Of a stretch of DNA of 37,723 bases, positions 1 through 37,723 are shown in pieces. Location of the stretch: contig CAPNGW010000002.1 of the NCBI GenBank assembly GCA_948665105.1, forward strand, positions 1 through 37,723, in the 5' to 3' direction. Positions within the stretch are counted from its first letter, which is position 1. The number at the start of each line of letters is the position of its first letter. Origin of the DNA: an uncultured Lachnospiraceae bacterium. GTDB lineage: Bacteria; Bacillota; Clostridia; Lachnospirales; Lachnospiraceae. Under the pieces are notes generated by a model. That model worked only from the letters and a program-made list of their open reading frames with translations. It ran no database searches and was not told where the DNA came from. The position numbers and the translations under genes were made by a program.

Positions 1-1
1 G

Positions 2-139
2 GCAGAAGTGGACAAAAAAGCCGGGAAGGTATTGGATTATGTGCCGTGTGACAGCGGTGACGAATCCAGCCTCAAGCTTGTGCTGGGGTGTGGAAGTGCG
101 GGACGGTGTTGTAATCGACCCGTGATAAAAGGATTATAA
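2..139 (+). CDS. 3' end of an unidentified upstream gene (partial, runs off the window start)
   Basis: Frame 2 is open from the window edge to TAA at 137-139, about 36 nt before a strong terminator hairpin. Frame 3 is also open, to TGA at 123-125, so the frame is uncertain. No product is recognisable. Confidence 0.3.
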   Translation, partial: AEVDKKAGKVLDYVPCDSGDESSLKLVLGCGSAGRCCNRPVIKGL

Positions 140-174
140 GATTAACGTGATTACATAACCTAAGAATGAAAAAG

Positions 175-209
175 ACAGCCGGGAATGGATGATTCCCGGC
201 TGTTTTTTT
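175..209 (+). terminator. Rho-independent terminator of the upstream gene
   Basis: Perfect 11-bp stem, ACAGCCGGGAA (175-185) with TTCCCGGCTGT (193-203), around a 7-nt loop. The T-run 203-209 follows. Confidence 0.75.
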
Positions 210-261
210 GATGCTGTACAGCCAGAGATTGTGACAAATGATGGATAAGGGCAAATTAAGG

Positions 262-290
262 TTGAAGTGATTAGGGTTTTAGGTTATAAT
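262..290 (+). promoter_or_regulatory. Sigma-A-like promoter of the polysaccharide operon
   Basis: TTGAAG (262-267), a 17-nt spacer, then TATAAT (285-290). It sits about 55 nt upstream of ATG 345, which has a GGGAGA RBS at 333-338. Confidence 0.45.
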
Positions 291-344
291 TTATCAAAGA
301 AAGTCATTTTATTTTTCACAAAAGTGTAATTTGGGAGAAATCAC

Positions 345-1769
345 ATGAAGAAAAAGAGTTTTGAGGCAGTGAAAAAACTTTATATAAGAACCACGAACTG
401 TCTGCTTACAGTTATCCTGACAGCAATATTTGGGTTTTTCTGGATGACAGAATTAAATGAAATGATGACGCGGGATTTCCTTGGTACAGGAAATTATCTG
501 ATATTAACCTTATATTTTATAATGACAATCTTATTTTTCAGAGCGTTCAATGCATATAAAATAGGCGTTTTAAAGAGCGGAAGCATTGTATTGTCCCAGA
601 TACTGGCACTGATTTGTATCAATGTAATTGCATTGCTGCAAATTGTACTGATGGTGGGAAGAGTGGCCAAGGTATCCGGGATTTTTTTGCAAATACTAAG
701 AGTTTTAGGCTGTGAGATTGTTCTATGTATTTTATTGACCTTCCTGTTAAATAAAATCTATTACTGGCTGTTTCCACCGTACCATATGATTGAGATATAT
801 GGGAATTATAAAAACCAGCTGCACAGTAAAATTGGCTCAAGGGGAGATAAGTATATCATAGGGGAGAGAGTGCATATCTCGGAACCCCTTGAGGATATTG
901 AGGAAAGATTATTAGGATATGATGCCGTACTGCTAAATGACATACCGGCTAAAATGAAAAATAAATTACTTAAATTTTGCTTTGAGAATTCCATCAGGGT
1001 GTATTTTACACCTAAAATATCGGATATTCTTGTAAAGGGAACAGATGAGGTGGACTTATTTGATTCGCCGCTATTTCTATGTAAAAATATCGGGCTGACT
1101 TTTGGTGAGCGAAGTATAAAGCGATGTATGGACATTGTCATATCTGTTTTATTGCTAATCATTAGTTCACCGGTATTTCTGATTATTTCCCTTTTTATCA
1201 AGATATATGACAGGGGCCCTGTATTTTTCCTGCAAGAGCGTTGTACGAAAGGCGGGGAAGTGTTTGTGATGTGCAAATTCCGCAGCATGATAGAGAATGC
1301 GGAGGAGGACGGAAAATCAAGGCCCGCCACAGACAACGACAGCCGGATTACCCCTGTTGGGAAAATAATACGGGCCACAAGGCTTGACGAATTACCCCAG
1401 CTTTTTAATATTTTAAAAGGAGATATGAGCTTTATTGGCCCGCGCCCGGAAAGGGTGGAGCACGTAGAAAAGTATTCAAAACAAATACCCGAGTTTTCAT
1501 ACCGAATGAAAGTAAAAGCGGGGTTGACGGGATATGCCCAGGTATATGGGAAATATAATACCTCGGCATATGATAAACTGAAAATGGACCTGATGTATAT
1601 TGTGAATTATTCCATCGTGATGGACCTTAAAATTTTATTGATGACAATAAAGGTAATATTCATGAAAGAAAGTACAGAAGGGTTTGGGAATAATCAGAAG
1701 GAAGAAATGAACGTAAGAAGTGTGGAGGAATTTGTAGGGAATGAATGCGGTACTGTTAATAGGGAATGA
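345..1769 (+). CDS. Initiating polyprenyl-phosphate glycosyl-phosphotransferase (WbaP/CpsE-type bacterial sugar transferase)
   Basis: N-terminal TM helices plus the C-terminal bacterial sugar transferase signature PVFFLQERCTKGG..FVMCKFRSM...RLDELPQLFNILKGDMSFIGPRPE. First gene after the promoter. Confidence 0.9.
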   Translation: MKKKSFEAVKKLYIRTTNCLLTVILTAIFGFFWMTELNEMMTRDFLGTGNYLILTLYFIMTILFFRAFNAYKIGVLKSGSIVLSQILALICINVIALLQIVLMVGRVAKVSGIFLQILRVLGCEIVLCILLTFLLNKIYYWLFPPYHMIEIYGNYKNQLHSKIGSRGDKYIIGERVHISEPLEDIEERLLGYDAVLLNDIPAKMKNKLLKFCFENSIRVYFTPKISDILVKGTDEVDLFDSPLFLCKNIGLTFGERSIKRCMDIVISVLLLIISSPVFLIISLFIKIYDRGPVFFLQERCTKGGEVFVMCKFRSMIENAEEDGKSRPATDNDSRITPVGKIIRATRLDELPQLFNILKGDMSFIGPRPERVEHVEKYSKQIPEFSYRMKVKAGLTGYAQVYGKYNTSAYDKLKMDLMYIVNYSIVMDLKILLMTIKVIFMKESTEGFGNNQKEEMNVRSVEEFVGNECGTVNRE

Positions 1770-2835
1770 CGATCAGGGGCTCTACAAGTTCAGACGGGAA
1801 TTGATTGTGGAATTGATAAAAAACGGATATAGCGTCGACATCAGTACGCCATATGGCCCTTATATACCCATGCTTGAGGACTGTGGCTGCAATTTCATTC
1901 CCCTGGAATATAATCGGAGAGGCAAAAACCCCCTTGGAGAGCTGAGATTACTGATTAAGTACGGGAAGCTCATAAAGAAGAAATACCGTGTGGTTTTGCT
2001 CTACACGATAAAGCCCACATTATATGGGGGGCTGATATGCCGGTTTCGGAAAATCCCTTACTTTGCCAATGTTACAGGCTTATCACCGGCTCTGTCGGGC
2101 TCCGGCATACTAAGAAGGCTTTGCTTTATGGTATACAGAAGCGCTCTGAAACATGTCAATGTACTATATTTTCAGAATAAGCAAAATTTAGAGGTGTTTC
2201 AAGAGAATCGTGTAACGGGACAAAAGGTAAAGCTGATTCCGGGCTCGGGAGTGAATTTGCAGGAGCATAAATACGAAGAATATACGGAAGGGGAAAGCCT
2301 TAAAATCCTCTATGTGGGCCGAATCACGAAAGTGAAGGGCATGGACGAATGGTTAAAAGCCATATCCATATTAAATGAAAAGCATAAAAACCTGGCATTT
2401 GAATTTATCGGAGAGTGCTTTGAGCCATATAAAGAAGAAATAGAACGCTTACATTCGGAAAAGAAAATTATTTATTATGGAAAGTCGAAAAGTCCACATG
2501 AGTATATGAAGGATGCCCAGGCGGTGATTATGCCTTCCTATGGGGAAGGAATGTCAAATGTTTTGCTGGAAGCGTCGGCCTGCGGACGTCCGATTCTGGC
2601 CTCAGCAGTGCCGGGGTGTAAGGAGATACTGGTGGATGGAGTCACCGGAATTGAATTTCAGCCACATAGTGTGGAGAGCATTTTGGAGGCTGTGGACAGA
2701 TTTTTGTGCCTGAGTCAGGAGCAGCGAAGGCAGATGGGACGAAATGGAAGAGAGCATGTAGAAAAATATTTTTCCAGAGAAATCGTGGTGGGAGAATACA
2801 TGAAAGAAATAAAAAGGATATGTGAGGTAGATTAA
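1741..2835 (+). CDS. Glycosyltransferase family 4 (GT-B)
   Basis: 364-aa ORF with the typical GT4 C-terminal E-x7-E region EGMSNVLLEASACGRPILASAVPGCKEILVDGVTGIEF. It overlaps the upstream gene end. Confidence 0.85.
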   Translation: MNAVLLIGNDDQGLYKFRRELIVELIKNGYSVDISTPYGPYIPMLEDCGCNFIPLEYNRRGKNPLGELRLLIKYGKLIKKKYRVVLLYTIKPTLYGGLICRFRKIPYFANVTGLSPALSGSGILRRLCFMVYRSALKHVNVLYFQNKQNLEVFQENRVTGQKVKLIPGSGVNLQEHKYEEYTEGESLKILYVGRITKVKGMDEWLKAISILNEKHKNLAFEFIGECFEPYKEEIERLHSEKKIIYYGKSKSPHEYMKDAQAVIMPSYGEGMSNVLLEASACGRPILASAVPGCKEILVDGVTGIEFQPHSVESILEAVDRFLCLSQEQRRQMGRNGREHVEKYFSREIVVGEYMKEIKRICEVD

Positions 2836-2836
2836 G

Positions 2837-4147
2837 ATGAACTTGTATAATCAGTTGCTGGAGAAAAAAGAGAAATTAGCAGTGGTTGGTCTGGGATATG
2901 TGGGTATGCCCCTGGCTGTGGCCTTTGCCAGGAAGCTTAACGTTATTGGATTTGACGCCAATGAGCAGAAGGTGGCATTGTACCATAAGGGCATCGACCC
3001 CACCAAGGAAGTGGGGGATGAAGAAATCAAGAAGACCACCATGGTGTTTACCGCGGACCCCTCCAAATTAAAGGAGGCAAAATTCTTTGTGGTGGCTGTT
3101 CCCACACCGGTGAGAGATGACACGGTGCCGGACCTGACACCGGTTGAGTCAGCCACAAGAACCATAGGTAAGCAGCTTACAGAGGGCTCTGTGGTTGTCT
3201 ACGAGAGCACGGTGTATCCCGGCGTTACAGAGGAGGTCTGTGTTCCCATTTTGGAGAGAGAGAGCGGCTTAAAATGCGGTGTTGATTTCAAGGTGGGATA
3301 CTCACCGGAGCGGATTAATCCCTCGGATAAGGAGCACGTGCTCTCCAATATTGTCAAAATCGTATCGGGAATGGACGAAGAAACCCTGGAGGTTGTGGCC
3401 AGCACCTACGAGCTGGTGGCTTTGGCCGGCGTCCATCGGGCCTCCTCCATAAAGGTTGCAGAGGCGGCAAAGGTAATTGAAAACAGCCAGAGGGATATTA
3501 ACATTGCCTTCATGAATGAGCTCTCCATTATTTTCCACAAAATGGATATTGACACAAGAGAGGTACTGGAAGCTGCCGGGACAAAATGGAATTTCTTAAA
3601 ATTCCAGCCGGGATTGGTGGGAGGCCACTGTATCGGCGTGGACCCGTACTATTTGACCCACAAGGCGGCACAGCTGGGGTATCATTCTCAAATTATTCTG
3701 TCCGGGCGCCGGATTAATGATAACATGGGGAAATTTGTTGCGGAAAATATCGTAAAAGGGCTTATCAAGCAGGACAAGACCATTAAGAATTCCAGGGTGG
3801 CTATATTGGGCTTCACTTTTAAGGAGAATTGCCAGGACACCAGAAATACAAAGGTCATCGATATTGTCCATGAGCTTAAGGAGTATGGCATCCAGGTACA
3901 GGTGGTGGATGACGTAGCTGACGCGGAGGAAGCAAAGAGCCTGTATGATGTGGACATTGTCAAGCTCAAGGATATGGGACAGGCGGATGCCATTGCAGTG
4001 TGTGTACAGCATGATGTGTTCCGGGGGCTTAACAGAGAGTGGTTCGATAAGCATTACTGTGATACACAGAAGCTGTTATTTGACTTAAAGGGAATGTATG
4101 ATAAGGATAGCTTCCGGAAGGCGGGCTATTACTATTGGAGGTTTTAG
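2837..4147 (+). CDS. UDP-N-acetyl-hexosamine 6-dehydrogenase (TviB/WbpO-like nucleotide-sugar dehydrogenase)
   Basis: Rossmann motif VVGLGYVGMPLAVAF, then YESTVYPGVTEE, GYSPERINP, KVAEAAKVIENSQRD, GLVGGHCIGVDPYYL and GFTFKENCQDTRNT. It aligns along its length with my memory of Vi-antigen TviB. Confidence 0.9.
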   Translation: MNLYNQLLEKKEKLAVVGLGYVGMPLAVAFARKLNVIGFDANEQKVALYHKGIDPTKEVGDEEIKKTTMVFTADPSKLKEAKFFVVAVPTPVRDDTVPDLTPVESATRTIGKQLTEGSVVVYESTVYPGVTEEVCVPILERESGLKCGVDFKVGYSPERINPSDKEHVLSNIVKIVSGMDEETLEVVASTYELVALAGVHRASSIKVAEAAKVIENSQRDINIAFMNELSIIFHKMDIDTREVLEAAGTKWNFLKFQPGLVGGHCIGVDPYYLTHKAAQLGYHSQIILSGRRINDNMGKFVAENIVKGLIKQDKTIKNSRVAILGFTFKENCQDTRNTKVIDIVHELKEYGIQVQVVDDVADAEEAKSLYDVDIVKLKDMGQADAIAVCVQHDVFRGLNREWFDKHYCDTQKLLFDLKGMYDKDSFRKAGYYYWRF

Positions 4148-4148
4148 G

Positions 4149-4904
4149 ATGTTTACAAAAGAGGATTGCTGCTATAGCAACTATCGAAGGATTCTTGGGG
4201 ATATCAAGGAGACAGGAGTATACTGTGACTATGCGGATGTGCTTTCTGAGAAACGGGAAAAATATCTTGTCTTGAGACATGATATAGAATTTTCCATTGA
4301 CAGAGCCTATGAATTGTCCAAAATTGAATCGGAGGAAGGGATTAAAAGCTCCTATTTTGTTCAGATAACGAACAATGCGTATAACGCTTTTTCCGAGAAA
4401 AATATCAGGATGATACGGGACATGAGCCGGAGGGGGCACCATATCGGCCTTCACTATCATCGCAGTGACGTGGAGGGGCTTGAGGCGTTAAAGGCAGAAA
4501 TAACATACCAGGGGGGGGTATTTTCTGCAATGACCGGTGTGCCTGTGGACCGGTTTTCCTTCCACAGGCCTCTTAGAGAGCATCTGGAGGCGGATATTGA
4601 GCTTCCGGGACTCATCAACACCTATGGTCATCAATTCTTTGTGCTGACGGATGACACGGACAAGCCACTGGAAGTGAAGTATATTGCGGACTCCAACCAT
4701 CAGTGGAAGTATGGGCTTGCCACAAAAGAATATTTCTCCCACTATAATAAAATTCAATTATTGATACACCCGCTGTCCTGGTCTCCGGATGGGGCAGAGC
4801 ACGTTGAGAATTTCCAGGCTATTGTGAAGGAAAAGCATGACGAGCTGGTGGAAACCATTGAAGGGGAATGGAAGATTTTTGATGAGCTTCGGGGGAAATT
4901 ATGA
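4149..4904 (+). CDS. Hypothetical protein, possibly a divergent polysaccharide deacetylase-like enzyme
   Basis: ATG 4149 lies 7 nt after the GGAGG RBS and just after the upstream stop; the tracked 4098 start lies inside the upstream gene. Motifs LVLRHDIEFS, HHIGLHYHR and FSFHRP loosely resemble metal-binding deacetylase blocks. The function is weakly supported. Confidence 0.55.
   Translation: MFTKEDCCYSNYRRILGDIKETGVYCDYADVLSEKREKYLVLRHDIEFSIDRAYELSKIESEEGIKSSYFVQITNNAYNAFSEKNIRMIRDMSRRGHHIGLHYHRSDVEGLEALKAEITYQGGVFSAMTGVPVDRFSFHRPLREHLEADIELPGLINTYGHQFFVLTDDTDKPLEVKYIADSNHQWKYGLATKEYFSHYNKIQLLIHPLSWSPDGAEHVENFQAIVKEKHDELVETIEGEWKIFDELRGKL
4511..4518 (+). repeat. Poly-G tract (G8), in frame within CDS 4149-4904
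   Basis: Directly counted: cag ggg ggg gta encodes Q-G-G-V. Confidence 0.95.
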
Positions 4905-5803
4905 TGAGAATAGAAGAAATTTTAAGATTTTTGGATGAGAGACAGATAGAATACTCCTTTCAGGGAGATGAGAGCGTTGAGGTGGAGGGATATTCATCTC
5001 TGAAGAACTATAAGAAGAATACCTTTACTTGGGCAAAGAATGAGAAAGCATATGAGTTTGGATTTCAGGGGAAGCTGTTGGTAATTGCCCAGGAGGGGCT
5101 TATGGTGGATGCTGAAAATGTGATTTATACAAGGGAGTCAAAGCTGGCCTTCTTTTCCCTGATAGAGTATGTGGCGATGCAGGCGTCAGGAGACAGTGAC
5201 TCCAAAGAGTGCGTTGGGACAGGTACGGTCATAGGGCCTGACGTGAAGCTTGGAAAGAATGTAAGAATCGGCGCCAACTGTGTGCTTCAGGGAAAGATTA
5301 CCGTGGGTGATAATACCAGAATCTGGCACAATGTGACAATTCTCAATCAAGTAAGCATTGGGAAGGACTGTGAGATACAATCCGGCTGTGTCATTGGCCA
5401 TGACGGCTTTGCCTGGAATGAAAATGAGGCACATGAGAAGACCATGATTAAGCATTTTGGCGGAATTGAGATAGAGGATGAGGTGTATATCGGACCCAAC
5501 TGTGTGATTGACAGAGGGGAGATTGACAATACCCTCATTGGTACCGGAGCTAAAATTGATGCCAACTGCTTTTTAGCTCACAATGTAATAGTTGGCAGGA
5601 ATGTGCTTCTGATTACAGGCTGTAAGCTGTATGGCTCCTCTGATATCGGAGATAATGCTTATATTGCATCTGCTACAGTGAGGAATCAGTGCAAGGTGGG
5701 AGCCGGCGCCTTTGTGGGAATCGGTTCTGTTGCCATTAAGGATGTGCCGGAGCACGTGGTTGTGACAGGTGTGCCGGCCAGAATCATGAAAAAAGGAGAA
5801 TGA
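4901..5803 (+). CDS. LpxD-like hexapeptide-repeat (left-handed beta-helix) N-acyltransferase
   Basis: LpxD-like N-terminal domain (MMRIEEILRFLDERQIEYSFQGDESVEVEGYSSL) followed by many [LIV]-G-x4 hexapeptide turns (IGANCVLQGKITVGDNTRIWHNVTI...). ATGA overlap with the upstream gene. Confidence 0.8.
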   Translation: MMRIEEILRFLDERQIEYSFQGDESVEVEGYSSLKNYKKNTFTWAKNEKAYEFGFQGKLLVIAQEGLMVDAENVIYTRESKLAFFSLIEYVAMQASGDSDSKECVGTGTVIGPDVKLGKNVRIGANCVLQGKITVGDNTRIWHNVTILNQVSIGKDCEIQSGCVIGHDGFAWNENEAHEKTMIKHFGGIEIEDEVYIGPNCVIDRGEIDNTLIGTGAKIDANCFLAHNVIVGRNVLLITGCKLYGSSDIGDNAYIASATVRNQCKVGAGAFVGIGSVAIKDVPEHVVVTGVPARIMKKGE

Positions 5804-5804
5804 T

Positions 5805-6779
5805 ATGTCATACAAGGAATTGAAATTTCCGGAAAAGTCCGTATTTTTAGTGACAGGAGGGGCAGGCTTTATCGGCTCCAATCTGTGTGAAGCCATTTTG
5901 GAGATGGGCTATCAGGTGAGATGTTTGGATAACATGTCCACAGGGAAGCAGGAGAATGTGGATTTGTTCCTGGAAAACCCAGACTACACGTTTATTAAGG
6001 GAGATATTACCAGCCTTGACACCTGTCTTGAGGCCTGCAAGGGAGTGGATTATGTTCTGAATCAGGCTGCCTGGGGAAGTGTGCCAAGAAGTATTGAAAT
6101 GCCCCTATTCTATGAAGAGGTGAACATCAGAGGAACACTGAATATGATGGAGGCAGCCAGACAAAACGGCATAAAGAAATTTGTCTATGCATCCAGCTCC
6201 TCCGTATATGGAGACCATCCGGTGCTGCCCAAAAGGGAAGGCCAGGAGGGAAATCTCCTCTCACCCTATGCCCTGACAAAGCGTGTGGATGAGGAATACG
6301 GGAAGTTATATTACAAATTATACGGACTGGATACCTATGGCCTTCGGTATTTTAATGTTTTCGGAAAGCGGCAGGACCCCAACGGGGCATATGCGGCTGT
6401 GATTCCCAAGTTTTTAAAAATGCTGATGAATGACGAGGCCCCCACCATCAACGGAGACGGAAAGCAGTCCAGGGATTTCACCTTTATTGAGAACGTGGTG
6501 GAGGCAAACCTTAAGGCCTGCCTGGCCTCCCATGAAGCAGGGGGACAGGCCTTCAATATCGCATACGGCGGACGGGAGTATCTCATTGACCTGTACGATA
6601 CCATGTGTAAGAAGCTGGGGAAGGAGATAGCGCCTGTATTTGGGCCTGACCGGGCAGGGGATATCAAGCACTCCAATGCAGATATTACCAAGGCCAGAGA
6701 GCTGTTAAACTATGACCCCCAGTACAATTTTGATAAGGGCCTGGATATGGCCATTGAGTGGTACAAGGAGAATTTATAG
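5805..6779 (+). CDS. SDR-family UDP-N-acetylhexosamine(uronate) 4-epimerase (TviC/WbpP-like)
   Basis: VTGGAGFIGSNL Rossmann motif, SPYALTK catalytic YxxxK, and LRYFNVFGKRQDPNGAYAAVIPKF...INGDGKQSRDFTFIENVV. It aligns closely with TviC/WbpP as I remember them. Confidence 0.85.
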   Translation: MSYKELKFPEKSVFLVTGGAGFIGSNLCEAILEMGYQVRCLDNMSTGKQENVDLFLENPDYTFIKGDITSLDTCLEACKGVDYVLNQAAWGSVPRSIEMPLFYEEVNIRGTLNMMEAARQNGIKKFVYASSSSVYGDHPVLPKREGQEGNLLSPYALTKRVDEEYGKLYYKLYGLDTYGLRYFNVFGKRQDPNGAYAAVIPKFLKMLMNDEAPTINGDGKQSRDFTFIENVVEANLKACLASHEAGGQAFNIAYGGREYLIDLYDTMCKKLGKEIAPVFGPDRAGDIKHSNADITKARELLNYDPQYNFDKGLDMAIEWYKENL

Positions 6780-6782
6780 CAG

Positions 6783-7961
6783 ATGCATATACTATATCTG
6801 GGATATTTTTGCAAGGAAGCGACCTTCAATGCGCTGGTGGAGCATGGCAGCAATGGCTCCCATGCCAGACAGCAGCTGGAAAAGAAGCTTTTGGACGGAC
6901 TTATCGAGGCCAGGGGTGGGGATACCATCGATATAATCTCTTATCTGCCAGAAATAGAAGAGGTACACAAAAGTGCGGGAGAAGGAGAGGTATACCAGGG
7001 ATTACAAATCACGTATCTGTGGTGTAAGAAAAATAAGATTGGCTCCGTGCTTTCCTCACTGAAAAAAAATATGCGGCTCATAAAAGCCTGGGCAAAGGGA
7101 AAGGAAGAAAAGGTGATACTGACCTATTCGGTGAATCCCCTCCATGTGATTCCTGCACTGCTGCTTCGCCGGAAATGCGGGTTTAAAGTGGTAACCCTGT
7201 GCTCGGAGGTGAGTGTGTACCGGAGAAAGGGGAGGTTCCACCTGGCGGGGCAAATCAGCAGGAAAATCTCCTCCTGTCTGGACAACAGCTTTGACGGATA
7301 CATCCTCCTTTCCAAATACATGAATGAAATCGTCAATCAAAGGAAGCAGCCTTACATGGTAATGGAAGGAGTCGCCCAGGAGTATCCCCGGACGGAGAAA
7401 ATGAAAAAGACCCTGGCCGTTATGTATGCAGGGGGCTTAACCCAGGACAATGGAATAGAGATTTTGCTGGAAGGCTTCTGTAAGCTGGCACATCCCAAGG
7501 CGGAGTTGTGGATTTGCGGGGACGGTCCCTTAAAGGAGTGTGTGGAAGGGTATGCACAGAAGCATGAAAACATACACTATTATGGGATTTGGCCAAACGA
7601 TGAGGTACAGAGGATGGAGCAGGAGGCCGCAGTGCTGATTGCGCCGAGATTTTCAAAGAACGATTTTACCAAATACTCCTTTCCTTCCAAAACCATTGAA
7701 TATATGACTTCGGGAACACCTGCAATCCTTACACGGCTCAAAGGGATACCGGAAGAATATTTTGATTATGCCTACATCCTGGAGGATGAGACGGCGGAGG
7801 GAATCTGCAACCTGCTTGGAGAGGTGCTTGCAGAAGACGGGAGGGTCAGAGAAGAGAAAGGCCAAAAGGCCAGGGCATTTGTATTGACACATAAGAATTA
7901 TCTGGAACAGAGCAAGAGGATTCTTGCGTTTTTGCGAAACATGGGAAGGAGCGGGAGCTAG
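6783..7961 (+). CDS. Glycosyltransferase (GT4/GT1-like, GT-B fold)
   Basis: 392-aa ORF. The C-terminal region [36 protein letters not shown] is typical of retaining GT-B enzymes. Confidence 0.75.
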
Positions 7962-7962
7962 A

Positions 7963-8493
7963 ATGATCCGAAAGCTGTTTGTGACAGTATATCATACAAT
8001 ATATGCCAGATTGAATCACGTAAAATATGTCAGGCATATTGGCGTGAATATAAAAGGGAAATTGTATATATATGGAAATCCCCTTCACATGTTCGGCACA
8101 GAGCCCTGGTGTATCACCCTGGGCGACAATGTTCACATTACCCAGGAGGTTCTTTTTGTTACCCATGACGGAGGCACCCTGCTGTTTCGGAACCGCCAGC
8201 CTGACTTGGAAATTACAAAGCCCATTGTGGTGGGAGATAATGTGTATATCGGTGTGCGGAGTATTATCATGCCGGGAGTTACCATTGGAAATGATGTAAT
8301 TGTAGCAGCGGGCTCGGTGGTCACCAAGGATGTCCCGGATCATTCGGTGGTGGGGGGGATACCGGCACGGGTGATTAAAACCAGTGACGAATATTTTGAA
8401 AAAATCAAAAAAGAGAGTCTCCACCTGGGCCATCTGAAAGGGAAAGAGAAGGATTTGGCATTACGTAAGTATTATGGATATCCTCTGAAGTGA
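7963..8493 (+). CDS. Hexapeptide-repeat O-acetyltransferase (WcaF/maltose acetyltransferase-like)
   Basis: ATG 7963 lies directly after the upstream stop; the tracked 7924 start overlaps the upstream gene. Hexapeptide turns [50 protein letters not shown]. It also contains a G7 run at 8352-8358. Confidence 0.85.
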
Positions 8494-8551
8494 TGAGAGG
8501 GACTTCTTGGGGGAATGGGAGAACAGTAGTGGAAGGATGAGGAATTAGCAA

Positions 8552-9820
8552 ATGAAAGTTATGTGGATTACAGGGATTTCTATTTCTGCCGATACATTTT
8601 GCGATGATTTAAAAGAGATGAATACGTCGGGCGGGTGGATTCATGCGACGCTTAAGGCCATGAAAAATAAGCCGGAGATAGATAAGCTTTCCATTGTGTC
8701 TGTACATCCTTCCCATACAGGTGAGAGAAAGGAACAGGGGAAGATTGTTTCCTATCAGCTTAAGGGAAGTGCATATGGCCTTTTCAAGCAGAGAGAATTG
8801 CTATATAATATAAAGAATGCTATTATTGCCGAAAAGCCGGATGTAATCGATGTACAGGGAATCGAGTTTGATTTTGCGGGAATGCTTTGTGAACAGAAGG
8901 ATATCCCCTGCCCGGTGGTTTATACCCTGCAGGGACTGGTATCCGAAATGGGCGAGGCCCTTAAGAGTGTGAAAGGCTCCCGGCGCCTTATGGTGAAGCG
9001 GAGCCTCTATGACAATCTGAGGCTGCACGGAGCCCTGGAGCACATGTGCGTACTCTCCATAAGAGGAAGACGCAGTGTCAGATTGTTAAAGAAAGCTGCA
9101 TATGTGACCGGCAGGACCGCCTGGGACAGGCAGGTGGCTCTTAACTATAACCCGAGGCTTCAGTATTTCTCTGTGAATCGAAATCTTCGCCCGGACTTTT
9201 ACGAAGCAGGCAGTTGGAGGATAGAAGGGGTTCAGAGGCATTCCATTTTTGTCCCCCAGGTTACAACCTTAGCGAAAGGTGGACATATCCTCCTTGATAT
9301 TATCAGCATTTTAATTGAGAAGTACCCAGACCTCCTTGTGTTCGCCCCGGGAGAGGCCATTGATCAAAAGCCCGGGAACCGTCAGAGTGGGTATGAAAAA
9401 TATTTGCTGAAGCAAATCAGAAACCGGAAGCTGCATAATAATATTCAATTTGTGGGAAGACTGGCATCGGGACAGATGGTGGAATATCTGACGAAATCCC
9501 ACGTATTTTTACAGACCTCCTTGCTGGAAAATTCCTCCAATGCCCTGGCGGAGGCCCAGATGACAGGCCTTCCCTGTGTGGCCAGCAACGTGGGAGGGAC
9601 CGCCTCTTACGTGGAGAACGGCGTTACCGGTATGCTGTATAATCCCAATGATGCCAGGGAAGCCGCAGAGGCCATCGGACAGATATTTGAGGATGATGAG
9701 ATGGCACGAAGGATTTCAAGGCAGGGACAGGAAGAGGCCCAAAGGCGGCACGACAGGAAGAGGAATCTAGAAGCATTGATACAGATGTATACAAAAATTA
9801 TTTCTGGAGGAAGAGAATGA
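8552..9820 (+). CDS. Glycosyltransferase family 4
   Basis: 422-aa ORF with the GT4 motif NSSNALAEAQMTGLPCVASNVGGTASYVENGVTGMLY. Confidence 0.85.
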   Translation: MKVMWITGISISADTFCDDLKEMNTSGGWIHATLKAMKNKPEIDKLSIVSVHPSHTGERKEQGKIVSYQLKGSAYGLFKQRELLYNIKNAIIAEKPDVIDVQGIEFDFAGMLCEQKDIPCPVVYTLQGLVSEMGEALKSVKGSRRLMVKRSLYDNLRLHGALEHMCVLSIRGRRSVRLLKKAAYVTGRTAWDRQVALNYNPRLQYFSVNRNLRPDFYEAGSWRIEGVQRHSIFVPQVTTLAKGGHILLDIISILIEKYPDLLVFAPGEAIDQKPGNRQSGYEKYLLKQIRNRKLHNNIQFVGRLASGQMVEYLTKSHVFLQTSLLENSSNALAEAQMTGLPCVASNVGGTASYVENGVTGMLYNPNDAREAAEAIGQIFEDDEMARRISRQGQEEAQRRHDRKRNLEALIQMYTKIISGGRE

Positions 9821-10965
9821 AGAGGGTTGGTATTGTCTCCTTTCATGTAGCGATTAATTACGGTGTCTATTTGCAAGCCTATGCCCTGCAGAGAAAGATA
9901 GAGGAACTGGGATATGAGCCTGAGATTCTGGATTACCGGAAACGGACAGATGAGACAGACGGCAGAATCAAAAGGGCCTTTCGAAGGATTGTGAAGGAGC
10001 ATATGTCCGTAAAAGAGATTGTAAAGGATGTAAGAGCCGTGCTTAGAGGGCGCAAAACCGCAAAGCTTCAGGAAATCAGCCACAGGAAAAAGGCATTTTT
10101 GGATTTTGCAGACAAGCATTTTAAGCTGTCACGGTTTTATGAAAATTATCAAAGCATATGCCAGGACCATGCAGAGTATGACGCCTGTGTATGCGGCAGT
10201 GATCAGATATGGAATCCTCTCTATACAAAGTGCAATCCCGTATATTTCTTAGAGTTTGTTCCTCCCGGGAGACGGATTGCCTATGCACCCAGTATTGCGG
10301 TTCAGAAAATCCCGGATGAATATACGAAAGCCCTGGAGTCTAAGATTGGGCAGTTTGCCGCTGTTTCCCTGCGGGAGCGGTCCGCCTCTGAGCTTTGGGC
10401 GGGGAAGCTAAAGCGCAGCGTTTATAATGTGGTAGACCCTACCTTACTGTATTCCGGGCGTGAGTGGAAGGAAATGGCAGTCATGCCAAAGGAAGAGCAT
10501 TATGTGCTGTGCTATTTTTTGGGCCATGATGAGGCATATTGGAAGCTGATAAGAAGGATTGAAGAGAAATACCACTTAAAAGCCGTGATTCTTCCCTTTG
10601 CCTATGAGGCTATTATGAAATATCCCGGGATAAAAGCGTATGCGTCCATAGAAGAATTTCTGGGGTACATATGTAATGCAGACTTTGTATTGACGGATTC
10701 CTTTCACGGAACGGCTTTTTCCGTTAATTTTAATCGGAACTTTTATGTTATGAAAAGGGCAGACAAGGGCGGGCAGATGCATTCCAGAATCCATGATTTT
10801 CTATCGAATATCGGCTTGGAGAGCAGAGAGCTTCAGGTGGAAGATGCCGGGAGCATAGCTTTAGAAACAATAGATTATGGTCCTGTAAATGTGAAATTAG
10901 ACAAGTGGATACAGGATTCTGTGAATTATTTGGATAACTCCTTGAAAAAGGTTGTGAAAGCGTAG
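9817..10965 (+). CDS. Polysaccharide pyruvyl transferase family protein
   Basis: N-terminus VGIVSFHVAINYGVYLQAYALQRKIEELGYEPEILDY and C-terminal LTDSFHGTAFSVNFNRNFY. Both are characteristic of the PS pyruvyl transferase family (CsaB/WcaK type). Confidence 0.8.
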   Translation: MKRVGIVSFHVAINYGVYLQAYALQRKIEELGYEPEILDYRKRTDETDGRIKRAFRRIVKEHMSVKEIVKDVRAVLRGRKTAKLQEISHRKKAFLDFADKHFKLSRFYENYQSICQDHAEYDACVCGSDQIWNPLYTKCNPVYFLEFVPPGRRIAYAPSIAVQKIPDEYTKALESKIGQFAAVSLRERSASELWAGKLKRSVYNVVDPTLLYSGREWKEMAVMPKEEHYVLCYFLGHDEAYWKLIRRIEEKYHLKAVILPFAYEAIMKYPGIKAYASIEEFLGYICNADFVLTDSFHGTAFSVNFNRNFYVMKRADKGGQMHSRIHDFLSNIGLESRELQVEDAGSIALETIDYGPVNVKLDKWIQDSVNYLDNSLKKVVKA

Positions 10966-10983
10966 CTTGGGACGAATGGATTA

Positions 10984-12234
10984 ATGATAAAAAATGTGTT
11001 TAAGAATGCCTATATAATTAATATGATGAATAAGGTTATGTCCCTGCTTCTGGGATTTATGGCCAGTGTTTTTGTTGCCAGATACATGGGGGCGTCCCTG
11101 AAAGGGGATTATGCATACATTGTAAGTGTGGCGGGCATTTTGAATATTGTTTTAAACTTAGGGATATATCATACGTATCCCAATCAGGTGAAAAAGGGCT
11201 TACAGAATGCAAAACAGAAATTCATAGATATCTATGTGTTACAATTTCTTCTTTATGAGGGATTGGCAGTACTGATTGGGCTGCTGGTTTCAGAGCCCCT
11301 TATTTTGCTTATCGGCATTCTTGCGCCGGTCATGACCCTGGCATCACAGATTACAATGATAGGAATGGTTGACTTTCCCATATACAGAAGCATCTCCTTA
11401 ATCGGGGTGGCCGCTTTTAATCTGGCTGCCTATATGGGTCTGTTTTTTTTCTTTCCCAAAAGTATATGGCTGTCTGTCCTGGTCCTGATTCTCAAGGATA
11501 TGCTGTTTGTCTGCCTCATTTTAGGTAAATTGAAAATCATGCCCCACCCCTTCCGTGCGGAGAAGGGGCTGATGAAAGAGGCCATAAGATTCGGTATGTT
11601 TCCCATGCTTACCGCTTTACTGTTAAACCTGAATTATAAAATGGACATTATCATGATTCGCACCTTTGGCACATCTGCCTGGGTTGGAATATATTCTGTG
11701 GCAGTCACAATCGCAGATTATTTGTGGCTGATTCCGGACGCCTTCAAGGAAGTACTGTTTTCAAAATCCATCCAGAAGAAGGCCACGGACGCTTTTAATG
11801 CTTCTATAAAAATATCTGTTATGCTTACCACCATGGCCAGCGGCGTTTTGCTGGTGTTTGGGTATTGGTTCATTCCGGTGTTTTATGGAAAAGGGTTCGA
11901 AGACGTTTATTCTATTATGATTATCCTGTTGATTGGAATTCCGTTTATGTCGATTTTTAAAATTTTAAACCCCCTGTATATTACTCAGGGAGATACGAAG
12001 TCATATTTTATTAATCTTCTATGTGGAATCATCTGCAATATGATTTTAAATATTATTTTGATTCCCAGAATGGGGATGACAGGAGCGGCAATCGCCACCG
12101 TTACGTCTCAGGTTGTATGTGGAATTTATGCCATTACAAGATATATAAAGAAAAATAAGGTACCAATGAAAGATATTTTTACCATTACTTCCAGGGAAAA
12201 AGAAATGATAAAGGGGTTTATACGAAAATCATGA
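10984..12234 (+). CDS. wzx: Wzx-type polysaccharide flippase (MOP superfamily)
   Basis: 416 aa with about 12 predicted hydrophobic helices, a typical Wzx size, and a position next to the polymerase. There is no diagnostic motif beyond topology. Confidence 0.75.
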   Translation: MIKNVFKNAYIINMMNKVMSLLLGFMASVFVARYMGASLKGDYAYIVSVAGILNIVLNLGIYHTYPNQVKKGLQNAKQKFIDIYVLQFLLYEGLAVLIGLLVSEPLILLIGILAPVMTLASQITMIGMVDFPIYRSISLIGVAAFNLAAYMGLFFFFPKSIWLSVLVLILKDMLFVCLILGKLKIMPHPFRAEKGLMKEAIRFGMFPMLTALLLNLNYKMDIIMIRTFGTSAWVGIYSVAVTIADYLWLIPDAFKEVLFSKSIQKKATDAFNASIKISVMLTTMASGVLLVFGYWFIPVFYGKGFEDVYSIMIILLIGIPFMSIFKILNPLYITQGDTKSYFINLLCGIICNMILNIILIPRMGMTGAAIATVTSQVVCGIYAITRYIKKNKVPMKDIFTITSREKEMIKGFIRKS

Positions 12235-13550
12235 CAGAAATGCGAGTGAGATGGAATGAGAATAGCAGGATAATGCTGGCCTTGAGTGGCGCCATTGTCC
12301 TGGCCGGGCTTTCGGAGCGGTTCCATACTGGATATTTTGAGTATATCAGTATCCTGATAGTTGTAGTATTACTGCTAAATAAAAGTCAGAAATATTTTAT
12401 TTATGCCATTGTTTTTCTCATGGCCGGCGGGGATTTGATGACGCTGTCCGGTGCTGGGATTCCTACCATACTGGCGGTTGTCTCTGTGCTGAAGGAAATT
12501 TTCTGGTATCGGAGGCCTGCAAACAGGAGATTCTTGATTAGCTGTCTGGCCGTTCTTTTGTATAGTGTGATATTTCTCCTCCAAGGGGACTTGTATGCCT
12601 TTGCGATGCTTGCAAAGGTGGTTGTCTTATTATATTGTATGATTGCAGGCATCTGTGATGCAGAGGACTTGACGGCTCATGTCAAATTGATGGTGGGCTA
12701 TTTGGTGGTGGGAACCAGTGTTACAGCGGTAAGCGCATTGGTGATTCACCCATATTTTTTGAGTGGTATGAGATGGGCGATTTCAGAGAACACAGGAGTC
12801 AACTTAACAGCGGTTGTTCTGGGCCTGGTGTTTACTGTCTGCTTGATTTGGTTTGTGAAGGAAAAGAATGCAGTGACACTGTATGCAGGAGCCATTGTGG
12901 CAGTGCTTGGCGTACTCCTGACAGGCAGCCGGGCGGGAATATTACTGGTCGGAGTTGCCGTTGCCTGGACGATGCTGTATGTGCTGGCCTTCGGAAGCGT
13001 AAAGCTCAAGAAATATTTTCTGACCATAGCGGTAGCCGCGCTCGTCGGTCTGGTGCTGTTTATCATTTTAAATCCTGGTGTAAGAGAAACGTTGCTGTAT
13101 ATGGTGAAGAAGATAGTGTCACCCAAGGAAGGGGATATTTCCAACGGGAGATTTATATTGTGGGAGAATTATATCAATACATGGACTAAGGATACCTTCT
13201 GGATATTCTGGGGGGCGGGAACATACACAAATATGGGATTCGAAAGCATGGCCCACAATATGATTATAGAGCAGCTCACCCAGCTGGGGATTATCGGTAA
13301 TATCCTCGTCATAAATTTATACGTTAGCGTCTATGCAGCAATAAAAAAGAATTGGAATAAAAAGATGCAGCGAATGTCATATTCCTTTACACCGGCGATA
13401 TTGCTGATTAATATTTTTGTGGCGGGAATGACGGGGCATAGCTTTTTAAGTATCATTAACACAACCGTTTTCTGGTTAGGAGTGCTTCTGATGTTTGCTT
13501 TTCCTTATTGGGAACCCGGGGAAAGGCGAATCAGGCGCTACGCCTGGTAG
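12231..13550 (+). CDS. wzy: Wzy-type repeat-unit polymerase / O-antigen ligase-like membrane protein
   Basis: 439 aa and polytopic. It has an LLTGSRAGILLVG segment and a large loop, typical of the O-antigen ligase/Wzy_C family. ATGA overlap with wzx. Confidence 0.7.
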   Translation: MTEMRVRWNENSRIMLALSGAIVLAGLSERFHTGYFEYISILIVVVLLLNKSQKYFIYAIVFLMAGGDLMTLSGAGIPTILAVVSVLKEIFWYRRPANRRFLISCLAVLLYSVIFLLQGDLYAFAMLAKVVVLLYCMIAGICDAEDLTAHVKLMVGYLVVGTSVTAVSALVIHPYFLSGMRWAISENTGVNLTAVVLGLVFTVCLIWFVKEKNAVTLYAGAIVAVLGVLLTGSRAGILLVGVAVAWTMLYVLAFGSVKLKKYFLTIAVAALVGLVLFIILNPGVRETLLYMVKKIVSPKEGDISNGRFILWENYINTWTKDTFWIFWGAGTYTNMGFESMAHNMIIEQLTQLGIIGNILVINLYVSVYAAIKKNWNKKMQRMSYSFTPAILLINIFVAGMTGHSFLSIINTTVFWLGVLLMFAFPYWEPGERRIRRYAW

Positions 13551-13569
13551 AGCATCGTTAGGAGGAAAA

Positions 13570-14763
13570 ATGAGTGTAGAGATTGTTGGAGAAAGATGTG
13601 TAGGGTGTGAGACATGCTCACACGTATGTAATCAAAATGCCATTAAAATGATGCCGGACAGCCGGGGATTTCTCTATCCGGTCATTGACAGGGAAGCGTG
13701 TAATCAGTGCAATGCATGCAGCAACCACTGCCCGGTATTGAATGAGAATACGGGGGGGGGGTGTAAGCCATATGAAGAAAAGGTGTATGCCGCCTGGAGC
13801 AAGGACAGGGATTTATTACAAAGAAGCTCATCCGGAGGAATGTTTTTTGAGATTGCCGCATCCATATTGGGGGACGGCGGTCTTGTGTGCGGTGCAGTAT
13901 ACAGGGAGGATTATTATGGGGTCAGGCATATTGTAGCGGACATCCTGGATGATGTAAGAAGGATGCAGGGCTCAAAATACTCCCAGAGTGCCATGGAAGA
14001 CTGCTTCCCAAAGCTTCGGGAAGCTCTTGAAGCAGGAAGAAGGGTTCTCTTTAGCGGAACACCTTGCCAGGTGGCGGCGTGTTACCGGTTTTTAAGGAAA
14101 AAATATGATAATTTTTATACGGTATCACTAATTTGCCATGGCCCCATTGCACCTAAGATCTTGGAAGAATATATAAAATCCCTGGAGAAAAAGCATCAGG
14201 CATCCATATGCAATTTTACCATGCGGTATAAAAAGGATGGGAAAACGCTGCCCCTCTATTACCGGGCGGAATTCTCTGACGGAACAACGGAAATAAATCC
14301 CTTTTACAGCTCCCTGTACGGAGAAATATTTGCCAGCAATCTGGTTATGCGTCAATCCTGCTATGAATGTCAGTTTAAGCAGCAGCCGTATGTGGGAGAT
14401 ATTATCATAGGCGATTTTAAAGGAATCGAGTACACGAAGCTGCCCCACAACAGGAAGGGCACCTCTGCGGTGATTATTAACAGTGACAAAGGAAGGAAGC
14501 TGTGGGAGTCACTGTCTGACAGAATCGAGTCCTGGGAAAGTGATATAGAGGTAGTGAAAAAATATAATCAGCGGATAAGGTCGTCTGTTCCAATGCCGGA
14601 CCAGGGGAAGGTAAAGCTATTCTGGGAGAAGCTTTTAGATGAGGGAATAAACGGAGTGTATCCCCTGGTGCACAGGGAATATACCCCGTACCAGAAAATG
14701 AAAAACTCCCTGAAAGCCTTTCTGGTACATAACCTGGGGGTGGCAAGGAGAAGGAGGAAGTAG
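13570..14763 (+). CDS. FrhB-like (coenzyme F420 hydrogenase/dehydrogenase beta-subunit family) 2x[4Fe-4S] protein
   Basis: ATG 13570 follows the AGGAGG RBS; the tracked 13495 start overlaps wzy. Two ferredoxin Cys clusters are present, CVGCETCSHVC and CNQCNACSNHCP, followed by an FrhB-like body. This family often accompanies pyruvyl transferases in cps loci. Confidence 0.75.
   Translation: MSVEIVGERCVGCETCSHVCNQNAIKMMPDSRGFLYPVIDREACNQCNACSNHCPVLNENTGGGCKPYEEKVYAAWSKDRDLLQRSSSGGMFFEIAASILGDGGLVCGAVYREDYYGVRHIVADILDDVRRMQGSKYSQSAMEDCFPKLREALEAGRRVLFSGTPCQVAACYRFLRKKYDNFYTVSLICHGPIAPKILEEYIKSLEKKHQASICNFTMRYKKDGKTLPLYYRAEFSDGTTEINPFYSSLYGEIFASNLVMRQSCYECQFKQQPYVGDIIIGDFKGIEYTKLPHNRKGTSAVIINSDKGRKLWESLSDRIESWESDIEVVKKYNQRIRSSVPMPDQGKVKLFWEKLLDEGINGVYPLVHREYTPYQKMKNSLKAFLVHNLGVARRRRK
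13752..13761 (+). repeat. Poly-G tract (G10), in frame within the FrhB-like CDS
   Basis: Directly counted: acg ggg ggg ggg tgt encodes T-G-G-G-C. Confidence 0.95.
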
Positions 14764-14764
14764 A

Positions 14765-16194
14765 ATGCTATTTAACTCATGGCAGTTTTTGCTTTTTATG
14801 ATAATTATTTTTGGCGGTTACTGGGCAATACGCCCCCGATACCGATACTTGTTCCTGCTGGCAGGAAGCTTAATATTTTATGCCAGCTGGGGGCCGGAGT
14901 ATCTCATCTATCTGGCGCTGACGGTGGCGCTGACCTATTGCTCTGGCTTACTGCTTGAAATTTTTGAGGGGGGGGGCAAACATTAGTTCTTATAACAACT
15001 GTTCTTCTGGCAGTTGGCGCACTGATGTTTTTTAAATACACAGGATTTTTGGCGGATATTTTATACAGAACATTTTCTGTGGAAGACCCTCAGACTGTCA
15101 GCATTGTGGCACCCATTGGATTTTCTTTTTATTTGTTTCAGGCTTTAGGCTATGTCATTGATGTTTACCGAAAGAAATATAAGCCGGAGAAGAACCTGGC
15201 CCGGTATGCCCTGTTTGTTTCCTTCTTTCCCCAGGTGATTTCAGGGCCCATTGGCCGGGGAAGGGATTTATTACCGCAATTTCATGGGAATGTAAGCTTT
15301 CAATACGAAGGGGCCATGTATGGAGTAAAGCAGTTTTGCGTGGGCCTGTTTAAAAAGATGGTAGTTTCCAATACCCTTGGAATGATGGTGGATTCCGTTT
15401 ATGGGAACGTCCATGGGTACAAGGGCTTTGTGCTGGCAACAGCAAGCATATTATATATGATACAAATTTACTGTGATTTTTCAGGATATTCCGATATGGC
15501 CATTGGCTGCGCCAGATTACTTGGAATAGAGCTTAAGGAGAACTTTAAGCTGCCGTATTTTTCAAAATCAATTCGTGAGTTCTGGAGACGCTGGCATATT
15601 TCCCTGTCCTCCTGGTTCAGAGACTATTTATACATCCCCCTGGGTGGAAACAGAAAGGGACAGGCACGAAAGAGGATAAATATCTTTTTGACATTTTTAG
15701 TCAGCGGATTATGGCACGGAGCCAATTACACCTATGTGGTGTGGGGAGGCCTTCACGGAATGCTGCAGGTCCTGGAGGACATTTTCATCGGAGGGAAGAT
15801 TAGAACAGGAAAAGGCTGCTGGCCTGTAAACCTCTTAAAGCACGCTTGCGTGCTATGCTTACTTCTTGTTACCTGGATTTTCTTCCGGGCGGAAAGTGTA
15901 AGCGATGCATTCTATGTATTGACCAATATGCTGTCCGGAATTGGAAAGGCAGGGTATTTGAAAGCAGGAATCAGTGGCCTGGGGTTGGACAAGGTTACCC
16001 TTGCCACCACTGTGGTCTCCATACTGGTCCTTGCAATCATAGACAGTATTTCTTATATATGTGGAGATGTCATTGAGAAAGTAAGTAATATGAAGCTGGT
16101 ACTGCGCTGGAGCATTTACATCATTTTTGTGATGATTATCATAGTGTTTACACCAGCCGTAGTGTCAACGGAATTTATATATTTCCAATTTTAG
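14765..16194 (+). pseudogene. MBOAT #1 (AlgI/DltB-like membrane-bound O-acyltransferase), frameshifted at a G9 tract (phase-OFF allele or homopolymer error)
   Basis: ORFs 14765-14986 and 15025-16194 are the N- and C-terminal parts of one MBOAT. The first part starts MLFNSWQFLLF; the second carries YCDFSGYSDMAIG, FWRRWHISLSSWFRDYLYIPLGG and GLWHGA. The downstream frame is already open from 14977 (QTLVLITTVLLAVGALMFFKYTGF). One extra G joins the two frames. Confidence 0.85.
14968..14976 (+). repeat. Poly-G tract (G9) at the MBOAT #1 frameshift site
   Basis: Directly counted. As sequenced it reads gag ggg ggg ggc aaa cat tag, which terminates. Confidence 0.95.
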
Positions 16195-16209
16195 TTCAGG
16201 GGGTGTGAT

Positions 16210-17142
16210 ATGAAGAAATTTGTGCTTAAGCTTGGACTTTTTGTTGTTTTGGTAGTTGGAATTTATCTGTCAGGTGTGGCGGCAGGCCAGCTCCTTCCGC
16301 CCCAGTACACCAATTCATTTAATGCTTCCCTGCTGGATAAGATGGAACGGGCAGAGGATATAGAGGAGCCTAAGCTGCTGGTGATTGGCGGAAGCAATAT
16401 CGTATTTGGCATAAACTCCCGGCTATTGGAGGAAGAATTCCAGATGCCGGTGGTGAATATGGGGGTAAATGCCGGTATGATGAGTGAATTTCAGCTGAAT
16501 GTGGCAAAGAAATATATCCGTGAAGGCGATATTGTTATTTTAGGCTTTGAGTATGGAGCATATACCTCGGAACAGATGAACCCCACAACCGCATGGTATA
16601 CCATAGAGAACTACCCGGAGCTTTGGAGGTGTGTGCCCAATATGGAGAAGCCGGCGTTATTACGTTTTTATCCGTACTATTTTGGAGAAAAACTGATTGC
16701 CTTTTTAAAGGGGGGAGACCAGATTCCCGACCAGCCGGAATATGTACGTACCAATTTTGACGAATACGGGGATTTTTCCTTTTACAGAAAAGAAAATGTC
16801 AGGAAAGATATTGCCCGGAATACGGTGATACAGGAGGCAGAGATAGAGGATAATGTAATTGAAAAAATAAATGAATTTTGTGAGGAAGCAGGAAAGAAGG
16901 GGGTAACTGTATACCTGACCTTTCCGGCGCTGGATGAGGAATGTGTGGCTTCAAGCCCACAGGATATAGAAGAATTTGAAAAGAAAATCAGAGAAAGTGT
17001 GGACTGCCCGGTTATTTCAAGGTGCCATACGTATATCATGGAGAGTAAATTTTTTTATGATACCAATTATCATCTAAATACAGAGGGAGCCAAAATCAGA
17101 ACAAAGCTTTTGATTTCGGATATGAGAGATAAAATATTTTGA
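16210..17142 (+). CDS. Membrane-anchored protein, candidate DltD/SGNH-like extracytoplasmic acyltransferase partner
   Basis: N-terminal signal-anchor (KLGLFVVLVVGIYLSGVAAG), an early GGSN block (LLVIGGSNIVFG) and a late Asp/His block (FFYDTNYHLNTEG). It lies immediately downstream of MBOAT #1. The motifs match DltD/SGNH only loosely. Confidence 0.45.
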   Translation: MKKFVLKLGLFVVLVVGIYLSGVAAGQLLPPQYTNSFNASLLDKMERAEDIEEPKLLVIGGSNIVFGINSRLLEEEFQMPVVNMGVNAGMMSEFQLNVAKKYIREGDIVILGFEYGAYTSEQMNPTTAWYTIENYPELWRCVPNMEKPALLRFYPYYFGEKLIAFLKGGDQIPDQPEYVRTNFDEYGDFSFYRKENVRKDIARNTVIQEAEIEDNVIEKINEFCEEAGKKGVTVYLTFPALDEECVASSPQDIEEFEKKIRESVDCPVISRCHTYIMESKFFYDTNYHLNTEGAKIRTKLLISDMRDKIF

Positions 17143-17168
17143 TAAAATAAAGGGAAGAATGACTTAAA

Positions 17169-18467
17169 ATGGGAAGAATAAAGCTTCTGGCAAAGGTAAT
17201 TGTTTTTGTTGCTATACTAATTTTTATCTGGAATTTGTTATGCTATACGCTTGTGGATGACACAAAGGCATTTTCCAGATTGACCTTACATGATTTTTCG
17301 GAGAATGAGGGGAAGATAGAGGTACTGTTCGTTGGACCAAGTACCAGTATGATGGGCATCGATACAGAGATTGCAGATGAGTGCTTTGGTGAAAATACCT
17401 TCAACGTGTCCACGACCTCCCAGACTCTGGACGGAACGTATTACCTGTGTAAGGAGGCCATTGAGAAAAATCCCAATTTGAAGCAAATCTATTTGAACGT
17501 ATCGCCGGGAATATTGCTAAGAAATGTTGGTGAGGTAATGCCCACTGCCATTATTACCGATTACTTAAGCAGCAATATGCGAAGGCTGGAATACGTGTGG
17601 GGAAGCGTAGAGCCTGAATATCGTGGAAACGTGCTTTTCCCCCTTATCCGCGACAGAGAGGACATATTTACCAGGAATCCTGTGGAAATTATAAAAGGAA
17701 AAGACAAGGCATACAGGAATTATGAGCCCTTCAGCCATAGGGGACTTGAATACAAGGAAAAGGGCTTTGTGACAGGAGTGAGGACGCCGGAGAATCAGGG
17801 CGGGCACGTTTACCGGACAGAAGGGATTGAAGAATTCCGGGAGGAGAATATCAATGAGGAAGAGGTCCGGTATTTAGAGAAAACCGTTGCGCTGTGCAGG
17901 GAGGAAGAGATTGAGCTAATCTTTTTTACAGCGCCGTATTCTGACTTCTATCTCCAGGGAATAAAAAACTATGATTCTGCCTCAAGGTGGATAAAAGCCT
18001 TTGCGGCAGAGCAGCATGTGGAATACTATGATTTTAATCTGGTAAGAAGGGACATACTGAATCTTCTGCCGGAGGATTTTCTGAATATGGACCACTTAAT
18101 GGAATCAGGGGCAGAGAAGTTTACAAGGGTGCTGGGAGGGGAATACCGCAGTACAAGCTATGAGGGTATTTTTTACGACAGCTACCAGGAGAAGATGAAG
18201 GAGGATAAGCAATGCATATATGGAATTGCCTGCCGGCTTTTGGAAGCCAGGAGGCTGGAATTTGAAGTATTGCTCAGCGATGATTACAAGGGGGACGGAT
18301 GGCAGTATTCCGTGGAGGTTCTGGGAACGGAGGGTGAACCCTTAGAGACAGTGATGGAAGGAAATGTAATCTGTCTTTCCCAGGGCTCTTTCAAAGGGAA
18401 ACGCATAAGTATTACAATTATGGATGGGCAGGGAGTCGTATTTCAAGGCAGGGAATTGGTCCCTTAA
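17169..18467 (+). CDS. Membrane-anchored protein, second candidate DltD/SGNH-like partner
   Basis: N-terminal TM anchor (LLAKVIVFVAILIFIWNLLCY), an early Ser block (VLFVGPSTSMMGID) and a late Asp-His block (FLNMDHLMESGAEKF). It has an extra C-terminal domain of about 100 aa. The function is inferred from context. Confidence 0.4.
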   Translation: MGRIKLLAKVIVFVAILIFIWNLLCYTLVDDTKAFSRLTLHDFSENEGKIEVLFVGPSTSMMGIDTEIADECFGENTFNVSTTSQTLDGTYYLCKEAIEKNPNLKQIYLNVSPGILLRNVGEVMPTAIITDYLSSNMRRLEYVWGSVEPEYRGNVLFPLIRDREDIFTRNPVEIIKGKDKAYRNYEPFSHRGLEYKEKGFVTGVRTPENQGGHVYRTEGIEEFREENINEEEVRYLEKTVALCREEEIELIFFTAPYSDFYLQGIKNYDSASRWIKAFAAEQHVEYYDFNLVRRDILNLLPEDFLNMDHLMESGAEKFTRVLGGEYRSTSYEGIFYDSYQEKMKEDKQCIYGIACRLLEARRLEFEVLLSDDYKGDGWQYSVEVLGTEGEPLETVMEGNVICLSQGSFKGKRISITIMDGQGVVFQGRELVP

Positions 18468-18533
18468 CCCTTCTGTGAGAAATATTGCATGGGCGAATGC
18501 TTGCCCCAAAGCGAATAGAAAAGAGGAAAAAAT

Positions 18534-19577
18534 ATGTTTAAGGAAAAGACACTTTTAATTACCGGAGGAACAGGTTCTTTTGGAAATGCGGTGCTGAACC
18601 GTTTTCTGAATACAGATGTAAAGGAAATCCGAATTTTCTCCAGAGACGAAAAGAAGCAGGATGATATGCGGCATGAGTATCAGTCAAAATATCCGGAGGC
18701 CAGCAACAAGATTAAATTCTTTATCGGCGATGTAAGGGATTTGGGCTCCGTCCAGAATGCCATGTATGGTGTGGACTATATTTTCCATGCGGCGGCATTG
18801 AAGCAGGTGCCTTCCTGTGAATTCTTCCCCCTGGAGGCAGTCAAAACCAATGTAATCGGAACAGACAATGTTTTGACGGCGGCAATTCAGGCAGGAGTAA
18901 AAAAGGTAATTTGCCTGTCCACAGATAAGGCGGCTTACCCCATCAATGCCATGGGAACATCAAAAGCCATGATGGAAAAGGTAATCGTGGCAAAATCCAG
19001 GACAGTCAACCCCGAAAAGACAAGCATCTGCTGTACCAGATATGGAAATGTCATGTGCTCCAGGGGCTCCGTGATTCCTCTGTTCATTGAACAGATACGT
19101 CAGGGGAATCCCATAACAGTGACTGAGCCCACAATGACCAGGTTTATCATGAGCCTGGAGGAGGCGGTGGAGCTGGTAATCTTTGCATTCCAAAATGCCC
19201 AGTCTGGTGATATAATGGTACAGAAGGCACCGGCCTGCACCATTGAGGTATTGGCCCAGGCGGTGGTGGAATTGTTCCATCCTGGCCACGAAATCAAGGT
19301 GATTGGAATTCGCCACGGTGAAAAAATGTATGAAACGCTTTTAACCAGCGAGGAATGTTCCCATGCCTCTGATTTGGGAGCATTTTACCGGGTGCCATGT
19401 GATAAGAGAGACTTAAATTACGATAAGTATTTTAAAGAAGGGGATAAGGAAAGAAGCGGATTATCTGAATTTAATTCCAACAATACACAGCGTCTTAACG
19501 TGGAGCAGGTGAAAGCGAAGCTGTTGGAACTGGCGTATATTCAGGAAGAATTAAAGGCCCAGGAGAAAAACAAATGA
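18534..19577 (+). CDS. fnlA: UDP-N-acetylglucosamine 4,6-dehydratase/5-epimerase (FnlA/CapE/WbjB)
   Basis: Classic N-terminus MFKEKTLLITGGTGSFGNAVLNRF..EIRIFSRDEKKQ, then MGTSKAMMEK (the M-x3-K variant typical of CapE) and RYGNVMCSRGSVIPLF. Confidence 0.9.
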   Translation: MFKEKTLLITGGTGSFGNAVLNRFLNTDVKEIRIFSRDEKKQDDMRHEYQSKYPEASNKIKFFIGDVRDLGSVQNAMYGVDYIFHAAALKQVPSCEFFPLEAVKTNVIGTDNVLTAAIQAGVKKVICLSTDKAAYPINAMGTSKAMMEKVIVAKSRTVNPEKTSICCTRYGNVMCSRGSVIPLFIEQIRQGNPITVTEPTMTRFIMSLEEAVELVIFAFQNAQSGDIMVQKAPACTIEVLAQAVVELFHPGHEIKVIGIRHGEKMYETLLTSEECSHASDLGAFYRVPCDKRDLNYDKYFKEGDKERSGLSEFNSNNTQRLNVEQVKAKLLELAYIQEELKAQEKNK

Positions 19578-20749
19578 AGATATTAGTTACGGGAGCAAAG
19601 GGGTTTATCGGTAAAAATTTAATAGCCACCTTAAATAATATCCGAACCGGGAAGGATAAAACCCGGGGCCTGTCGGATGATATATTGATTTACGAATATG
19701 ATATGGATTCCGACAGCAGTCTGTTGGACGCATATTGCTCCGGGTGTGATTTTGTGTTTCATCTTGCAGGTGTAAACAGACCCAGGGAAGAGCATGAATT
19801 TATGGAAGGAAACTTTGGCTTCACCTCCCTTTTGCTGGATACACTCAAAAAGCATAAAAATCAATGTCCAGTGATGATTTCATCCTCCATCCAGGCGTCC
19901 CTGGACAACCCATATGGGCGGAGCAAGAAAGCAGGGGAGGATTTGCTGCTTGCTTATGGAAGAGAGACCGGAGCGGCTGTGTATGTGTACCGCTTTTCCA
20001 ATGTATTTGGAAAATGGTGCCGGCCAAATTATAATTCTGTAATAGCCACCTTCTGCCATAATATTGCCCATGATTTACCCATACAGGTAAACGATAAGAG
20101 GGCTGTGCTGGAGCTGGTTTATATTGATGATTTGGTGGAAGAATTACTGGAGGCCTTAAAGGGGCAGCCCCATCTGGATGAGGACGGTTACGGCTTTGTG
20201 CCCACCGTACATACAGTCTCCCTGGGTGAGATTGTAGAGCTTCTCTATTCCTTCCGACAAAGCAGAGAGGAGCTTTGGGTACCGGATATGACAGAGGGTG
20301 GCCTTGAGAAGAAGCTTTATGCCACTTATTTAAGCTATTTACCAAAGGAGCAGTTTAGCTATCCGCTAACCATGCACAAGGATGAGCGGGGAAGCTTTAC
20401 GGAGATTCTTAAGACGGCAGACAGAGGCCAATTCTCTGTGAATATTTCAAAGCCCGGGATTACAAAGGGGGAGCACTGGCATCATACGAAGAATGAAAAA
20501 TTTGTTGTTGTCAGTGGAAAAGGCCGAATTCAATTTCGAAGGGTAGACAGCGATGAAATTATTGAATATACTGTAAATGGAGATGAAATTGTGGTGGTAG
20601 ATATTCCCACAGGCTACACACATAATATTATCAATGAGGGAGACACGGATTTGGTGACCTTTATGTGGTGTAATGAGTGTTTTAACCCGAAGAAGCCGGA
20701 TACTTATTTCTTAAAGGTCCAGGAGACGCCAGAGGAAAAGGGAAGATGA
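19574..20749 (+). CDS. fnlB: UDP-2-acetamido-2,6-dideoxy-L-talose reductase/epimerase (FnlB/CapF/WbjC)
   Basis: N-terminal SDR domain (KILVTGAKGFIGKNL) plus the C-terminal cupin domain (DERGSFTEIL...GITKGEHWHHTKNEKFVVVSGKG) characteristic of CapF. ATGA overlaps on both sides. Confidence 0.85.
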   Translation: MKILVTGAKGFIGKNLIATLNNIRTGKDKTRGLSDDILIYEYDMDSDSSLLDAYCSGCDFVFHLAGVNRPREEHEFMEGNFGFTSLLLDTLKKHKNQCPVMISSSIQASLDNPYGRSKKAGEDLLLAYGRETGAAVYVYRFSNVFGKWCRPNYNSVIATFCHNIAHDLPIQVNDKRAVLELVYIDDLVEELLEALKGQPHLDEDGYGFVPTVHTVSLGEIVELLYSFRQSREELWVPDMTEGGLEKKLYATYLSYLPKEQFSYPLTMHKDERGSFTEILKTADRGQFSVNISKPGITKGEHWHHTKNEKFVVVSGKGRIQFRRVDSDEIIEYTVNGDEIVVVDIPTGYTHNIINEGDTDLVTFMWCNECFNPKKPDTYFLKVQETPEEKGR

Positions 20750-21888
20750 ATAAATTAAAGGTAATGACAATTATAGGAACAAGGCCGGAAATTATCCGGC
20801 TGTCGGCAGTGATAAAAAAGTGCGACAAATATTTTCAGCAGATTTTGGTGCATACGGGCCAGAACTATGATTACAGCTTAAACCAGGTGTTTTTTGAAGA
20901 TTTACAATTAAGGGAGCCGGATTATTACCTGGATGCCGTGGGAGCAGATTTAGGTGAAACAATCGGAAATATTATTGCCAAAAGCTATAAGCTGATGGTT
21001 GAAGTCAGGCCGGACGCTTTGCTTATCCTGGGGGATACCAATAGCTGTCTCAGCGCCATCAGCGCAAAAAGGCTTCACATTCCCATCTTCCATATGGAAG
21101 CCGGCAACCGCTGCTTTGACGAGTGCCTGCCGGAGGAGACGAACCGCCGCATTGTGGACCATATTGCGGATGTGAATCTGTGCTACAGCGAGCATGCCAG
21201 ACGGTATTTGAACAGCGAAGGAACGGCAAAGGAGAGAACCTATGTTACCGGCTCACCCATGGCGGAAGTGCTGCGGAGCAATTTAGCAAAAATAGAGGCC
21301 AGCAATATTTTAGAAAAGCTGGGGCTTTCACATAAAAAATATATTCTTCTTTCCGCACATCGGGAGGAAAATATTGATACAGAGGAGAACTTTCAGCAGC
21401 TGTTTACGGCCATCAATGCCCTGGCAGAGAGCTATGATTTGCCCATCCTGTACTCCTGCCATCCAAGAAGCAAAAAGTTTCTTACGCAGCGGGAGTTTCA
21501 GCTGGACCATCGGGTGAGGATGCATGAGCCTCTGGGCTTTCACGACTATAACCATCTTCAGATGCACGCCTTTGCGGTGGTGAGTGACAGTGGAACACTT
21601 CCGGAGGAGTCAAGCTTTTTCGGCTCCATCGGACATACATTTCCGGCCGTTTGCATCCGTACCAGCACGGAACGTCCCGAGGCCCTGGATAAAGGAAACT
21701 TTGTGCTGGCCGGTATTGGGACCCAGCAGGTGCTTCAGGCTGTGAATCTTGCGGTGCAGATGGTGGAAAATGAGGATAGTGGTACACCGGTTCCGGATTA
21801 CGTGGAAGAAAATGTAAGTGGGAAAGTGATAAAAATTATACAGAGCTATGTGGGCATCGTAAATAAGATGGTGTGGAGGAAAGACTGA
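20746..21888 (+). CDS. fnlC: Non-hydrolysing UDP-N-acetylhexosamine 2-epimerase (FnlC/CapG/WbjD)
   Basis: MTIIGTRPEIIRLS, HTGQNYD, LGDTNS and HMEAGNRCFD are all 2-epimerase family signatures. This is the third gene of the fnlABC trio. Confidence 0.9.
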   Translation: MNKLKVMTIIGTRPEIIRLSAVIKKCDKYFQQILVHTGQNYDYSLNQVFFEDLQLREPDYYLDAVGADLGETIGNIIAKSYKLMVEVRPDALLILGDTNSCLSAISAKRLHIPIFHMEAGNRCFDECLPEETNRRIVDHIADVNLCYSEHARRYLNSEGTAKERTYVTGSPMAEVLRSNLAKIEASNILEKLGLSHKKYILLSAHREENIDTEENFQQLFTAINALAESYDLPILYSCHPRSKKFLTQREFQLDHRVRMHEPLGFHDYNHLQMHAFAVVSDSGTLPEESSFFGSIGHTFPAVCIRTSTERPEALDKGNFVLAGIGTQQVLQAVNLAVQMVENEDSGTPVPDYVEENVSGKVIKIIQSYVGIVNKMVWRKD

Positions 21889-23360
21889 TGGAAAATAGTC
21901 GGGAGATTTGGAGGCAGTCGGAGGAACGGGAAGTAAGAATAAGCGATATTCTGTGGAAAATAGTGGAGTCATGGCGGCTGGTTCTTGTGCTTGCGGTGGT
22001 GTTTGTGCTGCTGGTGACAGGGATATTCTACCTAAGGGCAATCAAAGCAGCCTCCGTGCCTGTTGAGCCCGTGGAGCCCGAAGAAGAGGAAGTCTTGACA
22101 GAGGAGGAAAGTCAGGAAGTTGTCCAGGTGCAAATCGGACAAGCACAGCTTTTGGAGCAGCGGGAATATCAAAAGAAATCCGTTTTGATGAATATCAATG
22201 CGTATGAAAAGAATGTAGTTACATTGGAATACTTTATAGATTCAACGCCTACAGAGAGTGGGAACGGCGATATATTGACCAATACCTACAGAAACTATAT
22301 TACGTCCAACAGGATTGTGGAGGATATAAGAGAGGAATGGAATTCTCCACTGAATGACGGATACATTGGGGAACTGATAGAATGTACGAATAGTGATATG
22401 AATATAAAGATGGGGTTTTTGTACGACGAAGACCAGTTAAGCAAATTAAAACGGAGCAGTGACAAATATTTTGTCGTTTCGGTGACGGGCGCTGACGCGT
22501 CCCAGGCAGAGCAGCTGGCGGATGCGGTGCAGAAGGCCCTGGAAATATATAGTGCCAGGATTGCCCAACAGCTGGGGGAGCAGCAGCTAAAGCCCCTGAA
22601 CCGTTATTCCAGTGTGGTACTGGATGAAAAGCTCATTGACAAGCAGCTAAATCTTCAGACCTCTATTAATGTGCAGCAAGACGCAATCGATAACGCAACC
22701 GAGGGGTTTAGTGAGTTACAACTGCGCATGCTGTATGGGGAGGATGAAGACCAGGAGGAGCCGGTCATTGAGGAGCAGATGCCAAGAAGGCCCGCCCTTA
22801 GTAAGAAAGCCATGGCTTTGGGACTTTTCACAGGAGTTTTCCTGGCTTGTATTTGGGTTGCTCTGCGCTATATGTTTGATCCCAGAATCAAGTCCTCCGA
22901 AGAATTACGGCGCATATACAATATGCGTGTGCTTGGCTTTCGGCAGATCGAAGGTACCTCCAGAAAACGTTTGTTTTCCGGCATCGATACCTGGATTGCA
23001 TCAAAAAAGGACAGGGATAAATTTACGCCGGAAAGCTTAAGCAATATGCTTGTGACGAATATGGCTCTGCTATTAAAAAGAGAGAATATAAGCCGTGTGT
23101 TTTTGGCCTCCGGGAGTGTGGATGAGGGCACAATGGAAGAAATAAATGAGATAATCGGACAACTGAAGGGCGAGGGAATTGAGGCTGTATATGAGAGCAA
23201 TATTGTTTCTGATGCGGCAGCGCTGAAATGTATGTCCGATATTGGAAACGCTGTTTTTGTGGTCAGAGAGAACCTTACCCATTACCAGGAGATGGAGAAA
23301 GCGCTGTTGCTGTGTGAAGCCCAGGAGGTGAGAGTTCTTGGGGGAATTGTGGTGCAGTGA
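21888..23360 (+). CDS. Wzz/CpsC-like polysaccharide co-polymerase fused to a degenerate CpsD-like (P-loop-less) C-terminal domain
   Basis: ATG 21888 overlaps the upstream TGA; the tracked start at 21873 is GTG. TM1 is WRLVLVLAVVFVLLVTGIFYL, followed by a long extracytoplasmic region and TM2 MALGLFTGVFLACIWVALRYMF. The tail of about 165 aa lacks a GxxGxGKS/T Walker A and any Tyr cluster. Confidence 0.7.
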   Translation: MENSREIWRQSEEREVRISDILWKIVESWRLVLVLAVVFVLLVTGIFYLRAIKAASVPVEPVEPEEEEVLTEEESQEVVQVQIGQAQLLEQREYQKKSVLMNINAYEKNVVTLEYFIDSTPTESGNGDILTNTYRNYITSNRIVEDIREEWNSPLNDGYIGELIECTNSDMNIKMGFLYDEDQLSKLKRSSDKYFVVSVTGADASQAEQLADAVQKALEIYSARIAQQLGEQQLKPLNRYSSVVLDEKLIDKQLNLQTSINVQQDAIDNATEGFSELQLRMLYGEDEDQEEPVIEEQMPRRPALSKKAMALGLFTGVFLACIWVALRYMFDPRIKSSEELRRIYNMRVLGFRQIEGTSRKRLFSGIDTWIASKKDRDKFTPESLSNMLVTNMALLLKRENISRVFLASGSVDEGTMEEINEIIGQLKGEGIEAVYESNIVSDAAALKCMSDIGNAVFVVRENLTHYQEMEKALLLCEAQEVRVLGGIVVQ

Positions 23361-23382
23361 TGAGGAATAGGGGAGAAGAAAA

Positions 23383-24894
23383 ATGCAGATATCAATTTTA
23401 GATTATTTGGAAAATTCTGCAAGCCGCTTTCCGGAAAAAATTGTATTTTCGGAGGAAAAGAAACAGATTTCCTATGGCCAATTAGAAAAAACGGCAAAAG
23501 CAGTGGGAAGCAGTATTATAAAAACGGCACAGGGGGTATACAAGCGGCCAATCGTAGTGTTCCTTGACAAGGGAATCGATGTGCTGATTTCCTTTATGGG
23601 CATCGTTTACAGTGGAAATTTCTATACCCCCATAGATGTTCATATGCCGGTTTCCAGAATAAATAAGATTTTAGAGACTCTGCAGCCGGAAATGATGATT
23701 ACGGATGAGGAGCATCTTCACCTCGTAAAAGAAACGGCGTTTGCCAAACACGTATTACTGTTTCAGGAGGCGGCGCAGGCAGAGATATTGACAGAGCAGC
23801 TTGAAAATATCAGGGAGAGAATGACAGATACGGATTTGCTGTACGTACTGTTTACATCGGGCTCCACAGGAACACCCAAGGGGGTTACAATCTGCCACAA
23901 GTCAGTGATTGACTATACGGATTATATCACAGATAAATTTGATATTACTGAAAAGGAAATTTTTGGAAATCAGGCACCTTTTTATTTTGACAATTCCATT
24001 TTAGATATTTATTGCACCTTAAAGGCCGGGGCAACCATGCATATCATTCCAAAGGAGCTGTTTGGACAGCCGGTACTGCTTTTGGAATATTTAAAGAACC
24101 AGCGGATAAATATTATTTTCTGGGTTCCTTCCGCCCTTATCATGGTCTCCAAATTAAAGGCTTTTCGGAATGTAGATATCTCGGAAACTTTGCGTAAGGT
24201 ACTGTTCTGTGGAGAGGTAATGCCAAATAAGCAGTTGAATATATGGCGAAAATATTTGCCGCATGTATTGTATGCCAATTTGTATGGCCCCACCGAGATT
24301 ACAGACGCATGTACCTGTTATGTGGTAGACCGGAAATTTGAGGACAATGAGCCTTTGCCCATTGGCACTCCCATGGGAAATACCGGGATTCTTGTGCTGA
24401 ATGAGGGGGATGAGCTGGTGAAGGGTGACGAGATTGGCGAGCTCTGCGTAAGGGGGACCTGCCTGTCTCCTGGCTATTATAATAATCCCGAAAAAACCAG
24501 GGAGGCGTTCATACAAAACCCCTTGAATAAAGCTTATCTGGAATGGATTTATCGAACAGGAGATCTGGTGCGGTATAACGAGTACGGGGAACTGATTTAT
24601 CTGTCCAGAAAGGATTTCCAGATTAAGCATATGGGGCACCGAATCGAACTGGGAGAAATTGAGAATGCTGTTTCCTCCATGGAGGGGATGTCCTCCTGCT
24701 GCTGCTTGTATGATGAAAAGAGAAGCAAGATTGTTCTCTTTATAGAAGAGGATTTAGAGAAGGAAACCATTATAAATGGTATTAAGAATCTGGTGCCGGA
24801 CTATATGTACCCGGGTAAGGTGATTAAGCTGGATAAGCTGCCGATGAATGCCAATGGAAAAACAGACAGGGTAGCATTGAAACAATACTTATAG
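23383..24894 (+). CDS. DltA-like amino-acid adenylating enzyme (carrier-protein ligase), module 1
   Basis: Adenylation cores LFTSGSTGTPKGV, NQAPFYFDNSILDIY, FCGEVMP, LYGPTEITD, YRTGDLVRY..GELIYLSRKDFQIKHMGHRIELGEIE and NANGKTDR. It is collinear with B. subtilis DltA as I recall it. Confidence 0.85.
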   Translation: MQISILDYLENSASRFPEKIVFSEEKKQISYGQLEKTAKAVGSSIIKTAQGVYKRPIVVFLDKGIDVLISFMGIVYSGNFYTPIDVHMPVSRINKILETLQPEMMITDEEHLHLVKETAFAKHVLLFQEAAQAEILTEQLENIRERMTDTDLLYVLFTSGSTGTPKGVTICHKSVIDYTDYITDKFDITEKEIFGNQAPFYFDNSILDIYCTLKAGATMHIIPKELFGQPVLLLEYLKNQRINIIFWVPSALIMVSKLKAFRNVDISETLRKVLFCGEVMPNKQLNIWRKYLPHVLYANLYGPTEITDACTCYVVDRKFEDNEPLPIGTPMGNTGILVLNEGDELVKGDEIGELCVRGTCLSPGYYNNPEKTREAFIQNPLNKAYLEWIYRTGDLVRYNEYGELIYLSRKDFQIKHMGHRIELGEIENAVSSMEGMSSCCCLYDEKRSKIVLFIEEDLEKETIINGIKNLVPDYMYPGKVIKLDKLPMNANGKTDRVALKQYL

Positions 24895-24920
24895 ATATCA
24901 GGTAAGAAAGGCAGAAAAAA

Positions 24921-25154
24921 ATGGAAGAAAGAATTTTGGAAATTTTAGGAGAGGTGAATGAAGAAATCCTCTCATACGAGGGAGACCGGCTCACCAAGGA
25001 CAGTATTATAGATTCTTTTGAAATTATCAATATTGTTTCAGAGCTGGAGGAGGAATTTGATATTGAAATTGATGCGAAATATGTCGTTCATGAAAACTTT
25101 GAGAACAAGGACACAATTATCGCACTGGTAAAGAGGCTGGTGGAAGAGCAGTAG
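24921..25154 (+). CDS. DltC-like acyl/aminoacyl carrier protein, module 1
   Basis: 77 aa and acidic, with the phosphopantetheine-attachment context SIIDSFEIINIV (compare DltC LLDSFGTVELL). It lies between the adenylating enzyme and the MBOAT. Confidence 0.8.
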   Translation: MEERILEILGEVNEEILSYEGDRLTKDSIIDSFEIINIVSELEEEFDIEIDAKYVVHENFENKDTIIALVKRLVEEQ

Positions 25155-25167
25155 ATGAGGTTTCAAA

Positions 25168-26727
25168 ATGCAGTTTGCGTCTGTTGAATTTGGGATATTC
25201 TTTTTGCTGGTTTTAGGAATATATTATCTGGTTAATCAAAGACGAAGATGGATGGTATTGCTGGCTGCCAGTATGGTGTTCTGTGGACATTCTTCCCCAT
25301 GGCATTTCATTTACTTGATGATAGCAATCAGTGTCAGCTTTTTTGCCGCTAAAATCATTGAGAAGCTCCATGAGGATGAGGCGAGAGAGCTTTTTCATAA
25401 GAAGGATATCAGCAGGGAGGAAAAAAAGAAGCTTAAGAATCACTTTAAGAAGAAAAAGCAATGGGTCATAGGGGTCCTGCTTTTCCTTTTGCTGACAGTT
25501 ATTCTCGCACTCAAGCTGGCAAAAAAGCTTTCTCTCATTCAGGAAGGCGCATTGGGCATCCTGATTCCTTTGGGAATTTCTTATTATACATTGGTCATGA
25601 TTGGCTATTGCATAGATGTTTACAGGGAAAAATATCCGGCAGATTCCAATTTTTTTAAGTTCACACTTACAATTATGTATTTTCCCTCATTGCTCCAGGG
25701 ACCAATCAACCGCGTGGATGCGTTAAGGGAGCAATTATTTCAGGAGATACACTGGAATTATTTTGAGGTAAAAGCCGGATTGCAGAGAGCGGTCTGGGGA
25801 TTGTTTAAAAAGCTGGTGATTGCAGACAGGCTGGCAATTTTTGTGAATCAGATTTACGGTGATTTTGGTAATCAGGCAGGAAGCTTTTTGGCAGTCGGAA
25901 CCATTGCATATGCAATTCAGTTGTATGCAGATTTCTCTGGATACATGGATATCGCCATTGGCATCAGCAGAACCTTTGGCGTAAAGCTGGCAGAGAATTT
26001 TAAATGTCCGTACTTTTCTGTTTCAATCAGTGAATTTTGGAAAAAATGGCATATAACCTTGGGCGACTGGTTCAAGGATTACCTGATGTTTCCCTTTGCA
26101 ATGTCTCAGACAGGAAGAAACATAGGGAAGCAAGGACAGAGGATATTTGGAAAGCAGGGAGGCAAAAAGCTTACACTATACCTTGCAACTATGCTGGTGT
26201 GGTTTTCCACCGGCTTATGGCATGGGATTGAGTGGAACTTTATTACCTGGGGGGGGGTATACGGCGTAATAATGGTACTCTCTGATTTTCTGGACCCCCT
26301 TTTTGAAAAGATAAGGAATCGGTGGGGAATCACTAAGGAAAAACGTTGGTTTCGATTTTTTTGCTATATCAGAACCTTTTCCATCGTGTGCTTGGCGGAC
26401 ATTCTGTTCCGGGCGCCAGGATTGAGAGAGGCAGTTATAATCATAAAAAAGATTTTATTTGAATTCCAGGTAAGTGCAATAGAAAACACTGAAATTTGGC
26501 TTTTACAGCTTACAGAGCAGGACTATGTGGTTTTGGTGATATGTTTGATTGCCGGGCTTTTGGTGCATATACTGCATCAAAAGAGAAAAAGCGTTTCGGT
26601 CATATTAGAGCAAAGAAATGTAGTGACCAGATGGATGGTTTATTTCGGGATTACCTGGATTATCATTTTGTTTGGGATATATGGAAGCGGGTATTCGTTG
26701 GAAGGCTTTGCTTATATGCAGTTTTAG
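25168..26727 (+). CDS. MBOAT #2 (DltB/AlgI-like), intact
   Basis: 519 aa and polytopic, with YADFSGYMDIAIG, FWKKWHITLGDWFKDYLMFPF, GLWHGIEW and the C-terminal ...GFAYMQF-stop. It contains an in-frame G9 tract. Confidence 0.9.
   Translation: MQFASVEFGIFFLLVLGIYYLVNQRRRWMVLLAASMVFCGHSSPWHFIYLMIAISVSFFAAKIIEKLHEDEARELFHKKDISREEKKKLKNHFKKKKQWVIGVLLFLLLTVILALKLAKKLSLIQEGALGILIPLGISYYTLVMIGYCIDVYREKYPADSNFFKFTLTIMYFPSLLQGPINRVDALREQLFQEIHWNYFEVKAGLQRAVWGLFKKLVIADRLAIFVNQIYGDFGNQAGSFLAVGTIAYAIQLYADFSGYMDIAIGISRTFGVKLAENFKCPYFSVSISEFWKKWHITLGDWFKDYLMFPFAMSQTGRNIGKQGQRIFGKQGGKKLTLYLATMLVWFSTGLWHGIEWNFITWGGVYGVIMVLSDFLDPLFEKIRNRWGITKEKRWFRFFCYIRTFSIVCLADILFRAPGLREAVIIIKKILFEFQVSAIENTEIWLLQLTEQDYVVLVICLIAGLLVHILHQKRKSVSVILEQRNVVTRWMVYFGITWIIILFGIYGSGYSLEGFAYMQF
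26249..26257 (+). repeat. Poly-G tract (G9), in frame within MBOAT #2
   Basis: Directly counted: tgg ggg ggg gta encodes W-G-G-V. Confidence 0.95.
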
Positions 26728-26743
26728 GTGAATAGGATATCAA

Positions 26744-27535
26744 ATGATGATAAGGATAGAAAACGGCGAGGAATTTTATTCAATATTAAAAGCGTTTAAG
26801 AAGAAGAACAGGAGAATAATATCTAATTTTTTGATGTTTCCGGAAGAGCTTGAAAAGCTGATGAGAGAAAAGAAAGTTTTTTACATGGAGGGGGAGGCAG
26901 GGATTAGCCTTTTTGTGGAGTATGAAGCACACTTTTCTTTTTACTTTTTCTACAAAGGATTGGATGTACCCATAGAAGTAAGAAGATTGGATAAGCCGGT
27001 TGCCTGCGAGATATTTACGAAGAATCAGTTGGAAGAAGGGATAGATGAGAGATTTATAAAAGAAAATTTTCGACAAATAGGTATTTATAAAAGATATATC
27101 TTAAAAAGTGAAAATATTCATGATGTAAAAAGTGGGAACTCCGTTAGGAAAAAAGCAGGAGCAATACATGAAGTCTGGGATGGCATAAAAGAAAACTTTA
27201 ATGTGTTGACGGACCATCTGGTATCTCAGGATGAAATGGAAGAGAAATATGCGGATAAACAATTTTTTTATTATAATCAGGCAAATAGAATAGAAGGTGC
27301 GTTGATTCATGAAACGAAAAATAAAAAATCTGTATTGGAATATATCTTTGTATATCCGGAATTTCGAAAAAAAGGTGTTGCCAGGGAATTGCTGGAAACC
27401 TGGCTTGCCACTTATTTTCAAGCAATAAATAAATTTGAATTATGGGTAAGTACAGAAAATAGGGAGGCTATAGAATTGTACAAAAGATATGGATTCCAGG
27501 AGGATGGCCTTATAAAATATGTTTATTTGATATAA
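26744..27535 (+). CDS. GNAT-family N-acetyltransferase with an uncharacterised N-terminal domain
   Basis: C-terminal GNAT motif A, IFVYPEFRKKGVARELLETWL, followed by AIELYKRYGFQEDG. The gene is very AT-rich. Confidence 0.7.
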   Translation: MMIRIENGEEFYSILKAFKKKNRRIISNFLMFPEELEKLMREKKVFYMEGEAGISLFVEYEAHFSFYFFYKGLDVPIEVRRLDKPVACEIFTKNQLEEGIDERFIKENFRQIGIYKRYILKSENIHDVKSGNSVRKKAGAIHEVWDGIKENFNVLTDHLVSQDEMEEKYADKQFFYYNQANRIEGALIHETKNKKSVLEYIFVYPEFRKKGVARELLETWLATYFQAINKFELWVSTENREAIELYKRYGFQEDGLIKYVYLI

Positions 27536-27603
27536 TTTTTTAGTATAGAGCCAGGTTTATAGTGAGAGCAGGAATAAAGCAGAATGAAAGGTAAAGAGGA
27601 ACG

Positions 27604-29418
27604 ATGGGGCTTTTGATATTATTGGTATTTTTGCTGGCAGTGCCTGGGGTAATTGGAATGGCGGGTGAGAAAATACTAATTAACAGACGAAGAATTAGCA
27701 TGGCCGAGAGTTATCTATGGGGAAACATTATTCTCTGGGCGCTTTTTCAGATACTGTGTGTGCCCATGGCTATGCTTGGAATGAGCTTTAGCATTTTTTC
27801 CGTGATATTTCTGATAATTATCATTGCTTTGACCATGCTTGCTTTGATTAAATACGGCCAGTATATGATTCTGAAAGTGGTTATGCTGAAAGAAGAAATA
27901 AGGAGATTTGGCTGGAAGGAAATCCTGCTGATTACTATAATCGCAGCGCAGATTCTTATATTGGTGTTTGGGGTAACTTATGAATCAAGTGCAGATGATG
28001 CTTCTTATATAGCACTGTCTCTGGACACACTTTCTACAGACCGCATAGCACAGCTGGATCCATATACAGGGCTTGAGGGAGCCATATCGTTAAAACGTAT
28101 ATTGACCTCCTGGAATTTTTATCTCTCATTTTTAGGAAAAATTTCAGGTATTCATGTGGCTGCCATAGCACATACAATTCTGCCAATACTACTTGTACCT
28201 ATGGCGTATATGGCATATCTTTTAATAGGTAGGGCGATTTTCGGAAAGAACAGGAAAAGGACGGTTCAGTTTTTGCTATGGCTGAGCCTGCTGTTTACCT
28301 TCGGCGCTTATTCTATCTATACGGTAACATATCGCCTGACGATTGTGGTCTGGCAGGGAAAAGCTGTGATGGTAACCATTATATTGCCGTTTTTATTTTG
28401 TTTTTTAATCAAAATGAAAGAGATAAAATTAAAGAAAACGGTATGCCTGTTCCTGATTATGGCGTCGGCCTGTGCCATGAGCCTGATGGGCGTTGGACTT
28501 TCTGTTTTTATGGTTATTGTTTCAGCAGTTGCCAAGCTAAAAAGGCATAAAGTAAAGACAGTGGTACCTTTACTGCTGACAGGCATATTGATTTCCATGG
28601 TGGCATTTTACTATATGTGGATGAGAGGGGAAGGGATTTTGTTTTCCCCTAAGTATATTCAGAAGCTGTTCCCCCAGGCTGTGACTATGATAAGAGAGGC
28701 GTTTTCTCTTTACTGGAATGGGACTAAAATACAATGGCTGTATCTTGGTGGATTTTTGATTATATGTTGGCGGGGAAGAAAAAAAAGGAATGTACGATTT
28801 CTCATAAAGTATGCACTGGTTAGTTACATAATTATTTGGAATCCGGTATTTTATTACTTTGCCTTTGTATTTTTAAAAAATGCAAGCACAGGGGTACGGC
28901 TGATTTATACAATGTTTCCAGAGGTGTATATGGCTCTGGCTATGACATTTTTGACTTGCGCATTTCGGGACAGGAAGGGGAGTATGATTGCAGGAGGGGT
29001 TGGTGGCTTGTATATTTTGCTGACAGGGACCATATATCCTAAGGTGGGACATCCTGTGCTTGCAGAGAATACTTATAAGCTGCCCAATGAAGCTGTTCAA
29101 GTGTGCCAGATTCTAAATGAAGATTCAGAAGAACCACCCCTTGTGATGGCAGATGGCGGATTGGTTCTGTATCTGCGCCAATATAGCAGCCGCGTGAAAA
29201 TGGTATATGGCAGATATGGTTATATATATCAGGGAGAACAAATTTTTCAATTAATAAATGAACAGCGGATAACCAAAGAAGAAATATGGACATTTCTGGA
29301 AGAAAATAACTGTGATTATGTGGTATGGAGAAAAAATGATGCAGATATAGAGGCGTTCATACAACTGGGGGGAGAGCTGATTGAAGAAACACAGAATTAT
29401 GCTATCATAAAAAGATAA
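27604..29418 (+). CDS. Uncharacterised polytopic membrane protein (more than 10 TM) with a C-terminal soluble domain; possibly GT-C-like
   Basis: 604-aa ORF with many hydrophobic helices and an acidic loop motif, YESSADDASY, after the early TMs. The soluble tail of about 130 aa starts near residue 470. No family is confidently recognised. Confidence 0.65.
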   Translation: MGLLILLVFLLAVPGVIGMAGEKILINRRRISMAESYLWGNIILWALFQILCVPMAMLGMSFSIFSVIFLIIIIALTMLALIKYGQYMILKVVMLKEEIRRFGWKEILLITIIAAQILILVFGVTYESSADDASYIALSLDTLSTDRIAQLDPYTGLEGAISLKRILTSWNFYLSFLGKISGIHVAAIAHTILPILLVPMAYMAYLLIGRAIFGKNRKRTVQFLLWLSLLFTFGAYSIYTVTYRLTIVVWQGKAVMVTIILPFLFCFLIKMKEIKLKKTVCLFLIMASACAMSLMGVGLSVFMVIVSAVAKLKRHKVKTVVPLLLTGILISMVAFYYMWMRGEGILFSPKYIQKLFPQAVTMIREAFSLYWNGTKIQWLYLGGFLIICWRGRKKRNVRFLIKYALVSYIIIWNPVFYYFAFVFLKNASTGVRLIYTMFPEVYMALAMTFLTCAFRDRKGSMIAGGVGGLYILLTGTIYPKVGHPVLAENTYKLPNEAVQVCQILNEDSEEPPLVMADGGLVLYLRQYSSRVKMVYGRYGYIYQGEQIFQLINEQRITKEEIWTFLEENNCDYVVWRKNDADIEAFIQLGGELIEETQNYAIIKR

Positions 29419-29443
29419 TTTTATGCAGCGGAGGATACCAAAG

Positions 29444-31020
29444 ATGTCTTACACATCATTACTTTTCTTTATATTTGTTATTGCACTGATTTTTGTCTAC
29501 TATATAGTGCCAAAGAGCTGGCAGTGGAAGGTACTGCTCATTGCAAATATCATATTCTATGCCTCCAATGGCGTAATACCACTTGTTTTCATAACAGCAA
29601 CCACTCTTTTGACATGGTTTGCAGCACTTTTATTGGAAAAGAAGGACCTCTGCCAGAGCAGGGAGCTGGAAGGGGAACCCCTTTCAAGGGAAGAGAAAAA
29701 CCAAATCAAGGTAGCGTATAAGAGACAGAAAAAAGGAATTCTCATACCTGTGCTCTTAATGGTATTTGGACTTCTTGCATATGCCAAATATACAAATTTT
29801 GGTATTGGTATTATTAATGGTATTGCAGGAGTGGACATGATACAAGTACAAAGTATCATCGTCCCCCTGGGAATCTCTTTTTACACTTTTATGTCCGTAG
29901 GATATATCCTGGATATCTACTGGAAAAAATATCCTGCGGAGCATAATTTCTTTAAGTATGCAACATTTACAACGTTTTTCCCCCATGTGGTACAAGGCCC
30001 CATTGGGCGCTATAATAAGCTGGCTCCGGAATTTTTCAAAGGAAGGCATTATGATTTTCGTCAAATGGTGTCTGGCTTTGAGTTATTTTTATGGGGACTT
30101 TTCCAAAAGCTAGTAATTGCTGACCGTCTCGGTATTTTTGTTGATAACGTTTTTGCAGACTACCAAAATACCGGGGGGGGGTATTTCTATTAACGCTGGC
30201 GTTTTATTCCATTCAAACGTATGCTGATTTCTCCGGCTGTATGGATATCTGCCGGGGGATTTCTGAGATTCTTGGAATCCATCTTGAGAAGAACTTCAAT
30301 CATCCGTATTTTGCAAAAACCATACCGGAGTTCTGGCAGAGATGGCATATCTCTATGGGAGCATGGTTTAAGGATTACCTGTTTCTACCCATTTCCAATT
30401 CATCCTTTGTAAAAAAATCAAGTAAAAAATTAGGAGTGAAATATGGCTCCGGTGTCAGAAAAAAATTTGCGGCGAGCTTTCCTGTTGCCATTGTCTGGCT
30501 GGCCACCGGTGTCTGGCATGGCGCCGGATGGACCTTTATTTTCTGGGGATTGTTCCATGGGTGCCTGACAATCGGAGGTACGGTTTTTTCTGAAAGAATC
30601 TCCAGGCTCACATCCGTATTACATATTCCAACAAAAGCATTTTGGTGGAAATTATTTCAGATGTCCAGAACCTTTTTCCTGTGCTGTATAGGAAGAATTT
30701 TCTTTCGGGCTCCGGATTTGCAGGTGGCGGGGCATATTATAAAGAAAATAACCACAGATTTGCAATATCAATCACTGTTTAGTGGACACATATTTCAATT
30801 CGGTTTGGGCAGAGAGAATATGATGATAGCCTTGGCCTCCATTGGTATTTTATGGAGCGTCAGCATGCTGCAGGAAAGATGCTCTATTCGGGAAAAGGTG
30901 GCGAAGCAGAATATTGTAATGCGGTACGCATTGCTTTACATCGCGATTTTTTCTATTTTGATTTTAGGTATCTATGGGCCAGGTTATGATACATCAACTT
31001 TTATTTACAATGCATTTTAA
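29444..31020 (+). pseudogene. MBOAT #3 (DltB/AlgI-like), frameshifted at a G9 tract (phase-OFF allele or homopolymer error)
   Basis: ORFs 29423-30193 and 30241-31020 are two halves of one MBOAT. The likely start is ATG 29444 (MSYTSLLFF) after a GGAGGA RBS. The downstream frame is open from 30181 (VFLLTLAFYSIQTYADFSGCMDICRG). Later motifs are FWQRWHISMGAWFKDYLFLP and GVWHGAGW. One extra G joins the two frames. Confidence 0.85.
30173..30181 (+). repeat. Poly-G tract (G9) at the MBOAT #3 frameshift site
   Basis: Directly counted. As sequenced it reads acc ggg ggg ggg tat ttc tat taa, which terminates. Confidence 0.95.
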
Positions 31021-31035
31021 AGGAGGAACAAGAGA

Positions 31036-31254
31036 ATGGAACAGATTGTACAAATTATCAGAGAGATTTGCCCCACCATTGGTGAGCTGGAGGGAGTGAA
31101 GCTTGTCACAGACAAAATCATTGATTCCGTGGAGCTGGTGCAAATCATTTCTGACCTGGAAGAGGCGTTTCAGGTGGAAATTGATATGGAGGATATTGTG
31201 CCGGAAAATTTTGATACGGTAGAAGCGATTTGGAAGCTGATACAGCAGCTTTAG
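31036..31254 (+). CDS. Acyl carrier protein, module 2
   Basis: 72 aa and acidic, with the Ser attachment context KIIDSVELVQIISDLEEAF and a strong AGGAGG RBS upstream. Confidence 0.8.
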   Translation: MEQIVQIIREICPTIGELEGVKLVTDKIIDSVELVQIISDLEEAFQVEIDMEDIVPENFDTVEAIWKLIQQL

Positions 31255-31263
31255 GAGAGAGAA

Positions 31264-32718
31264 ATGTATACATCTGTGTTGGAAGCAATTTATAAGCATA
31301 GCAGGAGCAGGGCAAAGAGGCTGGCGGTTGCAGATGAGAAGCTATCTCTGAACTACGAAGAATTATGGAGGCTGATTGTCCTTAAGGCTTCAGTGCTGGG
31401 CGAGGGATTTGCCATCAGTGATTATGTGTTGGTGGAATGTTCTCAGGATGTGGCGTTTATTGTGAAATGTCTGGCTTGCCAGTACGCGGGCCTGATTAGT
31501 GTGCCTGTGGAAATGCAGGCGCCTTTGGAACGAATCTGGGAGCTTCAAAGGAAGCTGGGCACAACATCATTGATAGGCAGGGGGGATTATGAGATTGATA
31601 AGGAAGAGCTGTACTCTGCCTTTCAAGGTGATGCTGGCAATCAGCCTGCACCGGAGGGATTTCCCCGGAAGGATGTGGTGGCTGAGATTCTCTACACCAC
31701 CGGAACTACCGGAGAATCCAAAGGAATCGCAATTACACATGGCAATAATATTGCCATCACGGAAAATATTATCTGCGGAACCCAAATGGAGGAGGACAGT
31801 GTAGAATTGGTCCCCTTGCCCTTGAGCCATTCTCACGGGCTGAGAACGGTATACGCCAACCTTGTACATGGCAGTTCGGTGGTGGTTTGTGATGGTGTGC
31901 TTCAAATAAAAAGAATCTTTCAGTTAATAGGCCAATACCAGGTTACAGCCTTGGACTTATCTCCCAGCGCGGCCCAGGTGTTGATGAAGCTTTCCAAAGG
32001 AAAATTGAAGGATTACAGAGAGCAAATCAGATTCGTACAGCTGGGGACGGCAATGCTTTCAGAAAATGTGAAGGATTTATTACGCAGCACCTTTCCGGAG
32101 AGCAGGCTATATAACTTTTATGGTTCTACGGAAGCGGGAAGAACCTGCTCCTTGGACTTTAACCATGAAAGGGTTGGGGAAGGCTGTATTGGACATCCCA
32201 GCGTGAACGCGCGTTTTATCCTGGTGGATGAAGAGGGGGAAGAGATTACCCAAAGGGGAAGAGAGTATACCGGACGTTTGGCTGTTGCAGGCTCTATGAA
32301 TATGAAGGAGTATATAGGTGAGCCGGAGCTTACCGGGGAGGTTATGCATGGCGGATATATATATACCTCTGATATATCTTATATAGACGCAGAGGGTTTG
32401 GTATACGTACTGGGACGTGCAGATGATATTATTAATTACAAGGGCATAAAAATTTCTCCTGCAGAAGTGGAGGCAATTATTATAAAGTGTTCCGAAATAA
32501 AAGAATGCGCCCTTGTGGCGAAAGAGGACACAATGTGTGGCCAGATACCGGTACTGTTTGTTGTACCCGAAGAAGAATATGAGGAACAAAGGCTGGTGAG
32601 CCATATAAAAGAGCTTGTGGAAGATAATAAGAGGCCCAAATTAATAAAGAAGGTGGAGGAGCTTCCCAAAACATCAAATGGGAAGATATTAAGAAGAAGA
32701 CTGAGGGAGTGGTTGTGA
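31264..32718 (+). CDS. AMP-dependent acyl ligase (acyl-CoA synthetase/FAAL-like), module 2
   Basis: ANL superfamily cores LYTTGTTGESKGI, FYGSTEAGR, YIYTSDISYIDAEGLVYVLGRADDIINYKGIKISPAEVE and SNGKILRR. It has PLPLSHSHGL where amino-acid adenylation domains carry the FDxS Asp. Confidence 0.85.
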   Translation: MYTSVLEAIYKHSRSRAKRLAVADEKLSLNYEELWRLIVLKASVLGEGFAISDYVLVECSQDVAFIVKCLACQYAGLISVPVEMQAPLERIWELQRKLGTTSLIGRGDYEIDKEELYSAFQGDAGNQPAPEGFPRKDVVAEILYTTGTTGESKGIAITHGNNIAITENIICGTQMEEDSVELVPLPLSHSHGLRTVYANLVHGSSVVVCDGVLQIKRIFQLIGQYQVTALDLSPSAAQVLMKLSKGKLKDYREQIRFVQLGTAMLSENVKDLLRSTFPESRLYNFYGSTEAGRTCSLDFNHERVGEGCIGHPSVNARFILVDEEGEEITQRGREYTGRLAVAGSMNMKEYIGEPELTGEVMHGGYIYTSDISYIDAEGLVYVLGRADDIINYKGIKISPAEVEAIIIKCSEIKECALVAKEDTMCGQIPVLFVVPEEEYEEQRLVSHIKELVEDNKRPKLIKKVEELPKTSNGKILRRRLREWL

Positions 32719-32793
32719 GAGGTAAGAATGGGGAATATAGGGGATTTAATGGAAGCCACTGTTCCATAGAACAATAAAAGATAAAAAGAGAAT

Positions 32794-32822
32794 TTGACTT
32801 TCCATCGCGTATTATGTATAAT
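32794..32822 (+). promoter_or_regulatory. Near-consensus sigma-A promoter-like element
   Basis: TTGACT (32794-32799), a 17-nt spacer, then TATAAT (32817-32822). It lies upstream of the terminator palindrome and about 135 nt before the ABC operon start. Confidence 0.4.
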
Positions 32823-32834
32823 AAGTTCAATCAA

Positions 32835-32876
32835 GCAAAAATAAAGCGCCATTTTGAACACGCGCTTTATTTTTGC
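32835..32876 (+). terminator. Rho-independent (bidirectional-type) terminator ending the polysaccharide operon
   Basis: Perfect 15-bp inverted repeat, GCAAAAATAAAGCGC (32835-32849) with GCGCTTTATTTTTGC (32862-32876), around a 12-nt loop. The GC core is flanked by A-rich 5' and T-rich 3' arms. Confidence 0.65.
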
Positions 32877-32957
32877 AAATTTTGCATAAAGTTACAGAGT
32901 ATTCTGTTCAGTACTGTCACTGTCAAATAGCTGTTTTGAACAAGAAAGGAAAACAAA

Positions 32958-33956
32958 ATGAGAAAAATGAAAAAGTTACGTGTATTCCCCGTAGTATTAA
33001 CGGCAGCCCTGTTCACAGGCCTGCTGGCCCTCTCTGGCTGCGGCTCCAAAAAGGAACAGGTATTAATCTACACCAGTGCCGAGTCCTATCGGGTAGACGA
33101 TTTGAAAGCCCGGCTCGAGAAAGAATTCCCCGATTATGACTGTGTTGTGGAATACAAGGATACCGGAAGCCATGCGGCTCAGCTCATCGCAGAGGGCAAG
33201 GAGACAGACTGCGACATCACCTATGACCTGGAGTATTCCTACCTGGAGGAGCTGGCGACTGCAGGTGTCTTGGCAGATGTGTCTGACTATGACACCTCTG
33301 TCTATACCGAGGACGCCATCACCAGCAGCTTCTATCTCCCGGAGCTTAAGAACGGCGGAGCCATCGTTATCAATCCCGATGTATTGGCCGAAAAGAATCT
33401 GCCGGTACCCCAAAGCTATGAGGACTTACTGAAGCCGGAATACGCGGGTCAGATTTCCATGCCCAGCCCCAAATCCTCCGGTACCGGATATATGTTTTTG
33501 AAATCCCTGGTCAACTCCATGGGAGAGGACGCAGCTTTTGCCTATTTTGACAGCCTTACAGAGAATATCCTGTCCTATACCTCCTCTGGCTCCGGTCCCA
33601 TCAATGCCCTGAAGAATAAAGAGGTGGGAATTGGCTTAGGGATGACGGCGCAGGCAGTCACTGCCATCAATGAAGGAGCCAATCTGGAGATTCTCTATTT
33701 TGCGGAAGGCTCTCCCTACTCCATGTACGGGCAGGCGATAATCAGCGGGAAGGAAGAGCGCGCTTGTGTGAAGGAAGTATTTGACTTTATGATCAATACA
33801 TACGGCAAGGAAACCAACGAGAAATTTTATCCCGAGAAGATTTTTAAGGATATAACCCCTGAAATTGAGAATTACCCCACCGACATCAGCTATGCAGATA
33901 TGAGCAACAATACCTCGGAAGAAAAAGCCAGGCTGTTGGAGAAGTGGAATCACTAG
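32958..33956 (+). CDS. ABC transporter substrate-binding lipoprotein (Fbp/ThiB/PhnS/PotD-like family)
   Basis: Signal peptide with lipobox LALSGC (Cys28). Its size of 332 aa and the SSGTGY segment are typical of cluster-D type solute-binding proteins. First gene of the ABC operon. Confidence 0.8.
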   Translation: MRKMKKLRVFPVVLTAALFTGLLALSGCGSKKEQVLIYTSAESYRVDDLKARLEKEFPDYDCVVEYKDTGSHAAQLIAEGKETDCDITYDLEYSYLEELATAGVLADVSDYDTSVYTEDAITSSFYLPELKNGGAIVINPDVLAEKNLPVPQSYEDLLKPEYAGQISMPSPKSSGTGYMFLKSLVNSMGEDAAFAYFDSLTENILSYTSSGSGPINALKNKEVGIGLGMTAQAVTAINEGANLEILYFAEGSPYSMYGQAIISGKEERACVKEVFDFMINTYGKETNEKFYPEKIFKDITPEIENYPTDISYADMSNNTSEEKARLLEKWNH

Positions 33957-33973
33957 GAAGGGAAGTGTGAACA

Positions 33974-34738
33974 ATGGTGAAAACCAGTCATAAACTGGAA
34001 GCAGTATCCCTGGTACAGAGCTTTGACGGAAAGTGTGCGCTGGATAAGGTGAGCTTCCAGGTACAGGAGGGAGAATTTCTCTCCATCTTAGGCCCCTCGG
34101 GCTGTGGTAAGACGACCCTGCTTCGGATTTTAATCGGACTTCTCAAGCCCACGGAAGGATTGCTTTACAAGGACGGCGTTGACATTACCCATACCCCGGC
34201 TGCAGAGCGCGGCATGGGCATTGTGTTCCAGAATTATGCTCTTTTTGAAAATATGACCGTTCTGGGGAATGTGGAATACGCCCTGAAAATCAAAAAAGCC
34301 ACCAGGCAGGAGGCCAGAAGCAAGGCGGAGGCCATGATTGCGCACATGGGTCTTAAGGAGCATATGGCAAAAAAGCCCCACGAGCTTTCCGGCGGACAGC
34401 AGCAGCGTGTGGCTATAGCCAGAACACTGGTCTTAAATCCCGACGTAATTCTCTTTGATGAGCCCATGTCGGCCCTGGATGCAGATACACGTCTCATGCT
34501 TAGGAAGGAGCTGAAAAAGCTCCAGAAGGAGTTCGGCACCACCATGATTTATATCACCCATGACCAGGAGGAGGCATTTGCGCTTTCTGACCGGATTATG
34601 GTCATGGAGGAGGCGAAGGTGGTGCAGCTTGCCACCCCGGAGGAGATTATTGATTCACCGGCCAATGATTATGTGCGGACCTTCGTGCTTCAAAATCTCC
34701 AGGCAAAAATTGATTCTCTTGTGAAATATGTAAGGTGA
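33974..34738 (+). CDS. ABC transporter ATP-binding protein
   Basis: Walker A GPSGCGKTT, Q-loop FQNYALF, signature LSGGQQQR, Walker B ILFDEP and H-loop ITHDQ. At 254 aa it has no C-terminal TOBE-like extension. Confidence 0.9.
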   Translation: MVKTSHKLEAVSLVQSFDGKCALDKVSFQVQEGEFLSILGPSGCGKTTLLRILIGLLKPTEGLLYKDGVDITHTPAAERGMGIVFQNYALFENMTVLGNVEYALKIKKATRQEARSKAEAMIAHMGLKEHMAKKPHELSGGQQQRVAIARTLVLNPDVILFDEPMSALDADTRLMLRKELKKLQKEFGTTMIYITHDQEEAFALSDRIMVMEEAKVVQLATPEEIIDSPANDYVRTFVLQNLQAKIDSLVKYVR

Positions 34739-34748
34739 GGGCTTGGAC

Positions 34749-36392
34749 ATGCAAAAAACAGTTGTGATGAAAAAAAGGCAGTACTATCGCGCGTCAGGCG
34801 GACTGAAGCTGTTGCTGGGATTCATATTTGTCATATTGGTGATATTTCCGCTGGTGCGGATGCTGGCTTACATCGACGGCGGGAGCCTTAGCAAGGTAGT
34901 GGCCAGTACAAGCTTTCCCCAGGCGGTAAAAAATTCCGTTCTCGTGGCTTTGACAGCCACGGCTATTACATTGGTTATCGCCTATGCTCTGGCCATGTGT
35001 GTGGAACGCTCCGGTATCCGGTGGAAGAATATGTGGAATCTGGTTCTGGTGCTGCCTATGCTGATTCCCTCCATCTCCCATGGCATGGGCTTGATTGTGC
35101 TATTGGGAAACAATGGCCTCCTTACCCGGCTTTTCAATCTGGATGGAAATATTTATGGTATGTGGGGTATTGTCACAGGCTCTGTGATGTATGCATTCCC
35201 GGTGGCCTTCCTTATGATGAAGGATGTTTTGAAATATGAGGATCGCTCCCCCTATGAAGCGGCGGCGGTTCTTGGAATCCCCCGGTGGCGGCAGTTTACA
35301 GCAATCACCCTTCCCTATCTGCGAAAGCCCTTAATTTCTGTGGTGTTTGCGGTATTTACCCTTGTAGTGACGGATTACGGCGTACCGCTGATGGTGGGTG
35401 GGAAATTCTCCACCATTCCGGTTCTGATGTATCAGGAGGTAATCGGCCAGCTGGATTTCGGGCGTGGGGCCGTTTACGGCGTCGTCCTTTTGATTCCTGC
35501 CGTGGTGGCCTTTGTCTTTGACCTTATGAACAAGGACCGGGGAAATTCCACCTATGTGACCCGGAGCTTTGAAGCCTCCACAAATAAGGTCTTTCACCTT
35601 GCTTCTTACCTGTACTGTGGGCTGGTATCATTGTGCGTTCTGTTTCCCATTGTATCCTTTATACTTTTGGGATTTGCCAGAAATTATCCCATTGATTTGG
35701 CATTTACCGTGAAAAATATGGAGCAGGCCCTTAACATGAACGCCGGGCGGTATTTAATGAACTCAATTCTGATTGCGGTACTGGTTTCTGTGCTGGGTGT
35801 GGTAATTTCTTTTATCACAGCTTATTTTACAGCCCGAATGAAGTCAAAAGCATCCAGGCTTTTGCACCTGATTGCCATCACCTCCGCGGCGATTCCCGGC
35901 ATTGTTCTGGGCCTTTCCTATGTGATTGTGTTTAAGGGAAGCTTTATTTACGGGACCATTGCCATTTTAATTATGGTGAATATGATTCACTTTTTTGCTT
36001 CGCCGTATCTGATGATGTACAATTCCTTAAACAAAATCAACGGCAATCTGGAAGCGGTGGGCAAGACCCTGGGAATAGGCAGGCTCCGTATGATTAAGGA
36101 TGTGTTTATCCCTCAAAGTGTTGCAACCCTCTGGGAAATGGCATCATACTTTTTTGTCAACTGTATGATGACGATTTCTGCCGTTTCCTTTTTGGCCACC
36201 ACAGCCAACAAGCCGGTGGCACTGATGATTAATCAGTTTGAGGCCCAGACCCAGCTGGAATGTGCGGCGGTTGTGTCCCTGGCTATTTTGCTGGTGAATC
36301 TTTTGTTCAAATTACTGGTGTACTGGATGAAGAAAATTTTAACTGGGAAAAAAAGTAAAAATACCACGGTAGTAAAGGAAGGATGCGCATGA
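34749..36392 (+). CDS. ABC transporter permease with two fused transmembrane domains (FbpB/ThiP-like)
   Basis: About 547 aa with roughly 12 TM helices in two repeated halves. ATG 34749 follows a GGTGAGGG RBS; the tracked start at 34743 is TTG. Confidence 0.85.
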   Translation: MQKTVVMKKRQYYRASGGLKLLLGFIFVILVIFPLVRMLAYIDGGSLSKVVASTSFPQAVKNSVLVALTATAITLVIAYALAMCVERSGIRWKNMWNLVLVLPMLIPSISHGMGLIVLLGNNGLLTRLFNLDGNIYGMWGIVTGSVMYAFPVAFLMMKDVLKYEDRSPYEAAAVLGIPRWRQFTAITLPYLRKPLISVVFAVFTLVVTDYGVPLMVGGKFSTIPVLMYQEVIGQLDFGRGAVYGVVLLIPAVVAFVFDLMNKDRGNSTYVTRSFEASTNKVFHLASYLYCGLVSLCVLFPIVSFILLGFARNYPIDLAFTVKNMEQALNMNAGRYLMNSILIAVLVSVLGVVISFITAYFTARMKSKASRLLHLIAITSAAIPGIVLGLSYVIVFKGSFIYGTIAILIMVNMIHFFASPYLMMYNSLNKINGNLEAVGKTLGIGRLRMIKDVFIPQSVATLWEMASYFFVNCMMTISAVSFLATTANKPVALMINQFEAQTQLECAAVVSLAILLVNLLFKLLVYWMKKILTGKKSKNTTVVKEGCA

Positions 36393-37276
36393 TTACGAAG
36401 AAGCAGTTTGATGTACTTGAGTTTTTGACGGAGCACTCCGGGAAGGTTTCTCAGAGAAGCATTGCCCAGGGGACGGGGCTGTCTGTGGGAGCAGTGAACA
36501 AGCTTATGGCGGAGCTTTCCGAGATGGATTGTGTTGCCGATGGAATCATTACAGAACAGGGATACAATGTGCTAAAGCCATGCCGTGTCAAGCGAGCCAT
36601 ATTTATTGCCGCCGGGTTTGGCTCCCGGCTTGCCCCCATTACTTTCAACACCCCTAAGCCCCTGGTGCGGGTGAAGGGGCAGCGGATTATTGATGCCCTC
36701 ATCGACGCGGTGCTGGCCCAGGGAATCAATGAAATTTATGTGGTCCGGGGCTATCTGGGGGAGCAGTTTGACCAGCTTTTGTATAAGTATCCCATGATTA
36801 AATTTATTGAGAACCCCGTATACAATGAGGCCAACAATATATCTTCCATGTATTGCGCCAGCTATCTTTTGAAGAATGCGTATGTTCTGGAGGGGGACCT
36901 TCTTTTGTACAACTCCGCCCTGATTAAAAAGTATCAGTACATGTCCAACTATCTGGGGGTTCCGGTGGAGAAGACCGATGACTGGTGCTTCCATACGACA
37001 GGGGGGTATATTTCCAACCTCACCATCGGCGGGGTGAATTGTTACCATATGTTTGGGATTTCCTATTGGACCGAGGAGGATGGAGCCAGACTGGTTGAGG
37101 ATATCAGGGAGGTCTATCATGCCCCCGGCGGGAAGGAGCGCTACTGGGACCAGGTGGCTTTGGAGTATCACGCAGACCATTATAAGGTGGCTGTGCGGGA
37201 GTGCACCTTTGAGGATATTGTGGAGATTGATACCTTTAATGAATTAAAGGAAATTGACAAGACCTATGATATGTAG
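36389..37276 (+). CDS. Winged-helix domain fused to a LicC-like nucleotidyltransferase (phospho-base cytidylyltransferase family)
   Basis: ATG 36389 overlaps the permease TGA (ATGA); ATG 36383 is an alternative. The N-terminal 65 aa or so look HTH-like (FDVLEFLTEHSGKVSQRSIAQGTGLSVGAVNKLM). They are followed by AIFIAAGFGSRLAPITFNTPKPLV, the NTP-transferase G-x-G-x-R-L signature, and a LicC-like body. Confidence 0.8.
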   Translation: MITKKQFDVLEFLTEHSGKVSQRSIAQGTGLSVGAVNKLMAELSEMDCVADGIITEQGYNVLKPCRVKRAIFIAAGFGSRLAPITFNTPKPLVRVKGQRIIDALIDAVLAQGINEIYVVRGYLGEQFDQLLYKYPMIKFIENPVYNEANNISSMYCASYLLKNAYVLEGDLLLYNSALIKKYQYMSNYLGVPVEKTDDWCFHTTGGYISNLTIGGVNCYHMFGISYWTEEDGARLVEDIREVYHAPGGKERYWDQVALEYHADHYKVAVRECTFEDIVEIDTFNELKEIDKTYDM

Positions 37277-37359
37277 TTATACTGAGAGTAGCTTATAACG
37301 GAAAAAGCTATTTGAAGCAGGACACATACAATAACATCACATAATTCAAGGGGGGAATT

Positions 37360-37723
37360 ATGATGTCGTACGGGTTTGAAGCAAAGGAACACAGCAGTGG
37401 AAAAATGAAAAGTAGCATTTACAATGCCGGTGTGAGGCCGTATCTTGTAAAAGAAGGTACGGATTTGTCACCGGCATCGTTCTATGAACAGAAAGCGCAA
37501 GCCGATGTGAAACAGAACAGGGACATACTGCCTGTGCTAACCAAGGACAGTCTATACTGGCAAGGGGAAGGACCCAGCTCCTGGCGGGGAAAGAGGTCGC
37601 TGCGAAACGAGCCGGCCTGGGAAAGTGTGGGCACTTTCGATGAGGTGGAGGTGCTGGCCCATATAAAAGTACACAGGAATTCTTTGGAGCCTCAGAAATT
37701 TGGCGCGGATGCCATTGCCAAGG
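37360..37723 (+). CDS. Hypothetical protein (5' part, runs off the window end)
   Basis: ATG 37360 follows the AAGGGGGGAA RBS, and the frame stays open for 121 codons to the window edge (MMSYGFEAKEHSSGKMKSSIYNAGVRPYL...). No family is recognised. Confidence 0.55.
   Translation, partial: MMSYGFEAKEHSSGKMKSSIYNAGVRPYLVKEGTDLSPASFYEQKAQADVKQNRDILPVLTKDSLYWQGEGPSSWRGKRSLRNEPAWESVGTFDEVEVLAHIKVHRNSLEPQKFGADAIAK

Follow-up and report, generated by a model that had tools for sequence, protein, structure and literature searches.

Length-variable poly-G tracts in decoration genes of a surface-polysaccharide locus from an uncultured Clostridia-like bacterium are probable contingency loci

The window, i.e. 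the whole stretch of 37,723 nucleotides of contig CAPNGW010000002.1 (assembly GCA_948665105.1) that we analysed, has a GC content of 44.4% with 9981 G versus 6755 C, and every sizeable open reading frame in it lies on the + strand. Pfam and NCBIfam scans delimited a Wzx/Wzy-type surface-polysaccharide (capsule/EPS) gene cluster at positions 345..32718, with all of its genes on the + strand. The cluster encodes a priming sugar transferase, GT4 glycosyltransferases, UDP-glucose dehydrogenase, epimerases and a pyruvyl transferase, along with a flippase, a Wzy polymerase, FnlA/B/C-like enzymes and three MBOAT-based acylation modules. These functions are predicted from family similarity, and several scores lie below curated cut-offs. 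The Pfam MBOAT model (PF03062) matched the C-terminal part of MBOAT1 (gene 14765-16194) with 102.7 bits and MBOAT2 (25168-26727) with 52.4 bits, both above the gathering score, while the C-terminal half of MBOAT3 (29444-31020) on its own scored 26.4 against a cut-off of 27 and the full-length allele is called MBOAT. With 144-162 bits (E = 1e-42 to 1e-47), none of the three reached the DltB equivalog TIGR04091 (cut-off 375 bits) and, judged by these profiles, they are DltB-like, not DltB. MBOAT2 is putatively fed by a DltA-like adenylation enzyme (23383-24894) and a 77-aa carrier protein (24921-25154) with a weak PP-binding match. The adenylation enzyme passed the TIGR01733 amino-acid adenylation domain model (346 bits, cut-off 317) and matched DltA models with E = 1e-98 to 1e-101, yet stayed under their cut-offs (equivalog 329 versus 560 bits). 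The partners of MBOAT3 are a 72-aa carrier protein (31036-31254; weak PP-binding match, E = 6e-6) and an AMP-binding enzyme (31264-32718; AMP-binding E = 8e-47). Profile scans of the window gave no match to a DltD-type extracellular transferase, the place of which is taken by DUF6077 and unassigned proteins.

Five runs of G8-G10 and one of G7 lie in genes of this cluster, at exactly the positions listed in an earlier sequence-only reading of the window. Tract T1 (G8, 4511..4518) occupies codons ~121-124 of a 251-aa gene (4149-4904), T0 (G7, 8352..8358) codon ~131 of a 176-aa hexapeptide acetyltransferase (7963-8493) and T2 (G10, 13752..13761) codons ~61-65 of a Fer4 plus FrhB/FdhB-like protein (13570-14763). 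The remaining tracts, T3 (14968..14976), T4 (26249..26257) and T5 (30173..30181), are G9 runs in MBOAT1, MBOAT2 and MBOAT3 at codons ~69 of 476, ~361 of 519 and ~244 of 525, as that reading had placed them. It had also described the tracts as G on the coding strand, never intergenic and without a comparable C-run; indeed, all are intragenic and encode Gly-Gly(-Gly), and C runs of at least 6 are absent from the window. Contingency loci are recognised by a homopolymeric or short tandem repeat, within a coding region or a promoter, of a length that makes it unstable (for G/C at least ~7-8 units), a description that the G8, G10, G9, G9 and G9 runs match.

A point absent from the earlier reading is that the tracts at 14968 and 30173 coincide exactly with frameshifts. 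The upstream frame stops 7-10 nt past each of them (after EGGGKH and TGGGYFY, respectively) and the gene resumes in another frame, in ORFs 15025-16194 and 30241-31020; this assembly therefore has both MBOAT1 and MBOAT3 in two pieces. The products are 73 aa (14765-14986) plus 389 aa for MBOAT1 and 249 aa (29444-30193) plus 259 aa for MBOAT3. Adding a single G in silico restored a 476-aa MBOAT1 (99.8% identity to P0031) and a 525-aa MBOAT3 (99.0% identity to P0039), with no further stop codons, and the full-length 476-aa and 525-aa proteins are present in other assemblies. With full-length genes denoted ON and split genes OFF, the state of the window is T1 ON, T2 ON, T3 OFF, T4 ON and T5 OFF.

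The enrichment of G runs is real, and its strength depends on the null model. The expectation of well below one run of 9 or more G, roughly estimated beforehand, was borne out by computed values of 0.18-0.60 depending on the null, with 4 runs observed. Under independent bases, 0.18 such runs are expected (Poisson P(>=4) = 3e-5). In 2000 synonymous-codon shuffles preserving every protein, runs of at least 9 averaged 0.23 and none of the shuffles reached the observed 4 (0/2000), and runs of at least 8 averaged 0.71 versus 5 observed (p ~0.0005). A first-order Markov (dinucleotide) null gave a mean of 0.60 runs of at least 9 (P(>=4) = 0.002) and of 2.0 runs of at least 8, for which the excess is marginal (P(>=5) = 0.056). 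MBOAT-containing loci of 80 other genomes served as an outside control; their 1.33 Mb held just 2 G/C runs of at least 8. Neither the non-capsule flank (~10 kb) nor the sequence examined from a relative (21.7 kb) contained a G8+ run.

Comparison of tract lengths across related strains and metagenomes, a check proposed together with the earlier reading, revealed that four of the five tracts vary between public assemblies: T1 occurs as G7/8/9/10, T3 as G8/9/11/13, T4 as G8/9 and T5 as G9/10/12. The tracts are hypermutable in nature. Alignment of 129 assembly pairs with an identity of at least 99.5% (711 kb aligned in total) yielded 30 gap events; an intergenic A-run and an AT duplication account for one each, and a change in G-tract length for every other event. 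Many pairs had 0 SNPs over 4-14 kb and differed at a tract alone (WIN/L012, WIN/L013, L105/L110, L106/L111, L113/L114 and L003/L007). Length and frame are coupled, every observed length agreeing with the full-length or split gene calls predicted from it (251 versus 142+124 aa for the T1 gene, 476 versus 73+389 for MBOAT1, 519 versus 366+151 for MBOAT2 and 525 versus 249+259 for MBOAT3). Counted per contig in 90% protein clusters, full-length and truncated forms numbered 11 and 10 for MBOAT1, 3 and 3 for MBOAT2, and ~20 (525 aa) and ~24 (split) for MBOAT3, whereas the T1 gene had its 251-aa form in 2 contigs and lay in pieces in ~49. The truncation is specific to genes with tracts: in 11 tract-free control genes (87 members) essentially all members were full-length, the exceptions being two of 398/416 aa on contigs <2 kb and one 55-aa fragment. 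ON/OFF combinations differ from sample to sample, which fits independent switching. In addition, 17 of the 39 contig ends lie no more than 45 nt from one of the five tracts, which make up 1.3% of the window (binomial 4e-22), and none of the 39 lies near the three A8/T8 runs; these runs showed no length differences among clonal pairs either. The breaks at tracts suggest length heterogeneity within cultures, although some of them could stem from Illumina errors at poly-G. Additional variable tracts occur in other strains of this species, in a fourth MBOAT (G10 ON, G9 OFF), in a 243-aa gene (G8/9/10) and at the acetyltransferase site of T0 (G9/G10).

The individual tracts behave differently. T1, in frame in the window, is G9 in L011 and L012, G10 in L013 and G7 in L112-115, with the gene split in all of these. 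Its gene belongs to a widespread family with weak similarity to CE4/NodB deacetylases: the window protein has no Pfam match, PF01522 was matched by 2 of 20 family members (2e-5), and the family profile hit the chitin deacetylase 2iw0 among solved structures with E = 0.009. In a 76%-identical ortholog from another organism the Gly-Gly is replaced by Ala-Glu, so the protein does not require it. The G7 of T0 is a short, stable version of a site that is longer in a divergent allele: it was G7 in 6 of 6 close assemblies, and the divergent allele has G9 in L003 (176 aa, ON) and G10 in L116 (138 aa, OFF). T2, the longest tract, was G10 in all 5 covering assemblies and its gene cluster contains full-length members with no truncated ones; it lies inside a 9-nt insertion that the FrhB alleles of L116 and L118 do not have, and one Logan contig stops 8 nt before it. 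T3 is OFF as G11 (L003) and ON as G13 (L007), as G9 with a shifted flank (L116, L117; 476 aa) and as G8 (L118; 475 aa), and five contigs begin at it. A length of G8 at T4 (L017, L109, L110) splits MBOAT2, and three contig ends lie there. For T5, at which five contig ends were found, G10 in L017 restores the 525-aa protein and G12 occurs in L023. Both T3 and T5 have been retained over the long term: they occupy unchanged sites in alleles with flank identities of 85-92%, where flank changes have re-set the ON length. The non-homologous positions of the tracts in the three MBOATs had been taken to argue for independent selection, an argument that holds and is now stronger because the tracts are conserved at their own sites in diverged alleles and the T1 Gly-Gly is absent from the 76%-identical ortholog.

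We consider it very probable that the five G8-G10 runs and the G7 site are simple-sequence contingency loci switched by slipped-strand mispairing. The most serious competing account, itself unlikely, is that the tracts are mere mutational hot spots in the one-way decay of dispensable genes of a host-restricted bacterium, with no adaptive reversible switching. The T1 gene, OFF in ~49 of 51 contigs and with its tract down to G7 in one strain, could indeed be decaying rather than switching, and a non-tract inactivating mutation, the AT duplication, affects Wzy in another strain's locus. On the other hand, OFF alleles carry no secondary lesions, with 259-389 codons open downstream, ON and OFF forms are both common for all three MBOATs, and in-frame lengths that need several steps occur, e.g. 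the G13 of T3. Moreover, the tracts are kept at the same sites across alleles with 8-15% flank divergence; the diverged flanks have changed so that another length is ON, which implies a functional gene over the time in which the tract was retained. GGG is also over-used at exactly these Gly-Gly sites relative to the synonymous shuffle. A further proposal is that the runs reflect the proteins' need for Gly-Gly-Gly and a genomic preference for GGG, with the clustering a by-product of composition and no role in switching. GGG is the second most used Gly codon (235/858), GGG-GGG is the commonest Gly-Gly codon pair (10/56) and the Markov null by itself already yields two runs of at least 8. Nevertheless, the codon-preserving shuffle left long runs far rarer than observed, the T1 Gly-Gly is not conserved in the close ortholog, the insertion bearing T2 is missing from other alleles, and both length polymorphism and frame toggling would be left unexplained, so that we regard this proposal as highly improbable.

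Sequencing or assembly errors at homopolymers are a very unlikely source of the length differences and of the two frameshifts. Homopolymers are prone to error, Logan contigs break at the tracts as expected if erroneous k-mers make branches, and the MAG GCA_948634295.1 is a draft that contains an N-gap (L018 7025-7034). However, T3 and T5 have identical OFF lengths in assemblies made independently, by different pipelines and from different runs (NCBI contig, MAG, Logan), consensus differences between samples are reproducible and reach 2-4 nt (G9/G11/G13), the A8/T8 runs have neither clonal length differences nor contig breaks, and T0 and T2 are perfectly stable across assemblies, unlike random error. 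A last alternative is that programmed slippage, at transcription or translation, decodes the out-of-frame tracts, the OFF genes giving some full-length enzyme as a form of dosage tuning rather than switching. In its favour, RNA polymerase can slip on homopolymers of 9 or more, and two genes remain intact beyond a G9 that is out of frame. We give this little credence, as length varies at the DNA level between clonal assemblies and in-frame alleles exist, which sufficiently explains the intactness of OFF genes, and the documented cases of productive transcriptional slippage mainly concern A/T runs.

In the slipped-strand model, mispairing during replication would add or remove one G in a tract, and the resulting frame shift would convert a full-length enzyme to truncated fragments or the reverse. 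The tract-bearing genes are predicted to decorate, not to build, the surface polysaccharide made by the Wzx/Wzy machinery. Their products would be the three DltB-like MBOAT acyltransferases, of which two have a dedicated adenylating enzyme and carrier protein, the CE4-like putative deacetylase, the hexapeptide acetyltransferase and the FrhB-like redox protein. Sub-lineages with different combinations of decorations would therefore arise from one clone. The expectation that each decoration switches stands for T1, T3, T4 and T5, the lengths of which toggle between full-length and split genes; for the FrhB-dependent step it finds no support, T2 being invariant in the five assemblies that cover it. 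Established contingency loci switch often and reversibly in clonal cultures, at ~1e-5 to 1e-2 per division; here the contig ends at the tracts and in-frame lengths several steps away, such as G13, would be indirect signs of this. How fast the tracts switch, whether they switch back in one culture, what each decoration is chemically and what selects for it (phage, antibody or host lectin) are inferred, and the change of phenotype between ON and OFF (glycan structure, phage or antibody sensitivity) is predicted from the enzyme families.

The capsule 15B/15C switch of Streptococcus pneumoniae is a (TA)n repeat in the capsule O-acetyltransferase gene wciZ. There too a Gram-positive capsule O-acylation gene is turned ON and OFF by repeat length, but through a single dinucleotide repeat in one AT3-type gene, in contrast to the poly-G runs, at least five, that are spread over MBOAT and other genes of one locus here. 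Closer in design is Campylobacter jejuni, with poly-G contingency loci in its capsule, LOS and flagellar-glycosylation clusters, e.g. in MeOPN and O-methyl transferases (PMC8355987; PMC3417588). Both systems concentrate intragenic runs, of G8-G11, in genes decorating surface polysaccharides, single-base slippage toggles the frame, many independent switches would generate combinatorial surface variants, and tracts are conserved with variable lengths, in Campylobacter both between and within strains. They differ in host, an epsilonproteobacterial pathogen versus an uncultured Firmicute-type bacterium with leading-strand G excess, whose nearest relatives with names belong to Clostridia and Erysipelotrichia and for which a place in Clostridia is plausible, and in targets, which here are DltB-like MBOATs with adenylation and carrier partners as well as CE4-like and FrhB-like proteins; furthermore, the high switching rates of Campylobacter rest on its absent mismatch repair. 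Neisseria and Haemophilus vary LOS and capsule through homopolymeric or tetranucleotide repeats (lgtA/C/G, lic1, siaD; PMC5084427), sharing slipped-strand mispairing in coding repeats of glycan-modifying genes and a multi-locus 'phasome' logic, but they belong to another phylum, use other enzymes and modify LOS instead of a Wzy-type polysaccharide, and their rates and phenotypes are measured, whereas the present system is known from sequence. An intragenic G-tract also serves as a switch in the gut commensal Bifidobacterium breve, where poly-G replication slippage turns a pilus ON and OFF (PMC9187656), reversibly and under selection in vivo; this high-GC actinobacterium switches pilus genes and has no cluster of switches in one polysaccharide locus as found here. 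In Bacteroides and Akkermansia, capsule loci are under the control of invertible promoters (PMC13343947; Jiang et al. 2019 as cited there). The outcome, stochastic capsule heterogeneity in gut commensals, would be the same, but site-specific promoter recombination turns whole loci on or off, in contrast to frameshifts inside individual decoration genes; a search upstream of our locus saw no inverton. No paper describing poly-G phase variation of this kind in Clostridia was found in the literature searched. The proposed slippage switch is that of Campylobacter and Neisseria, and the lineage and the target genes are new.

Taken together, the tracts are probably classical slipped-strand contingency loci in Dlt-like acylation modules of a probable commensal Clostridia-like bacterium, and their locus offers a clear example of multiple switches in an uncultured Firmicute that has been seen in metagenome assemblies alone. 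The capsule pan-locus of the species has at least 8 tract sites, and G9 runs of a similar kind occur in MBOAT/acetyltransferase loci of other organisms (L119, L133). Somewhat speculatively, multi-locus poly-G 'phasomes' might be a strategy shared across a lineage of uncultured Clostridia-like gut Firmicutes that are probably commensal. If so, a clone could display dozens of differently acylated or aminoacylated capsule types, the phasomes would be the counterpart in Gram-positive gut bacteria to the role of invertons in Bacteroides, and multi-locus SSR phase variation would not, as it may seem, be restricted to pathogens. SSR switches can be detected from public data by comparing full and split protein lengths across assemblies, a cheap and general recipe for metagenomes. 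The 'frameshifted pseudogenes' and contig breaks of such MAGs are signal, not noise. Dlt-like capsule decoration in gut Gram-positives may vary within a strain, which bears on phage susceptibility and immune recognition.

The window (37,723 bp, the entire NCBI contig) has a GC content of 44.4%, with 9981 G and 6755 C on the forward strand, on which all sizeable ORFs lie. G thus strongly exceeds C on this strand. A homopolymer scan located six poly-G tracts on it: G8 at 4511-4518 (T1) in a CE4-like gene, G7 at 8352-8358 (T0) in an acetyltransferase gene, G10 at 13752-13761 (T2) in an FrhB-like gene, and G9 at 14968-14976 (T3), 26249-26257 (T4) and 30173-30181 (T5) in the genes of MBOAT1, MBOAT2 and MBOAT3, respectively. 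T2 and T3 are separated by 1.2 kb, and T4 and T5 by 3.9 kb. Each tract is situated within a gene and translated as Gly-Gly(-Gly), and no run of six or more C occurs anywhere in the window. The sequence-only reading, which had given the same positions and lengths for all six runs, including the G7, and had noticed neither comparable C runs nor intergenic tracts, was correct on all of these points. It had not mentioned that tracts T3 and T5 are positioned exactly at frameshifts, where the frame stops just past the tract and the gene resumes in another frame, hence MBOAT1 (14765-14986 and 15025-16194, forward strand) and MBOAT3 (29444-30193 and 30241-31020, forward strand) are split in the window. 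In silico addition of one G at either tract yielded unbroken ORFs of 476 and 525 amino acids, 99.8% and 99.0% identical to the full-length proteins P0031 (MBOAT1) and P0039 (MBOAT3) from public assemblies.

The number of runs was compared with several null models. With protein sequences kept, synonymous-codon shuffling gave a mean of 0.71 runs of at least eight versus five observed (p about 0.0005) and 0.23 runs of at least nine versus four observed, a count reached in 0 of 2000 shuffles. The expectation that a run of nine or more G should arise well below once holds for this null and for independent bases (0.18 in the window), and is less extreme under a first-order Markov (dinucleotide) model, which predicts 0.60 such runs (P = 0.002) and 2.0 runs of at least eight (P = 0.056). 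Loci with MBOAT genes from other genomes served for comparison, and 80 of them, 1.33 Mb in all, contained only two G/C runs of at least eight. The excess of G runs is real, yet composition alone is insufficient to carry the case for switching.

Subsequently, tract lengths were compared across related strains and metagenomes, as had been proposed from the sequence alone. The same locus was retrieved by exact-protein look-up from the NCBI MAG GCA_948634295.1, from one assembly at ENA and, for many separate sequencing runs, from Logan assemblies. Runs carrying it include ERR7159397, ERR7159439, ERR7159440, ERR7159406, ERR7130463, ERR7130475, SRR29305887, SRR30634799, SRR30634800, SRR29547560, SRR29547609, SRR29547618, SRR29547640 and SRR29547642. 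T1 is G8 in the window (ON, 251 amino acids), G9 in L011 and L012, G10 in L013 and G7 in L112-L115, and every length except G8 splits the gene. T3 is OFF as G9 and as G11 (L003) and in frame as G13 (L007); T4 is ON as G9, and as G8 (L017, L109, L110) it leaves pieces of 366 and 151 amino acids; T5 is OFF as G9, ON as G10 (L017, 525 amino acids) and was also found as G12 (L023). T0 is G7 in all close assemblies, and T2 is G10 in all assemblies covering it. Consequently, the suggested ON/OFF switching of each decoration is supported for T1, T3, T4 and T5, whose length toggles between full and split genes, and not for the invariant T2. The window combines T1, T2 and T4 ON with T3 and T5 OFF; the MAG differs in T1 OFF, SRR29305887 has T4 OFF and T5 ON, and SRR30634800 has T3 ON. 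When assemblies sharing at least 99.5% identity were compared all-versus-all (129 pairs, 711 kb), 30 gaps emerged; an A-run between genes and a duplicated AT accounted for two, and all others were G-tract length changes. In numerous pairs tract length was the sole difference, with zero SNPs across 4-14 kb.

Clusters of proteins at 90% identity, counted as contigs, contained full-length and truncated forms in ratios of 11 to 10 for MBOAT1, about 20 to 24 for MBOAT3 and 3 to 3 for MBOAT2, and two full-length proteins versus about 49 pieces for the T1 gene. The truncated forms of tract-bearing genes are complementary pieces of the full-length protein. For 11 tract-free locus genes used as control, 84 of 87 cluster members were full-length, the exceptions being two slightly shorter members on contigs below 2 kb and one 55-amino-acid fragment. 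Two other apparent disruptions were rejected: the "split" DUF6077 gene in L105 and L108-110 is a divergent two-gene version (22-25% identity) with no frameshift, and the 30-nt "insertion" in MBOAT3 of the MAG is a 10-N scaffolding gap (L018, 7025-7034). The MAG is also broken within ORF 21888-23360 (window 22531-22712); this break and the N-gap are draft-assembly artefacts with no biology.

Breaks in k-mer assemblies arise where two continuations coexist. Of the 39 true contig ends mapping in the window, 17 fell within 45 nt of the five tracts, which make up 1.3% of the sequence (binomial 4e-22), and none near the three A8/T8 runs (at 7062, 11443 and 28779). This suggests mixed tract lengths within a sample, and is suggestive only because sequencing errors at poly-G could contribute. 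That the length differences as such are a sequencing artefact is unlikely, as identical lengths recur in independent assemblies, differences are as large as 2-4 nt, and the G7, T2 and A/T runs are stable. The data also disfavour one-way gene decay: apart from the frameshift, OFF alleles are undamaged, the MBOATs occur ON about as often as OFF, and alleles that have diverged keep their tracts. In the more divergent strains L116-L118, whose flanks are 85-92% identical, T3 and T5 persist as poly-G in unchanged positions, and the in-frame length differs (G8 or G9), the flanks having changed. A divergent allele has a longer run at the T0 site, G9 in L003 (ON) and G10 in L116 (OFF), and T2 sits in a 9-nt insertion absent from L116-L118.

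A pure need to encode glycine fails as an explanation: it is contradicted by the codon-shuffle test, and Gly-Gly is not conserved, a T1-gene ortholog of another organism (76% identical) having Ala-Glu in its place, so that the glycines are dispensable for the protein. Slippage at the level of expression is not needed, length variation in the DNA making it superfluous. From the sequence data, poly-G slipped-strand switching is best supported as the explanation, as the sequence-only reading had proposed, with the comparative evidence decisive. Weak points of the case are that T2 is invariant and that T1 is OFF nearly always.

Profile scans identified a Wzx/Wzy-type polysaccharide locus at 345-32718 (forward strand), encoding a priming transferase, GT4 glycosyltransferases, UDP-glucose dehydrogenase, epimerases, FnlA/B/C-like enzymes, a flippase, a Wzy polymerase, a pyruvyl transferase, a hexapeptide acetyltransferase and a Fer4 and FrhB-like protein. 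The three MBOATs are DltB-like (TIGR04091, E = 1e-42 to 1e-47, under the equivalog cut-off), and an adenylating enzyme and a small carrier protein adjoin two of them. The T1 gene (4149-4904) encodes a member of a widespread protein family, about 250 amino acids long and weakly similar to CE4/NodB deacetylases. Slipped-strand mispairing at these intragenic contingency loci, of the classical kind, would let each tract independently toggle one decoration enzyme: MBOAT1 would attach O-acyl groups, the two Dlt-like modules aminoacyl or acyl esters, and the T1 product would deacetylate. We infer these chemistries and, likewise, the selective agent behind the switching.

Other variation was also observed. 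An A7 run (24915-24921) immediately follows the ribosome-binding region of the DltC-like carrier gene and directly precedes its ATG (TAAGAAAGGCAGAAAAAAATG). Strain L017, which shows 24-39 SNPs across the stretches examined, has one A fewer here, and the run may alter the spacing from ribosome-binding site to start codon. Among the places listed, an AT duplication (TTAATAAAG to TTAATATAAAG) at about 8800 of L112 (SRR29547618) breaks the Wzy polymerase gene (8171-9492) into pieces of 213 and 170 amino acids, and L112 is otherwise identical to L113 and L114; it is a non-tract capsule-inactivating mutation segregating within the same study. Strains differ in the make-up of the locus, which is a serotype-like mosaic (L105-L118 versus window 4900-29400), with conserved ends (priming transferase, UDP-glucose dehydrogenase and T1 gene; MBOAT3, carrier, AMP-ligase and ABC transporter) and strain-variable central gene sets (WbqC, GFO_IDH_MocA, DegT aminotransferase, a fourth MBOAT, two-gene DUF6077). 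Several independent contigs, including the window, L012, L122-L125 and ERR7159397_1021, start no more than about 300 nt ahead of the first locus gene (window about -136 to 139). A search of this recurrent break zone for an invertible promoter revealed a terminator hairpin only and no convincing inverted repeats; the zone probably marks where the conserved flank gives way to the strain-variable locus. An Rfam search of the window gave no RNA family at or above the gathering score.

Downstream, the locus gives way to an ABC transporter and a cytidylyltransferase-like gene, and the operon there (32958-37276) encodes a solute-binding protein, an ABC ATPase, a double permease and an HTH-fused nucleotidyltransferase. 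In a 71%-identical relative the same operon adjoins teichoic-acid-type genes (Glyphos_transf, LtaS-like sulfatase) and CotH and CotJA/B spore genes; it may serve import and activation of substituents for wall glycans. Named homologs of a flanking permease at 62-65% identity were found in Acutalibacteraceae, Oscillospiraceae, "Clostridia bacterium" and Holdemania, and a Clostridia-like Firmicute is a plausible source. The species is missing from the GTDB representative genomes, in which the best match to MBOAT1 was only 49% identical, and from the JGI metagenome contig collection.

Two further variable tracts occur in other strains of the species, in a fourth MBOAT gene (G10, 578 amino acids; G9, 172 amino acids) and in a 243-amino-acid gene (G8, G9 or G10), bringing the capsule pan-locus to at least eight tract sites, seven of them seen varying. 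A related organism (L119, ERZ16268121 scaffold_38) has a G9 (6339-6347) inside a PglD-like acetyltransferase gene of its own capsule locus, which adjoins choline-binding-repeat proteins; its T1-gene ortholog (76% identical) is tract-free. A distant metagenome locus (L133, OFHA01002578.1) with a 36%-identical MBOAT contains two G9 runs, one (3141-3149) in frame within a methyltransferase-like ORF (2545-3372) and one (4832-4840) at codons 21-23 of ORF 4770-5696, two genes upstream of the MBOAT; judging by these runs, other organisms may use the same poly-G strategy. For gut commensals, published capsule variation works through invertons (Bacteroides, Akkermansia); Bifidobacterium breve switches its pilus by a poly-G tract (PMC9187656), and a 2025 review remarks that genomes with phase variation at multiple loci seem confined to pathogens (PMC11868660). 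Our literature search found nothing on capsule phase variation by poly-G tracts in Clostridia, in line with the earlier remark that it is not known to be an established paradigm there. The mechanism is of a known kind, and the lineage and the targets, DltB-like MBOAT modules, are new.

Follow-up and report, generated by a model that had tools for sequence, protein, structure and literature searches.

Two reading frames of MBOAT #1 meet at a G tract

In the 37,723-nt stretch of DNA analysed here (the window), the gene of an O-acyltransferase, MBOAT #1, begins in one reading frame and ends in another, and the frame changes at a run of nine G's. What kind of gene is this? It could be one state of a switch that works through the length of the tract, an intact gene in which one G was under-called, a gene in decay, or a gene whose G9 allele still gives rise to the full-length enzyme by recoding. 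The features on which the question turns are the following.

14765..16194, + strand: MBOAT #1 gene, AlgI/DltB-like O-acyltransferase, in two frames with the break at the tract
14968..14976, + strand: G9, the putative switch homopolymer, of out-of-frame (OFF) length in the window and variable in length across assemblies
14765..14986, + strand: 73-aa ORF of the OFF allele, a conserved N-terminal MBOAT segment followed by GGGKH and a stop
14753..14757, + strand: Shine-Dalgarno sequence GGAGG, 7 nt upstream of the ATG at 14765

The tract comprises exactly nine G's, bordered by A 14967 on the left and C 14977 on the right, and the split of MBOAT #1 at this G9, which the original prediction had read from the letters of the DNA, is confirmed. 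The 73-aa ORF ends in ...LLLEIFEGGGKH-stop, with the stop codon at 14984-14986, and the same product, identical in sequence, is annotated in other assemblies too. The second frame had been described as open from 14977 through all the catalytic motifs to 16194. It was found to be open already from 14968, that is, through the tract itself; it reads QTLVLITTVLL... from 14977 and reaches its stop at 16194. One added G (G10) joins both frames into a stop-free protein of 476 aa, or 477 codons including the stop (about 477 aa had been given earlier), and the interval 14987-15024 is indeed not intergenic. Two G's fewer (G7) would also give a stop-free product, of 475 aa, while G8 or G11 leads into the third frame, where a stop is encountered at codon 90 or 91 with the flank of the window. 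With this flank the ON lengths are G10 or G13, and the allele held by the window is an OFF allele.

The OFF product is complete up to a loop, and the catalytic core is left untranslated. A restart at the internal ATG 15025 would give a protein that misses the invariant MLFNS as well as the invariant residues F8, F11, Y19, S35, F38, Y39 and Y46, and no ribosome-binding site comparable to the GGAGG of the gene start is present upstream of this ATG.

The restored protein matches Pfam PF03062 with 102 bits (cut-off 27). Among solved structures, DltB (6BUG, E 3e-28) comes closest to it, the match covering residues 111-346 including the catalytic His of GLWHG; RWHISLS and GLWHG are both invariant in the alignment of homologues and both align to the DltB structure. 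Against the DltB model TIGR04091 it scored 157 bits, the cut-off being 375 bits, and it is not DltB proper. The best named MBOAT matches, at ~46% identity, carry the labels Lachnospiraceae bacterium or Clostridia bacterium; among the matches listed from a scan of genome contigs with the restored protein, the relatives have 35-45% identity.

Tract length varies between assemblies

The site was recovered at the DNA level in 17 assemblies, the window counted among them, by looking up exact copies of the neighbouring proteins and the members of their clusters in public assemblies. The differences in length are differences between samples. Six lengths were found, from G8 to G13; the gene is in frame in 6 of the 17 assemblies and out of frame in the other 11. 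According to the sequence to the left of the tract, the alleles (L numbers denote the individual loci) are distributed as follows.

Flank TTTTTGA-Gn (window type, in frame at G10 and G13): G9 in the window, L002 (ERR7159397), L003 (GCA_948634295.1), L011 and L106; G10 in L012; G11 in L004 and L107; G12 in L105; G13 in L008
Flank TTTTGA-Gn (in frame at G8 and G11): G8 in L112; G10 in L113; G11 in L001; G12 in L110
Flank TCTGAGA-Gn (in frame at G9): G9 in L108 and L109; G8 in L111

ON alleles are present in each of the three sublineages. The G10 form that the original prediction had suggested looking for exists in another sample: L012 differs from the window by 4 substitutions in 1421 nt and encodes P0131, a protein of 476 aa. 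The closest full-length relative, P0001 (92% identity, 476 aa), carries G11 in the tract and stays in frame, the additional G being offset by one T fewer in the flank.

Tract length is shown by these alleles to mutate much faster than the adjoining sequence. L105, L106 and L107 have G12, G9 and G11, respectively, with 0 substitutions in 1421 nt, and for L105 and L106 there are 0 substitutions in an additional 3.7 kb of flanks as well. L004 and L008, which come from the consecutive runs SRR30634799 and SRR30634800, have G11 and G13 with 0 substitutions in 3839 nt. In L109 and L111 (SRR11452016 and SRR11452018), the difference is between an ON allele (G9) and an OFF allele (G8), again with 0 substitutions, in 1408 nt. 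The same picture is seen among the annotated proteins, where the clusters hold full-length members of 475 or 476 aa beside N-terminal pieces of 72-74 aa or 89-90 aa and the matching C-terminal pieces.

When JGI metagenome contigs were scanned for exact matches to the flanks of the tract, no further variants emerged, and the search of a plasmid collection gave no match. Logan contigs often start or end exactly at the tracts. The idea that such breaks prove mixed lengths within a sample was dropped, as weak Illumina reading of G runs explains them equally well.

The variation at the DNA level also bears on recoding. In that case programmed -1 ribosomal frameshifting, or slippage during transcription, would let the G9 allele still yield the full-length enzyme. 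The shift needed at G9 is indeed -1, long homopolymers can cause a polymerase or a ribosome to slip, and a low-level leak is possible. However, for alleles in the other wrong frame (the G8, G11 and G12 types) a shift in the opposite direction would be required, and length variation in the DNA suffices to explain both ON and OFF. G-only heptamers are poor slippery sites for ribosomal frameshifting, and the 100 nt downstream of the tract show no unusual fold (z -1.6; 13 of 200 shuffles fold equally well), so that the pairing of an efficient heptamer with a stimulatory structure, which marks a programmed -1 site, is not found here. We regard recoding as highly improbable, and switching through the length of the tract as the preferred reading.

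Poly-G tracts of the locus

The tract exceeds chance. On the + strand of the window, the counts of G runs of lengths 2-6 drop 0.25-fold with each added G; by this decay 0.15 runs of at least nine G's are expected, and 4 were observed (Poisson P 2e-5), at 13752 (G10) and at 14968, 26249 and 30173 (each G9). Shorter tracts lie at 4511 (G8) and at 8352 (G7), and the longest C run in the window is 5. As all genes of the window lie on the + strand, the G's of every tract are in the coding strand. When dinucleotides were shuffled, the observed count was reached in 3 of 100 shuffles, which is a conservative test because the excess of GG made by the tracts is preserved. A further comparison was made with 80 loci around MBOAT homologues of other species: they contain 3 G/C runs of at least 8 in 1.42 Mb, against 5 in the 37.7-kb window, and are ~60-fold poorer in such runs per kilobase.

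With five runs of at least 8 in the window, the original picture of a single switch site does not hold. Beyond the tract of MBOAT #1, the locus contains:

30173..30181, + strand: G9, which splits MBOAT #3 (29423..30193 and 30241..31020) as a second OFF switch
26249..26257, + strand: G9, in frame within MBOAT #2 (25168..26727) of a Dlt-like module
13752..13761, + strand: G10, in frame in an FrhB/FdhB-like Fe-S gene (13570..14763), used as internal control
4511..4518, + strand: G8, in frame in a 251-aa ORF without assigned family (4149..4904)
8352..8358, + strand: G7 in a hexapeptide acetyltransferase (7963..8493), stable in this allele

Several of these sites differ in length or frame between alleles. 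With one G more, MBOAT #3 would read through without a break to give about 525 aa, and the gene is intact (510 aa) in L108 and L109. The tract at 4511 is G9 or G10, with the gene split, in L019, L020 and L021. In a second allele of the hexapeptide acetyltransferase the corresponding tract is G8, G9 or G10, and of these lengths G9 alone leaves the gene intact. The 14968 tract is therefore one among several poly-G switches on decoration genes of the locus.

Two tracts behave differently. The tract at 26249 is G9 in 6 of 6 other assemblies. The one at 13752, which lies 1.2 kb upstream of the switch on the same contigs, is G10 in all 8 covering sequences (7 other assemblies). The invariant G10 argues against sequencing noise, as it shows that the assemblies do not scramble a G10 at random. 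What speaks against the switch is that the 13752 and 26249 tracts are equally long and yet unvarying; selection for the ON state must be invoked for them.

A rival reading is that the split of MBOAT #1 is an artefact of sequencing or assembly, with a true G10, an intact gene and one G under-called. Homopolymers of 9 or more are prone to error, several Logan contigs break right at poly-G tracts, which indicates that the tracts are hard to assemble, and MBOAT #1 and MBOAT #3 would both be mended by the same +1 correction. However, the tracts at 13752 (G10) and 26249 (G9) are in frame and intact, which they would not be after a systematic error of -1. G9 at 14968 recurs in at least four other assemblies, namely the independent NCBI MAG GCA_948634295.1 and Logan ERR7159397, ERR7159406 and SRR27125060, and the six lengths from 8 to 13, identical backgrounds included, go far past an error of +/-1. 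An artefact is thus very unlikely, though among the alternatives considered here it is slightly the less improbable. Between the two possibilities that the original prediction had left standing, a phase-OFF allele and a 1-nt under-call, the variation from G8 to G13 in identical backgrounds and the constancy of the G10 control favour the phase-OFF allele.

Selection on the coding sequence

In the protein, the tract falls in a hydrophilic loop at residues 65-75, which in an alignment with 10 more distant homologues is non-conserved, rich in K/R and without a Gly run. The ON alleles have 2 or 3 Gly encoded by the tract, and 4 in the case of L008 (G13). Because the loops of the homologues do without a Gly run, the G run is not kept for the function of the protein, and a variable number of Gly is tolerated in the loop. 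It has been retained all the same in three sublineages across dS ~0.35, despite their changed flanks.

A possible sign of convergence comes from a Muribaculaceae MBOAT (L065), in which an in-frame G9 lies within the same loop; the loop may be a place where poly-G switches are inserted repeatedly.

Between lineages, dN/dS of MBOAT #1 is 0.11-0.14 at dS 0.34-0.38, and this low value indicates that the coding sequence is under purifying selection. Such constraint is difficult to combine with the view that MBOAT #1 is a decaying pseudogene, in which an ordinary inactivating mutation happened to fall in a G run. What speaks for decay is that the fraction of out-of-frame alleles, 11 of 17, is near the two thirds expected of a freely drifting length, and that the gene of the SGNH-like partner has a nonsense codon, Q27*, in one relative (L113) whose MBOAT is OFF; from the latter it follows that the module can occasionally be lost outright. 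Further inactivating mutations in relatives, which had been named beforehand as the mark of decay, were looked for, and apart from this Q27* in the partner gene none was found: each of the 11 OFF alleles regains a stop-free ORF by one G more or less in the tract, with no second lesion in the MBOAT. Together with the retention of the tract and the presence of ON alleles in all three sublineages, this makes decay most improbable, and a maintained gene with a switch remains our preferred reading.

Partner genes and the polysaccharide locus

MBOAT #1 is followed by two genes that the original prediction had taken for DltD/SGNH-like members of the same module.

16210..17142, + strand: 310-aa protein, membrane-anchored and of SGNH fold as judged from an AF2 model, Foldseek and invariant residues
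17169..18467, + strand: 432-aa protein of no assigned family, which always adjoins the module with conserved synteny

The predicted module could be upheld in part. For the first of the two genes, the SGNH-like label is supported. The AF2 model built with 46 homologues (pLDDT 92) presents a transmembrane helix at the N-terminus and a further domain; this alignment-based model was used because the single-sequence model was poor (pLDDT 53). The top PDB matches found by Foldseek for this domain are SGNH esterases, i.e. rhamnogalacturonan acetylesterase, YxiM, PAF acetylhydrolase and GDSL lipases, with a probability of ~1.0 and a TM of just 0.4-0.5. Ser62-Asn63, Gly85, Gly106-Asp107 and His288 are invariant in the family, and one homologue matches PF16822 ALGX. 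The 310-aa protein itself has no Pfam match, and searches of NCBIfam and of PDB sequences were uninformative. From the model we propose that it is probably the extracytoplasmic transferase partner of MBOAT #1. For the 432-aa protein, the assignment could not be upheld: Pfam and NCBIfam gave no match, the search of PDB sequences was uninformative, and its comparison with the 310-aa family by hhalign gave a probability of 3%, which is not significant. It is an unproven candidate for a second partner.

The window as a whole is a polysaccharide locus of the Wzx/Wzy type, with an initiating transferase, glycosyltransferases, sugar-nucleotide enzymes, a flippase and a polymerase, and further with a pyruvyl transferase and its FrhB-like partner, an FnlA/B/C-like trio, a GNAT, a DUF6077 protein and an ABC transporter. 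It also contains two Dlt-like modules, of which the first consists of:

23383..24894, + strand: DltA-like adenylating enzyme
24921..25154, + strand: 77-aa carrier
25168..26727, + strand: MBOAT #2

In the second, the genes after MBOAT #3 are those of a 72-aa carrier and an acyl-AMP ligase. Unlike MBOAT #1, MBOAT #2 thus has DltA-like and DltC-like neighbours. The neighbours of MBOAT #1 are the FrhB-like gene and the gene of the SGNH-like protein; DltA and DltC are not adjacent. Given that no ligase or carrier adjoins it, and that its score is far under the DltB equivalog cut-off, the module of MBOAT #1 appears from its sequence to fit an AlgI/PatA type better than a Dlt type.

Proposed mechanism

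The observations agree with the features by which a contingency locus is recognised: the tract is over-represented, its length is polymorphic in identical backgrounds, both states occur in nature, and the gene is maintained. We are highly confident that an AlgI-like MBOAT O-acyltransferase is switched ON and OFF at the level of translation by the hypermutable G9 tract, which makes the site a contingency locus. G's would be gained or lost by slipped-strand mispairing in replication. A tract of G10 or G13 (for the flank of the window) would leave the frame uninterrupted and allow the 476-aa enzyme to be made, which together with the membrane-anchored SGNH-fold protein would O-acylate the polysaccharide outside the membrane. 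Any other length would halt translation at codon 74 or codon 91, with loss of this decoration. The acyl group is likely to be acetyl, since a ligase and a carrier are absent beside MBOAT #1. The switch would be reversible within one clone, and phage or host immunity would presumably be the selective agent.

A wider reading is that the locus is a multi-switch capsule decorator, with at least four independently slipping tracts and two long tracts held in frame; the four switching genes may be those of MBOAT #1, MBOAT #3, the hexapeptide acetyltransferase and the 251-aa protein. For this wider reading, we consider the chances of its being right or wrong to be evenly balanced. If it is true, each switch would govern an O-acyl or aminoacyl decoration of its own, a single genotype would give rise to a dozen or more surface types, and the locus would be the first case of Campylobacter-style multi-locus SSR phase variation described in gut Clostridia.

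Comparison with known systems

So far, stochastic changes of the capsule in gut commensals have mainly been put down to the invertible promoters of Bacteroides, and slippage at multiple loci is associated almost exclusively with pathogens. Whether multi-locus phase variation is confined to pathogens was called an open question in a 2025 review (PMC11868660), and a multi-switch locus of the kind considered above would bear on it. Public metagenome assemblies already reveal a slippage switch, and probably several, on polysaccharide acylation genes of an uncultured, Clostridia-like bacterium. In our literature searches, phase variation through a homopolymer turned up neither for Lachnospiraceae and other gut Clostridia nor for any MBOAT. 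The chief value of the finding is this multi-tract locus, together with a switch that is visible in public metagenome assemblies. Functional genes that are switched in this way will be mis-annotated in MAGs as pseudogenes or split ORFs. The system can be tested directly, because tract lengths counted per read can be related to pressure from the host, from phage or from antibodies.

Among gut bacteria, Bacteroides varies its capsules through invertible promoters (PMC3090145; Jiang 2019 as cited in PMC11868660). Capsules are diversified stochastically there as well as here, but in Bacteroides by site-specific inversion of promoter DNA, and here by slippage of repeats inside ORFs. In Bifidobacterium breve, a replication-slippage switch of pilus genes is known (PMC9187656). 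This switch, which may be a poly-G example, is the nearest commensal case of ON/OFF slippage; it concerns single pilus loci in a different phylum, whereas here a multi-tract polysaccharide locus is concerned.

The capsule and LOS loci of Campylobacter jejuni carry poly-G contingency genes (PMC4965091, PMC8437040). As in the present locus, intragenic G tracts of ~8-13 nt frameshift enzymes of surface-glycan modification on and off, and multiple switches per polysaccharide locus produce combinatorial diversity of the surface. C. jejuni is an AT-rich pathogen of the Campylobacterota, in contrast to the bacterium studied here, which is uncultured, probably belongs to the Lachnospiraceae and has 44% GC, with MBOAT acyltransferases as the switched genes. 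C. jejuni is known to be devoid of MutS and MutL.

Two-component O-acylation systems comprise AlgI/AlgJ/AlgX for alginate, PatA/PatB for peptidoglycan and DltB/DltD for teichoic acid. Like them, the present module places an MBOAT with conserved His motifs next to a membrane-anchored, SGNH-like extracytoplasmic protein; unlike in DltB proper, the MBOAT lies under the TIGR04091 cut-off, and the partner is without a Pfam match. We know of no AlgI/PatA/DltB-type system that is switched by an SSR.

Phase-variable O-acetyltransferases of capsules are represented by pneumococcal wciZ (15B/15C) and by meningococcal OatC/OatWY. NeuO of E. coli K1 is another such enzyme (PMC3046976). In all of them, as proposed here, a repeat in the ORF of the acetyltransferase toggles O-acylation of the capsule and leaves synthesis of the backbone unaffected. 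Those enzymes are of the soluble hexapeptide type or of the acyltransferase-3 type, with heptanucleotide, TA or short homopolymer repeats, whereas the locus described here combines an MBOAT and a separate SGNH-fold partner with a tract of G9-G13. The class of mechanism is already known, both from poly-G contingency genes and from phase-variable O-acetyltransferases; this member of it is new.

Dlt-like modules and the tracts within them

The capsule-type locus of the window holds two Dlt-like modules, which suggest that aminoacyl or acyl esters are placed on the polysaccharide. The modules and the poly-G tracts lying in them are as follows.

23383-26727: first Dlt-like module, consisting of a DltA-like adenylating enzyme, a 77-aa DltC-like carrier and MBOAT #2
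26249-26257: G9 in MBOAT #2, in frame
29423-32718: second Dlt-like module, consisting of MBOAT #3, a 72-aa carrier and an acyl-AMP ligase
30173-30181: G9 in MBOAT #3, splitting the gene into ORFs 29423..30193 and 30241..31020

The DltA-like enzyme of the first module matches the amino-acid adenylation domain with 346 bits. In the second module, MBOAT #3 is broken by its G9 tract in the same way as MBOAT #1, and its restoration likewise takes one additional G, giving a seamless protein of about 525 aa; the carrier and then the ligase follow downstream. An intact counterpart of 510 aa, with the tract in the form 'CA' plus G9, is found in two relatives, L108 (SRR17406696) and L109 (SRR11452016). 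These two assemblies also represent a variant of the locus in which the first Dlt-like module is missing together with the GNAT gene (window 23383-27535) and DUF6077 directly adjoins the 490-aa membrane protein.

Varying and fixed tracts elsewhere in the locus

Three further tracts lie upstream of MBOAT #1.

4511-4518: G8 in ORF 4149..4904, in frame in the window, encoding a 251-aa protein
8352-8358: G7 in the hexapeptide acetyltransferase gene (7963..8493), stable, interrupted
13752-13761: G10 in the gene of an FrhB-like Fe-S protein, in frame

A family match was not found for the 251-aa protein. L019 and L020 carry G9 at the tract of its gene and L021 carries G10, and the gene is split there into parts of 142 and 124 aa. 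The hexapeptide acetyltransferase has a second allele with a tract at the same codon, being ON with G9 (L004) and OFF with G10 (L105 and L108) or G8 (L106).

The long tracts of the FrhB-like gene and of MBOAT #2 are unchanged in all of the other assemblies covering them (7/7 and 6/6, respectively), while neighbouring tracts differ between assemblies. The simplest guess for this fixed length is selection for the ON state. The second lineage is devoid of the G10 in the FrhB-like gene and has TCCTGG.

Across the 17 assemblies, MBOAT #1 and the two partner genes downstream of it show only one lesion outside a tract: a nonsense codon, Q27* (CAG to TAG), in the SGNH-like partner gene of L113 (SRR33454337, 4204-5145). 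MBOAT #1 of the same strain is OFF, with G10 in its flank type.

Contig ends and a chimeric gene call

The ends of Logan short-read contigs (L005, L007, L010, L014-L017, L020 and L022-L024) repeatedly coincide exactly with poly-G tracts, L005 having one at both ends, and the tract of the 251-aa gene is the starting point of three short Logan contigs. Such ends may arise because the reads differ in tract length or because G runs sequence poorly, the two being indistinguishable here.

In one relative (P0125, Logan), the alternative frame from the ATG at window position 14779 is open right into the MBOAT core, and a gene caller therefore made a chimeric protein of 471 aa with a nonsense N-terminus, an annotation artefact for which the switch is responsible.

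A similar tract in another phylum

An MBOAT homologue with 37% identity, from a different phylum, carries an in-frame G9 at 10215-10223 of L065 (an uncultured Muribaculaceae MAG, CANQQE010000028.1). The tract lies in the stretch encoding SYPKWGGVIAG, at about codon 72, in the same loop as the tract of MBOAT #1. Since only three G/C runs of at least 8 nt occur in the 1.42 Mb searched, the shared loop position looks like convergence.

Follow-up and report, generated by a model that had tools for sequence, protein, structure and literature searches.

Does each MBOAT protein encoded in this locus carry its own shuttle tyrosine, and what would load and discharge it? The window, meaning the whole stretch of DNA analysed here (37,723 nucleotides), is a surface-polysaccharide locus of the Wzx/Wzy type from an uncultured, Lachnospiraceae-like gut bacterium of the Clostridia. 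Three MBOAT genes lie in it; these and all other genes discussed below are on the + strand. The last six codons and the stop codon read FIYFQF-stop in MBOAT1 (16174-16194), FAYMQF-stop in MBOAT2 (26707-26727), and FIYNAF-stop in MBOAT3 (31000-31020). Translation thus bears out the C-termini reported in the initial annotation. A strict F.Y..F terminus occurs only in these three tails among 1079 stop-to-stop segments (at least 20 aa, six frames). At any position, the pattern is found 12 times in 75,442 six-frame residues, or about 1.6e-4 per position. The overall identity among the three paralogs is 30-35%. In the 100 alignment columns preceding the motif, the pairwise identities are 17/95, 18/95, and 28/98 (18-29%), and the earlier description of the flanks as otherwise divergent is therefore fair. 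An upstream G-x-G-Y motif is common to MBOAT2 and MBOAT3.

FXYXXF is the published definition of the DltX “acyl shuttle” motif (Anderson et al. 2025, PMC12148441). In bacterial MBOATs outside the Dlt pathway, this hexapeptide ends the MBOAT itself and is borne on two further TM helices, and their pathways are described as operating without a carrier protein (PMC12148441). Auto-acetylation of the motif tyrosine was shown for PatA, and PatB uses acetyl-FIYANF (PMC12148441). The DltX motif put forward in the initial annotation, and its fusion to MBOATs in other systems, agree with this definition. The tails observed here also resemble the published tails FIYANF, FLYFGF, and FIYNEF. When homolog C-termini were compared, F, Y, and F proved invariant: the best 120 database homologs of MBOAT2 (35-41% identity, with one at 86%) all end in F-x-Y-x-x-F-COOH (120/120). 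In one MBOAT sub-clade the first Phe is replaced by P, M, L, or T, and the Tyr is still kept. Against the Pfam DltX profile (cut-off 25 bits), the MBOAT3 tail gives a sub-threshold match of 22.3 bits (E-value 9e-5). Neither of the other two tails matches this profile, which counts against the shuttle model. A six-frame ORF scan of the window found no separate DltX-like small ORF with the motif, in keeping with the proposal that none is needed. The F-x-Y-x-x-F tail is ordinary for the bacterial non-Dlt MBOAT class, and a fused shuttle tyrosine on MBOATs has been known since 2023-2025 (Schultz 2023, Anderson 2025). At its core the observation repeats known biology; a form fed by carriers and switched by poly-G, as proposed below, is less ordinary.

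MBOAT2 (25168..26727, 519 aa; Pfam MBOAT 52 bits, cut-off 27) is the only one of the three that is in frame in the assembly. Its motif tyrosine is Tyr516, within FAYMQF (26707-26724). The conserved catalytic histidine His352 (W-H-G) and His295 (R-W-H) are invariant in the homolog alignment, and both motifs are also readable in MBOAT1 and MBOAT3. The MBOAT2 profile matches DltB with an E-value of 9e-39 over the core only, and this DltB-like core ends at about residue 418-430. The AlphaFold model (pLDDT 81.9) has two helices beyond it, 450-471 and 485-502, followed by a tail (505-519) with pLDDT below 50. The best Foldseek matches to the model are the DltB structures 8jem and 6bug (E about 1e-11, TM 0.69-0.74, target-normalised). 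The last helix is preceded by a K/R-rich loop, HQKRKSVSVILEQRNVVTR, and by the positive-inside rule the tail would be extracellular. Fold and extra helices were assessed on MBOAT2, with which the other two MBOATs are colinear.

MBOAT1 (14765..16194) would encode 476 aa if repaired (Pfam MBOAT 102 bits, cut-off 27). In the assembly the gene is broken into two ORFs, 14765-14986 (73 aa) and 15025-16194 (389 aa). With one G added, the full-length product aligns colinearly with MBOAT2, and intact 476-aa forms, reading EIFEGGGQTLV, are found in other samples. MBOAT3 (29423..31020) is similarly split into ORFs 29423-30193 (256 aa) and 30241-31020 (259 aa), which singly score 15.8 and 26.4 bits against Pfam MBOAT, under the cut-off of 27. 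One extra G restores the frame, and the repaired protein of 525-532 aa scores 42.7 bits. Intact 525-aa orthologs are present in L001, L094, L097, and L098. The description of three MBOAT paralogs therefore holds for the motifs but not for intact ORFs, since MBOAT1 and MBOAT3 are frameshifted at G9 runs.

Two candidate acceptors of the acyl group lie downstream of MBOAT1. The product of 16210..17142 (310 aa, N-terminal TM helix) gave an AlphaFold model with pLDDT 96.4, which Foldseek matches to YxiM, DltD (6o93, E 1.1e-4; 7dxm), SGNH esterases, and PatB (7tjb). In its family, Ser62 and His288 are invariant with an acidic residue at -4, and 9/56 members match Pfam ALGX. The product of 17169..18467 (432 aa, N-terminal TM helix) was assigned as SGNH/DltD-like from its family profile and its homologs by synteny. 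Its identity to the proteins encoded after MBOAT2 and after LIG2 (described below) in the relative L001 is 29-30%. Against the PDB, the family profile matches the GDSL protein 4iyj (E 2.8e-5) and DltD 6pfx (E 0.007). The histidine is invariant in this family and the block-I nucleophile is Ser or Cys. Ser58 and His309 are present in the 17169 protein, with Asn306 at -3 where the family usually has Asp (block V), which counts against the model. The two families are homologous to each other (hhalign probability 98.8%). Neither protein itself has a Pfam or NCBIfam match, and both families are uncurated. Profiles, Foldseek, and hhalign thus agree with the SGNH-like nature first proposed for both products, which are SGNH/DltD/AlgX-like. 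Two further points weigh against the model: there are only two SGNH-like genes for three MBOATs, both adjoining MBOAT1 alone, and the window lacks the partner genes found in relatives after MBOAT2 and after LIG2.

No ligase or carrier protein gene adjoins MBOAT1. In its tail, in the SGNH fold of the 16210 product, and in this lack of ligase and carrier, the MBOAT1-16210 pair closely resembles a PatA/PatB/AlgI-type pairing. The other two MBOATs have such genes as neighbors. LIG1 (23383..24894; Pfam AMP-binding) is a stand-alone NRPS-type amino-acid adenylation enzyme, DltA-like, with an F-D-N-S A4 motif. It scores 346 bits against the NCBIfam model AA-adenyl-dom (cut-off 317) and 338/329 bits against the DltA models (cut-offs 476/560), and its assignment as a DltA ortholog was rejected on the latter scores. 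Its best PDB matches are the LgrA and GrsA A-domains, then DltA. PCP1 (24921..25154) is a 77-aa carrier protein with an I-D-S phosphopantetheine-site motif; its PP-binding and DltC matches are weak and below cut-off. Small ORFs homologous to PCP1 are located 0-30 bp upstream of an MBOAT at many loci. PCP2 (31036..31254) is a 72-aa carrier protein, also with an I-D-S motif (Pfam PP-binding 26.8 bits, cut-off 20.8), and matches NCBIfam ACP and DltC models as well. LIG2 (31264..32718; Pfam AMP-binding and AMP-binding_C) is an acyl/aryl-CoA-ligase-like adenylating enzyme. Its best NCBIfam matches are fatty-acid and MenE ligases, and its best PDB matches are 4-coumarate-CoA ligase, MenE, and FadD. 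These matches class LIG2 as a carboxylic-acid activator and not as an enzyme of the amino-acid type.

LIG-PCP-MBOAT-SGNH is a recurrent gene order: all three neighbors lie within 4 kb of 24 motif-bearing MBOATs. A ligase or carrier is near the MBOAT in 42/84 related MBOATs (80 genomes), and FIYFQF is the commonest tail in those that have neither (28/42). MBOAT2 and MBOAT3 thus seem to be fused-shuttle enzymes supplied by a Dlt-style donor, unlike the non-Dlt pathways described in PMC12148441. Many Clostridia MBOATs pair such a donor with a fused FXYXXF, so splitting off DltX is not required for the use of carrier-protein donors. Against this, the ligase and carrier genes could serve another step, for example the cytoplasmic building of an acylated sugar.

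We read the locus as three MBOAT-SGNH O-acylation modules within a surface-polysaccharide locus, with fused shuttle tyrosines, donors that we infer, and poly-G switches (probability about 0.78). Each MBOAT would consist of a DltB-like core with the catalytic His, followed by two C-terminal TM helices and an extracytoplasmic F-x-Y-x-x-F-COOH. As expected from homology to DltX and PatA, a thioester donor in the cytoplasm would give up its acyl group to the tail Tyr in a transfer catalysed by the His. Being flexible, the tail would then present this acyl-Tyr ester to the nucleophilic Ser of an SGNH-like transferase anchored in the membrane (the product of 16210 or 17169), and that enzyme would esterify the polysaccharide. 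MBOAT1 probably uses acetyl-CoA, as AlgI and PatA do, because it ends in FIYFQF and neither a ligase nor a carrier adjoins it. The donor of MBOAT2 is probably a PCP1-borne aminoacyl group loaded by LIG1, and that of MBOAT3 a PCP2-borne non-amino carboxylic acyl group loaded by LIG2. What the analysis itself establishes is the sequence features and how they are conserved, the folds assigned, the synteny, and the polymorphism in tract length; the acyl-Tyr chemistry, donor identities, and partner pairing are predictions.

The modules share features with two kinds of known system. PatA/PatB carries out Gram-negative peptidoglycan O-acetylation, and PatA1/PatB1 acts on a secondary cell wall polysaccharide. 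As in these, AlgI/AlgJ/AlgX (alginate), and WssH (cellulose), the MBOAT has a two-helix extension ending in FXYXXF. A separate membrane-anchored SGNH-like transferase, the lack of a DltX microprotein, and a polysaccharide acceptor are further points of likeness to PatA/PatB-type systems. Unlike in those, MBOAT2 and MBOAT3 adjoin an adenylating ligase and a carrier protein, and the SGNH partners come from uncurated families. The Dlt pathway for teichoic acid D-alanylation comprises DltX-DltA-DltB-DltC-DltD. It has in common with this locus an adenylating enzyme with a small carrier, a DltB-like MBOAT core, the FXYXXF tyrosine, and a DltD-like SGNH protein. However, the shuttle motif is on a separate microprotein in Dlt and is fused to the MBOAT here, the gene order here is A-C-B-D, the setting is a capsule/EPS locus, and LIG2 is not an amino-acid ligase.

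A rival reading takes LIG1-PCP1-MBOAT2 for simply the canonical Dlt operon of the host, dedicated to teichoic acid D-alanylation, with DltX fused to DltB, and not for a variant that modifies polysaccharide. The best NCBIfam names for its components are indeed DltA, DltC, and DltB, and the same four-gene cassette is present in many Clostridia genomes. The Dlt equivalog cut-offs were nevertheless missed for DltA (329.5 vs 559.85 bits), DltB (154 vs 375 bits), and DltC (27 vs 68 and 17 vs 52 bits), as they were for related loci in four other genomes. The partner proteins match no DltD model, and LIG1 is nearer to NRPS A-domains than to DltA. The cassette is surrounded by Wzx/Wzy/glycosyltransferase genes (locus annotation) and is, as one unit, present in some closely related strains and absent from others. 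We consider a canonical Dlt operon improbable. Even less credence is due to a tail with no covalent acyl-Tyr role, shared only through paralog inheritance or serving as a signal for structure, membrane insertion, or partner docking. The low-confidence MBOAT2 tail in the AlphaFold model is compatible with this, and the sub-clade with a replaced first Phe implies that part of the motif is dispensable. Yet the Tyr is conserved even among the variant tails, and F, Y, and F are invariant in the best 120 homologs against 18-29% identity over the adjacent 100 columns. Tyr-to-Phe and acetyl-peptide experiments on PatA/PatB, and the DltX work, also favor a covalent role (PMC12148441), and we judge a non-covalent tail very improbable.

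Within the preferred reading of three acylation modules, the poly-G tract length in each MBOAT would set the reading frame. All three genes have a G9 tract. That of MBOAT2 (26249..26257) is in frame (ON) and encodes W-G-G directly after the catalytic His. Those of MBOAT1 (14968..14976) and MBOAT3 (30173..30181) are OFF, and ORF repair shows that G10 would be in frame in both. G runs of at least nine number 4 in the window, against 0.6 expected, and all are on the coding strand. Across samples the tracts are G8 to G13 long, and whether an ORF is intact or split agrees with the length. The MBOAT1 tract is G11 in L086 and G13 in L090, several contigs break there, and the N-terminal fragments in its 90% cluster end in at least five different ways. 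The MBOAT2 tract is G8 in L098, which splits the gene into 366 + 151 aa, and contig L087 terminates inside it. The MBOAT3 tract, with the same flanks, is G10 in L094, where the gene is intact; a sister allele has G10, G9, or G8 by sample, inside long contigs, and Logan contig L082 terminates inside the tract. In the MBOAT3 90% cluster, some 20 contigs have the 525-aa forms and some 25 have 259/260-aa fragments. The variation in tract length and the coexistence of intact and split forms point to phase variation, and reversible switching is predicted from these sequence comparisons.

Alternatively, MBOAT1 and MBOAT3 could be pseudogenes in decay, or homopolymers miscalled in sequencing or assembly could have produced the frameshifts, with no phase-variable switch in either case. 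Each gene is one base short within a long G run, as is typical of sequencing error. Homopolymer length calls are error-prone in short-read metagenome assemblies and contigs of several samples terminate exactly at the tracts, so part of the length variation could be technical. L082, L083, L084, and L085, which include ERR7159397 and GCA_948634295.1, are identical to the window over the compared stretches and are thus probably not independent of it. Since both genes are out of frame in the assembly, they may be dead in this strain. Error or decay fits less well, however, with a tract whose position differs among the three paralogs and which persists in divergent alleles, such as that of L096, where an intact gene has G9 between different flanks. 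One allele was found as G8, G9, and G10 within long contigs of separate samples, and the G11 tract sits within a 15-kb contig. Intact and split forms are about equal in frequency over some 45 contigs, the MBOAT1 and MBOAT3 ORFs are free of defects other than the tract, and the long G runs are over-represented and lie only on the coding strand. We therefore regard the absence of a switch as unlikely, though it still carries weight.

Campylobacter jejuni and Neisseria have poly-G contingency genes that modify the capsule or glycans (background literature: PMC8355987, PMC3417653). The MBOAT tracts resemble these in being intragenic, G8-G13 long, on the coding strand, and in genes of surface-glycan modification. 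Tract length likewise determines the frame, and ON and OFF alleles coexist in the population. The differences are that the sequence here comes from a gut Clostridia MAG of Gram-positive type, that MBOATs are the switched genes, and that reversible switching is predicted from sequences. Poly-G in all three MBOATs, with ON/OFF alleles in metagenomes, suggests Campylobacter-like switching of capsule chemistry in a commensal Firmicute, which bears on gut phage and immune evasion. Carrier-fed MBOATs predict ester-linked amino-acid or organic-acid capsule decorations in gut anaerobes, a chemistry that is essentially uncharted. Tentatively, and with less than even confidence, we suggest a combinatorial, phase-variable capsule acylation in which three independent poly-G switches toggle acetyl, aminoacyl, and organic-acyl esters, so that the surface could take as many as eight states. 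The aminoacyl and organic-acyl esters would be made by a large uncharacterised class of carrier-fed, fused-Tyr MBOATs, an evolutionary intermediate between AlgI/PatA-type and Dlt-type systems whose members share or swap SGNH partners from module to module.

The initial annotation had not remarked on either frameshift or on the ligases and carrier proteins, nor on there being only two SGNH partners for three MBOATs. Two further genes lie between MBOAT2 and MBOAT3. A GNAT acetyltransferase gene (26744..27535; Pfam) travels with the MBOAT2 module, which it also follows in L001 and L016. Between the two modules lies a gene for a DUF6077 polytopic membrane protein (27604..29418; Pfam DUF6077 230 bits), which is also located between MBOATs in L044 and L050.

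Each of the three membrane acyltransferases (MBOATs) ends in a short aromatic motif, and on translation the C-terminal hexapeptides lie where the initial annotation had placed them: FIYFQF-stop in MBOAT1 (16174-16194), FAYMQF-stop in MBOAT2 (26707-26727), and FIYNAF-stop in MBOAT3 (31000-31020). The pattern F.Y..F occurs 12 times in the 75,442 six-frame residues of the window. As a strict ending, it is found in only three of the 1079 stop-to-stop segments that are 20 aa or longer (six frames), and these are the three MBOATs. Overall identity among the three proteins is 30-35%. The regions flanking the tails are divergent, as had been noted, with pairwise identities of 17/95, 18/95, and 28/98 over the 100 columns of the alignment that lead up to the motif. 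Absence of the motif from orthologs had been named as a finding that would speak against it. All 120 of the best database homologs of MBOAT2, which are mostly from Lachnospiraceae and other Clostridia and share 35-41% identity with it (with a single exception at 86%), end in F-x-Y-x-x-F, and F, Y, and F are invariant. Judged by this conservation, the tail motif is genuine and under purifying selection. In a Pfam DltX search, the MBOAT3 tail gave a weak match (E 9e-5; 22.3 bits, under the cut-off of 25) and the tails of MBOAT1 and MBOAT2 gave none. A sub-clade of related MBOATs from eight loci, with a ligase neighbour in each and a carrier in most, has variant C-termini that read V-D-(P/M/L/T)-(I/M)-Y-(A/G)-(G/S/Q)-F. 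The first motif position is P, M, L, or T in these tails, and thus related MBOATs do not all have the first Phe of FXYXXF; the Tyr and the final Phe are retained.

For the motif definition, we relied on Anderson, Schultz, Walker, Clarke et al. (J Biol Chem 2025, PMC12148441) together with two more recent papers on Dlt. The “acyl shuttle” motif of DltX is FXYXXF (PMC12148441), and DltX tails read FLYFGF (PMC11035591) and FIYNEF (PMC13653941). The same hexapeptide is present at the C-terminus of other bacterial MBOATs, by way of two transmembrane (TM) helices missing from DltB (PMC12148441). PatA auto-acetylates its tail Tyr, the labelling is lost in Tyr-to-Phe and His-to-Ala variants, and acetyl-FIYANF serves PatB as a donor (PMC12148441). 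The initial annotation had pointed to the DltX motif, had allowed that the published form might differ from F-x-Y-x-x-F, and had proposed a shuttle fused to each MBOAT. The published motif agrees with this form, and the fused-shuttle inference matches the same work. A separate DltX-like small ORF is not needed, as that proposal held, and the six-frame scan found no small ORF in the window that ends in the motif. The specific claim of a fused shuttle is, however, already known and published, and the motif itself is unsurprising. Of more interest to specialists are the carrier-fed fused class and the probable poly-G switching of all three acyltransferase genes within this capsule locus of gut Clostridia.

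All three MBOATs had been treated as intact paralogs. In this assembly, MBOAT1 (14765-16194) and MBOAT3 (29423-31020) are frameshifted, each in a run of nine G. MBOAT1 is split at 14968-14976 into ORFs of 73 aa (14765-14986) and 389 aa (15025-16194), and MBOAT3 at 30173-30181 into ORFs of 256 aa (29423-30193) and 259 aa (30241-31020). One added G per run restores a 476-aa MBOAT1 and a 532-aa MBOAT3 (525 aa from the second Met). Both repaired proteins are colinear with the intact 519-aa MBOAT2 (25168-26727) and score above the Pfam MBOAT cut-off. Their exact sequences are absent from the protein collection, in which near-identical intact forms are present. The family-invariant histidines of R-W-H and W-H-G are retained in all three. 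The MBOAT2-family profile matches DltB (6bug, 8jem) with E ~1e-38, restricted to profile positions 133-418, and DltB also gives the top Foldseek matches of the MBOAT2 AlphaFold model (pLDDT 81.9). This model has extra helices at 450-471 and 485-502, followed by a tail (505-519) with pLDDT below 50. A Lys/Arg-rich loop, HQKRKSVSVILEQRNVVTR, precedes the last helix, which by the positive-inside rule would place the tail outside the cell.

The two proteins encoded after MBOAT1, named by their start coordinates, are 16210 (310 aa) and 17169 (17169-18467; 432 aa). Each has a TM helix at the N-terminus. Neither was matched in Pfam and NCBIfam searches, a single-sequence PDB search with 16210 returned only noise, and a profile from alignment A3 gave nothing significant against PDB sequences. 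Their identity rests on family profiles, hhalign, and predicted structure. The 17169-family profile (56 members) matches the GDSL protein 4iyj (E 2.8e-5) and DltD (6pfx; E 0.007) in the PDB, with SGNH blocks I and V as the aligned regions. The 16210 family (4775 representatives at E ≤1e-3) is homologous to it (hhalign probability 98.8%, E 4e-17, 291 columns), and nine of 56 members of the 16210 family match Pfam ALGX. The AlphaFold model of 16210 (pLDDT 96.4) matches YxiM, DltD (6o93, 7dxm), SGNH esterases, and PatB. The 16210 family shows no variation at Ser62 and His288. His309 is invariant in the 17169 family, where the block-I position is Ser or Cys (Cys in 12/56) and the block-V position, Asn306 in 17169 itself, is Asp in 47/56. 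The profiles, the hhalign result, the 16210 model, and the conserved Ser and His support the SGNH-like transferase role that had been suggested for both proteins. 17169 is 29-30% identical to proteins downstream of MBOATs in a close relative.

MBOAT2 and MBOAT3 adjoin adenylating ligases (LIG) and carrier proteins (PCP). LIG1 (23383-24894) and the 77-aa PCP1 (24921-25154) precede MBOAT2; the 72-aa PCP2 (31036-31254) and LIG2 (31264-32718) follow MBOAT3. LIG1 clears a generic amino-acid-adenylation model (346 bits vs 317) and fails the DltA models (329-338 bits vs 476-560). It carries an F-D-x-S motif, and its nearest relatives are NRPS A-domains. LIG2 most resembles the 4-coumarate, MenE, and fatty-acid CoA ligases. 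Neither a ligase nor a carrier lies near MBOAT1, whose tail, FIYFQF, is the dominant one (28/42) among related MBOATs that likewise lack such neighbours. This comparison comes from a survey of 80 species-level genomes with 84 complete related MBOATs and a neighbourhood of 4 kb. The best survey match was only 36-37% identical; close relatives came instead from exact-protein look-ups. A ligase or carrier lies within 4 kb of 42 of the 84 MBOATs, and ligase, carrier, and SGNH partner occur together at 24 motif-bearing MBOATs. The usual order is LIG-PCP-MBOAT-SGNH, and a gap of 0-30 bp separates the PCP from the MBOAT that follows it.

A canonical dlt operon would also combine such genes. We rejected this reading, since in four surveyed genomes with full sets the ligases and MBOATs score well under the equivalog thresholds for Dlt, and no match to the DltD models was obtained for the partner proteins examined from three of these four. 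From gene content and scores, what remains is a separate, widespread class with a Dlt-style donor and a putative fused shuttle. In the limited literature searched, we found no description of a carrier-fed fused-shuttle MBOAT class and nothing directly relevant on carrier-protein-linked MBOATs in polysaccharide loci.

MBOAT1 with 16210 is predicted to work like PatA/PatB and AlgI/AlgJ, and we count the pair as a new member of that group. For MBOAT2 and MBOAT3, the donor half would be Dlt-like and the shuttle half PatA-like. Their modules fall outside the Dlt family on equivalog scores and on the criterion of a separate DltX. They differ from the PatA/AlgI class as published by the presence of a carrier protein, which is missing from non-Dlt MBOAT/SGNH pathways (PMC12148441). 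In the mechanism we propose, the MBOAT funnel takes in a thioester donor from the cytoplasm: MBOAT1 would use acetyl-CoA, MBOAT2 aminoacyl-S-PCP1, and MBOAT3 acyl-S-PCP2. Acyl transfer onto the tail Tyr at the outer face would be catalysed by the conserved His. The flexible tail would then present its acyl-Tyr ester to an SGNH-like partner. This protein would accept the acyl group on its Ser and esterify a hydroxyl on the polysaccharide made by the Wzx/Wzy system. The lengths of the poly-G tracts would decide which decorations are made, and in this assembly the putative aminoacyl module alone reads through.

The G runs of the window are 10, 9, 9, 9, 8, and 7 nucleotides long, all on the coding strand, and the longest C run is at most 5. 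Every MBOAT contains a single tract, and its position differs among the three proteins; the MBOAT2 tract is a G9 (26249-26257). The others are an in-frame G10 (13752-13761) in the gene of an FrhB/FdhB-like Fe-S protein (13495-14763), and a G8 (4511-4518) and a G7 (8352-8358) in other capsule genes. Runs of at least 9 total four, where ~0.6 would be expected, and run lengths show a second peak at 9-10. A first-order Markov model expects ~2 G/C runs of at least 8; enrichment is weak at that threshold, and the argument rests on the runs of at least 9 and on variation between samples.

The MBOAT1 tract is found elsewhere as G9, G11 (within a 15-kb contig), and G13. At least five different endings occur among the N-terminal fragments of MBOAT1. 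Intact forms of 476 aa carry EIFEGGGQTLV, exactly the sequence expected from the one-base repair. For MBOAT3, one allele is intact with G10 and split with G9 or G8, the window's own allele is intact with G10 in the related locus L094, and a divergent allele retains the G9 tract in frame. MBOAT2 is intact with G9 and split with G8 (L098). The 90% cluster of MBOAT3 is intact on ~20 contigs vs C-terminal fragments on ~25. Several contigs from other samples stop exactly at one of the tracts. The length differences may be homopolymer miscalls in short-read assemblies. Variation from G8 to G13, with both intact and split genes, nevertheless looks like the signature of slipped-strand phase variation. 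On homopolymer phase variation in Lachnospiraceae, the limited literature searched held nothing directly relevant.

Cassettes also differ between strains. Entire MBOAT modules are present or absent (L096, L099, L100), and module combinations vary. The window has three MBOATs vs two SGNH partners, both after MBOAT1. The close relative L001 shares 98% nucleotide identity across the MBOAT3 module; there, MBOAT2 has a partner of its own downstream (321 aa; L001 11574-12539), and a 440-aa partner (L001 18540-19862) comes after LIG2. Both SGNH-like genes are cleanly missing from the window (26727-26744; 32718-32958). A 604-aa DUF6077 polytopic membrane protein (27604-29418) lies between the MBOAT2 and MBOAT3 modules; members of its family also separate two MBOATs in L044 and L050, and a member is broken into two parts in L001. 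The locus also encodes a polysaccharide pyruvyl transferase (9817-10965), and thus the capsule may also be pyruvylated. The LIG1-PCP1-MBOAT2 cassette is accompanied, here as in L001 and L016, by a protein of 263 aa (26744-27535) whose C-terminal part is a GNAT domain; as pure speculation, it might N-acetylate the aminoacyl group.

Follow-up and report, generated by a model that had tools for sequence, protein, structure and literature searches.

A Wzx/Wzy operon of an uncultured Lachnospiraceae bacterium ends in a probable post-export decoration block with two Dlt-like acylation channels and poly-G tracts in its MBOAT genes

In the Dlt system, an adenylase loads a small carrier protein (CP), an MBOAT passes the acyl group across the membrane to the tyrosine of an FxYxxF motif, and DltD finishes the transfer (PMC12148441). 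The motif is supplied in trans by DltX, and its acyl-shuttle mechanism is established for DltX and PatA (PMC12148441). MBOAT systems of polysaccharide modification take acetyl from acetyl-CoA and work without a carrier protein (PMC12148441), as a preliminary description of the present DNA had held for the characterised ones. The locus described here resembles DltABCD and DltX in combining an adenylase and a dedicated small carrier protein with an MBOAT bearing the FxYxxF tyrosine and a membrane-anchored SGNH-type partner. AlmEFG, which places glycine onto Vibrio cholerae lipid A, has recruited an adenylase resembling DltA and a carrier protein resembling DltC for a non-teichoic surface glycolipid; AlmG is a member of a cytoplasmic-face lipid A acyltransferase family, with neither an MBOAT-SGNH pair nor an acyl-shuttle tyrosine.

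We analysed a stretch of 37,723 nucleotides, referred to as the window. Our reading, to which we give a probability of about 0.6, is that the 3' end of its Wzx/Wzy operon is a post-export decoration block with two Dlt-like channels, in which each module has its own donor, together with an acyl shuttle, an SGNH step, a GT-C glycosyltransferase and phase-variable MBOATs. The two cassettes probably decorate a surface sugar polymer, one with an amino acid and the other with an organic acid. The genes named in the preliminary description are all in place on the + strand, with the correction that the MBOAT of module 2 (MBOAT_C) and a third one (MBOAT_A, 14765-16194) are each broken at a tract of nine G (G9). 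Two membrane-anchored SGNH/DltD-like genes within the same operon had been missed. The block comprises:

14765-16194, + strand: MBOAT_A, a short MBOAT, frameshifted (OFF), ending in FIYFQF
14968-14976, + strand: poly-G tract in MBOAT_A, G9 (OFF)
16210-17142, + strand: X310, SGNH-like and membrane-anchored, probably the partner of MBOAT_A
17169-18467, + strand: Y432, SGNH/DltD-like transferase from the cassette family, membrane-anchored; beta-sandwich domain at the C-terminus
21888-23360, + strand: Wzz/CpsC-like chain-length protein, weak match to NCBIfam polys_exp_MPA1
23383-24894, + strand: adenylating enzyme A1, 503 aa, Pfam AMP-binding (5e-65)
24921-25154, + strand: carrier protein CP1, 77 aa, PP-binding-like (E 0.005, below the Pfam cut-off)
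25168-26727, + strand: MBOAT_B, 519 aa, intact, Pfam MBOAT
26249-26257, + strand: poly-G tract in MBOAT_B, G9, in frame (ON)
26744-27535, + strand: GNAT N-acetyltransferase, 263 aa, Pfam Acetyltransf_1/7/10
27604-29418, + strand: DUF6077 membrane protein (Pfam), 604 aa, predicted GT-C fold
29444-31020, + strand: MBOAT_C of module 2, frameshifted (OFF), ending in FIYNAF
30173-30181, + strand: poly-G tract in MBOAT_C, G9 (OFF)
31036-31254, + strand: carrier protein CP2, 72 aa, Pfam PP-binding (6e-06)
31264-32718, + strand: adenylating enzyme A2, 484 aa, Pfam AMP-binding and AMP-binding_C

The Wzz/CpsC-like gene lies directly upstream of module 1 (A1-CP1-MBOAT_B) and is called as 490 aa in loci L001 and L103. 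Elsewhere in the co-directional array, Pfam and domain searches located a Bac_transf priming transferase, four GT4-type glycosyltransferases, a UDP-sugar dehydrogenase and a pyruvyl transferase; Wzx, Wzy, FnlABC-type genes and the Wzz-like protein also belong to it. No phosphopantetheinyl transferase was found in the window.

The two adenylating enzymes are of distinct classes. A1 passes the NCBIfam AA-adenyl-dom model (346 bits, cut-off 317) and fails the DltA equivalog (329 bits, cut-off 560), and among PDB structures it neighbours DltA and the A domains of LgrA. Its nine-residue specificity code is DNLFLCLDA, with Asp235 kept, whereas that of DltA is DLMT(M/L)CTVA; A1 is approximately 31% identical to the B. 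subtilis and B. cereus DltA, with Cys301 common to them. We know of no substrate that matches the A1 code. Judged by these features, A1 is a stand-alone NRPS-type amino-acid adenylation enzyme, and module 1 would deliver an alpha-amino acid, which is probably not D-alanine. The best PDB matches of A2, in contrast, are 4-coumarate-CoA ligase, MenE and FadD. A2 lacks Asp235, has the code SHRDQGFRT and passes none of the NCBIfam equivalogs. By the same kind of comparison, A2 is acyl-CoA-synthetase-like (4CL/MenE/FadD-like) and not an amino-acid enzyme, so module 2 (MBOAT_C-CP2-A2) would deliver a non-amino carboxylic acid. The earlier view that Dlt logic was recruited twice is borne out by these two modules of two cassette types.

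CP1 falls far below the cut-off of the DltC models (27 against 68). Aligning 74 carrier proteins (CP1 and CP2 of the window, that of L004 and 71 from the survey) revealed that the attachment residue, Ser32 in CP1 numbering, is invariant in 74/74. The net charge of CP1 is -16, which is also the median over the carrier proteins, and CP2 shares 42% identity with CP1. In L014, L017 and L022 and in L004, L007 and L011, the place between the A and CP genes is taken by a homologous GNAT or a formyltransferase. The GNAT adjacent to module 1 probably N-acetylates the module-1 amino acid.

All three MBOATs have FxYxxF-type C-termini (FAYMQF in MBOAT_B), a feature absent from the preliminary description, and the C-terminus of MBOAT_C gives a weak Pfam DltX match. 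Residues H295, H352, F514, Y516 and F519 of MBOAT_B are invariant among 30 relatives, and a tyrosine at position -4 recurs in the 85 surveyed MBOATs essentially without exception. The motif is fused to the window MBOATs, whereas Dlt has the separate DltX microprotein. The fused tyrosine and two extra C-terminal MBOAT helices are shared with PatA/PatB, AlgI/AlgJ/AlgF/AlgX, WssH/WssI and B. anthracis PatA1/2-PatB1/2. DltB is the sole NCBIfam model that the MBOATs match, and MBOAT_B scores 154 on this equivalog against a cut-off of 375. MBOATs of the window family also differ from the Dlt system in their length of approximately 520 aa with an insert rich in Lys and Arg.

In MBOAT_B this insert spans 50 aa (residues 62-112) and holds 14 K/R. 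CP-adjacent MBOATs have inserts of 47-51 aa with 10-15 K/R, whereas CP-less ones have 22-29 aa with 0-5 K/R. We propose that the basic insert serves for carrier-protein docking. Because the insert tracks the carrier protein, the carriers are acidic and a homologue of the LpxD-like enzyme at 4901 occurs in 0/80 surveyed loci, the carrier protein would feed the MBOAT, and the comparison supports the MBOAT as its conserved partner. It is highly improbable that the carrier proteins feed cytoplasmic N-acyltransferases (the LpxD-like 4901 or the GNAT) for N-acylated amino sugars, the MBOATs being ordinary acetyl-CoA-dependent O-acetyltransferases. In its favour, acyl-ACP is the donor of LpxD-family enzymes, the LpxD model gives the 4901 protein 173 bits (below the cut-off of 242), and a 4098-type protein co-occurs with A1-type cassettes. 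However, the L003 gene table likewise holds no LpxD-like homologue, and most of the 66 loci with the full set have the A, CP, MBOAT and SGNH-like genes side by side in one constant order. The route to 4901, offered earlier as an alternative, is thus not upheld.

MBOAT_A has a TM2-TM3 segment of 25 aa with 0 K/R, as in other MBOATs without an adjacent CP. Since it is of this short class with no carrier protein alongside, an acyl-CoA-type donor fits, probably acetyl, in line with the earlier proposal. By analogy, MBOAT_A and the 16210 protein probably work like the MBOAT-SGNH O-acetylation systems (PatA/PatB and others), which also have a separate extracytoplasmic SGNH partner and a glycan substrate outside the membrane. 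MBOAT_B and MBOAT_C differ from those systems in having a dedicated adenylase and carrier protein.

The SGNH/DltD-like (D-like) proteins are members of the SGNH superfamily with a weak resemblance to DltD. Y432 matches 47 cassette D-like proteins (best 3e-28) and shows approximately 30% identity to X321 and Y440, the module-attached proteins of L003. X310 is divergent, matching 1 surveyed D-like protein only (1e-4); its N-terminal hydrophobic segment, G-G-S block and C-terminal HL..GA block align with the D-like family. The family profile finds the GDSL lipases 3P94 and 4IYJ (5e-4 to 1e-3). Foldseek gave near-full-length DltD matches for Y432 (3BMA, 6PFX and 6O93; prob 0.87-0.96, 359-368 alignment columns), a weak similarity with E ~1e-2, TM 0.32-0.38 and a model pLDDT of 70. 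In Y432, Ser58 and His309 are conserved, and the triad Asp306 is Asn here and Asp in 83% of the family; a Ser or Cys stands at the nucleophile position in 87/87 family members and the His in 86/87. Pfam matches of the D-like proteins to DltD, SGNH and DUF1574 are sub-threshold, and the NCBIfam DltD model is unmatched. The window modules have no SGNH gene of their own alongside, unlike those of the close relative L003, and therefore must use 17169 and/or 16210.

The AF2 model of the DUF6077 protein (pLDDT 89, pTM 0.90) has AftA (8IF8, E 1.4e-6), AglB, STT3B, DPY19, AftD and AftB as top Foldseek matches, and D131-D132 are invariant. As modeled, this 604-aa protein is a GT-C glycosyltransferase, which, lying between the modules, would transfer a sugar extracytoplasmically.

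We propose the following route for the two channels. A cytoplasmic adenylating enzyme would activate the carboxylate and thioesterify the small, very acidic carrier protein, which would dock on the MBOAT via its Lys/Arg-rich cytoplasmic insert. The conserved His of the MBOAT would then pass the acyl group through the membrane to the Tyr of its own FxYxxF, the role of DltX fused to the MBOAT, like PatA and AlgI. Finally, the Ser of a membrane-anchored SGNH/DltD-like enzyme (17169, possibly 16210 too) would accept the acyl group, and this enzyme would esterify the polymer extracytoplasmically. From gene position, we infer that the acceptor is the locus's own polysaccharide.

Cassettes of this kind apparently form a widespread, uncharacterised family; we found no published description of them in the literature. 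In L003, module 2 is 97-98% identical to that of the window and module 1 approximately 90%, and each has one D-like gene attached (A1-CP1-MBOAT_B-X321 and MBOAT_C-CP2-A2-Y440). Adenylase, CP, MBOAT and SGNH-like genes occur together in 66/80 species-representative loci, mostly in that order, which argues against a chance juxtaposition. The mirror gene order remarked on earlier is real, but it simply reflects the native layouts of the two types of cassette, A-CP-MBOAT-D in one and D-MBOAT-CP-A in the other, and these differ from DltABCD. Other-species cassettes fall into discrete A-code classes. The largest, DAKCAGLGM, is accompanied by an Asp/Glu-racemase-family gene in 18 loci (at most 40 nt from the A gene in 12), which suggests that the family handles amino acids besides D-Ala.

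The preliminary description had looked to a survey for such triplets inside cps loci. The full set recurs as above, but recognisable homologues of the polysaccharide genes seen in the window are close to only 7/80 related cassettes. Most relatives in other species stand alone as operons, away from any recognisable Wzx/Wzy locus, so the acceptor in the window, too, may be a teichoic-acid-like or other envelope polymer, and other envelope polymers may be what the family at large decorates. This bears on a possible but doubtful reading of the window itself, namely that the cassettes are the lineage's dlt-operon equivalents, aminoacylating a teichoic-acid-like or other wall polymer, with an incidental or regulatory position in the cps locus. 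The four- or five-gene stand-alone operons in unrelated neighbourhoods fit it, as does the exclusive match of the MBOATs to DltB. Of 115 flanking proteins sampled from 20 loci, most are products of unrelated genes; 2/115 are CDP-glycerol glycerophosphotransferases and 2/115 have choline-binding repeats. Yet the cassettes of the window, L003, L004-L006, L007 and L011 are embedded in loci rich in glycosyltransferase and Wzx/Wzy genes and share the strand of their neighbours, and in the window two different cassettes, the GT-C protein and a third MBOAT are grouped at the operon end. Domain searches found no TagF/LtaS-type genes within the window, as stated before. Every cassette protein misses the NCBIfam Dlt cut-offs by a wide margin, the A1 code is unlike DltA and A2 is acyl-CoA-synthetase-like; the cassette proteins are therefore not Dlt orthologues. 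Location inside a Wzx/Wzy operon, two copies and poly-G tracts also set these cassettes apart from DltABCD.

Homopolymer-tract phase variation of surface-glycan modification is known from the poly-G genes of the Campylobacter jejuni capsule and from O-acetyltransferases of Neisseria and Haemophilus. The present locus and its relatives resemble these cases in their intragenic poly-G tracts of 8-13 bases, where a change of +/-1 would switch glycan-modifying enzymes and yield combinatorial surface variants. The difference is that the organism is apparently a gut Clostridia commensal and that three paralogous MBOAT genes within a single locus carry the tracts; we found no literature report of such poly-G phase variation in gut Clostridia (probably Lachnospiraceae).

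MBOAT_C is split into ORFs 29423-30193 and 30241-31020 by the frameshift at its G9. With G10 or G7 the gene reads through as one ORF, which in relatives encodes 525 aa counted from the 29444 start; compared with the unbroken 525-aa protein of L003, the halves show 96-98% identity. MBOAT_A is likewise split (14765-14986 and 15025-16194), and G10 or G7 restores a 476-477-aa protein. Only module 1 is in frame in the window. The three acyl channels proposed earlier thus keep their basis in two adenylase classes and a short MBOAT, but one of the three is in frame as sequenced.

Tract lengths vary among loci. The MBOAT_C tract is G10 (intact) in L003, L087, L089, L091 and L103-L106, G9 in L002 and L090, and G8 in L088, with identical flanks for the G8, G9 and G10 alleles. 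The MBOAT_A tract is G9 in L093 and L101, G11 in L094 and G13 (in frame) in L098. In L103-L106, 98.7-99.6% identical to the window where measured (L105, L103), MBOAT_B has G8 and is split into 366 + 151 aa. Each MBOAT gene thus appears, from these reading frames, to be switched ON or OFF by poly-G length.

It is unlikely that the frameshifts are non-regulatory, with MBOAT_A and MBOAT_C being decaying pseudogenes or homopolymer errors and one acylation channel fixed. Every length was read from assembled contigs, where fixed strain differences or homopolymer assembly errors are possible; homopolymers are error-prone and contigs break there (L001 terminates inside the MBOAT_C tract, and 5/10 Logan contigs with the gene downstream of MBOAT_A end within ~20 nt of its tract). 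The window, L001 and L002 are apparently one strain. However, the frameshifted genes keep the protein identity given above to an intact relative, with no in-frame stops beyond the tract, and one tract has three lengths with the same flanks across samples. L103, 99.6% identical over 13.1 kb, has B = G8 (OFF) and C = G10 (ON), reciprocal to the window with B = G9 (ON) and C = G9 (OFF), and four separate samples agree on G8 and G10. Tracts of at least nine G are over-represented (4 observed, 0.62 expected, P = 0.004), and 3 lie within the three MBOAT genes, at protein positions that differ and are non-homologous.

Our findings are consistent with true high-frequency switching. If the three MBOAT tracts switch, surface acylation would be combinatorial, with up to eight patterns from one locus.

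The genes of the window run co-directionally and without interruption from 345 to 32718.

Features of the window
First in the array, + strand: Bac_transf priming transferase
1741, 6783 and 8552, + strand: GT4 glycosyltransferases
+ strand: UDP-sugar dehydrogenase
4098, + strand: protein without a family match
4901, + strand: LpxD-like hexapeptide acyltransferase
+ strand: epimerase, second hexapeptide transferase and pyruvyl transferase
10984, + strand: Wzx
12231, + strand: Wzy
After Wzy, + strand: FrhB-like Fe-S protein
14765-16194, + strand: MBOAT (MBOAT_A)
16210-17142 and 17169-18467, + strand: X310 and Y432, both anchored in the membrane by their N-termini and without a Pfam family
18534-21888, + strand: FnlABC-type genes
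21873/21888-23360, + strand: Wzz-like protein
23383-24894, + strand: adenylase A1 of module 1 (AMP-binding, 5e-65)
24921-25154, + strand: carrier protein CP1 of module 1
25168-26727, + strand: MBOAT_B of module 1 (Pfam MBOAT)
26744-27535, + strand: GNAT
27604-29418, + strand: DUF6077, a 604-aa membrane protein
29444-31020, + strand: MBOAT_C of module 2
31036-31254, + strand: carrier protein CP2 of module 2
31264-32718, + strand: adenylase A2 of module 2

Pfam searches bore out the coordinates and domain calls of the preliminary description for the region 23383-32718, the MBOAT of module 2 excepted. Its remark that teichoic-acid genes are absent also holds, as no tag/tar/ltaS-type gene is found within the window and the context is a Wzx/Wzy operon. 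A promoter-like site (11/12) at 32794-32822, inside a 240-nt gap, precedes the downstream ABC-transporter genes, which suggests that the operon ends at 32718. Promoters and terminators predicted in 21000-33200 were no more numerous than in shuffles, and the Rfam scan of the whole window returned no family at the gathering score.

The region 3' of the operon (32958-37276) is preceded by its own promoter-like site. It encodes the SBP_bac_6/8 binding protein, the ATPase and the fused double permease of an ABC transporter, and also a LicC-like protein that joins an HTH to a nucleotidyltransferase. The junction between the operon and the transporter is kept in the compared loci L002, L003 and L092; therefore, the decoration block borders on a stable anchor in the chromosome. 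The window shows a strong strand asymmetry, with G at 26.5% and C at 17.9% on the coding strand and a positive GC skew in every 1-kb bin. The G+C content is 35-40% at 25-31 kb, the decoration block, and 44-50% elsewhere. This dip is compatible with a separate acquisition of the block.

All three MBOATs match Pfam MBOAT, and MBOAT_B is the only one intact as sequenced. The MBOAT of module 2, previously taken for one gene, consists of two ORFs in different frames (29423-30193 and 30241-31020), with the break at a G9 run (30173-30181). A G9 run (14968-14976) interrupts MBOAT_A in the same manner. In silico, single MBOAT ORFs of 476/477 (MBOAT_A) and about 532 codons (MBOAT_C) result when one G is added or two are taken out. 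Relatives of MBOAT_B number in the thousands, with lengths of about 520-530 aa and identities of 36-41%; the residues H352 (W-H-G) and H295 (R-W-H) of MBOAT_B are invariant in 30 of them.

The motif FxYxxF closes all three MBOATs (FIYFQF in MBOAT_A, FAYMQF in MBOAT_B and FIYNAF in MBOAT_C), and F514, Y516 and F519 of MBOAT_B are invariant in the 30 relatives. This hexapeptide is the acyl shuttle, in which the Tyr hands the acyl group from the MBOAT to its SGNH partner. It resides on the microprotein DltX in Dlt and is fused through two extra C-terminal helices in PatA- and AlgI-type MBOATs (PMC12148441). A separate DltX is not needed here, because the motif sits on each MBOAT C-terminus. We found a weak Pfam DltX match at the C-terminus of MBOAT_C and no separate DltX-like ORF among ORFs of at least 60 aa, a listing size above the 43 positions of the Pfam DltX model.

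Between TM2 and TM3, the MBOATs adjoining a carrier protein contain an insert of 47-51 residues with 10-15 Lys/Arg (residues 62-112 in MBOAT_B). In MBOATs without a carrier protein, including MBOAT_A, this segment has 22-29 residues with 0-5 Lys/Arg. The carrier proteins have a median net charge of -16, and their attachment residue Ser32 is invariant. We infer that the Lys/Arg-rich insert may be the docking site for the acidic carrier protein. MBOAT_A was earlier proposed to provide a third acylation channel. The short insert places it in the class without a carrier protein, as that proposal expects, but the gene is frameshifted as sequenced.

The cassettes are not Dlt orthologues, and they miss the NCBIfam equivalog cut-offs by a wide margin. 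CP1 and CP2 carry the attachment Ser of DltC but score 27.1 and 25.8 against a cut-off of 68 (NF003464), and on TIGR01688 (dltC) the score is 17.3 against 52.35. The three MBOATs reach 144-157 bits against a DltB cut-off of 375 (TIGR04091). DltB has about 400 aa and no C-terminal shuttle, whereas the window MBOATs are longer (476-525 aa) and bear the shuttle motif themselves. A1 scores 329.5 bits on the DltA equivalog TIGR01734, with a cut-off of 559.85, and A2 133 bits. The cassettes share with Dlt the donor side, adenylase and carrier protein, but the DltX function, separate in Dlt, is fused here. With PatA/AlgI they share the fused-shuttle MBOAT and the SGNH finisher. Systems of the PatAB/AlgIJ type use an acyl-CoA donor and have no carrier protein, and by its insert MBOAT_A fits the class that lacks one; in contrast, MBOAT_B and MBOAT_C each have their own carrier protein and adenylase next to them. 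As read from the sequences, the cassettes thus appear to be a hybrid of the Dlt donor side, the PatA/AlgI fused shuttle and an SGNH finisher.

To our knowledge, Dlt D-alanylation is the textbook and so far only carrier-protein-fed MBOAT-SGNH pathway. That characterised polysaccharide MBOAT systems work without a carrier protein, as the preliminary description held, is stated in a 2025 paper for the MBOAT-SGNH pathways other than Dlt (PMC12148441). Our full-text literature search (carrier-protein MBOAT in polysaccharide loci, 'Dlt-like', Lachnospiraceae poly-G) returned no description of such a system or of poly-G switching in this group of bacteria; an earlier mention is possible.

We next considered the SGNH partner. 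In L003, a close relative from another metagenome with both modules, the order is A1-CP1-MBOAT_B-X321, GNAT, DUF6077, MBOAT_C (intact, 525 aa)-CP2-A2-Y440. Its nucleotide identity to the window is 97-98% in module 2 and about 90% in module 1. X321 and Y440 are paralogues, each about 30% identical to Y432. Such an SGNH/DltD-like (D-like) partner is present at 16210 and 17169 in the window, beside each module in L003 and in 75 of the best 80 survey loci (of at least 595 matches). The window modules lack the module-adjacent SGNH genes that L003 keeps.

In an alignment of 87 D-like members, the G-x-S block has an invariant Gly, Ser (55) or Cys (32) occupies the nucleophile position, a C-terminal His occurs in 86, and an Asp stands three residues ahead of it in 83%. 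A 63-sequence D-like profile matched the GDSL lipases 3P94 and 4IYJ (5e-4 to 1e-3), and the alignment includes the D..H block; a six-sequence profile against PDB sequences gave noise only, plus AlgX at E 0.4. The AF2 model of Y432 (pLDDT 70, pTM 0.74) contains an FN3-like C-terminal domain. Its Foldseek list is mostly FN3/Ig, owing to the C-terminal beta-sandwich, and the DltD structures 3BMA, 6PFX and 6O93, at ranks 22-43, are its only near-full-length matches (359-368 alignment columns, prob 0.87-0.96, TM 0.32-0.38). Relatives of the window proteins have sub-threshold Pfam matches to DltD (E 0.007-0.017), SGNH and DUF1574, and the window proteins themselves have none; 16210 and 17169 gave nothing above threshold in NCBIfam and Pfam, and the NCBIfam DltD models no match. 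Because of the conserved Ser/Cys and His, the GDSL profile matches, the Foldseek matches to DltD and the sub-threshold Pfam matches, we read the D-like proteins as probable membrane-anchored SGNH proteins of DltD-like architecture, the link to DltD itself being moderately supported. The candidates to serve the window modules are only Y432, of the cassette type with Asn at the triad Asp position, and the divergent X310.

A Cys nucleophile is uncommon among SGNH transferases. Among the aligned D-like proteins (L007-L086), the 32 members with this predicted nucleophile typically show the context G-D-C-E-V-Y. In L004, L007 and L011, whose relatives of module 1 include a formyltransferase, two further genes lie ahead of the adenylase (e.g. 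L004:2255-3919 and 3935-5056). One encodes a DUF6020 membrane protein of 554 aa, the other an additional, divergent D-like protein of 373 aa. Like DUF6077, DUF6020 may be a large transferase that acts outside the membrane.

The preliminary description called for a neighbourhood survey of adenylase-carrier protein-MBOAT triplets inside capsule loci. A profile of the MBOAT_B family matched at least 595 stretches among one genome per GTDB species; the best 80 loci form the survey, and their ORFs were searched with the proteins of the window and of L003/L004. These 80 loci belong to Lachnospiraceae, Acutalibacteraceae, Oscillospiraceae, Anaerotignum, Acetobacterium, [Clostridium] fimetarium and single Gastranaerophilales and Treponema MAGs; the top species-representative matches listed are Lachnospiraceae MAGs at 40% identity. 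Adenylase, carrier protein, MBOAT and D-like protein occur together in 66 of these best 80 loci, overwhelmingly in the order A-CP-MBOAT-D, while those with A2-like adenylases have the order D-MBOAT-CP-A, as in module 2. The Dlt logic ascribed to the modules is therefore upheld by a recurrent set of adenylase, dedicated carrier protein and MBOAT, to which the fused shuttle and the SGNH partner are added. The 'mirror' order was also examined as an inverted duplication and rejected, since A1 and A2 are 23% identical and both orders are native to two cassette types. An LpxD-like homologue is present in 0 of the best 80 loci; this speaks against the proposal that the carrier proteins feed the LpxD-like enzyme at 4901, and the conserved partner of the carrier protein is therefore the MBOAT. 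The cassette system is real, widespread and mechanistically interpretable.

Although the triplets recur, their placement inside capsule loci was seldom seen: homologues of the window's polysaccharide genes were detected close to only 7 of the best 80 cassettes, a figure that is a lower bound because the sensitivity is low. When 115 flanking proteins at 20 sampled loci (L007-L066) were sorted by Pfam family, most came from unrelated genes, with transglutaminase-like (8), Ig-like surface (7), GT1 (4) and TagF-like (2) proteins. On these two grounds, many members of the cassette family may decorate other envelope polymers, and for the family as a whole a role equivalent to that of Dlt is possible. 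For the window, its own polysaccharide is the most economical acceptor, judged by gene position only. The modules close a co-directional Wzx/Wzy array, a GT-C protein and a third MBOAT accompany the two different cassettes, and L003, L004 and L007 show a comparable embedding. The commonest families beside stand-alone cassettes are transglutaminase-core (8/115) and bacterial Ig-like surface proteins (7/115), and a linkage of some cassettes to surface proteins rather than glycans is a possibility.

The GT-C protein is DUF6077. Its AF2 model (pLDDT 89, pTM 0.90, 36-sequence alignment) has GT-C enzymes as top Foldseek PDB matches, namely AftA 8IF8 (E 1.4e-6), AglB, human STT3B, DPY19, AftD and AftB, which span E 1.4e-6 to 2e-2 at prob 1.0. 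The pair D131-D132 is invariant and would supply the acidic motif of the GT-C first outer loop. DUF6077 is thus predicted by its model to be a polyprenyl-phosphate-sugar-dependent GT-C glycosyltransferase acting outside the membrane, which fits a post-export decoration block.

To consider which groups are loaded, we aligned A1 to the verified DltA sequences of B. subtilis and B. cereus, with an unverified GrsA fragment as a positional ruler only; the anchors FDxS, GGE and YGPTE are unambiguous. The only NCBIfam model that A1 passes is the generic amino-acid adenylation domain, and among solved structures it is closest to the LgrA A domains and DltA. The nine-residue code of A1 is DNLFLCLDA, versus DLMTMCTVA (B. 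subtilis) and DLMTLCTVA (B. cereus) in DltA. A1 has Asp235, Cys301 and Ala331 in common with both DltAs, and Leu299 with that of B. cereus only; the remaining pocket positions differ. Asp235 is the residue that binds the alpha-amino group, and Cys301 sets D-selectivity in DltA. An identification of A1 as DltA was rejected, as the equivalog cut-off is missed and the pocket code differs. We know of no NRPS code that DNLFLCLDA matches, and a substrate assignment for A1 was rejected on this account. The same code occurs in L003, L004, L007 and L011, with an overall A1 identity of about 67% to L004.

A protein of about 250 aa without Pfam/NCBIfam match was found only where the A1-type cassette (code DNLFLCLDA) is present: in the window at 4098-4904, with a probable start near 4146, and at L003:3373-4104, L004:13579-14337 and L007:14497-15255. 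The rest of the surveyed loci gave no such protein. It has the conserved motif RHD(I/V)E...HxGLH...FSxHRP and may be part of the A1-cassette pathway.

A GNAT gene is present in the window and in L003, and a formyltransferase gene lies between adenylase and carrier protein in L004-L006, L007 and L011 (exact A1 code). GNAT homologues take this position in L014, L017 and L022; L083, whose code DNLFLCMDV is near-identical to that of A1, has neither gene. LgrA formylates Val-S-PCP. By analogy with LgrA, the GNAT and formyltransferase genes within the cassettes lead us to infer that the loaded amino acid would be N-acylated. A2 lacks Asp235 (code SHRDQGFRT) and has its closest relatives in 4-coumarate-CoA ligase, MenE and FadD, so its donor is probably a non-amino carboxylic acid.

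The survey adenylases fall into discrete code classes.

Main adenylase code classes (best 80 loci)
DAKCAGLGM: 26 loci
DVKI(L/M)SLCN: about 16-19 loci
DSKD.CIVD: 2 loci
IARC.SQAS: 4 loci
S.R..G.. (A2-like): 5-6 loci

The DltA code is found in none of these classes in the best 80 loci. The largest class, DAKCAGLGM, carries Lys at position 239, a signature of acidic side chains in NRPS codes. In 18 of its loci there is an Asp/Glu-racemase-family gene (L008, L018, L020, L024, L027, L033-L037, L039, L046, L053, L061, L064, L068, L079 and L081), which in 12 of the 18 lies at most 40 nt upstream of the adenylase; the gene at L068:5858-6571, for example, is directly 5' of the adenylase gene at 6599. 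This arrangement suggests a five-gene operon that would esterify an envelope polymer with D-Asp or D-Glu. Lys239 and the linked racemase-family gene are good circumstantial evidence that the cassette family aminoacylates with residues other than D-Ala.

Long G runs are over-represented. The window contains 4 G runs of at least 9, versus 0.62 expected (P = 0.004, analytic first-order Markov estimate), and no C run of at least 7. Three of the four lie in the three MBOAT genes, at the non-homologous positions of about residue 68 (A), 361 (B) and 251 (C). These intragenic G9 tracts start at 14968, 26249 and 30173, and a change of +/-1 shifts the frame. We compared the tracts in loci that are 98.7-100% identical to the window where measured, or have identical flanks.

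Tract lengths and MBOAT state (ON, frame whole; OFF, frame broken)
MBOAT_C, G9: window, L002, L090; OFF
MBOAT_C, G8: L088; OFF
MBOAT_C, G10: L003, L087, L089, L091, L103-L106; ON
MBOAT_B, G9: window, L001, L002, L003; ON
MBOAT_B, G8: L103-L106; OFF, 366 + 151 aa
MBOAT_A, G9: window, L093, L101; OFF
MBOAT_A, G11: L094; OFF
MBOAT_A, G13: L098; in frame

The flanks of the MBOAT_C tract fall into two allele types, identical within each. L103, which matches the window at 99.6% identity across 13.1 kb, shows the opposite pattern, MBOAT_B OFF and MBOAT_C ON. The window, L001 and L002 seem to represent a single strain. As seen in assembled contigs, the tract pattern is that expected of slipped-strand contingency loci. 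Contig L001 stops inside the MBOAT_C run, and five of ten contigs with the gene downstream of MBOAT_A end within about 20 nt of its run. The recoded form GGAGGTGGC of the poly-G tract GGGGGGGGG would lock the gene ON or OFF.

In several samples, Logan contigs break in the MBOAT_A and MBOAT_C tracts or no more than about 20 nt away from them (the end of L001; the starts of L095, L097, L098, L100 and L101). These breaks fit tract-length heterogeneity within samples or a coverage collapse and are only suggestive. Further G runs in genes of the decoration type are a G10 in the FrhB-like Fe-S gene by the pyruvyl transferase system (13752-13761), of the same length in L093 and L094, a G8 in the 4098 ORF (4511-4518) and a G7 in a hexapeptide acetyltransferase gene (8352-8358).

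Our broader reading, to which we give a probability of slightly below one half (about 0.45), is that gut Clostridia hold a large unrecognised family of MBOAT-SGNH systems that depend on a carrier protein and resemble a Dlt with DltX fused. Its diversified adenylases would load D-Asp/D-Glu (racemase-linked), N-acetyl- or N-formyl-amino acids and plain organic acids for esterification onto surface glycopolymers, and this locus would stack two such systems and an acetyl-type MBOAT, each switched by poly-G. If this is true, three switched MBOAT channels would let one strain display up to eight capsule acylation chemotypes, and the generalisation that Dlt alone among MBOAT-SGNH systems uses a carrier protein would be overturned. 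The hybrid cassette is common in gut Clostridia, with at least 595 matching stretches, and its adenylation specificities are clearly unlike that of DltA. If the cassettes work as inferred, the known ester chemistry of bacterial surface polymers would come to include, besides acetate and D-alanine, further amino acids, N-blocked amino acids and organic acids, and adenylase code and cassette type would be a genetic handle for predicting decorations from sequence. Commensal Firmicutes may then diversify their capsule chemistry by homopolymer phase variation, which would matter for phage receptors, for recognition by antibodies and for charge-dependent resistance to host peptides.

Follow-up and report, generated by a model that had tools for sequence, protein, structure and literature searches.

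We propose that the run of nine G residues at positions 30173–30181 (forward strand) of the window, by which we mean the whole 37,723-nt stretch of DNA analyzed here, is a hypermutable contingency locus in a gene for a DltB-like MBOAT (MBOAT#3), acting as a slippage switch of which the window carries the OFF variant; we put the probability of this reading at about 0.82. The homopolymer encodes Gly-Gly-Gly at about residues 245–247 of MBOAT#3, and the gene would be ON with ten G residues (G10) and OFF with nine (G9). Under the proposed mechanism, slipped-strand mispairing during replication would add or remove a G. G10 (or G7 or G13) would keep the reading frame and yield a 525-aa enzyme, and G9 would halt translation at codon 250, 5′ of both active-site His residues, which is why we read the window as the record of an OFF phase variant.

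We examined the reading frames on either side of the tract. MBOAT#3 starts at the ATG at 29444, which is preceded by the ribosome-binding site GGAGGA (an alternative ATG lies at 29423). As sequenced, its N-terminal frame spans 29444–30193 on the forward strand and encodes 249 aa plus a stop codon (30191–30193), ending in ...NTGGGYFY* (...DYQNTGGGYFY*, in full ...ADYQNTGGGYFY*). The C-terminal part lies in the shifted frame at 30181–31020 (forward strand), begins at 30181 as VFLLTLAFYSIQTYADFSGCMDICRG... and runs to a stop codon at 31018–31020; the RW-H302 and W-H359-G motifs and the Pfam domain PF03062 lie in this part. The original prediction that MBOAT#3 is split exactly at the G9 run held when the coordinates and both frames were checked, as did its expectation that G10 restores an MBOAT of about 525 aa: with one G inserted, the gene encodes an uninterrupted 525 aa with no stop. 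Predicted products were 525 aa for G10, 249 aa for G9, and 260 and 261 aa for G8 and G11, respectively. A G9 repeat is hence situated inside the MBOAT#3 coding sequence and its length toggles between a full-length and a short product, both of which are features of a contingency locus. The repaired protein has full-length relatives at 99% and 93% identity, and the 249-aa product of the window has an exact match on record (P0122), with sister fragments P0124 and P0126 found on 16 and 18 contigs, respectively. An ATG at 30241, 3′ of the tract, had no recognizable ribosome-binding site.

The C-terminal fragment of MBOAT#3 matched the Pfam profile PF03062 (31.6 bits; cutoff, 27). The intact homolog P0001 carries a precomputed PF03062 assignment and aligned with the DltB structures 8jem and 6bug over aa 135–375 (E about 4e-24). 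W301-H302 and W358-H359-G360 of MBOAT#3 were invariant across 32 homologs, and H302 and H359 aligned with the active-site residues His289 and His336 of DltB (W288-H289 and W335-H336). Against the DltB equivalog TIGR04091, MBOAT#3 scored 144.6 bits, which is below the cutoff of 375. Judging from these comparisons, MBOAT#3 is a DltB-like MBOAT and no DltB ortholog. Both active-site His residues lie 3′ of the tract; therefore, the 249-aa product of G9 should be inactive, and G9 should be a null allele of MBOAT#3.

In the window, genes on one strand form an operon-like locus of approximately 33 kb (44% G+C), behind which lies an ABC transporter. Besides the three MBOATs, the locus has genes for FnlA/B/C-like epimerases, Wzx- and Wzy-like proteins, a pyruvyl transferase, an initiating sugar transferase, and several glycosyltransferases. 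In every lineage examined, the gene directly before MBOAT#3 encodes a DUF6077 membrane protein (604 aa; 27604–29418, forward strand, in the window). Downstream of MBOAT#3 lie the other two genes of module 2, each with its own ribosome-binding site: a 72-aa, DltC/ACP-like PP-binding carrier protein (31036–31254, forward strand; ribosome-binding site AAGGAGG) and, at the end of the capsule operon, an AMP-forming ligase of 484 aa (31264–32718, forward strand) that belongs to the fatty-acid/aryl-acid CoA-ligase type. A promoter/terminator scan of 27000–33200 found nothing above shuffled sequences inside module 2, and a strong promoter-like site (11/12 matches) was present after the module-2 ligase, at 32794–32822. 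The module-2 ligase scored best with fatty-acid/aryl CoA-ligase models and reached 133 bits against the DltA cutoff of 560. Module 1 comprises a ligase (23383–24894), a carrier protein (24921–25154), and MBOAT#2, and its ligase has a genuine amino-acid adenylation domain (TIGR01733, 346 bits; cutoff, 317). No DltD was found in the window, and relatives gave a faint match only (E 0.007). It is a reasonable inference that the OFF state would silence module 2, because the 249-aa product is devoid of both active-site His residues.

MBOAT#3 is one of several genes in the window that contain a long G-run, all on the forward strand. MBOAT#1 (14765–16194) was likewise expected to need one added G, and this was confirmed: the gene is split at a G9 tract (14968–14976), is OFF as sequenced, and yields 476 aa (ON) once G10 is restored. 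MBOAT#2 (25168–26727, 519 aa) contains a G9 tract (26249–26257) that is in frame, so that the gene is ON as sequenced and would be OFF with G8. In-frame tracts were also present in an FrhB/FdhB-like Fe-S protein (13495–14763; G10 at 13752–13761) and in a 268-aa ORF with no Pfam match (4098–4904; G8 at 4511–4518), for both of which a change of ±1 G truncates the product, and in a hexapeptide acyltransferase (7924–8493; G7 at 8352–8358). The matching hexapeptide acyltransferase gene in the 90%-diverged locus represented by contigs L107 and L109 carries a G10 tract close to the 3′ end and between other flanking sequences. The tract positions also differ among MBOAT#1, #2, and #3 (codons 68, 361, and 244, respectively).

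All six G-runs of 7 or more in the window are on the coding strand, each in frame within a coding sequence, and there was no C-run longer than 5 in the window. The counts of G-runs of lengths 3 to 10 were 385, 108, 29, 7, 1, 1, 3, and 1, so that the numbers first fall off geometrically and then peak again at 9–10. Four runs of 9 or more were observed, compared with approximately 0.2 expected by extrapolating the geometric decay of runs of 3–6; order-k estimates of run enrichment were set aside, as they are inflated by the tracts themselves. No G or C run of 8 or more was present in 1.2 Mb around the orthologous transporter of 80 related species; judged by the ABC permease next to the locus, the nearest neighbors were MAGs of Oscillospiraceae, Acutalibacteraceae, and Faecousia type, at 74% identity or less. 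A scan of JGI metagenomes for the tract, allowing variable length and degenerate flanks, gave 0 matches.

At the tract site, just one Gly was invariant in the alignment of 32 homologs, and in homologs of no more than 60% identity the site has sequences such as YAGV, YDGV, or HGGA. As a single Gly is conserved, the GGG-GGG-GGG run is not required for protein function. In the 90%-diverged lineage, the MBOAT#3 site reads A+G9 (ACC AGG GGG GGG GTA) and the MBOAT#1 site AGA+G9; because A replaces G at the tract edge in both genes, the ON length in that lineage is 9, not 10.

We approximated the population-level profiling of the tract called for in the original prediction from public assemblies, in which every tract length is an assembly consensus, and found that lengths vary within a clone, which favors slippage, one of the two readings that the original prediction had put forward. 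Ten contigs (L003–L012), each from a different SRA run of a single project (SRR29547526–SRR29547642), showed 0 mismatches to L009 over 2–15.8 kb and differed at poly-G lengths only. The MBOAT#3 tract was G9 in six of them, G10 in three, and G8 in one. An upstream tract (tract A) was G10, G10, and G8, and the tract in a downstream 578-aa MBOAT was G10 in six contigs and G9 in two. The states combined independently (tract A/MBOAT#3/578-aa MBOAT: 10/9/10, 10/10/10, 8/8/10, –/9/9, and –/10/9). We regard this ten-sample clone as the strongest evidence for true length variation, and the finding of G8, G9, and G10 in a single clone suggests that the switch would be reversible within a lineage.

Two further comparisons involved closely matching contigs. 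Contig L001 was 99.39% identical to window positions 19442–34413, with 89 substitutions and three indels, all in homopolymers. Its states were reversed relative to the window, with MBOAT#3 at G10 (ON) and MBOAT#2 at G8 (OFF; 366 + 151 aa); the third indel was A6 versus A7 in the window, just 5′ of the start of the module-1 carrier protein. Contigs L107 and L109 had 0 mismatches over 20.3 kb, and the MBOAT#1 tract alone differed, being G9 (ON, 476 aa) in one and G10 (OFF) in the other. Variation inside a clone, which is a further feature of a contingency locus, was therefore found for MBOAT#3 in L003–L012 and for MBOAT#1 in L107/L109.

Lengths of 8, 9, and 10 were all present at the homologous MBOAT#3 site among 25 related contigs, and the MBOAT#2 tract was G9 in seven contigs and G8 in four (L001, L097, L098, and L105). 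In L094, what looked like 30 inserted nt proved to be a scaffold gap (N10). The 90%-identity protein cluster of MBOAT#3 contained 525-aa proteins together with 249-aa N-terminal fragments, 259-aa C-terminal fragments, and third-frame fragments; similarly, the MBOAT#1 cluster mixed 476-aa forms with fragments. At least 79 contigs carried the intact 525-aa MBOAT#3 (among these forms is P0127, which is indexed in 64 blocks) and at least 35 the 249-aa fragment, although these tallies do not sample cells independently and are biased by the projects that contain the organism.

The window is a MAG contig and, as had been pointed out in the original prediction, its two OFF genes (MBOAT#1 and MBOAT#3) are each exactly one G short, as would also be seen if the true tract were G10, one G had been under-called in sequencing or assembly, and the gene were intact. 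Four Logan contigs ended exactly inside poly-G tracts, and one from ERR7159397, which was 100% identical to window positions 69–30176, stopped four Gs into the MBOAT#3 tract. These ends fit de Bruijn assembly of disagreeing reads and are suggestive of mixed lengths, but a drop in read quality after poly-G could have the same effect. Conversely, G10 was called in many assemblies, including those of the same project that yielded G9 and G8, and an artifact would need errors in 6–7 of the 10 samples of one clone. Deviations were also seen in both directions, with MBOAT#2 at G9 or G8 and MBOAT#1 elsewhere OFF by an extra G. Among 27 sequences, sixteen A/T runs of 7–8 nt, each in at least five contigs, were all invariant, while all G-runs of 8 or more with at least three observations varied. 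Another NCBI MAG from the strain of the window (GCA_948634295.1) likewise had G9, and the lineage in which G9 is in frame gave 10/10 full-length calls, indicating that G9 itself is not under-called. We consider an artifact highly improbable, the least probable of the explanations weighed here. Between slippage and under-calling, a choice that the original prediction had left open, the balance is thus tipped toward slippage by G8, G9, and G10 in one 0-SNP clone, the commonness of G10, changes in both directions, and the invariance of A/T runs.

The frameshift could instead be real and MBOAT#3 a dead-end pseudogene, with the tract variation being neutral mutational noise. Two of the three MBOATs are OFF together in the window, and neither the window nor L001 has the 440-aa gene that lies 3′ of the ligase in other lineages and faintly matches DltD; with this gene lost in the window lineage, module 2 could be partly degenerate and its ON/OFF state selectively neutral. 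However, MBOAT#3 alleles diverged to dS of approximately 0.27 keep the tract, although the family conserves one Gly only, and their dN/dS values were 0.12–0.19, alike in the N- and C-terminal halves. No other disabling lesion was found in any MBOAT#3 allele compared, ON and OFF forms coexist inside single clones, and the near-identical strain L001 has MBOAT#3 ON. The dN/dS values indicate that the gene is under purifying selection, and pseudogene decay of MBOAT#3 was rejected on them; the broader scenario of a dead end with neutral tract variation appears quite unlikely. It is also conceivable that the G9 allele is still expressed, with transcriptional slippage or ribosomal frameshifting on the G-run correcting the frame in part of the products, so that the tract would tune the level of expression and not switch it off. 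Long A/T runs in bacteria are established sites of transcriptional slippage, and low-level rescue of this kind is compatible with the data. However, G-runs generally support slippage less efficiently than A/T runs do, and the length variation seen directly in DNA is enough to account for the data. Such expression is therefore very unlikely to be the explanation, though it may have a minor effect.

Returning to the slippage switch, we considered what it might do. By analogy with Dlt, module 2 would load an organic acid on its carrier protein, and MBOAT#3 would pass the acyl group across the membrane to a capsular polysaccharide or exopolysaccharide, so that switching would remove or restore one surface decoration. 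We likewise infer a putative acyl substrate and acceptor, as well as a fitness role that may lie in phage or antibody escape. Because each of the three MBOATs has a tract of its own, and at least three further genes carry one, the lineage may be able to generate combinatorial surface chemotypes. It is roughly an even bet that this uncultured species of human/animal gut Clostridia has a Campylobacter-style, multi-locus poly-G "phasome" in its capsule locus, in which three MBOAT acyl or aminoacyl decorations and other modifying enzymes would switch independently, giving dozens of chemotypes per clone in proportions that shift between hosts and times under phage or IgA pressure.

Campylobacter, Neisseria, and Haemophilus are the textbook hosts of homopolymer contingency loci, and Bacteroides invertons are the main known case of stochastic capsule switching in gut commensals. 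The mechanism proposed here is classic homopolymer phase variation; what would be new is the host (uncultured gut Clostridia) and the target (carrier-protein-dependent capsule acylation modules) only. Our search of the literature on MBOAT/Dlt-like enzymes with homopolymer phase variation, or on contingency loci in gut Clostridia, found no description.

Switched or inactivated capsule O-acetyltransferases include wciZ (15B/15C, TA repeat), wcjE, and wciG of S. pneumoniae (frameshifts in the latter two), oatC of N. meningitidis, and neuO of E. coli K1. As in those systems, a repeat-mediated frameshift in MBOAT#3 would toggle an O-acyl decoration of the capsule and leave the backbone untouched. 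However, those enzymes are of the acyltransferase-3, hexapeptide, or SGNH types and use acetyl-CoA-derived acetate, whereas the present ones are MBOATs, two of which have dedicated carrier proteins and adenylating ligases, with three switchable paralogs in the one locus.

C. jejuni NCTC11168 has 29 polyG/polyC tracts of 7 or more, mostly in enzymes modifying the capsule, LOS, and flagella (PMC4965091). Our locus resembles it in having intragenic tracts in the G8–G11 range with G9 and G10 dominant, in the toggling of translation by ±1 G, and in the clustering of several tracts in surface-glycan modification genes, giving combinatorial states (PMC4965091). C. jejuni is an epsilonproteobacterium without mismatch repair, whereas our locus belongs to an uncultured gut Clostridia member of Gram-positive type with 44% G+C, and its targets are acyltransferases of the MBOAT/DltB-like kind, partnered by carrier proteins and ligases. 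The Dlt pathway consists of the DltA ligase, the DltC carrier protein, the MBOAT DltB, and DltD, and D-alanylates teichoic acids (PMC11035591). Similar to Dlt, MBOAT#3 keeps both active-site His residues and is adjoined by a small carrier protein and an AMP-forming ligase. In contrast to Dlt, the ligase of module 2 is closer to fatty-acid/aryl-CoA ligases than to DltA, the window is without DltD, module 2 is located in a Wzx/Wzy capsule locus, and MBOAT#3 is approximately 100 aa longer than DltB. In Bacteroides, recombinase-driven promoter inversion switches whole capsule loci, according to the account of Porter et al. (2020) given in PMC12413058. As far as that account goes, both cases concern a gut commensal that varies its surface polysaccharide stochastically within a clone, but the present one would act through homopolymer slippage and on single decorating enzymes.

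If the proposed switch is true, frameshifted "pseudogenes" at G-runs in such MAGs should not be discarded or silently repaired, and phasotypes would be readable directly from public strain-level metagenomics, as was done here over more than 25 contigs. Carrier-protein-dependent capsule acylation would then be a candidate determinant of a variable antigen or phage receptor in an abundant uncultured lineage, and, were the multi-locus phasome real, gut Firmicutes would have a route of capsule diversification distinct from Bacteroides invertons.

Beyond the MBOAT tracts, we found three further G-tracts in the window, all in frame: G8 at 4511-4518 in an unannotated 268-aa ORF, G7 at 8352-8358 in a hexapeptide acyltransferase gene, and G10 at 13752-13761 in a gene for an FrhB-like Fe-S protein. 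Gain or loss of a single G at any of them truncates the protein, and we regard the three as candidate additional switches. The hexapeptide transferase of the ~90%-diverged lineage (L107/L109) carries G10. In L009, a contig of the clone recovered in ten runs, a small ORF (4323-5055) contains another tract (tract A, 4694-4703) and would encode its full-length product, 243 aa before the stop, at no length other than G9; because the three contigs covering it carry G10, G10, and G8, this ORF is OFF in all three.

Five of the nine distinct poly-G tracts (window 4511, 13752, 26249, and 30173; L009 4694) had a common flank, TAC(C)(N)-Gn-T(A/G)T, as in ataccaG8tatttt, aataccG9tatttc, and ttacctG9tatacg. 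The tracts with this flank lie in unrelated host proteins and at unrelated positions within them.

In the ~90%-diverged lineage, the first G of the window tract is replaced by A, for MBOAT#1 and MBOAT#3 alike (L002 5375-5384; L107 10205-10213 and 21268-21276), so that the ON length in this lineage is G9, not G10. MBOAT#3 was intact in all 10 full-length cluster members of the lineage.

The sole variable A/T run observed occupies window 24915-24921, in the stretch leading from the RBS to the ATG that opens the module-1 carrier-protein gene (GGCAGAAAAAAATGG). It is A7 in the window and A6 in L001, the strain with 99.4% identity; this difference would alter the spacing between the RBS and the start codon. 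The 240-nt gap 3' of the module-2 ligase gene contains a near-consensus sigma-70-like promoter by sequence match (TTGACT-17-TATAAT, window 32794-32822), and this predicted promoter marks the boundary at which the capsule operon ends and the ABC-transporter genes begin.

When window 32718-32958 was compared with L009 13280-14602, a 440-aa gene with a faint DltD match (E = 0.007) was found 3' of the module-2 ligase gene in the L003-L012 and L095-L106 lineages, and it was missing from the window and L001. DUF6077 is a single 604-aa ORF in the window (27604-29418) and two adjoining ORFs of 356 and 260 aa in the L095-L106 lineage (L095 8113-9967), which meet at a G6 run (CTGGGGGGATAAGATG).

An apparent insertion in MBOAT#3 of the NCBI MAG GCA_948634295.1 (L094, about 7025-7041, corresponding to window about 29735) was rejected as an assembly artefact: it is an N10 scaffold gap at an A-rich stretch, and its flanks are duplicated. 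Four complete Logan contigs terminate exactly in a poly-G tract (the starts of L004 and L101 and the ends of L010 and L093, the last at window 30176), which suggests that the assembly graph branched at mixed tract lengths inside those samples.
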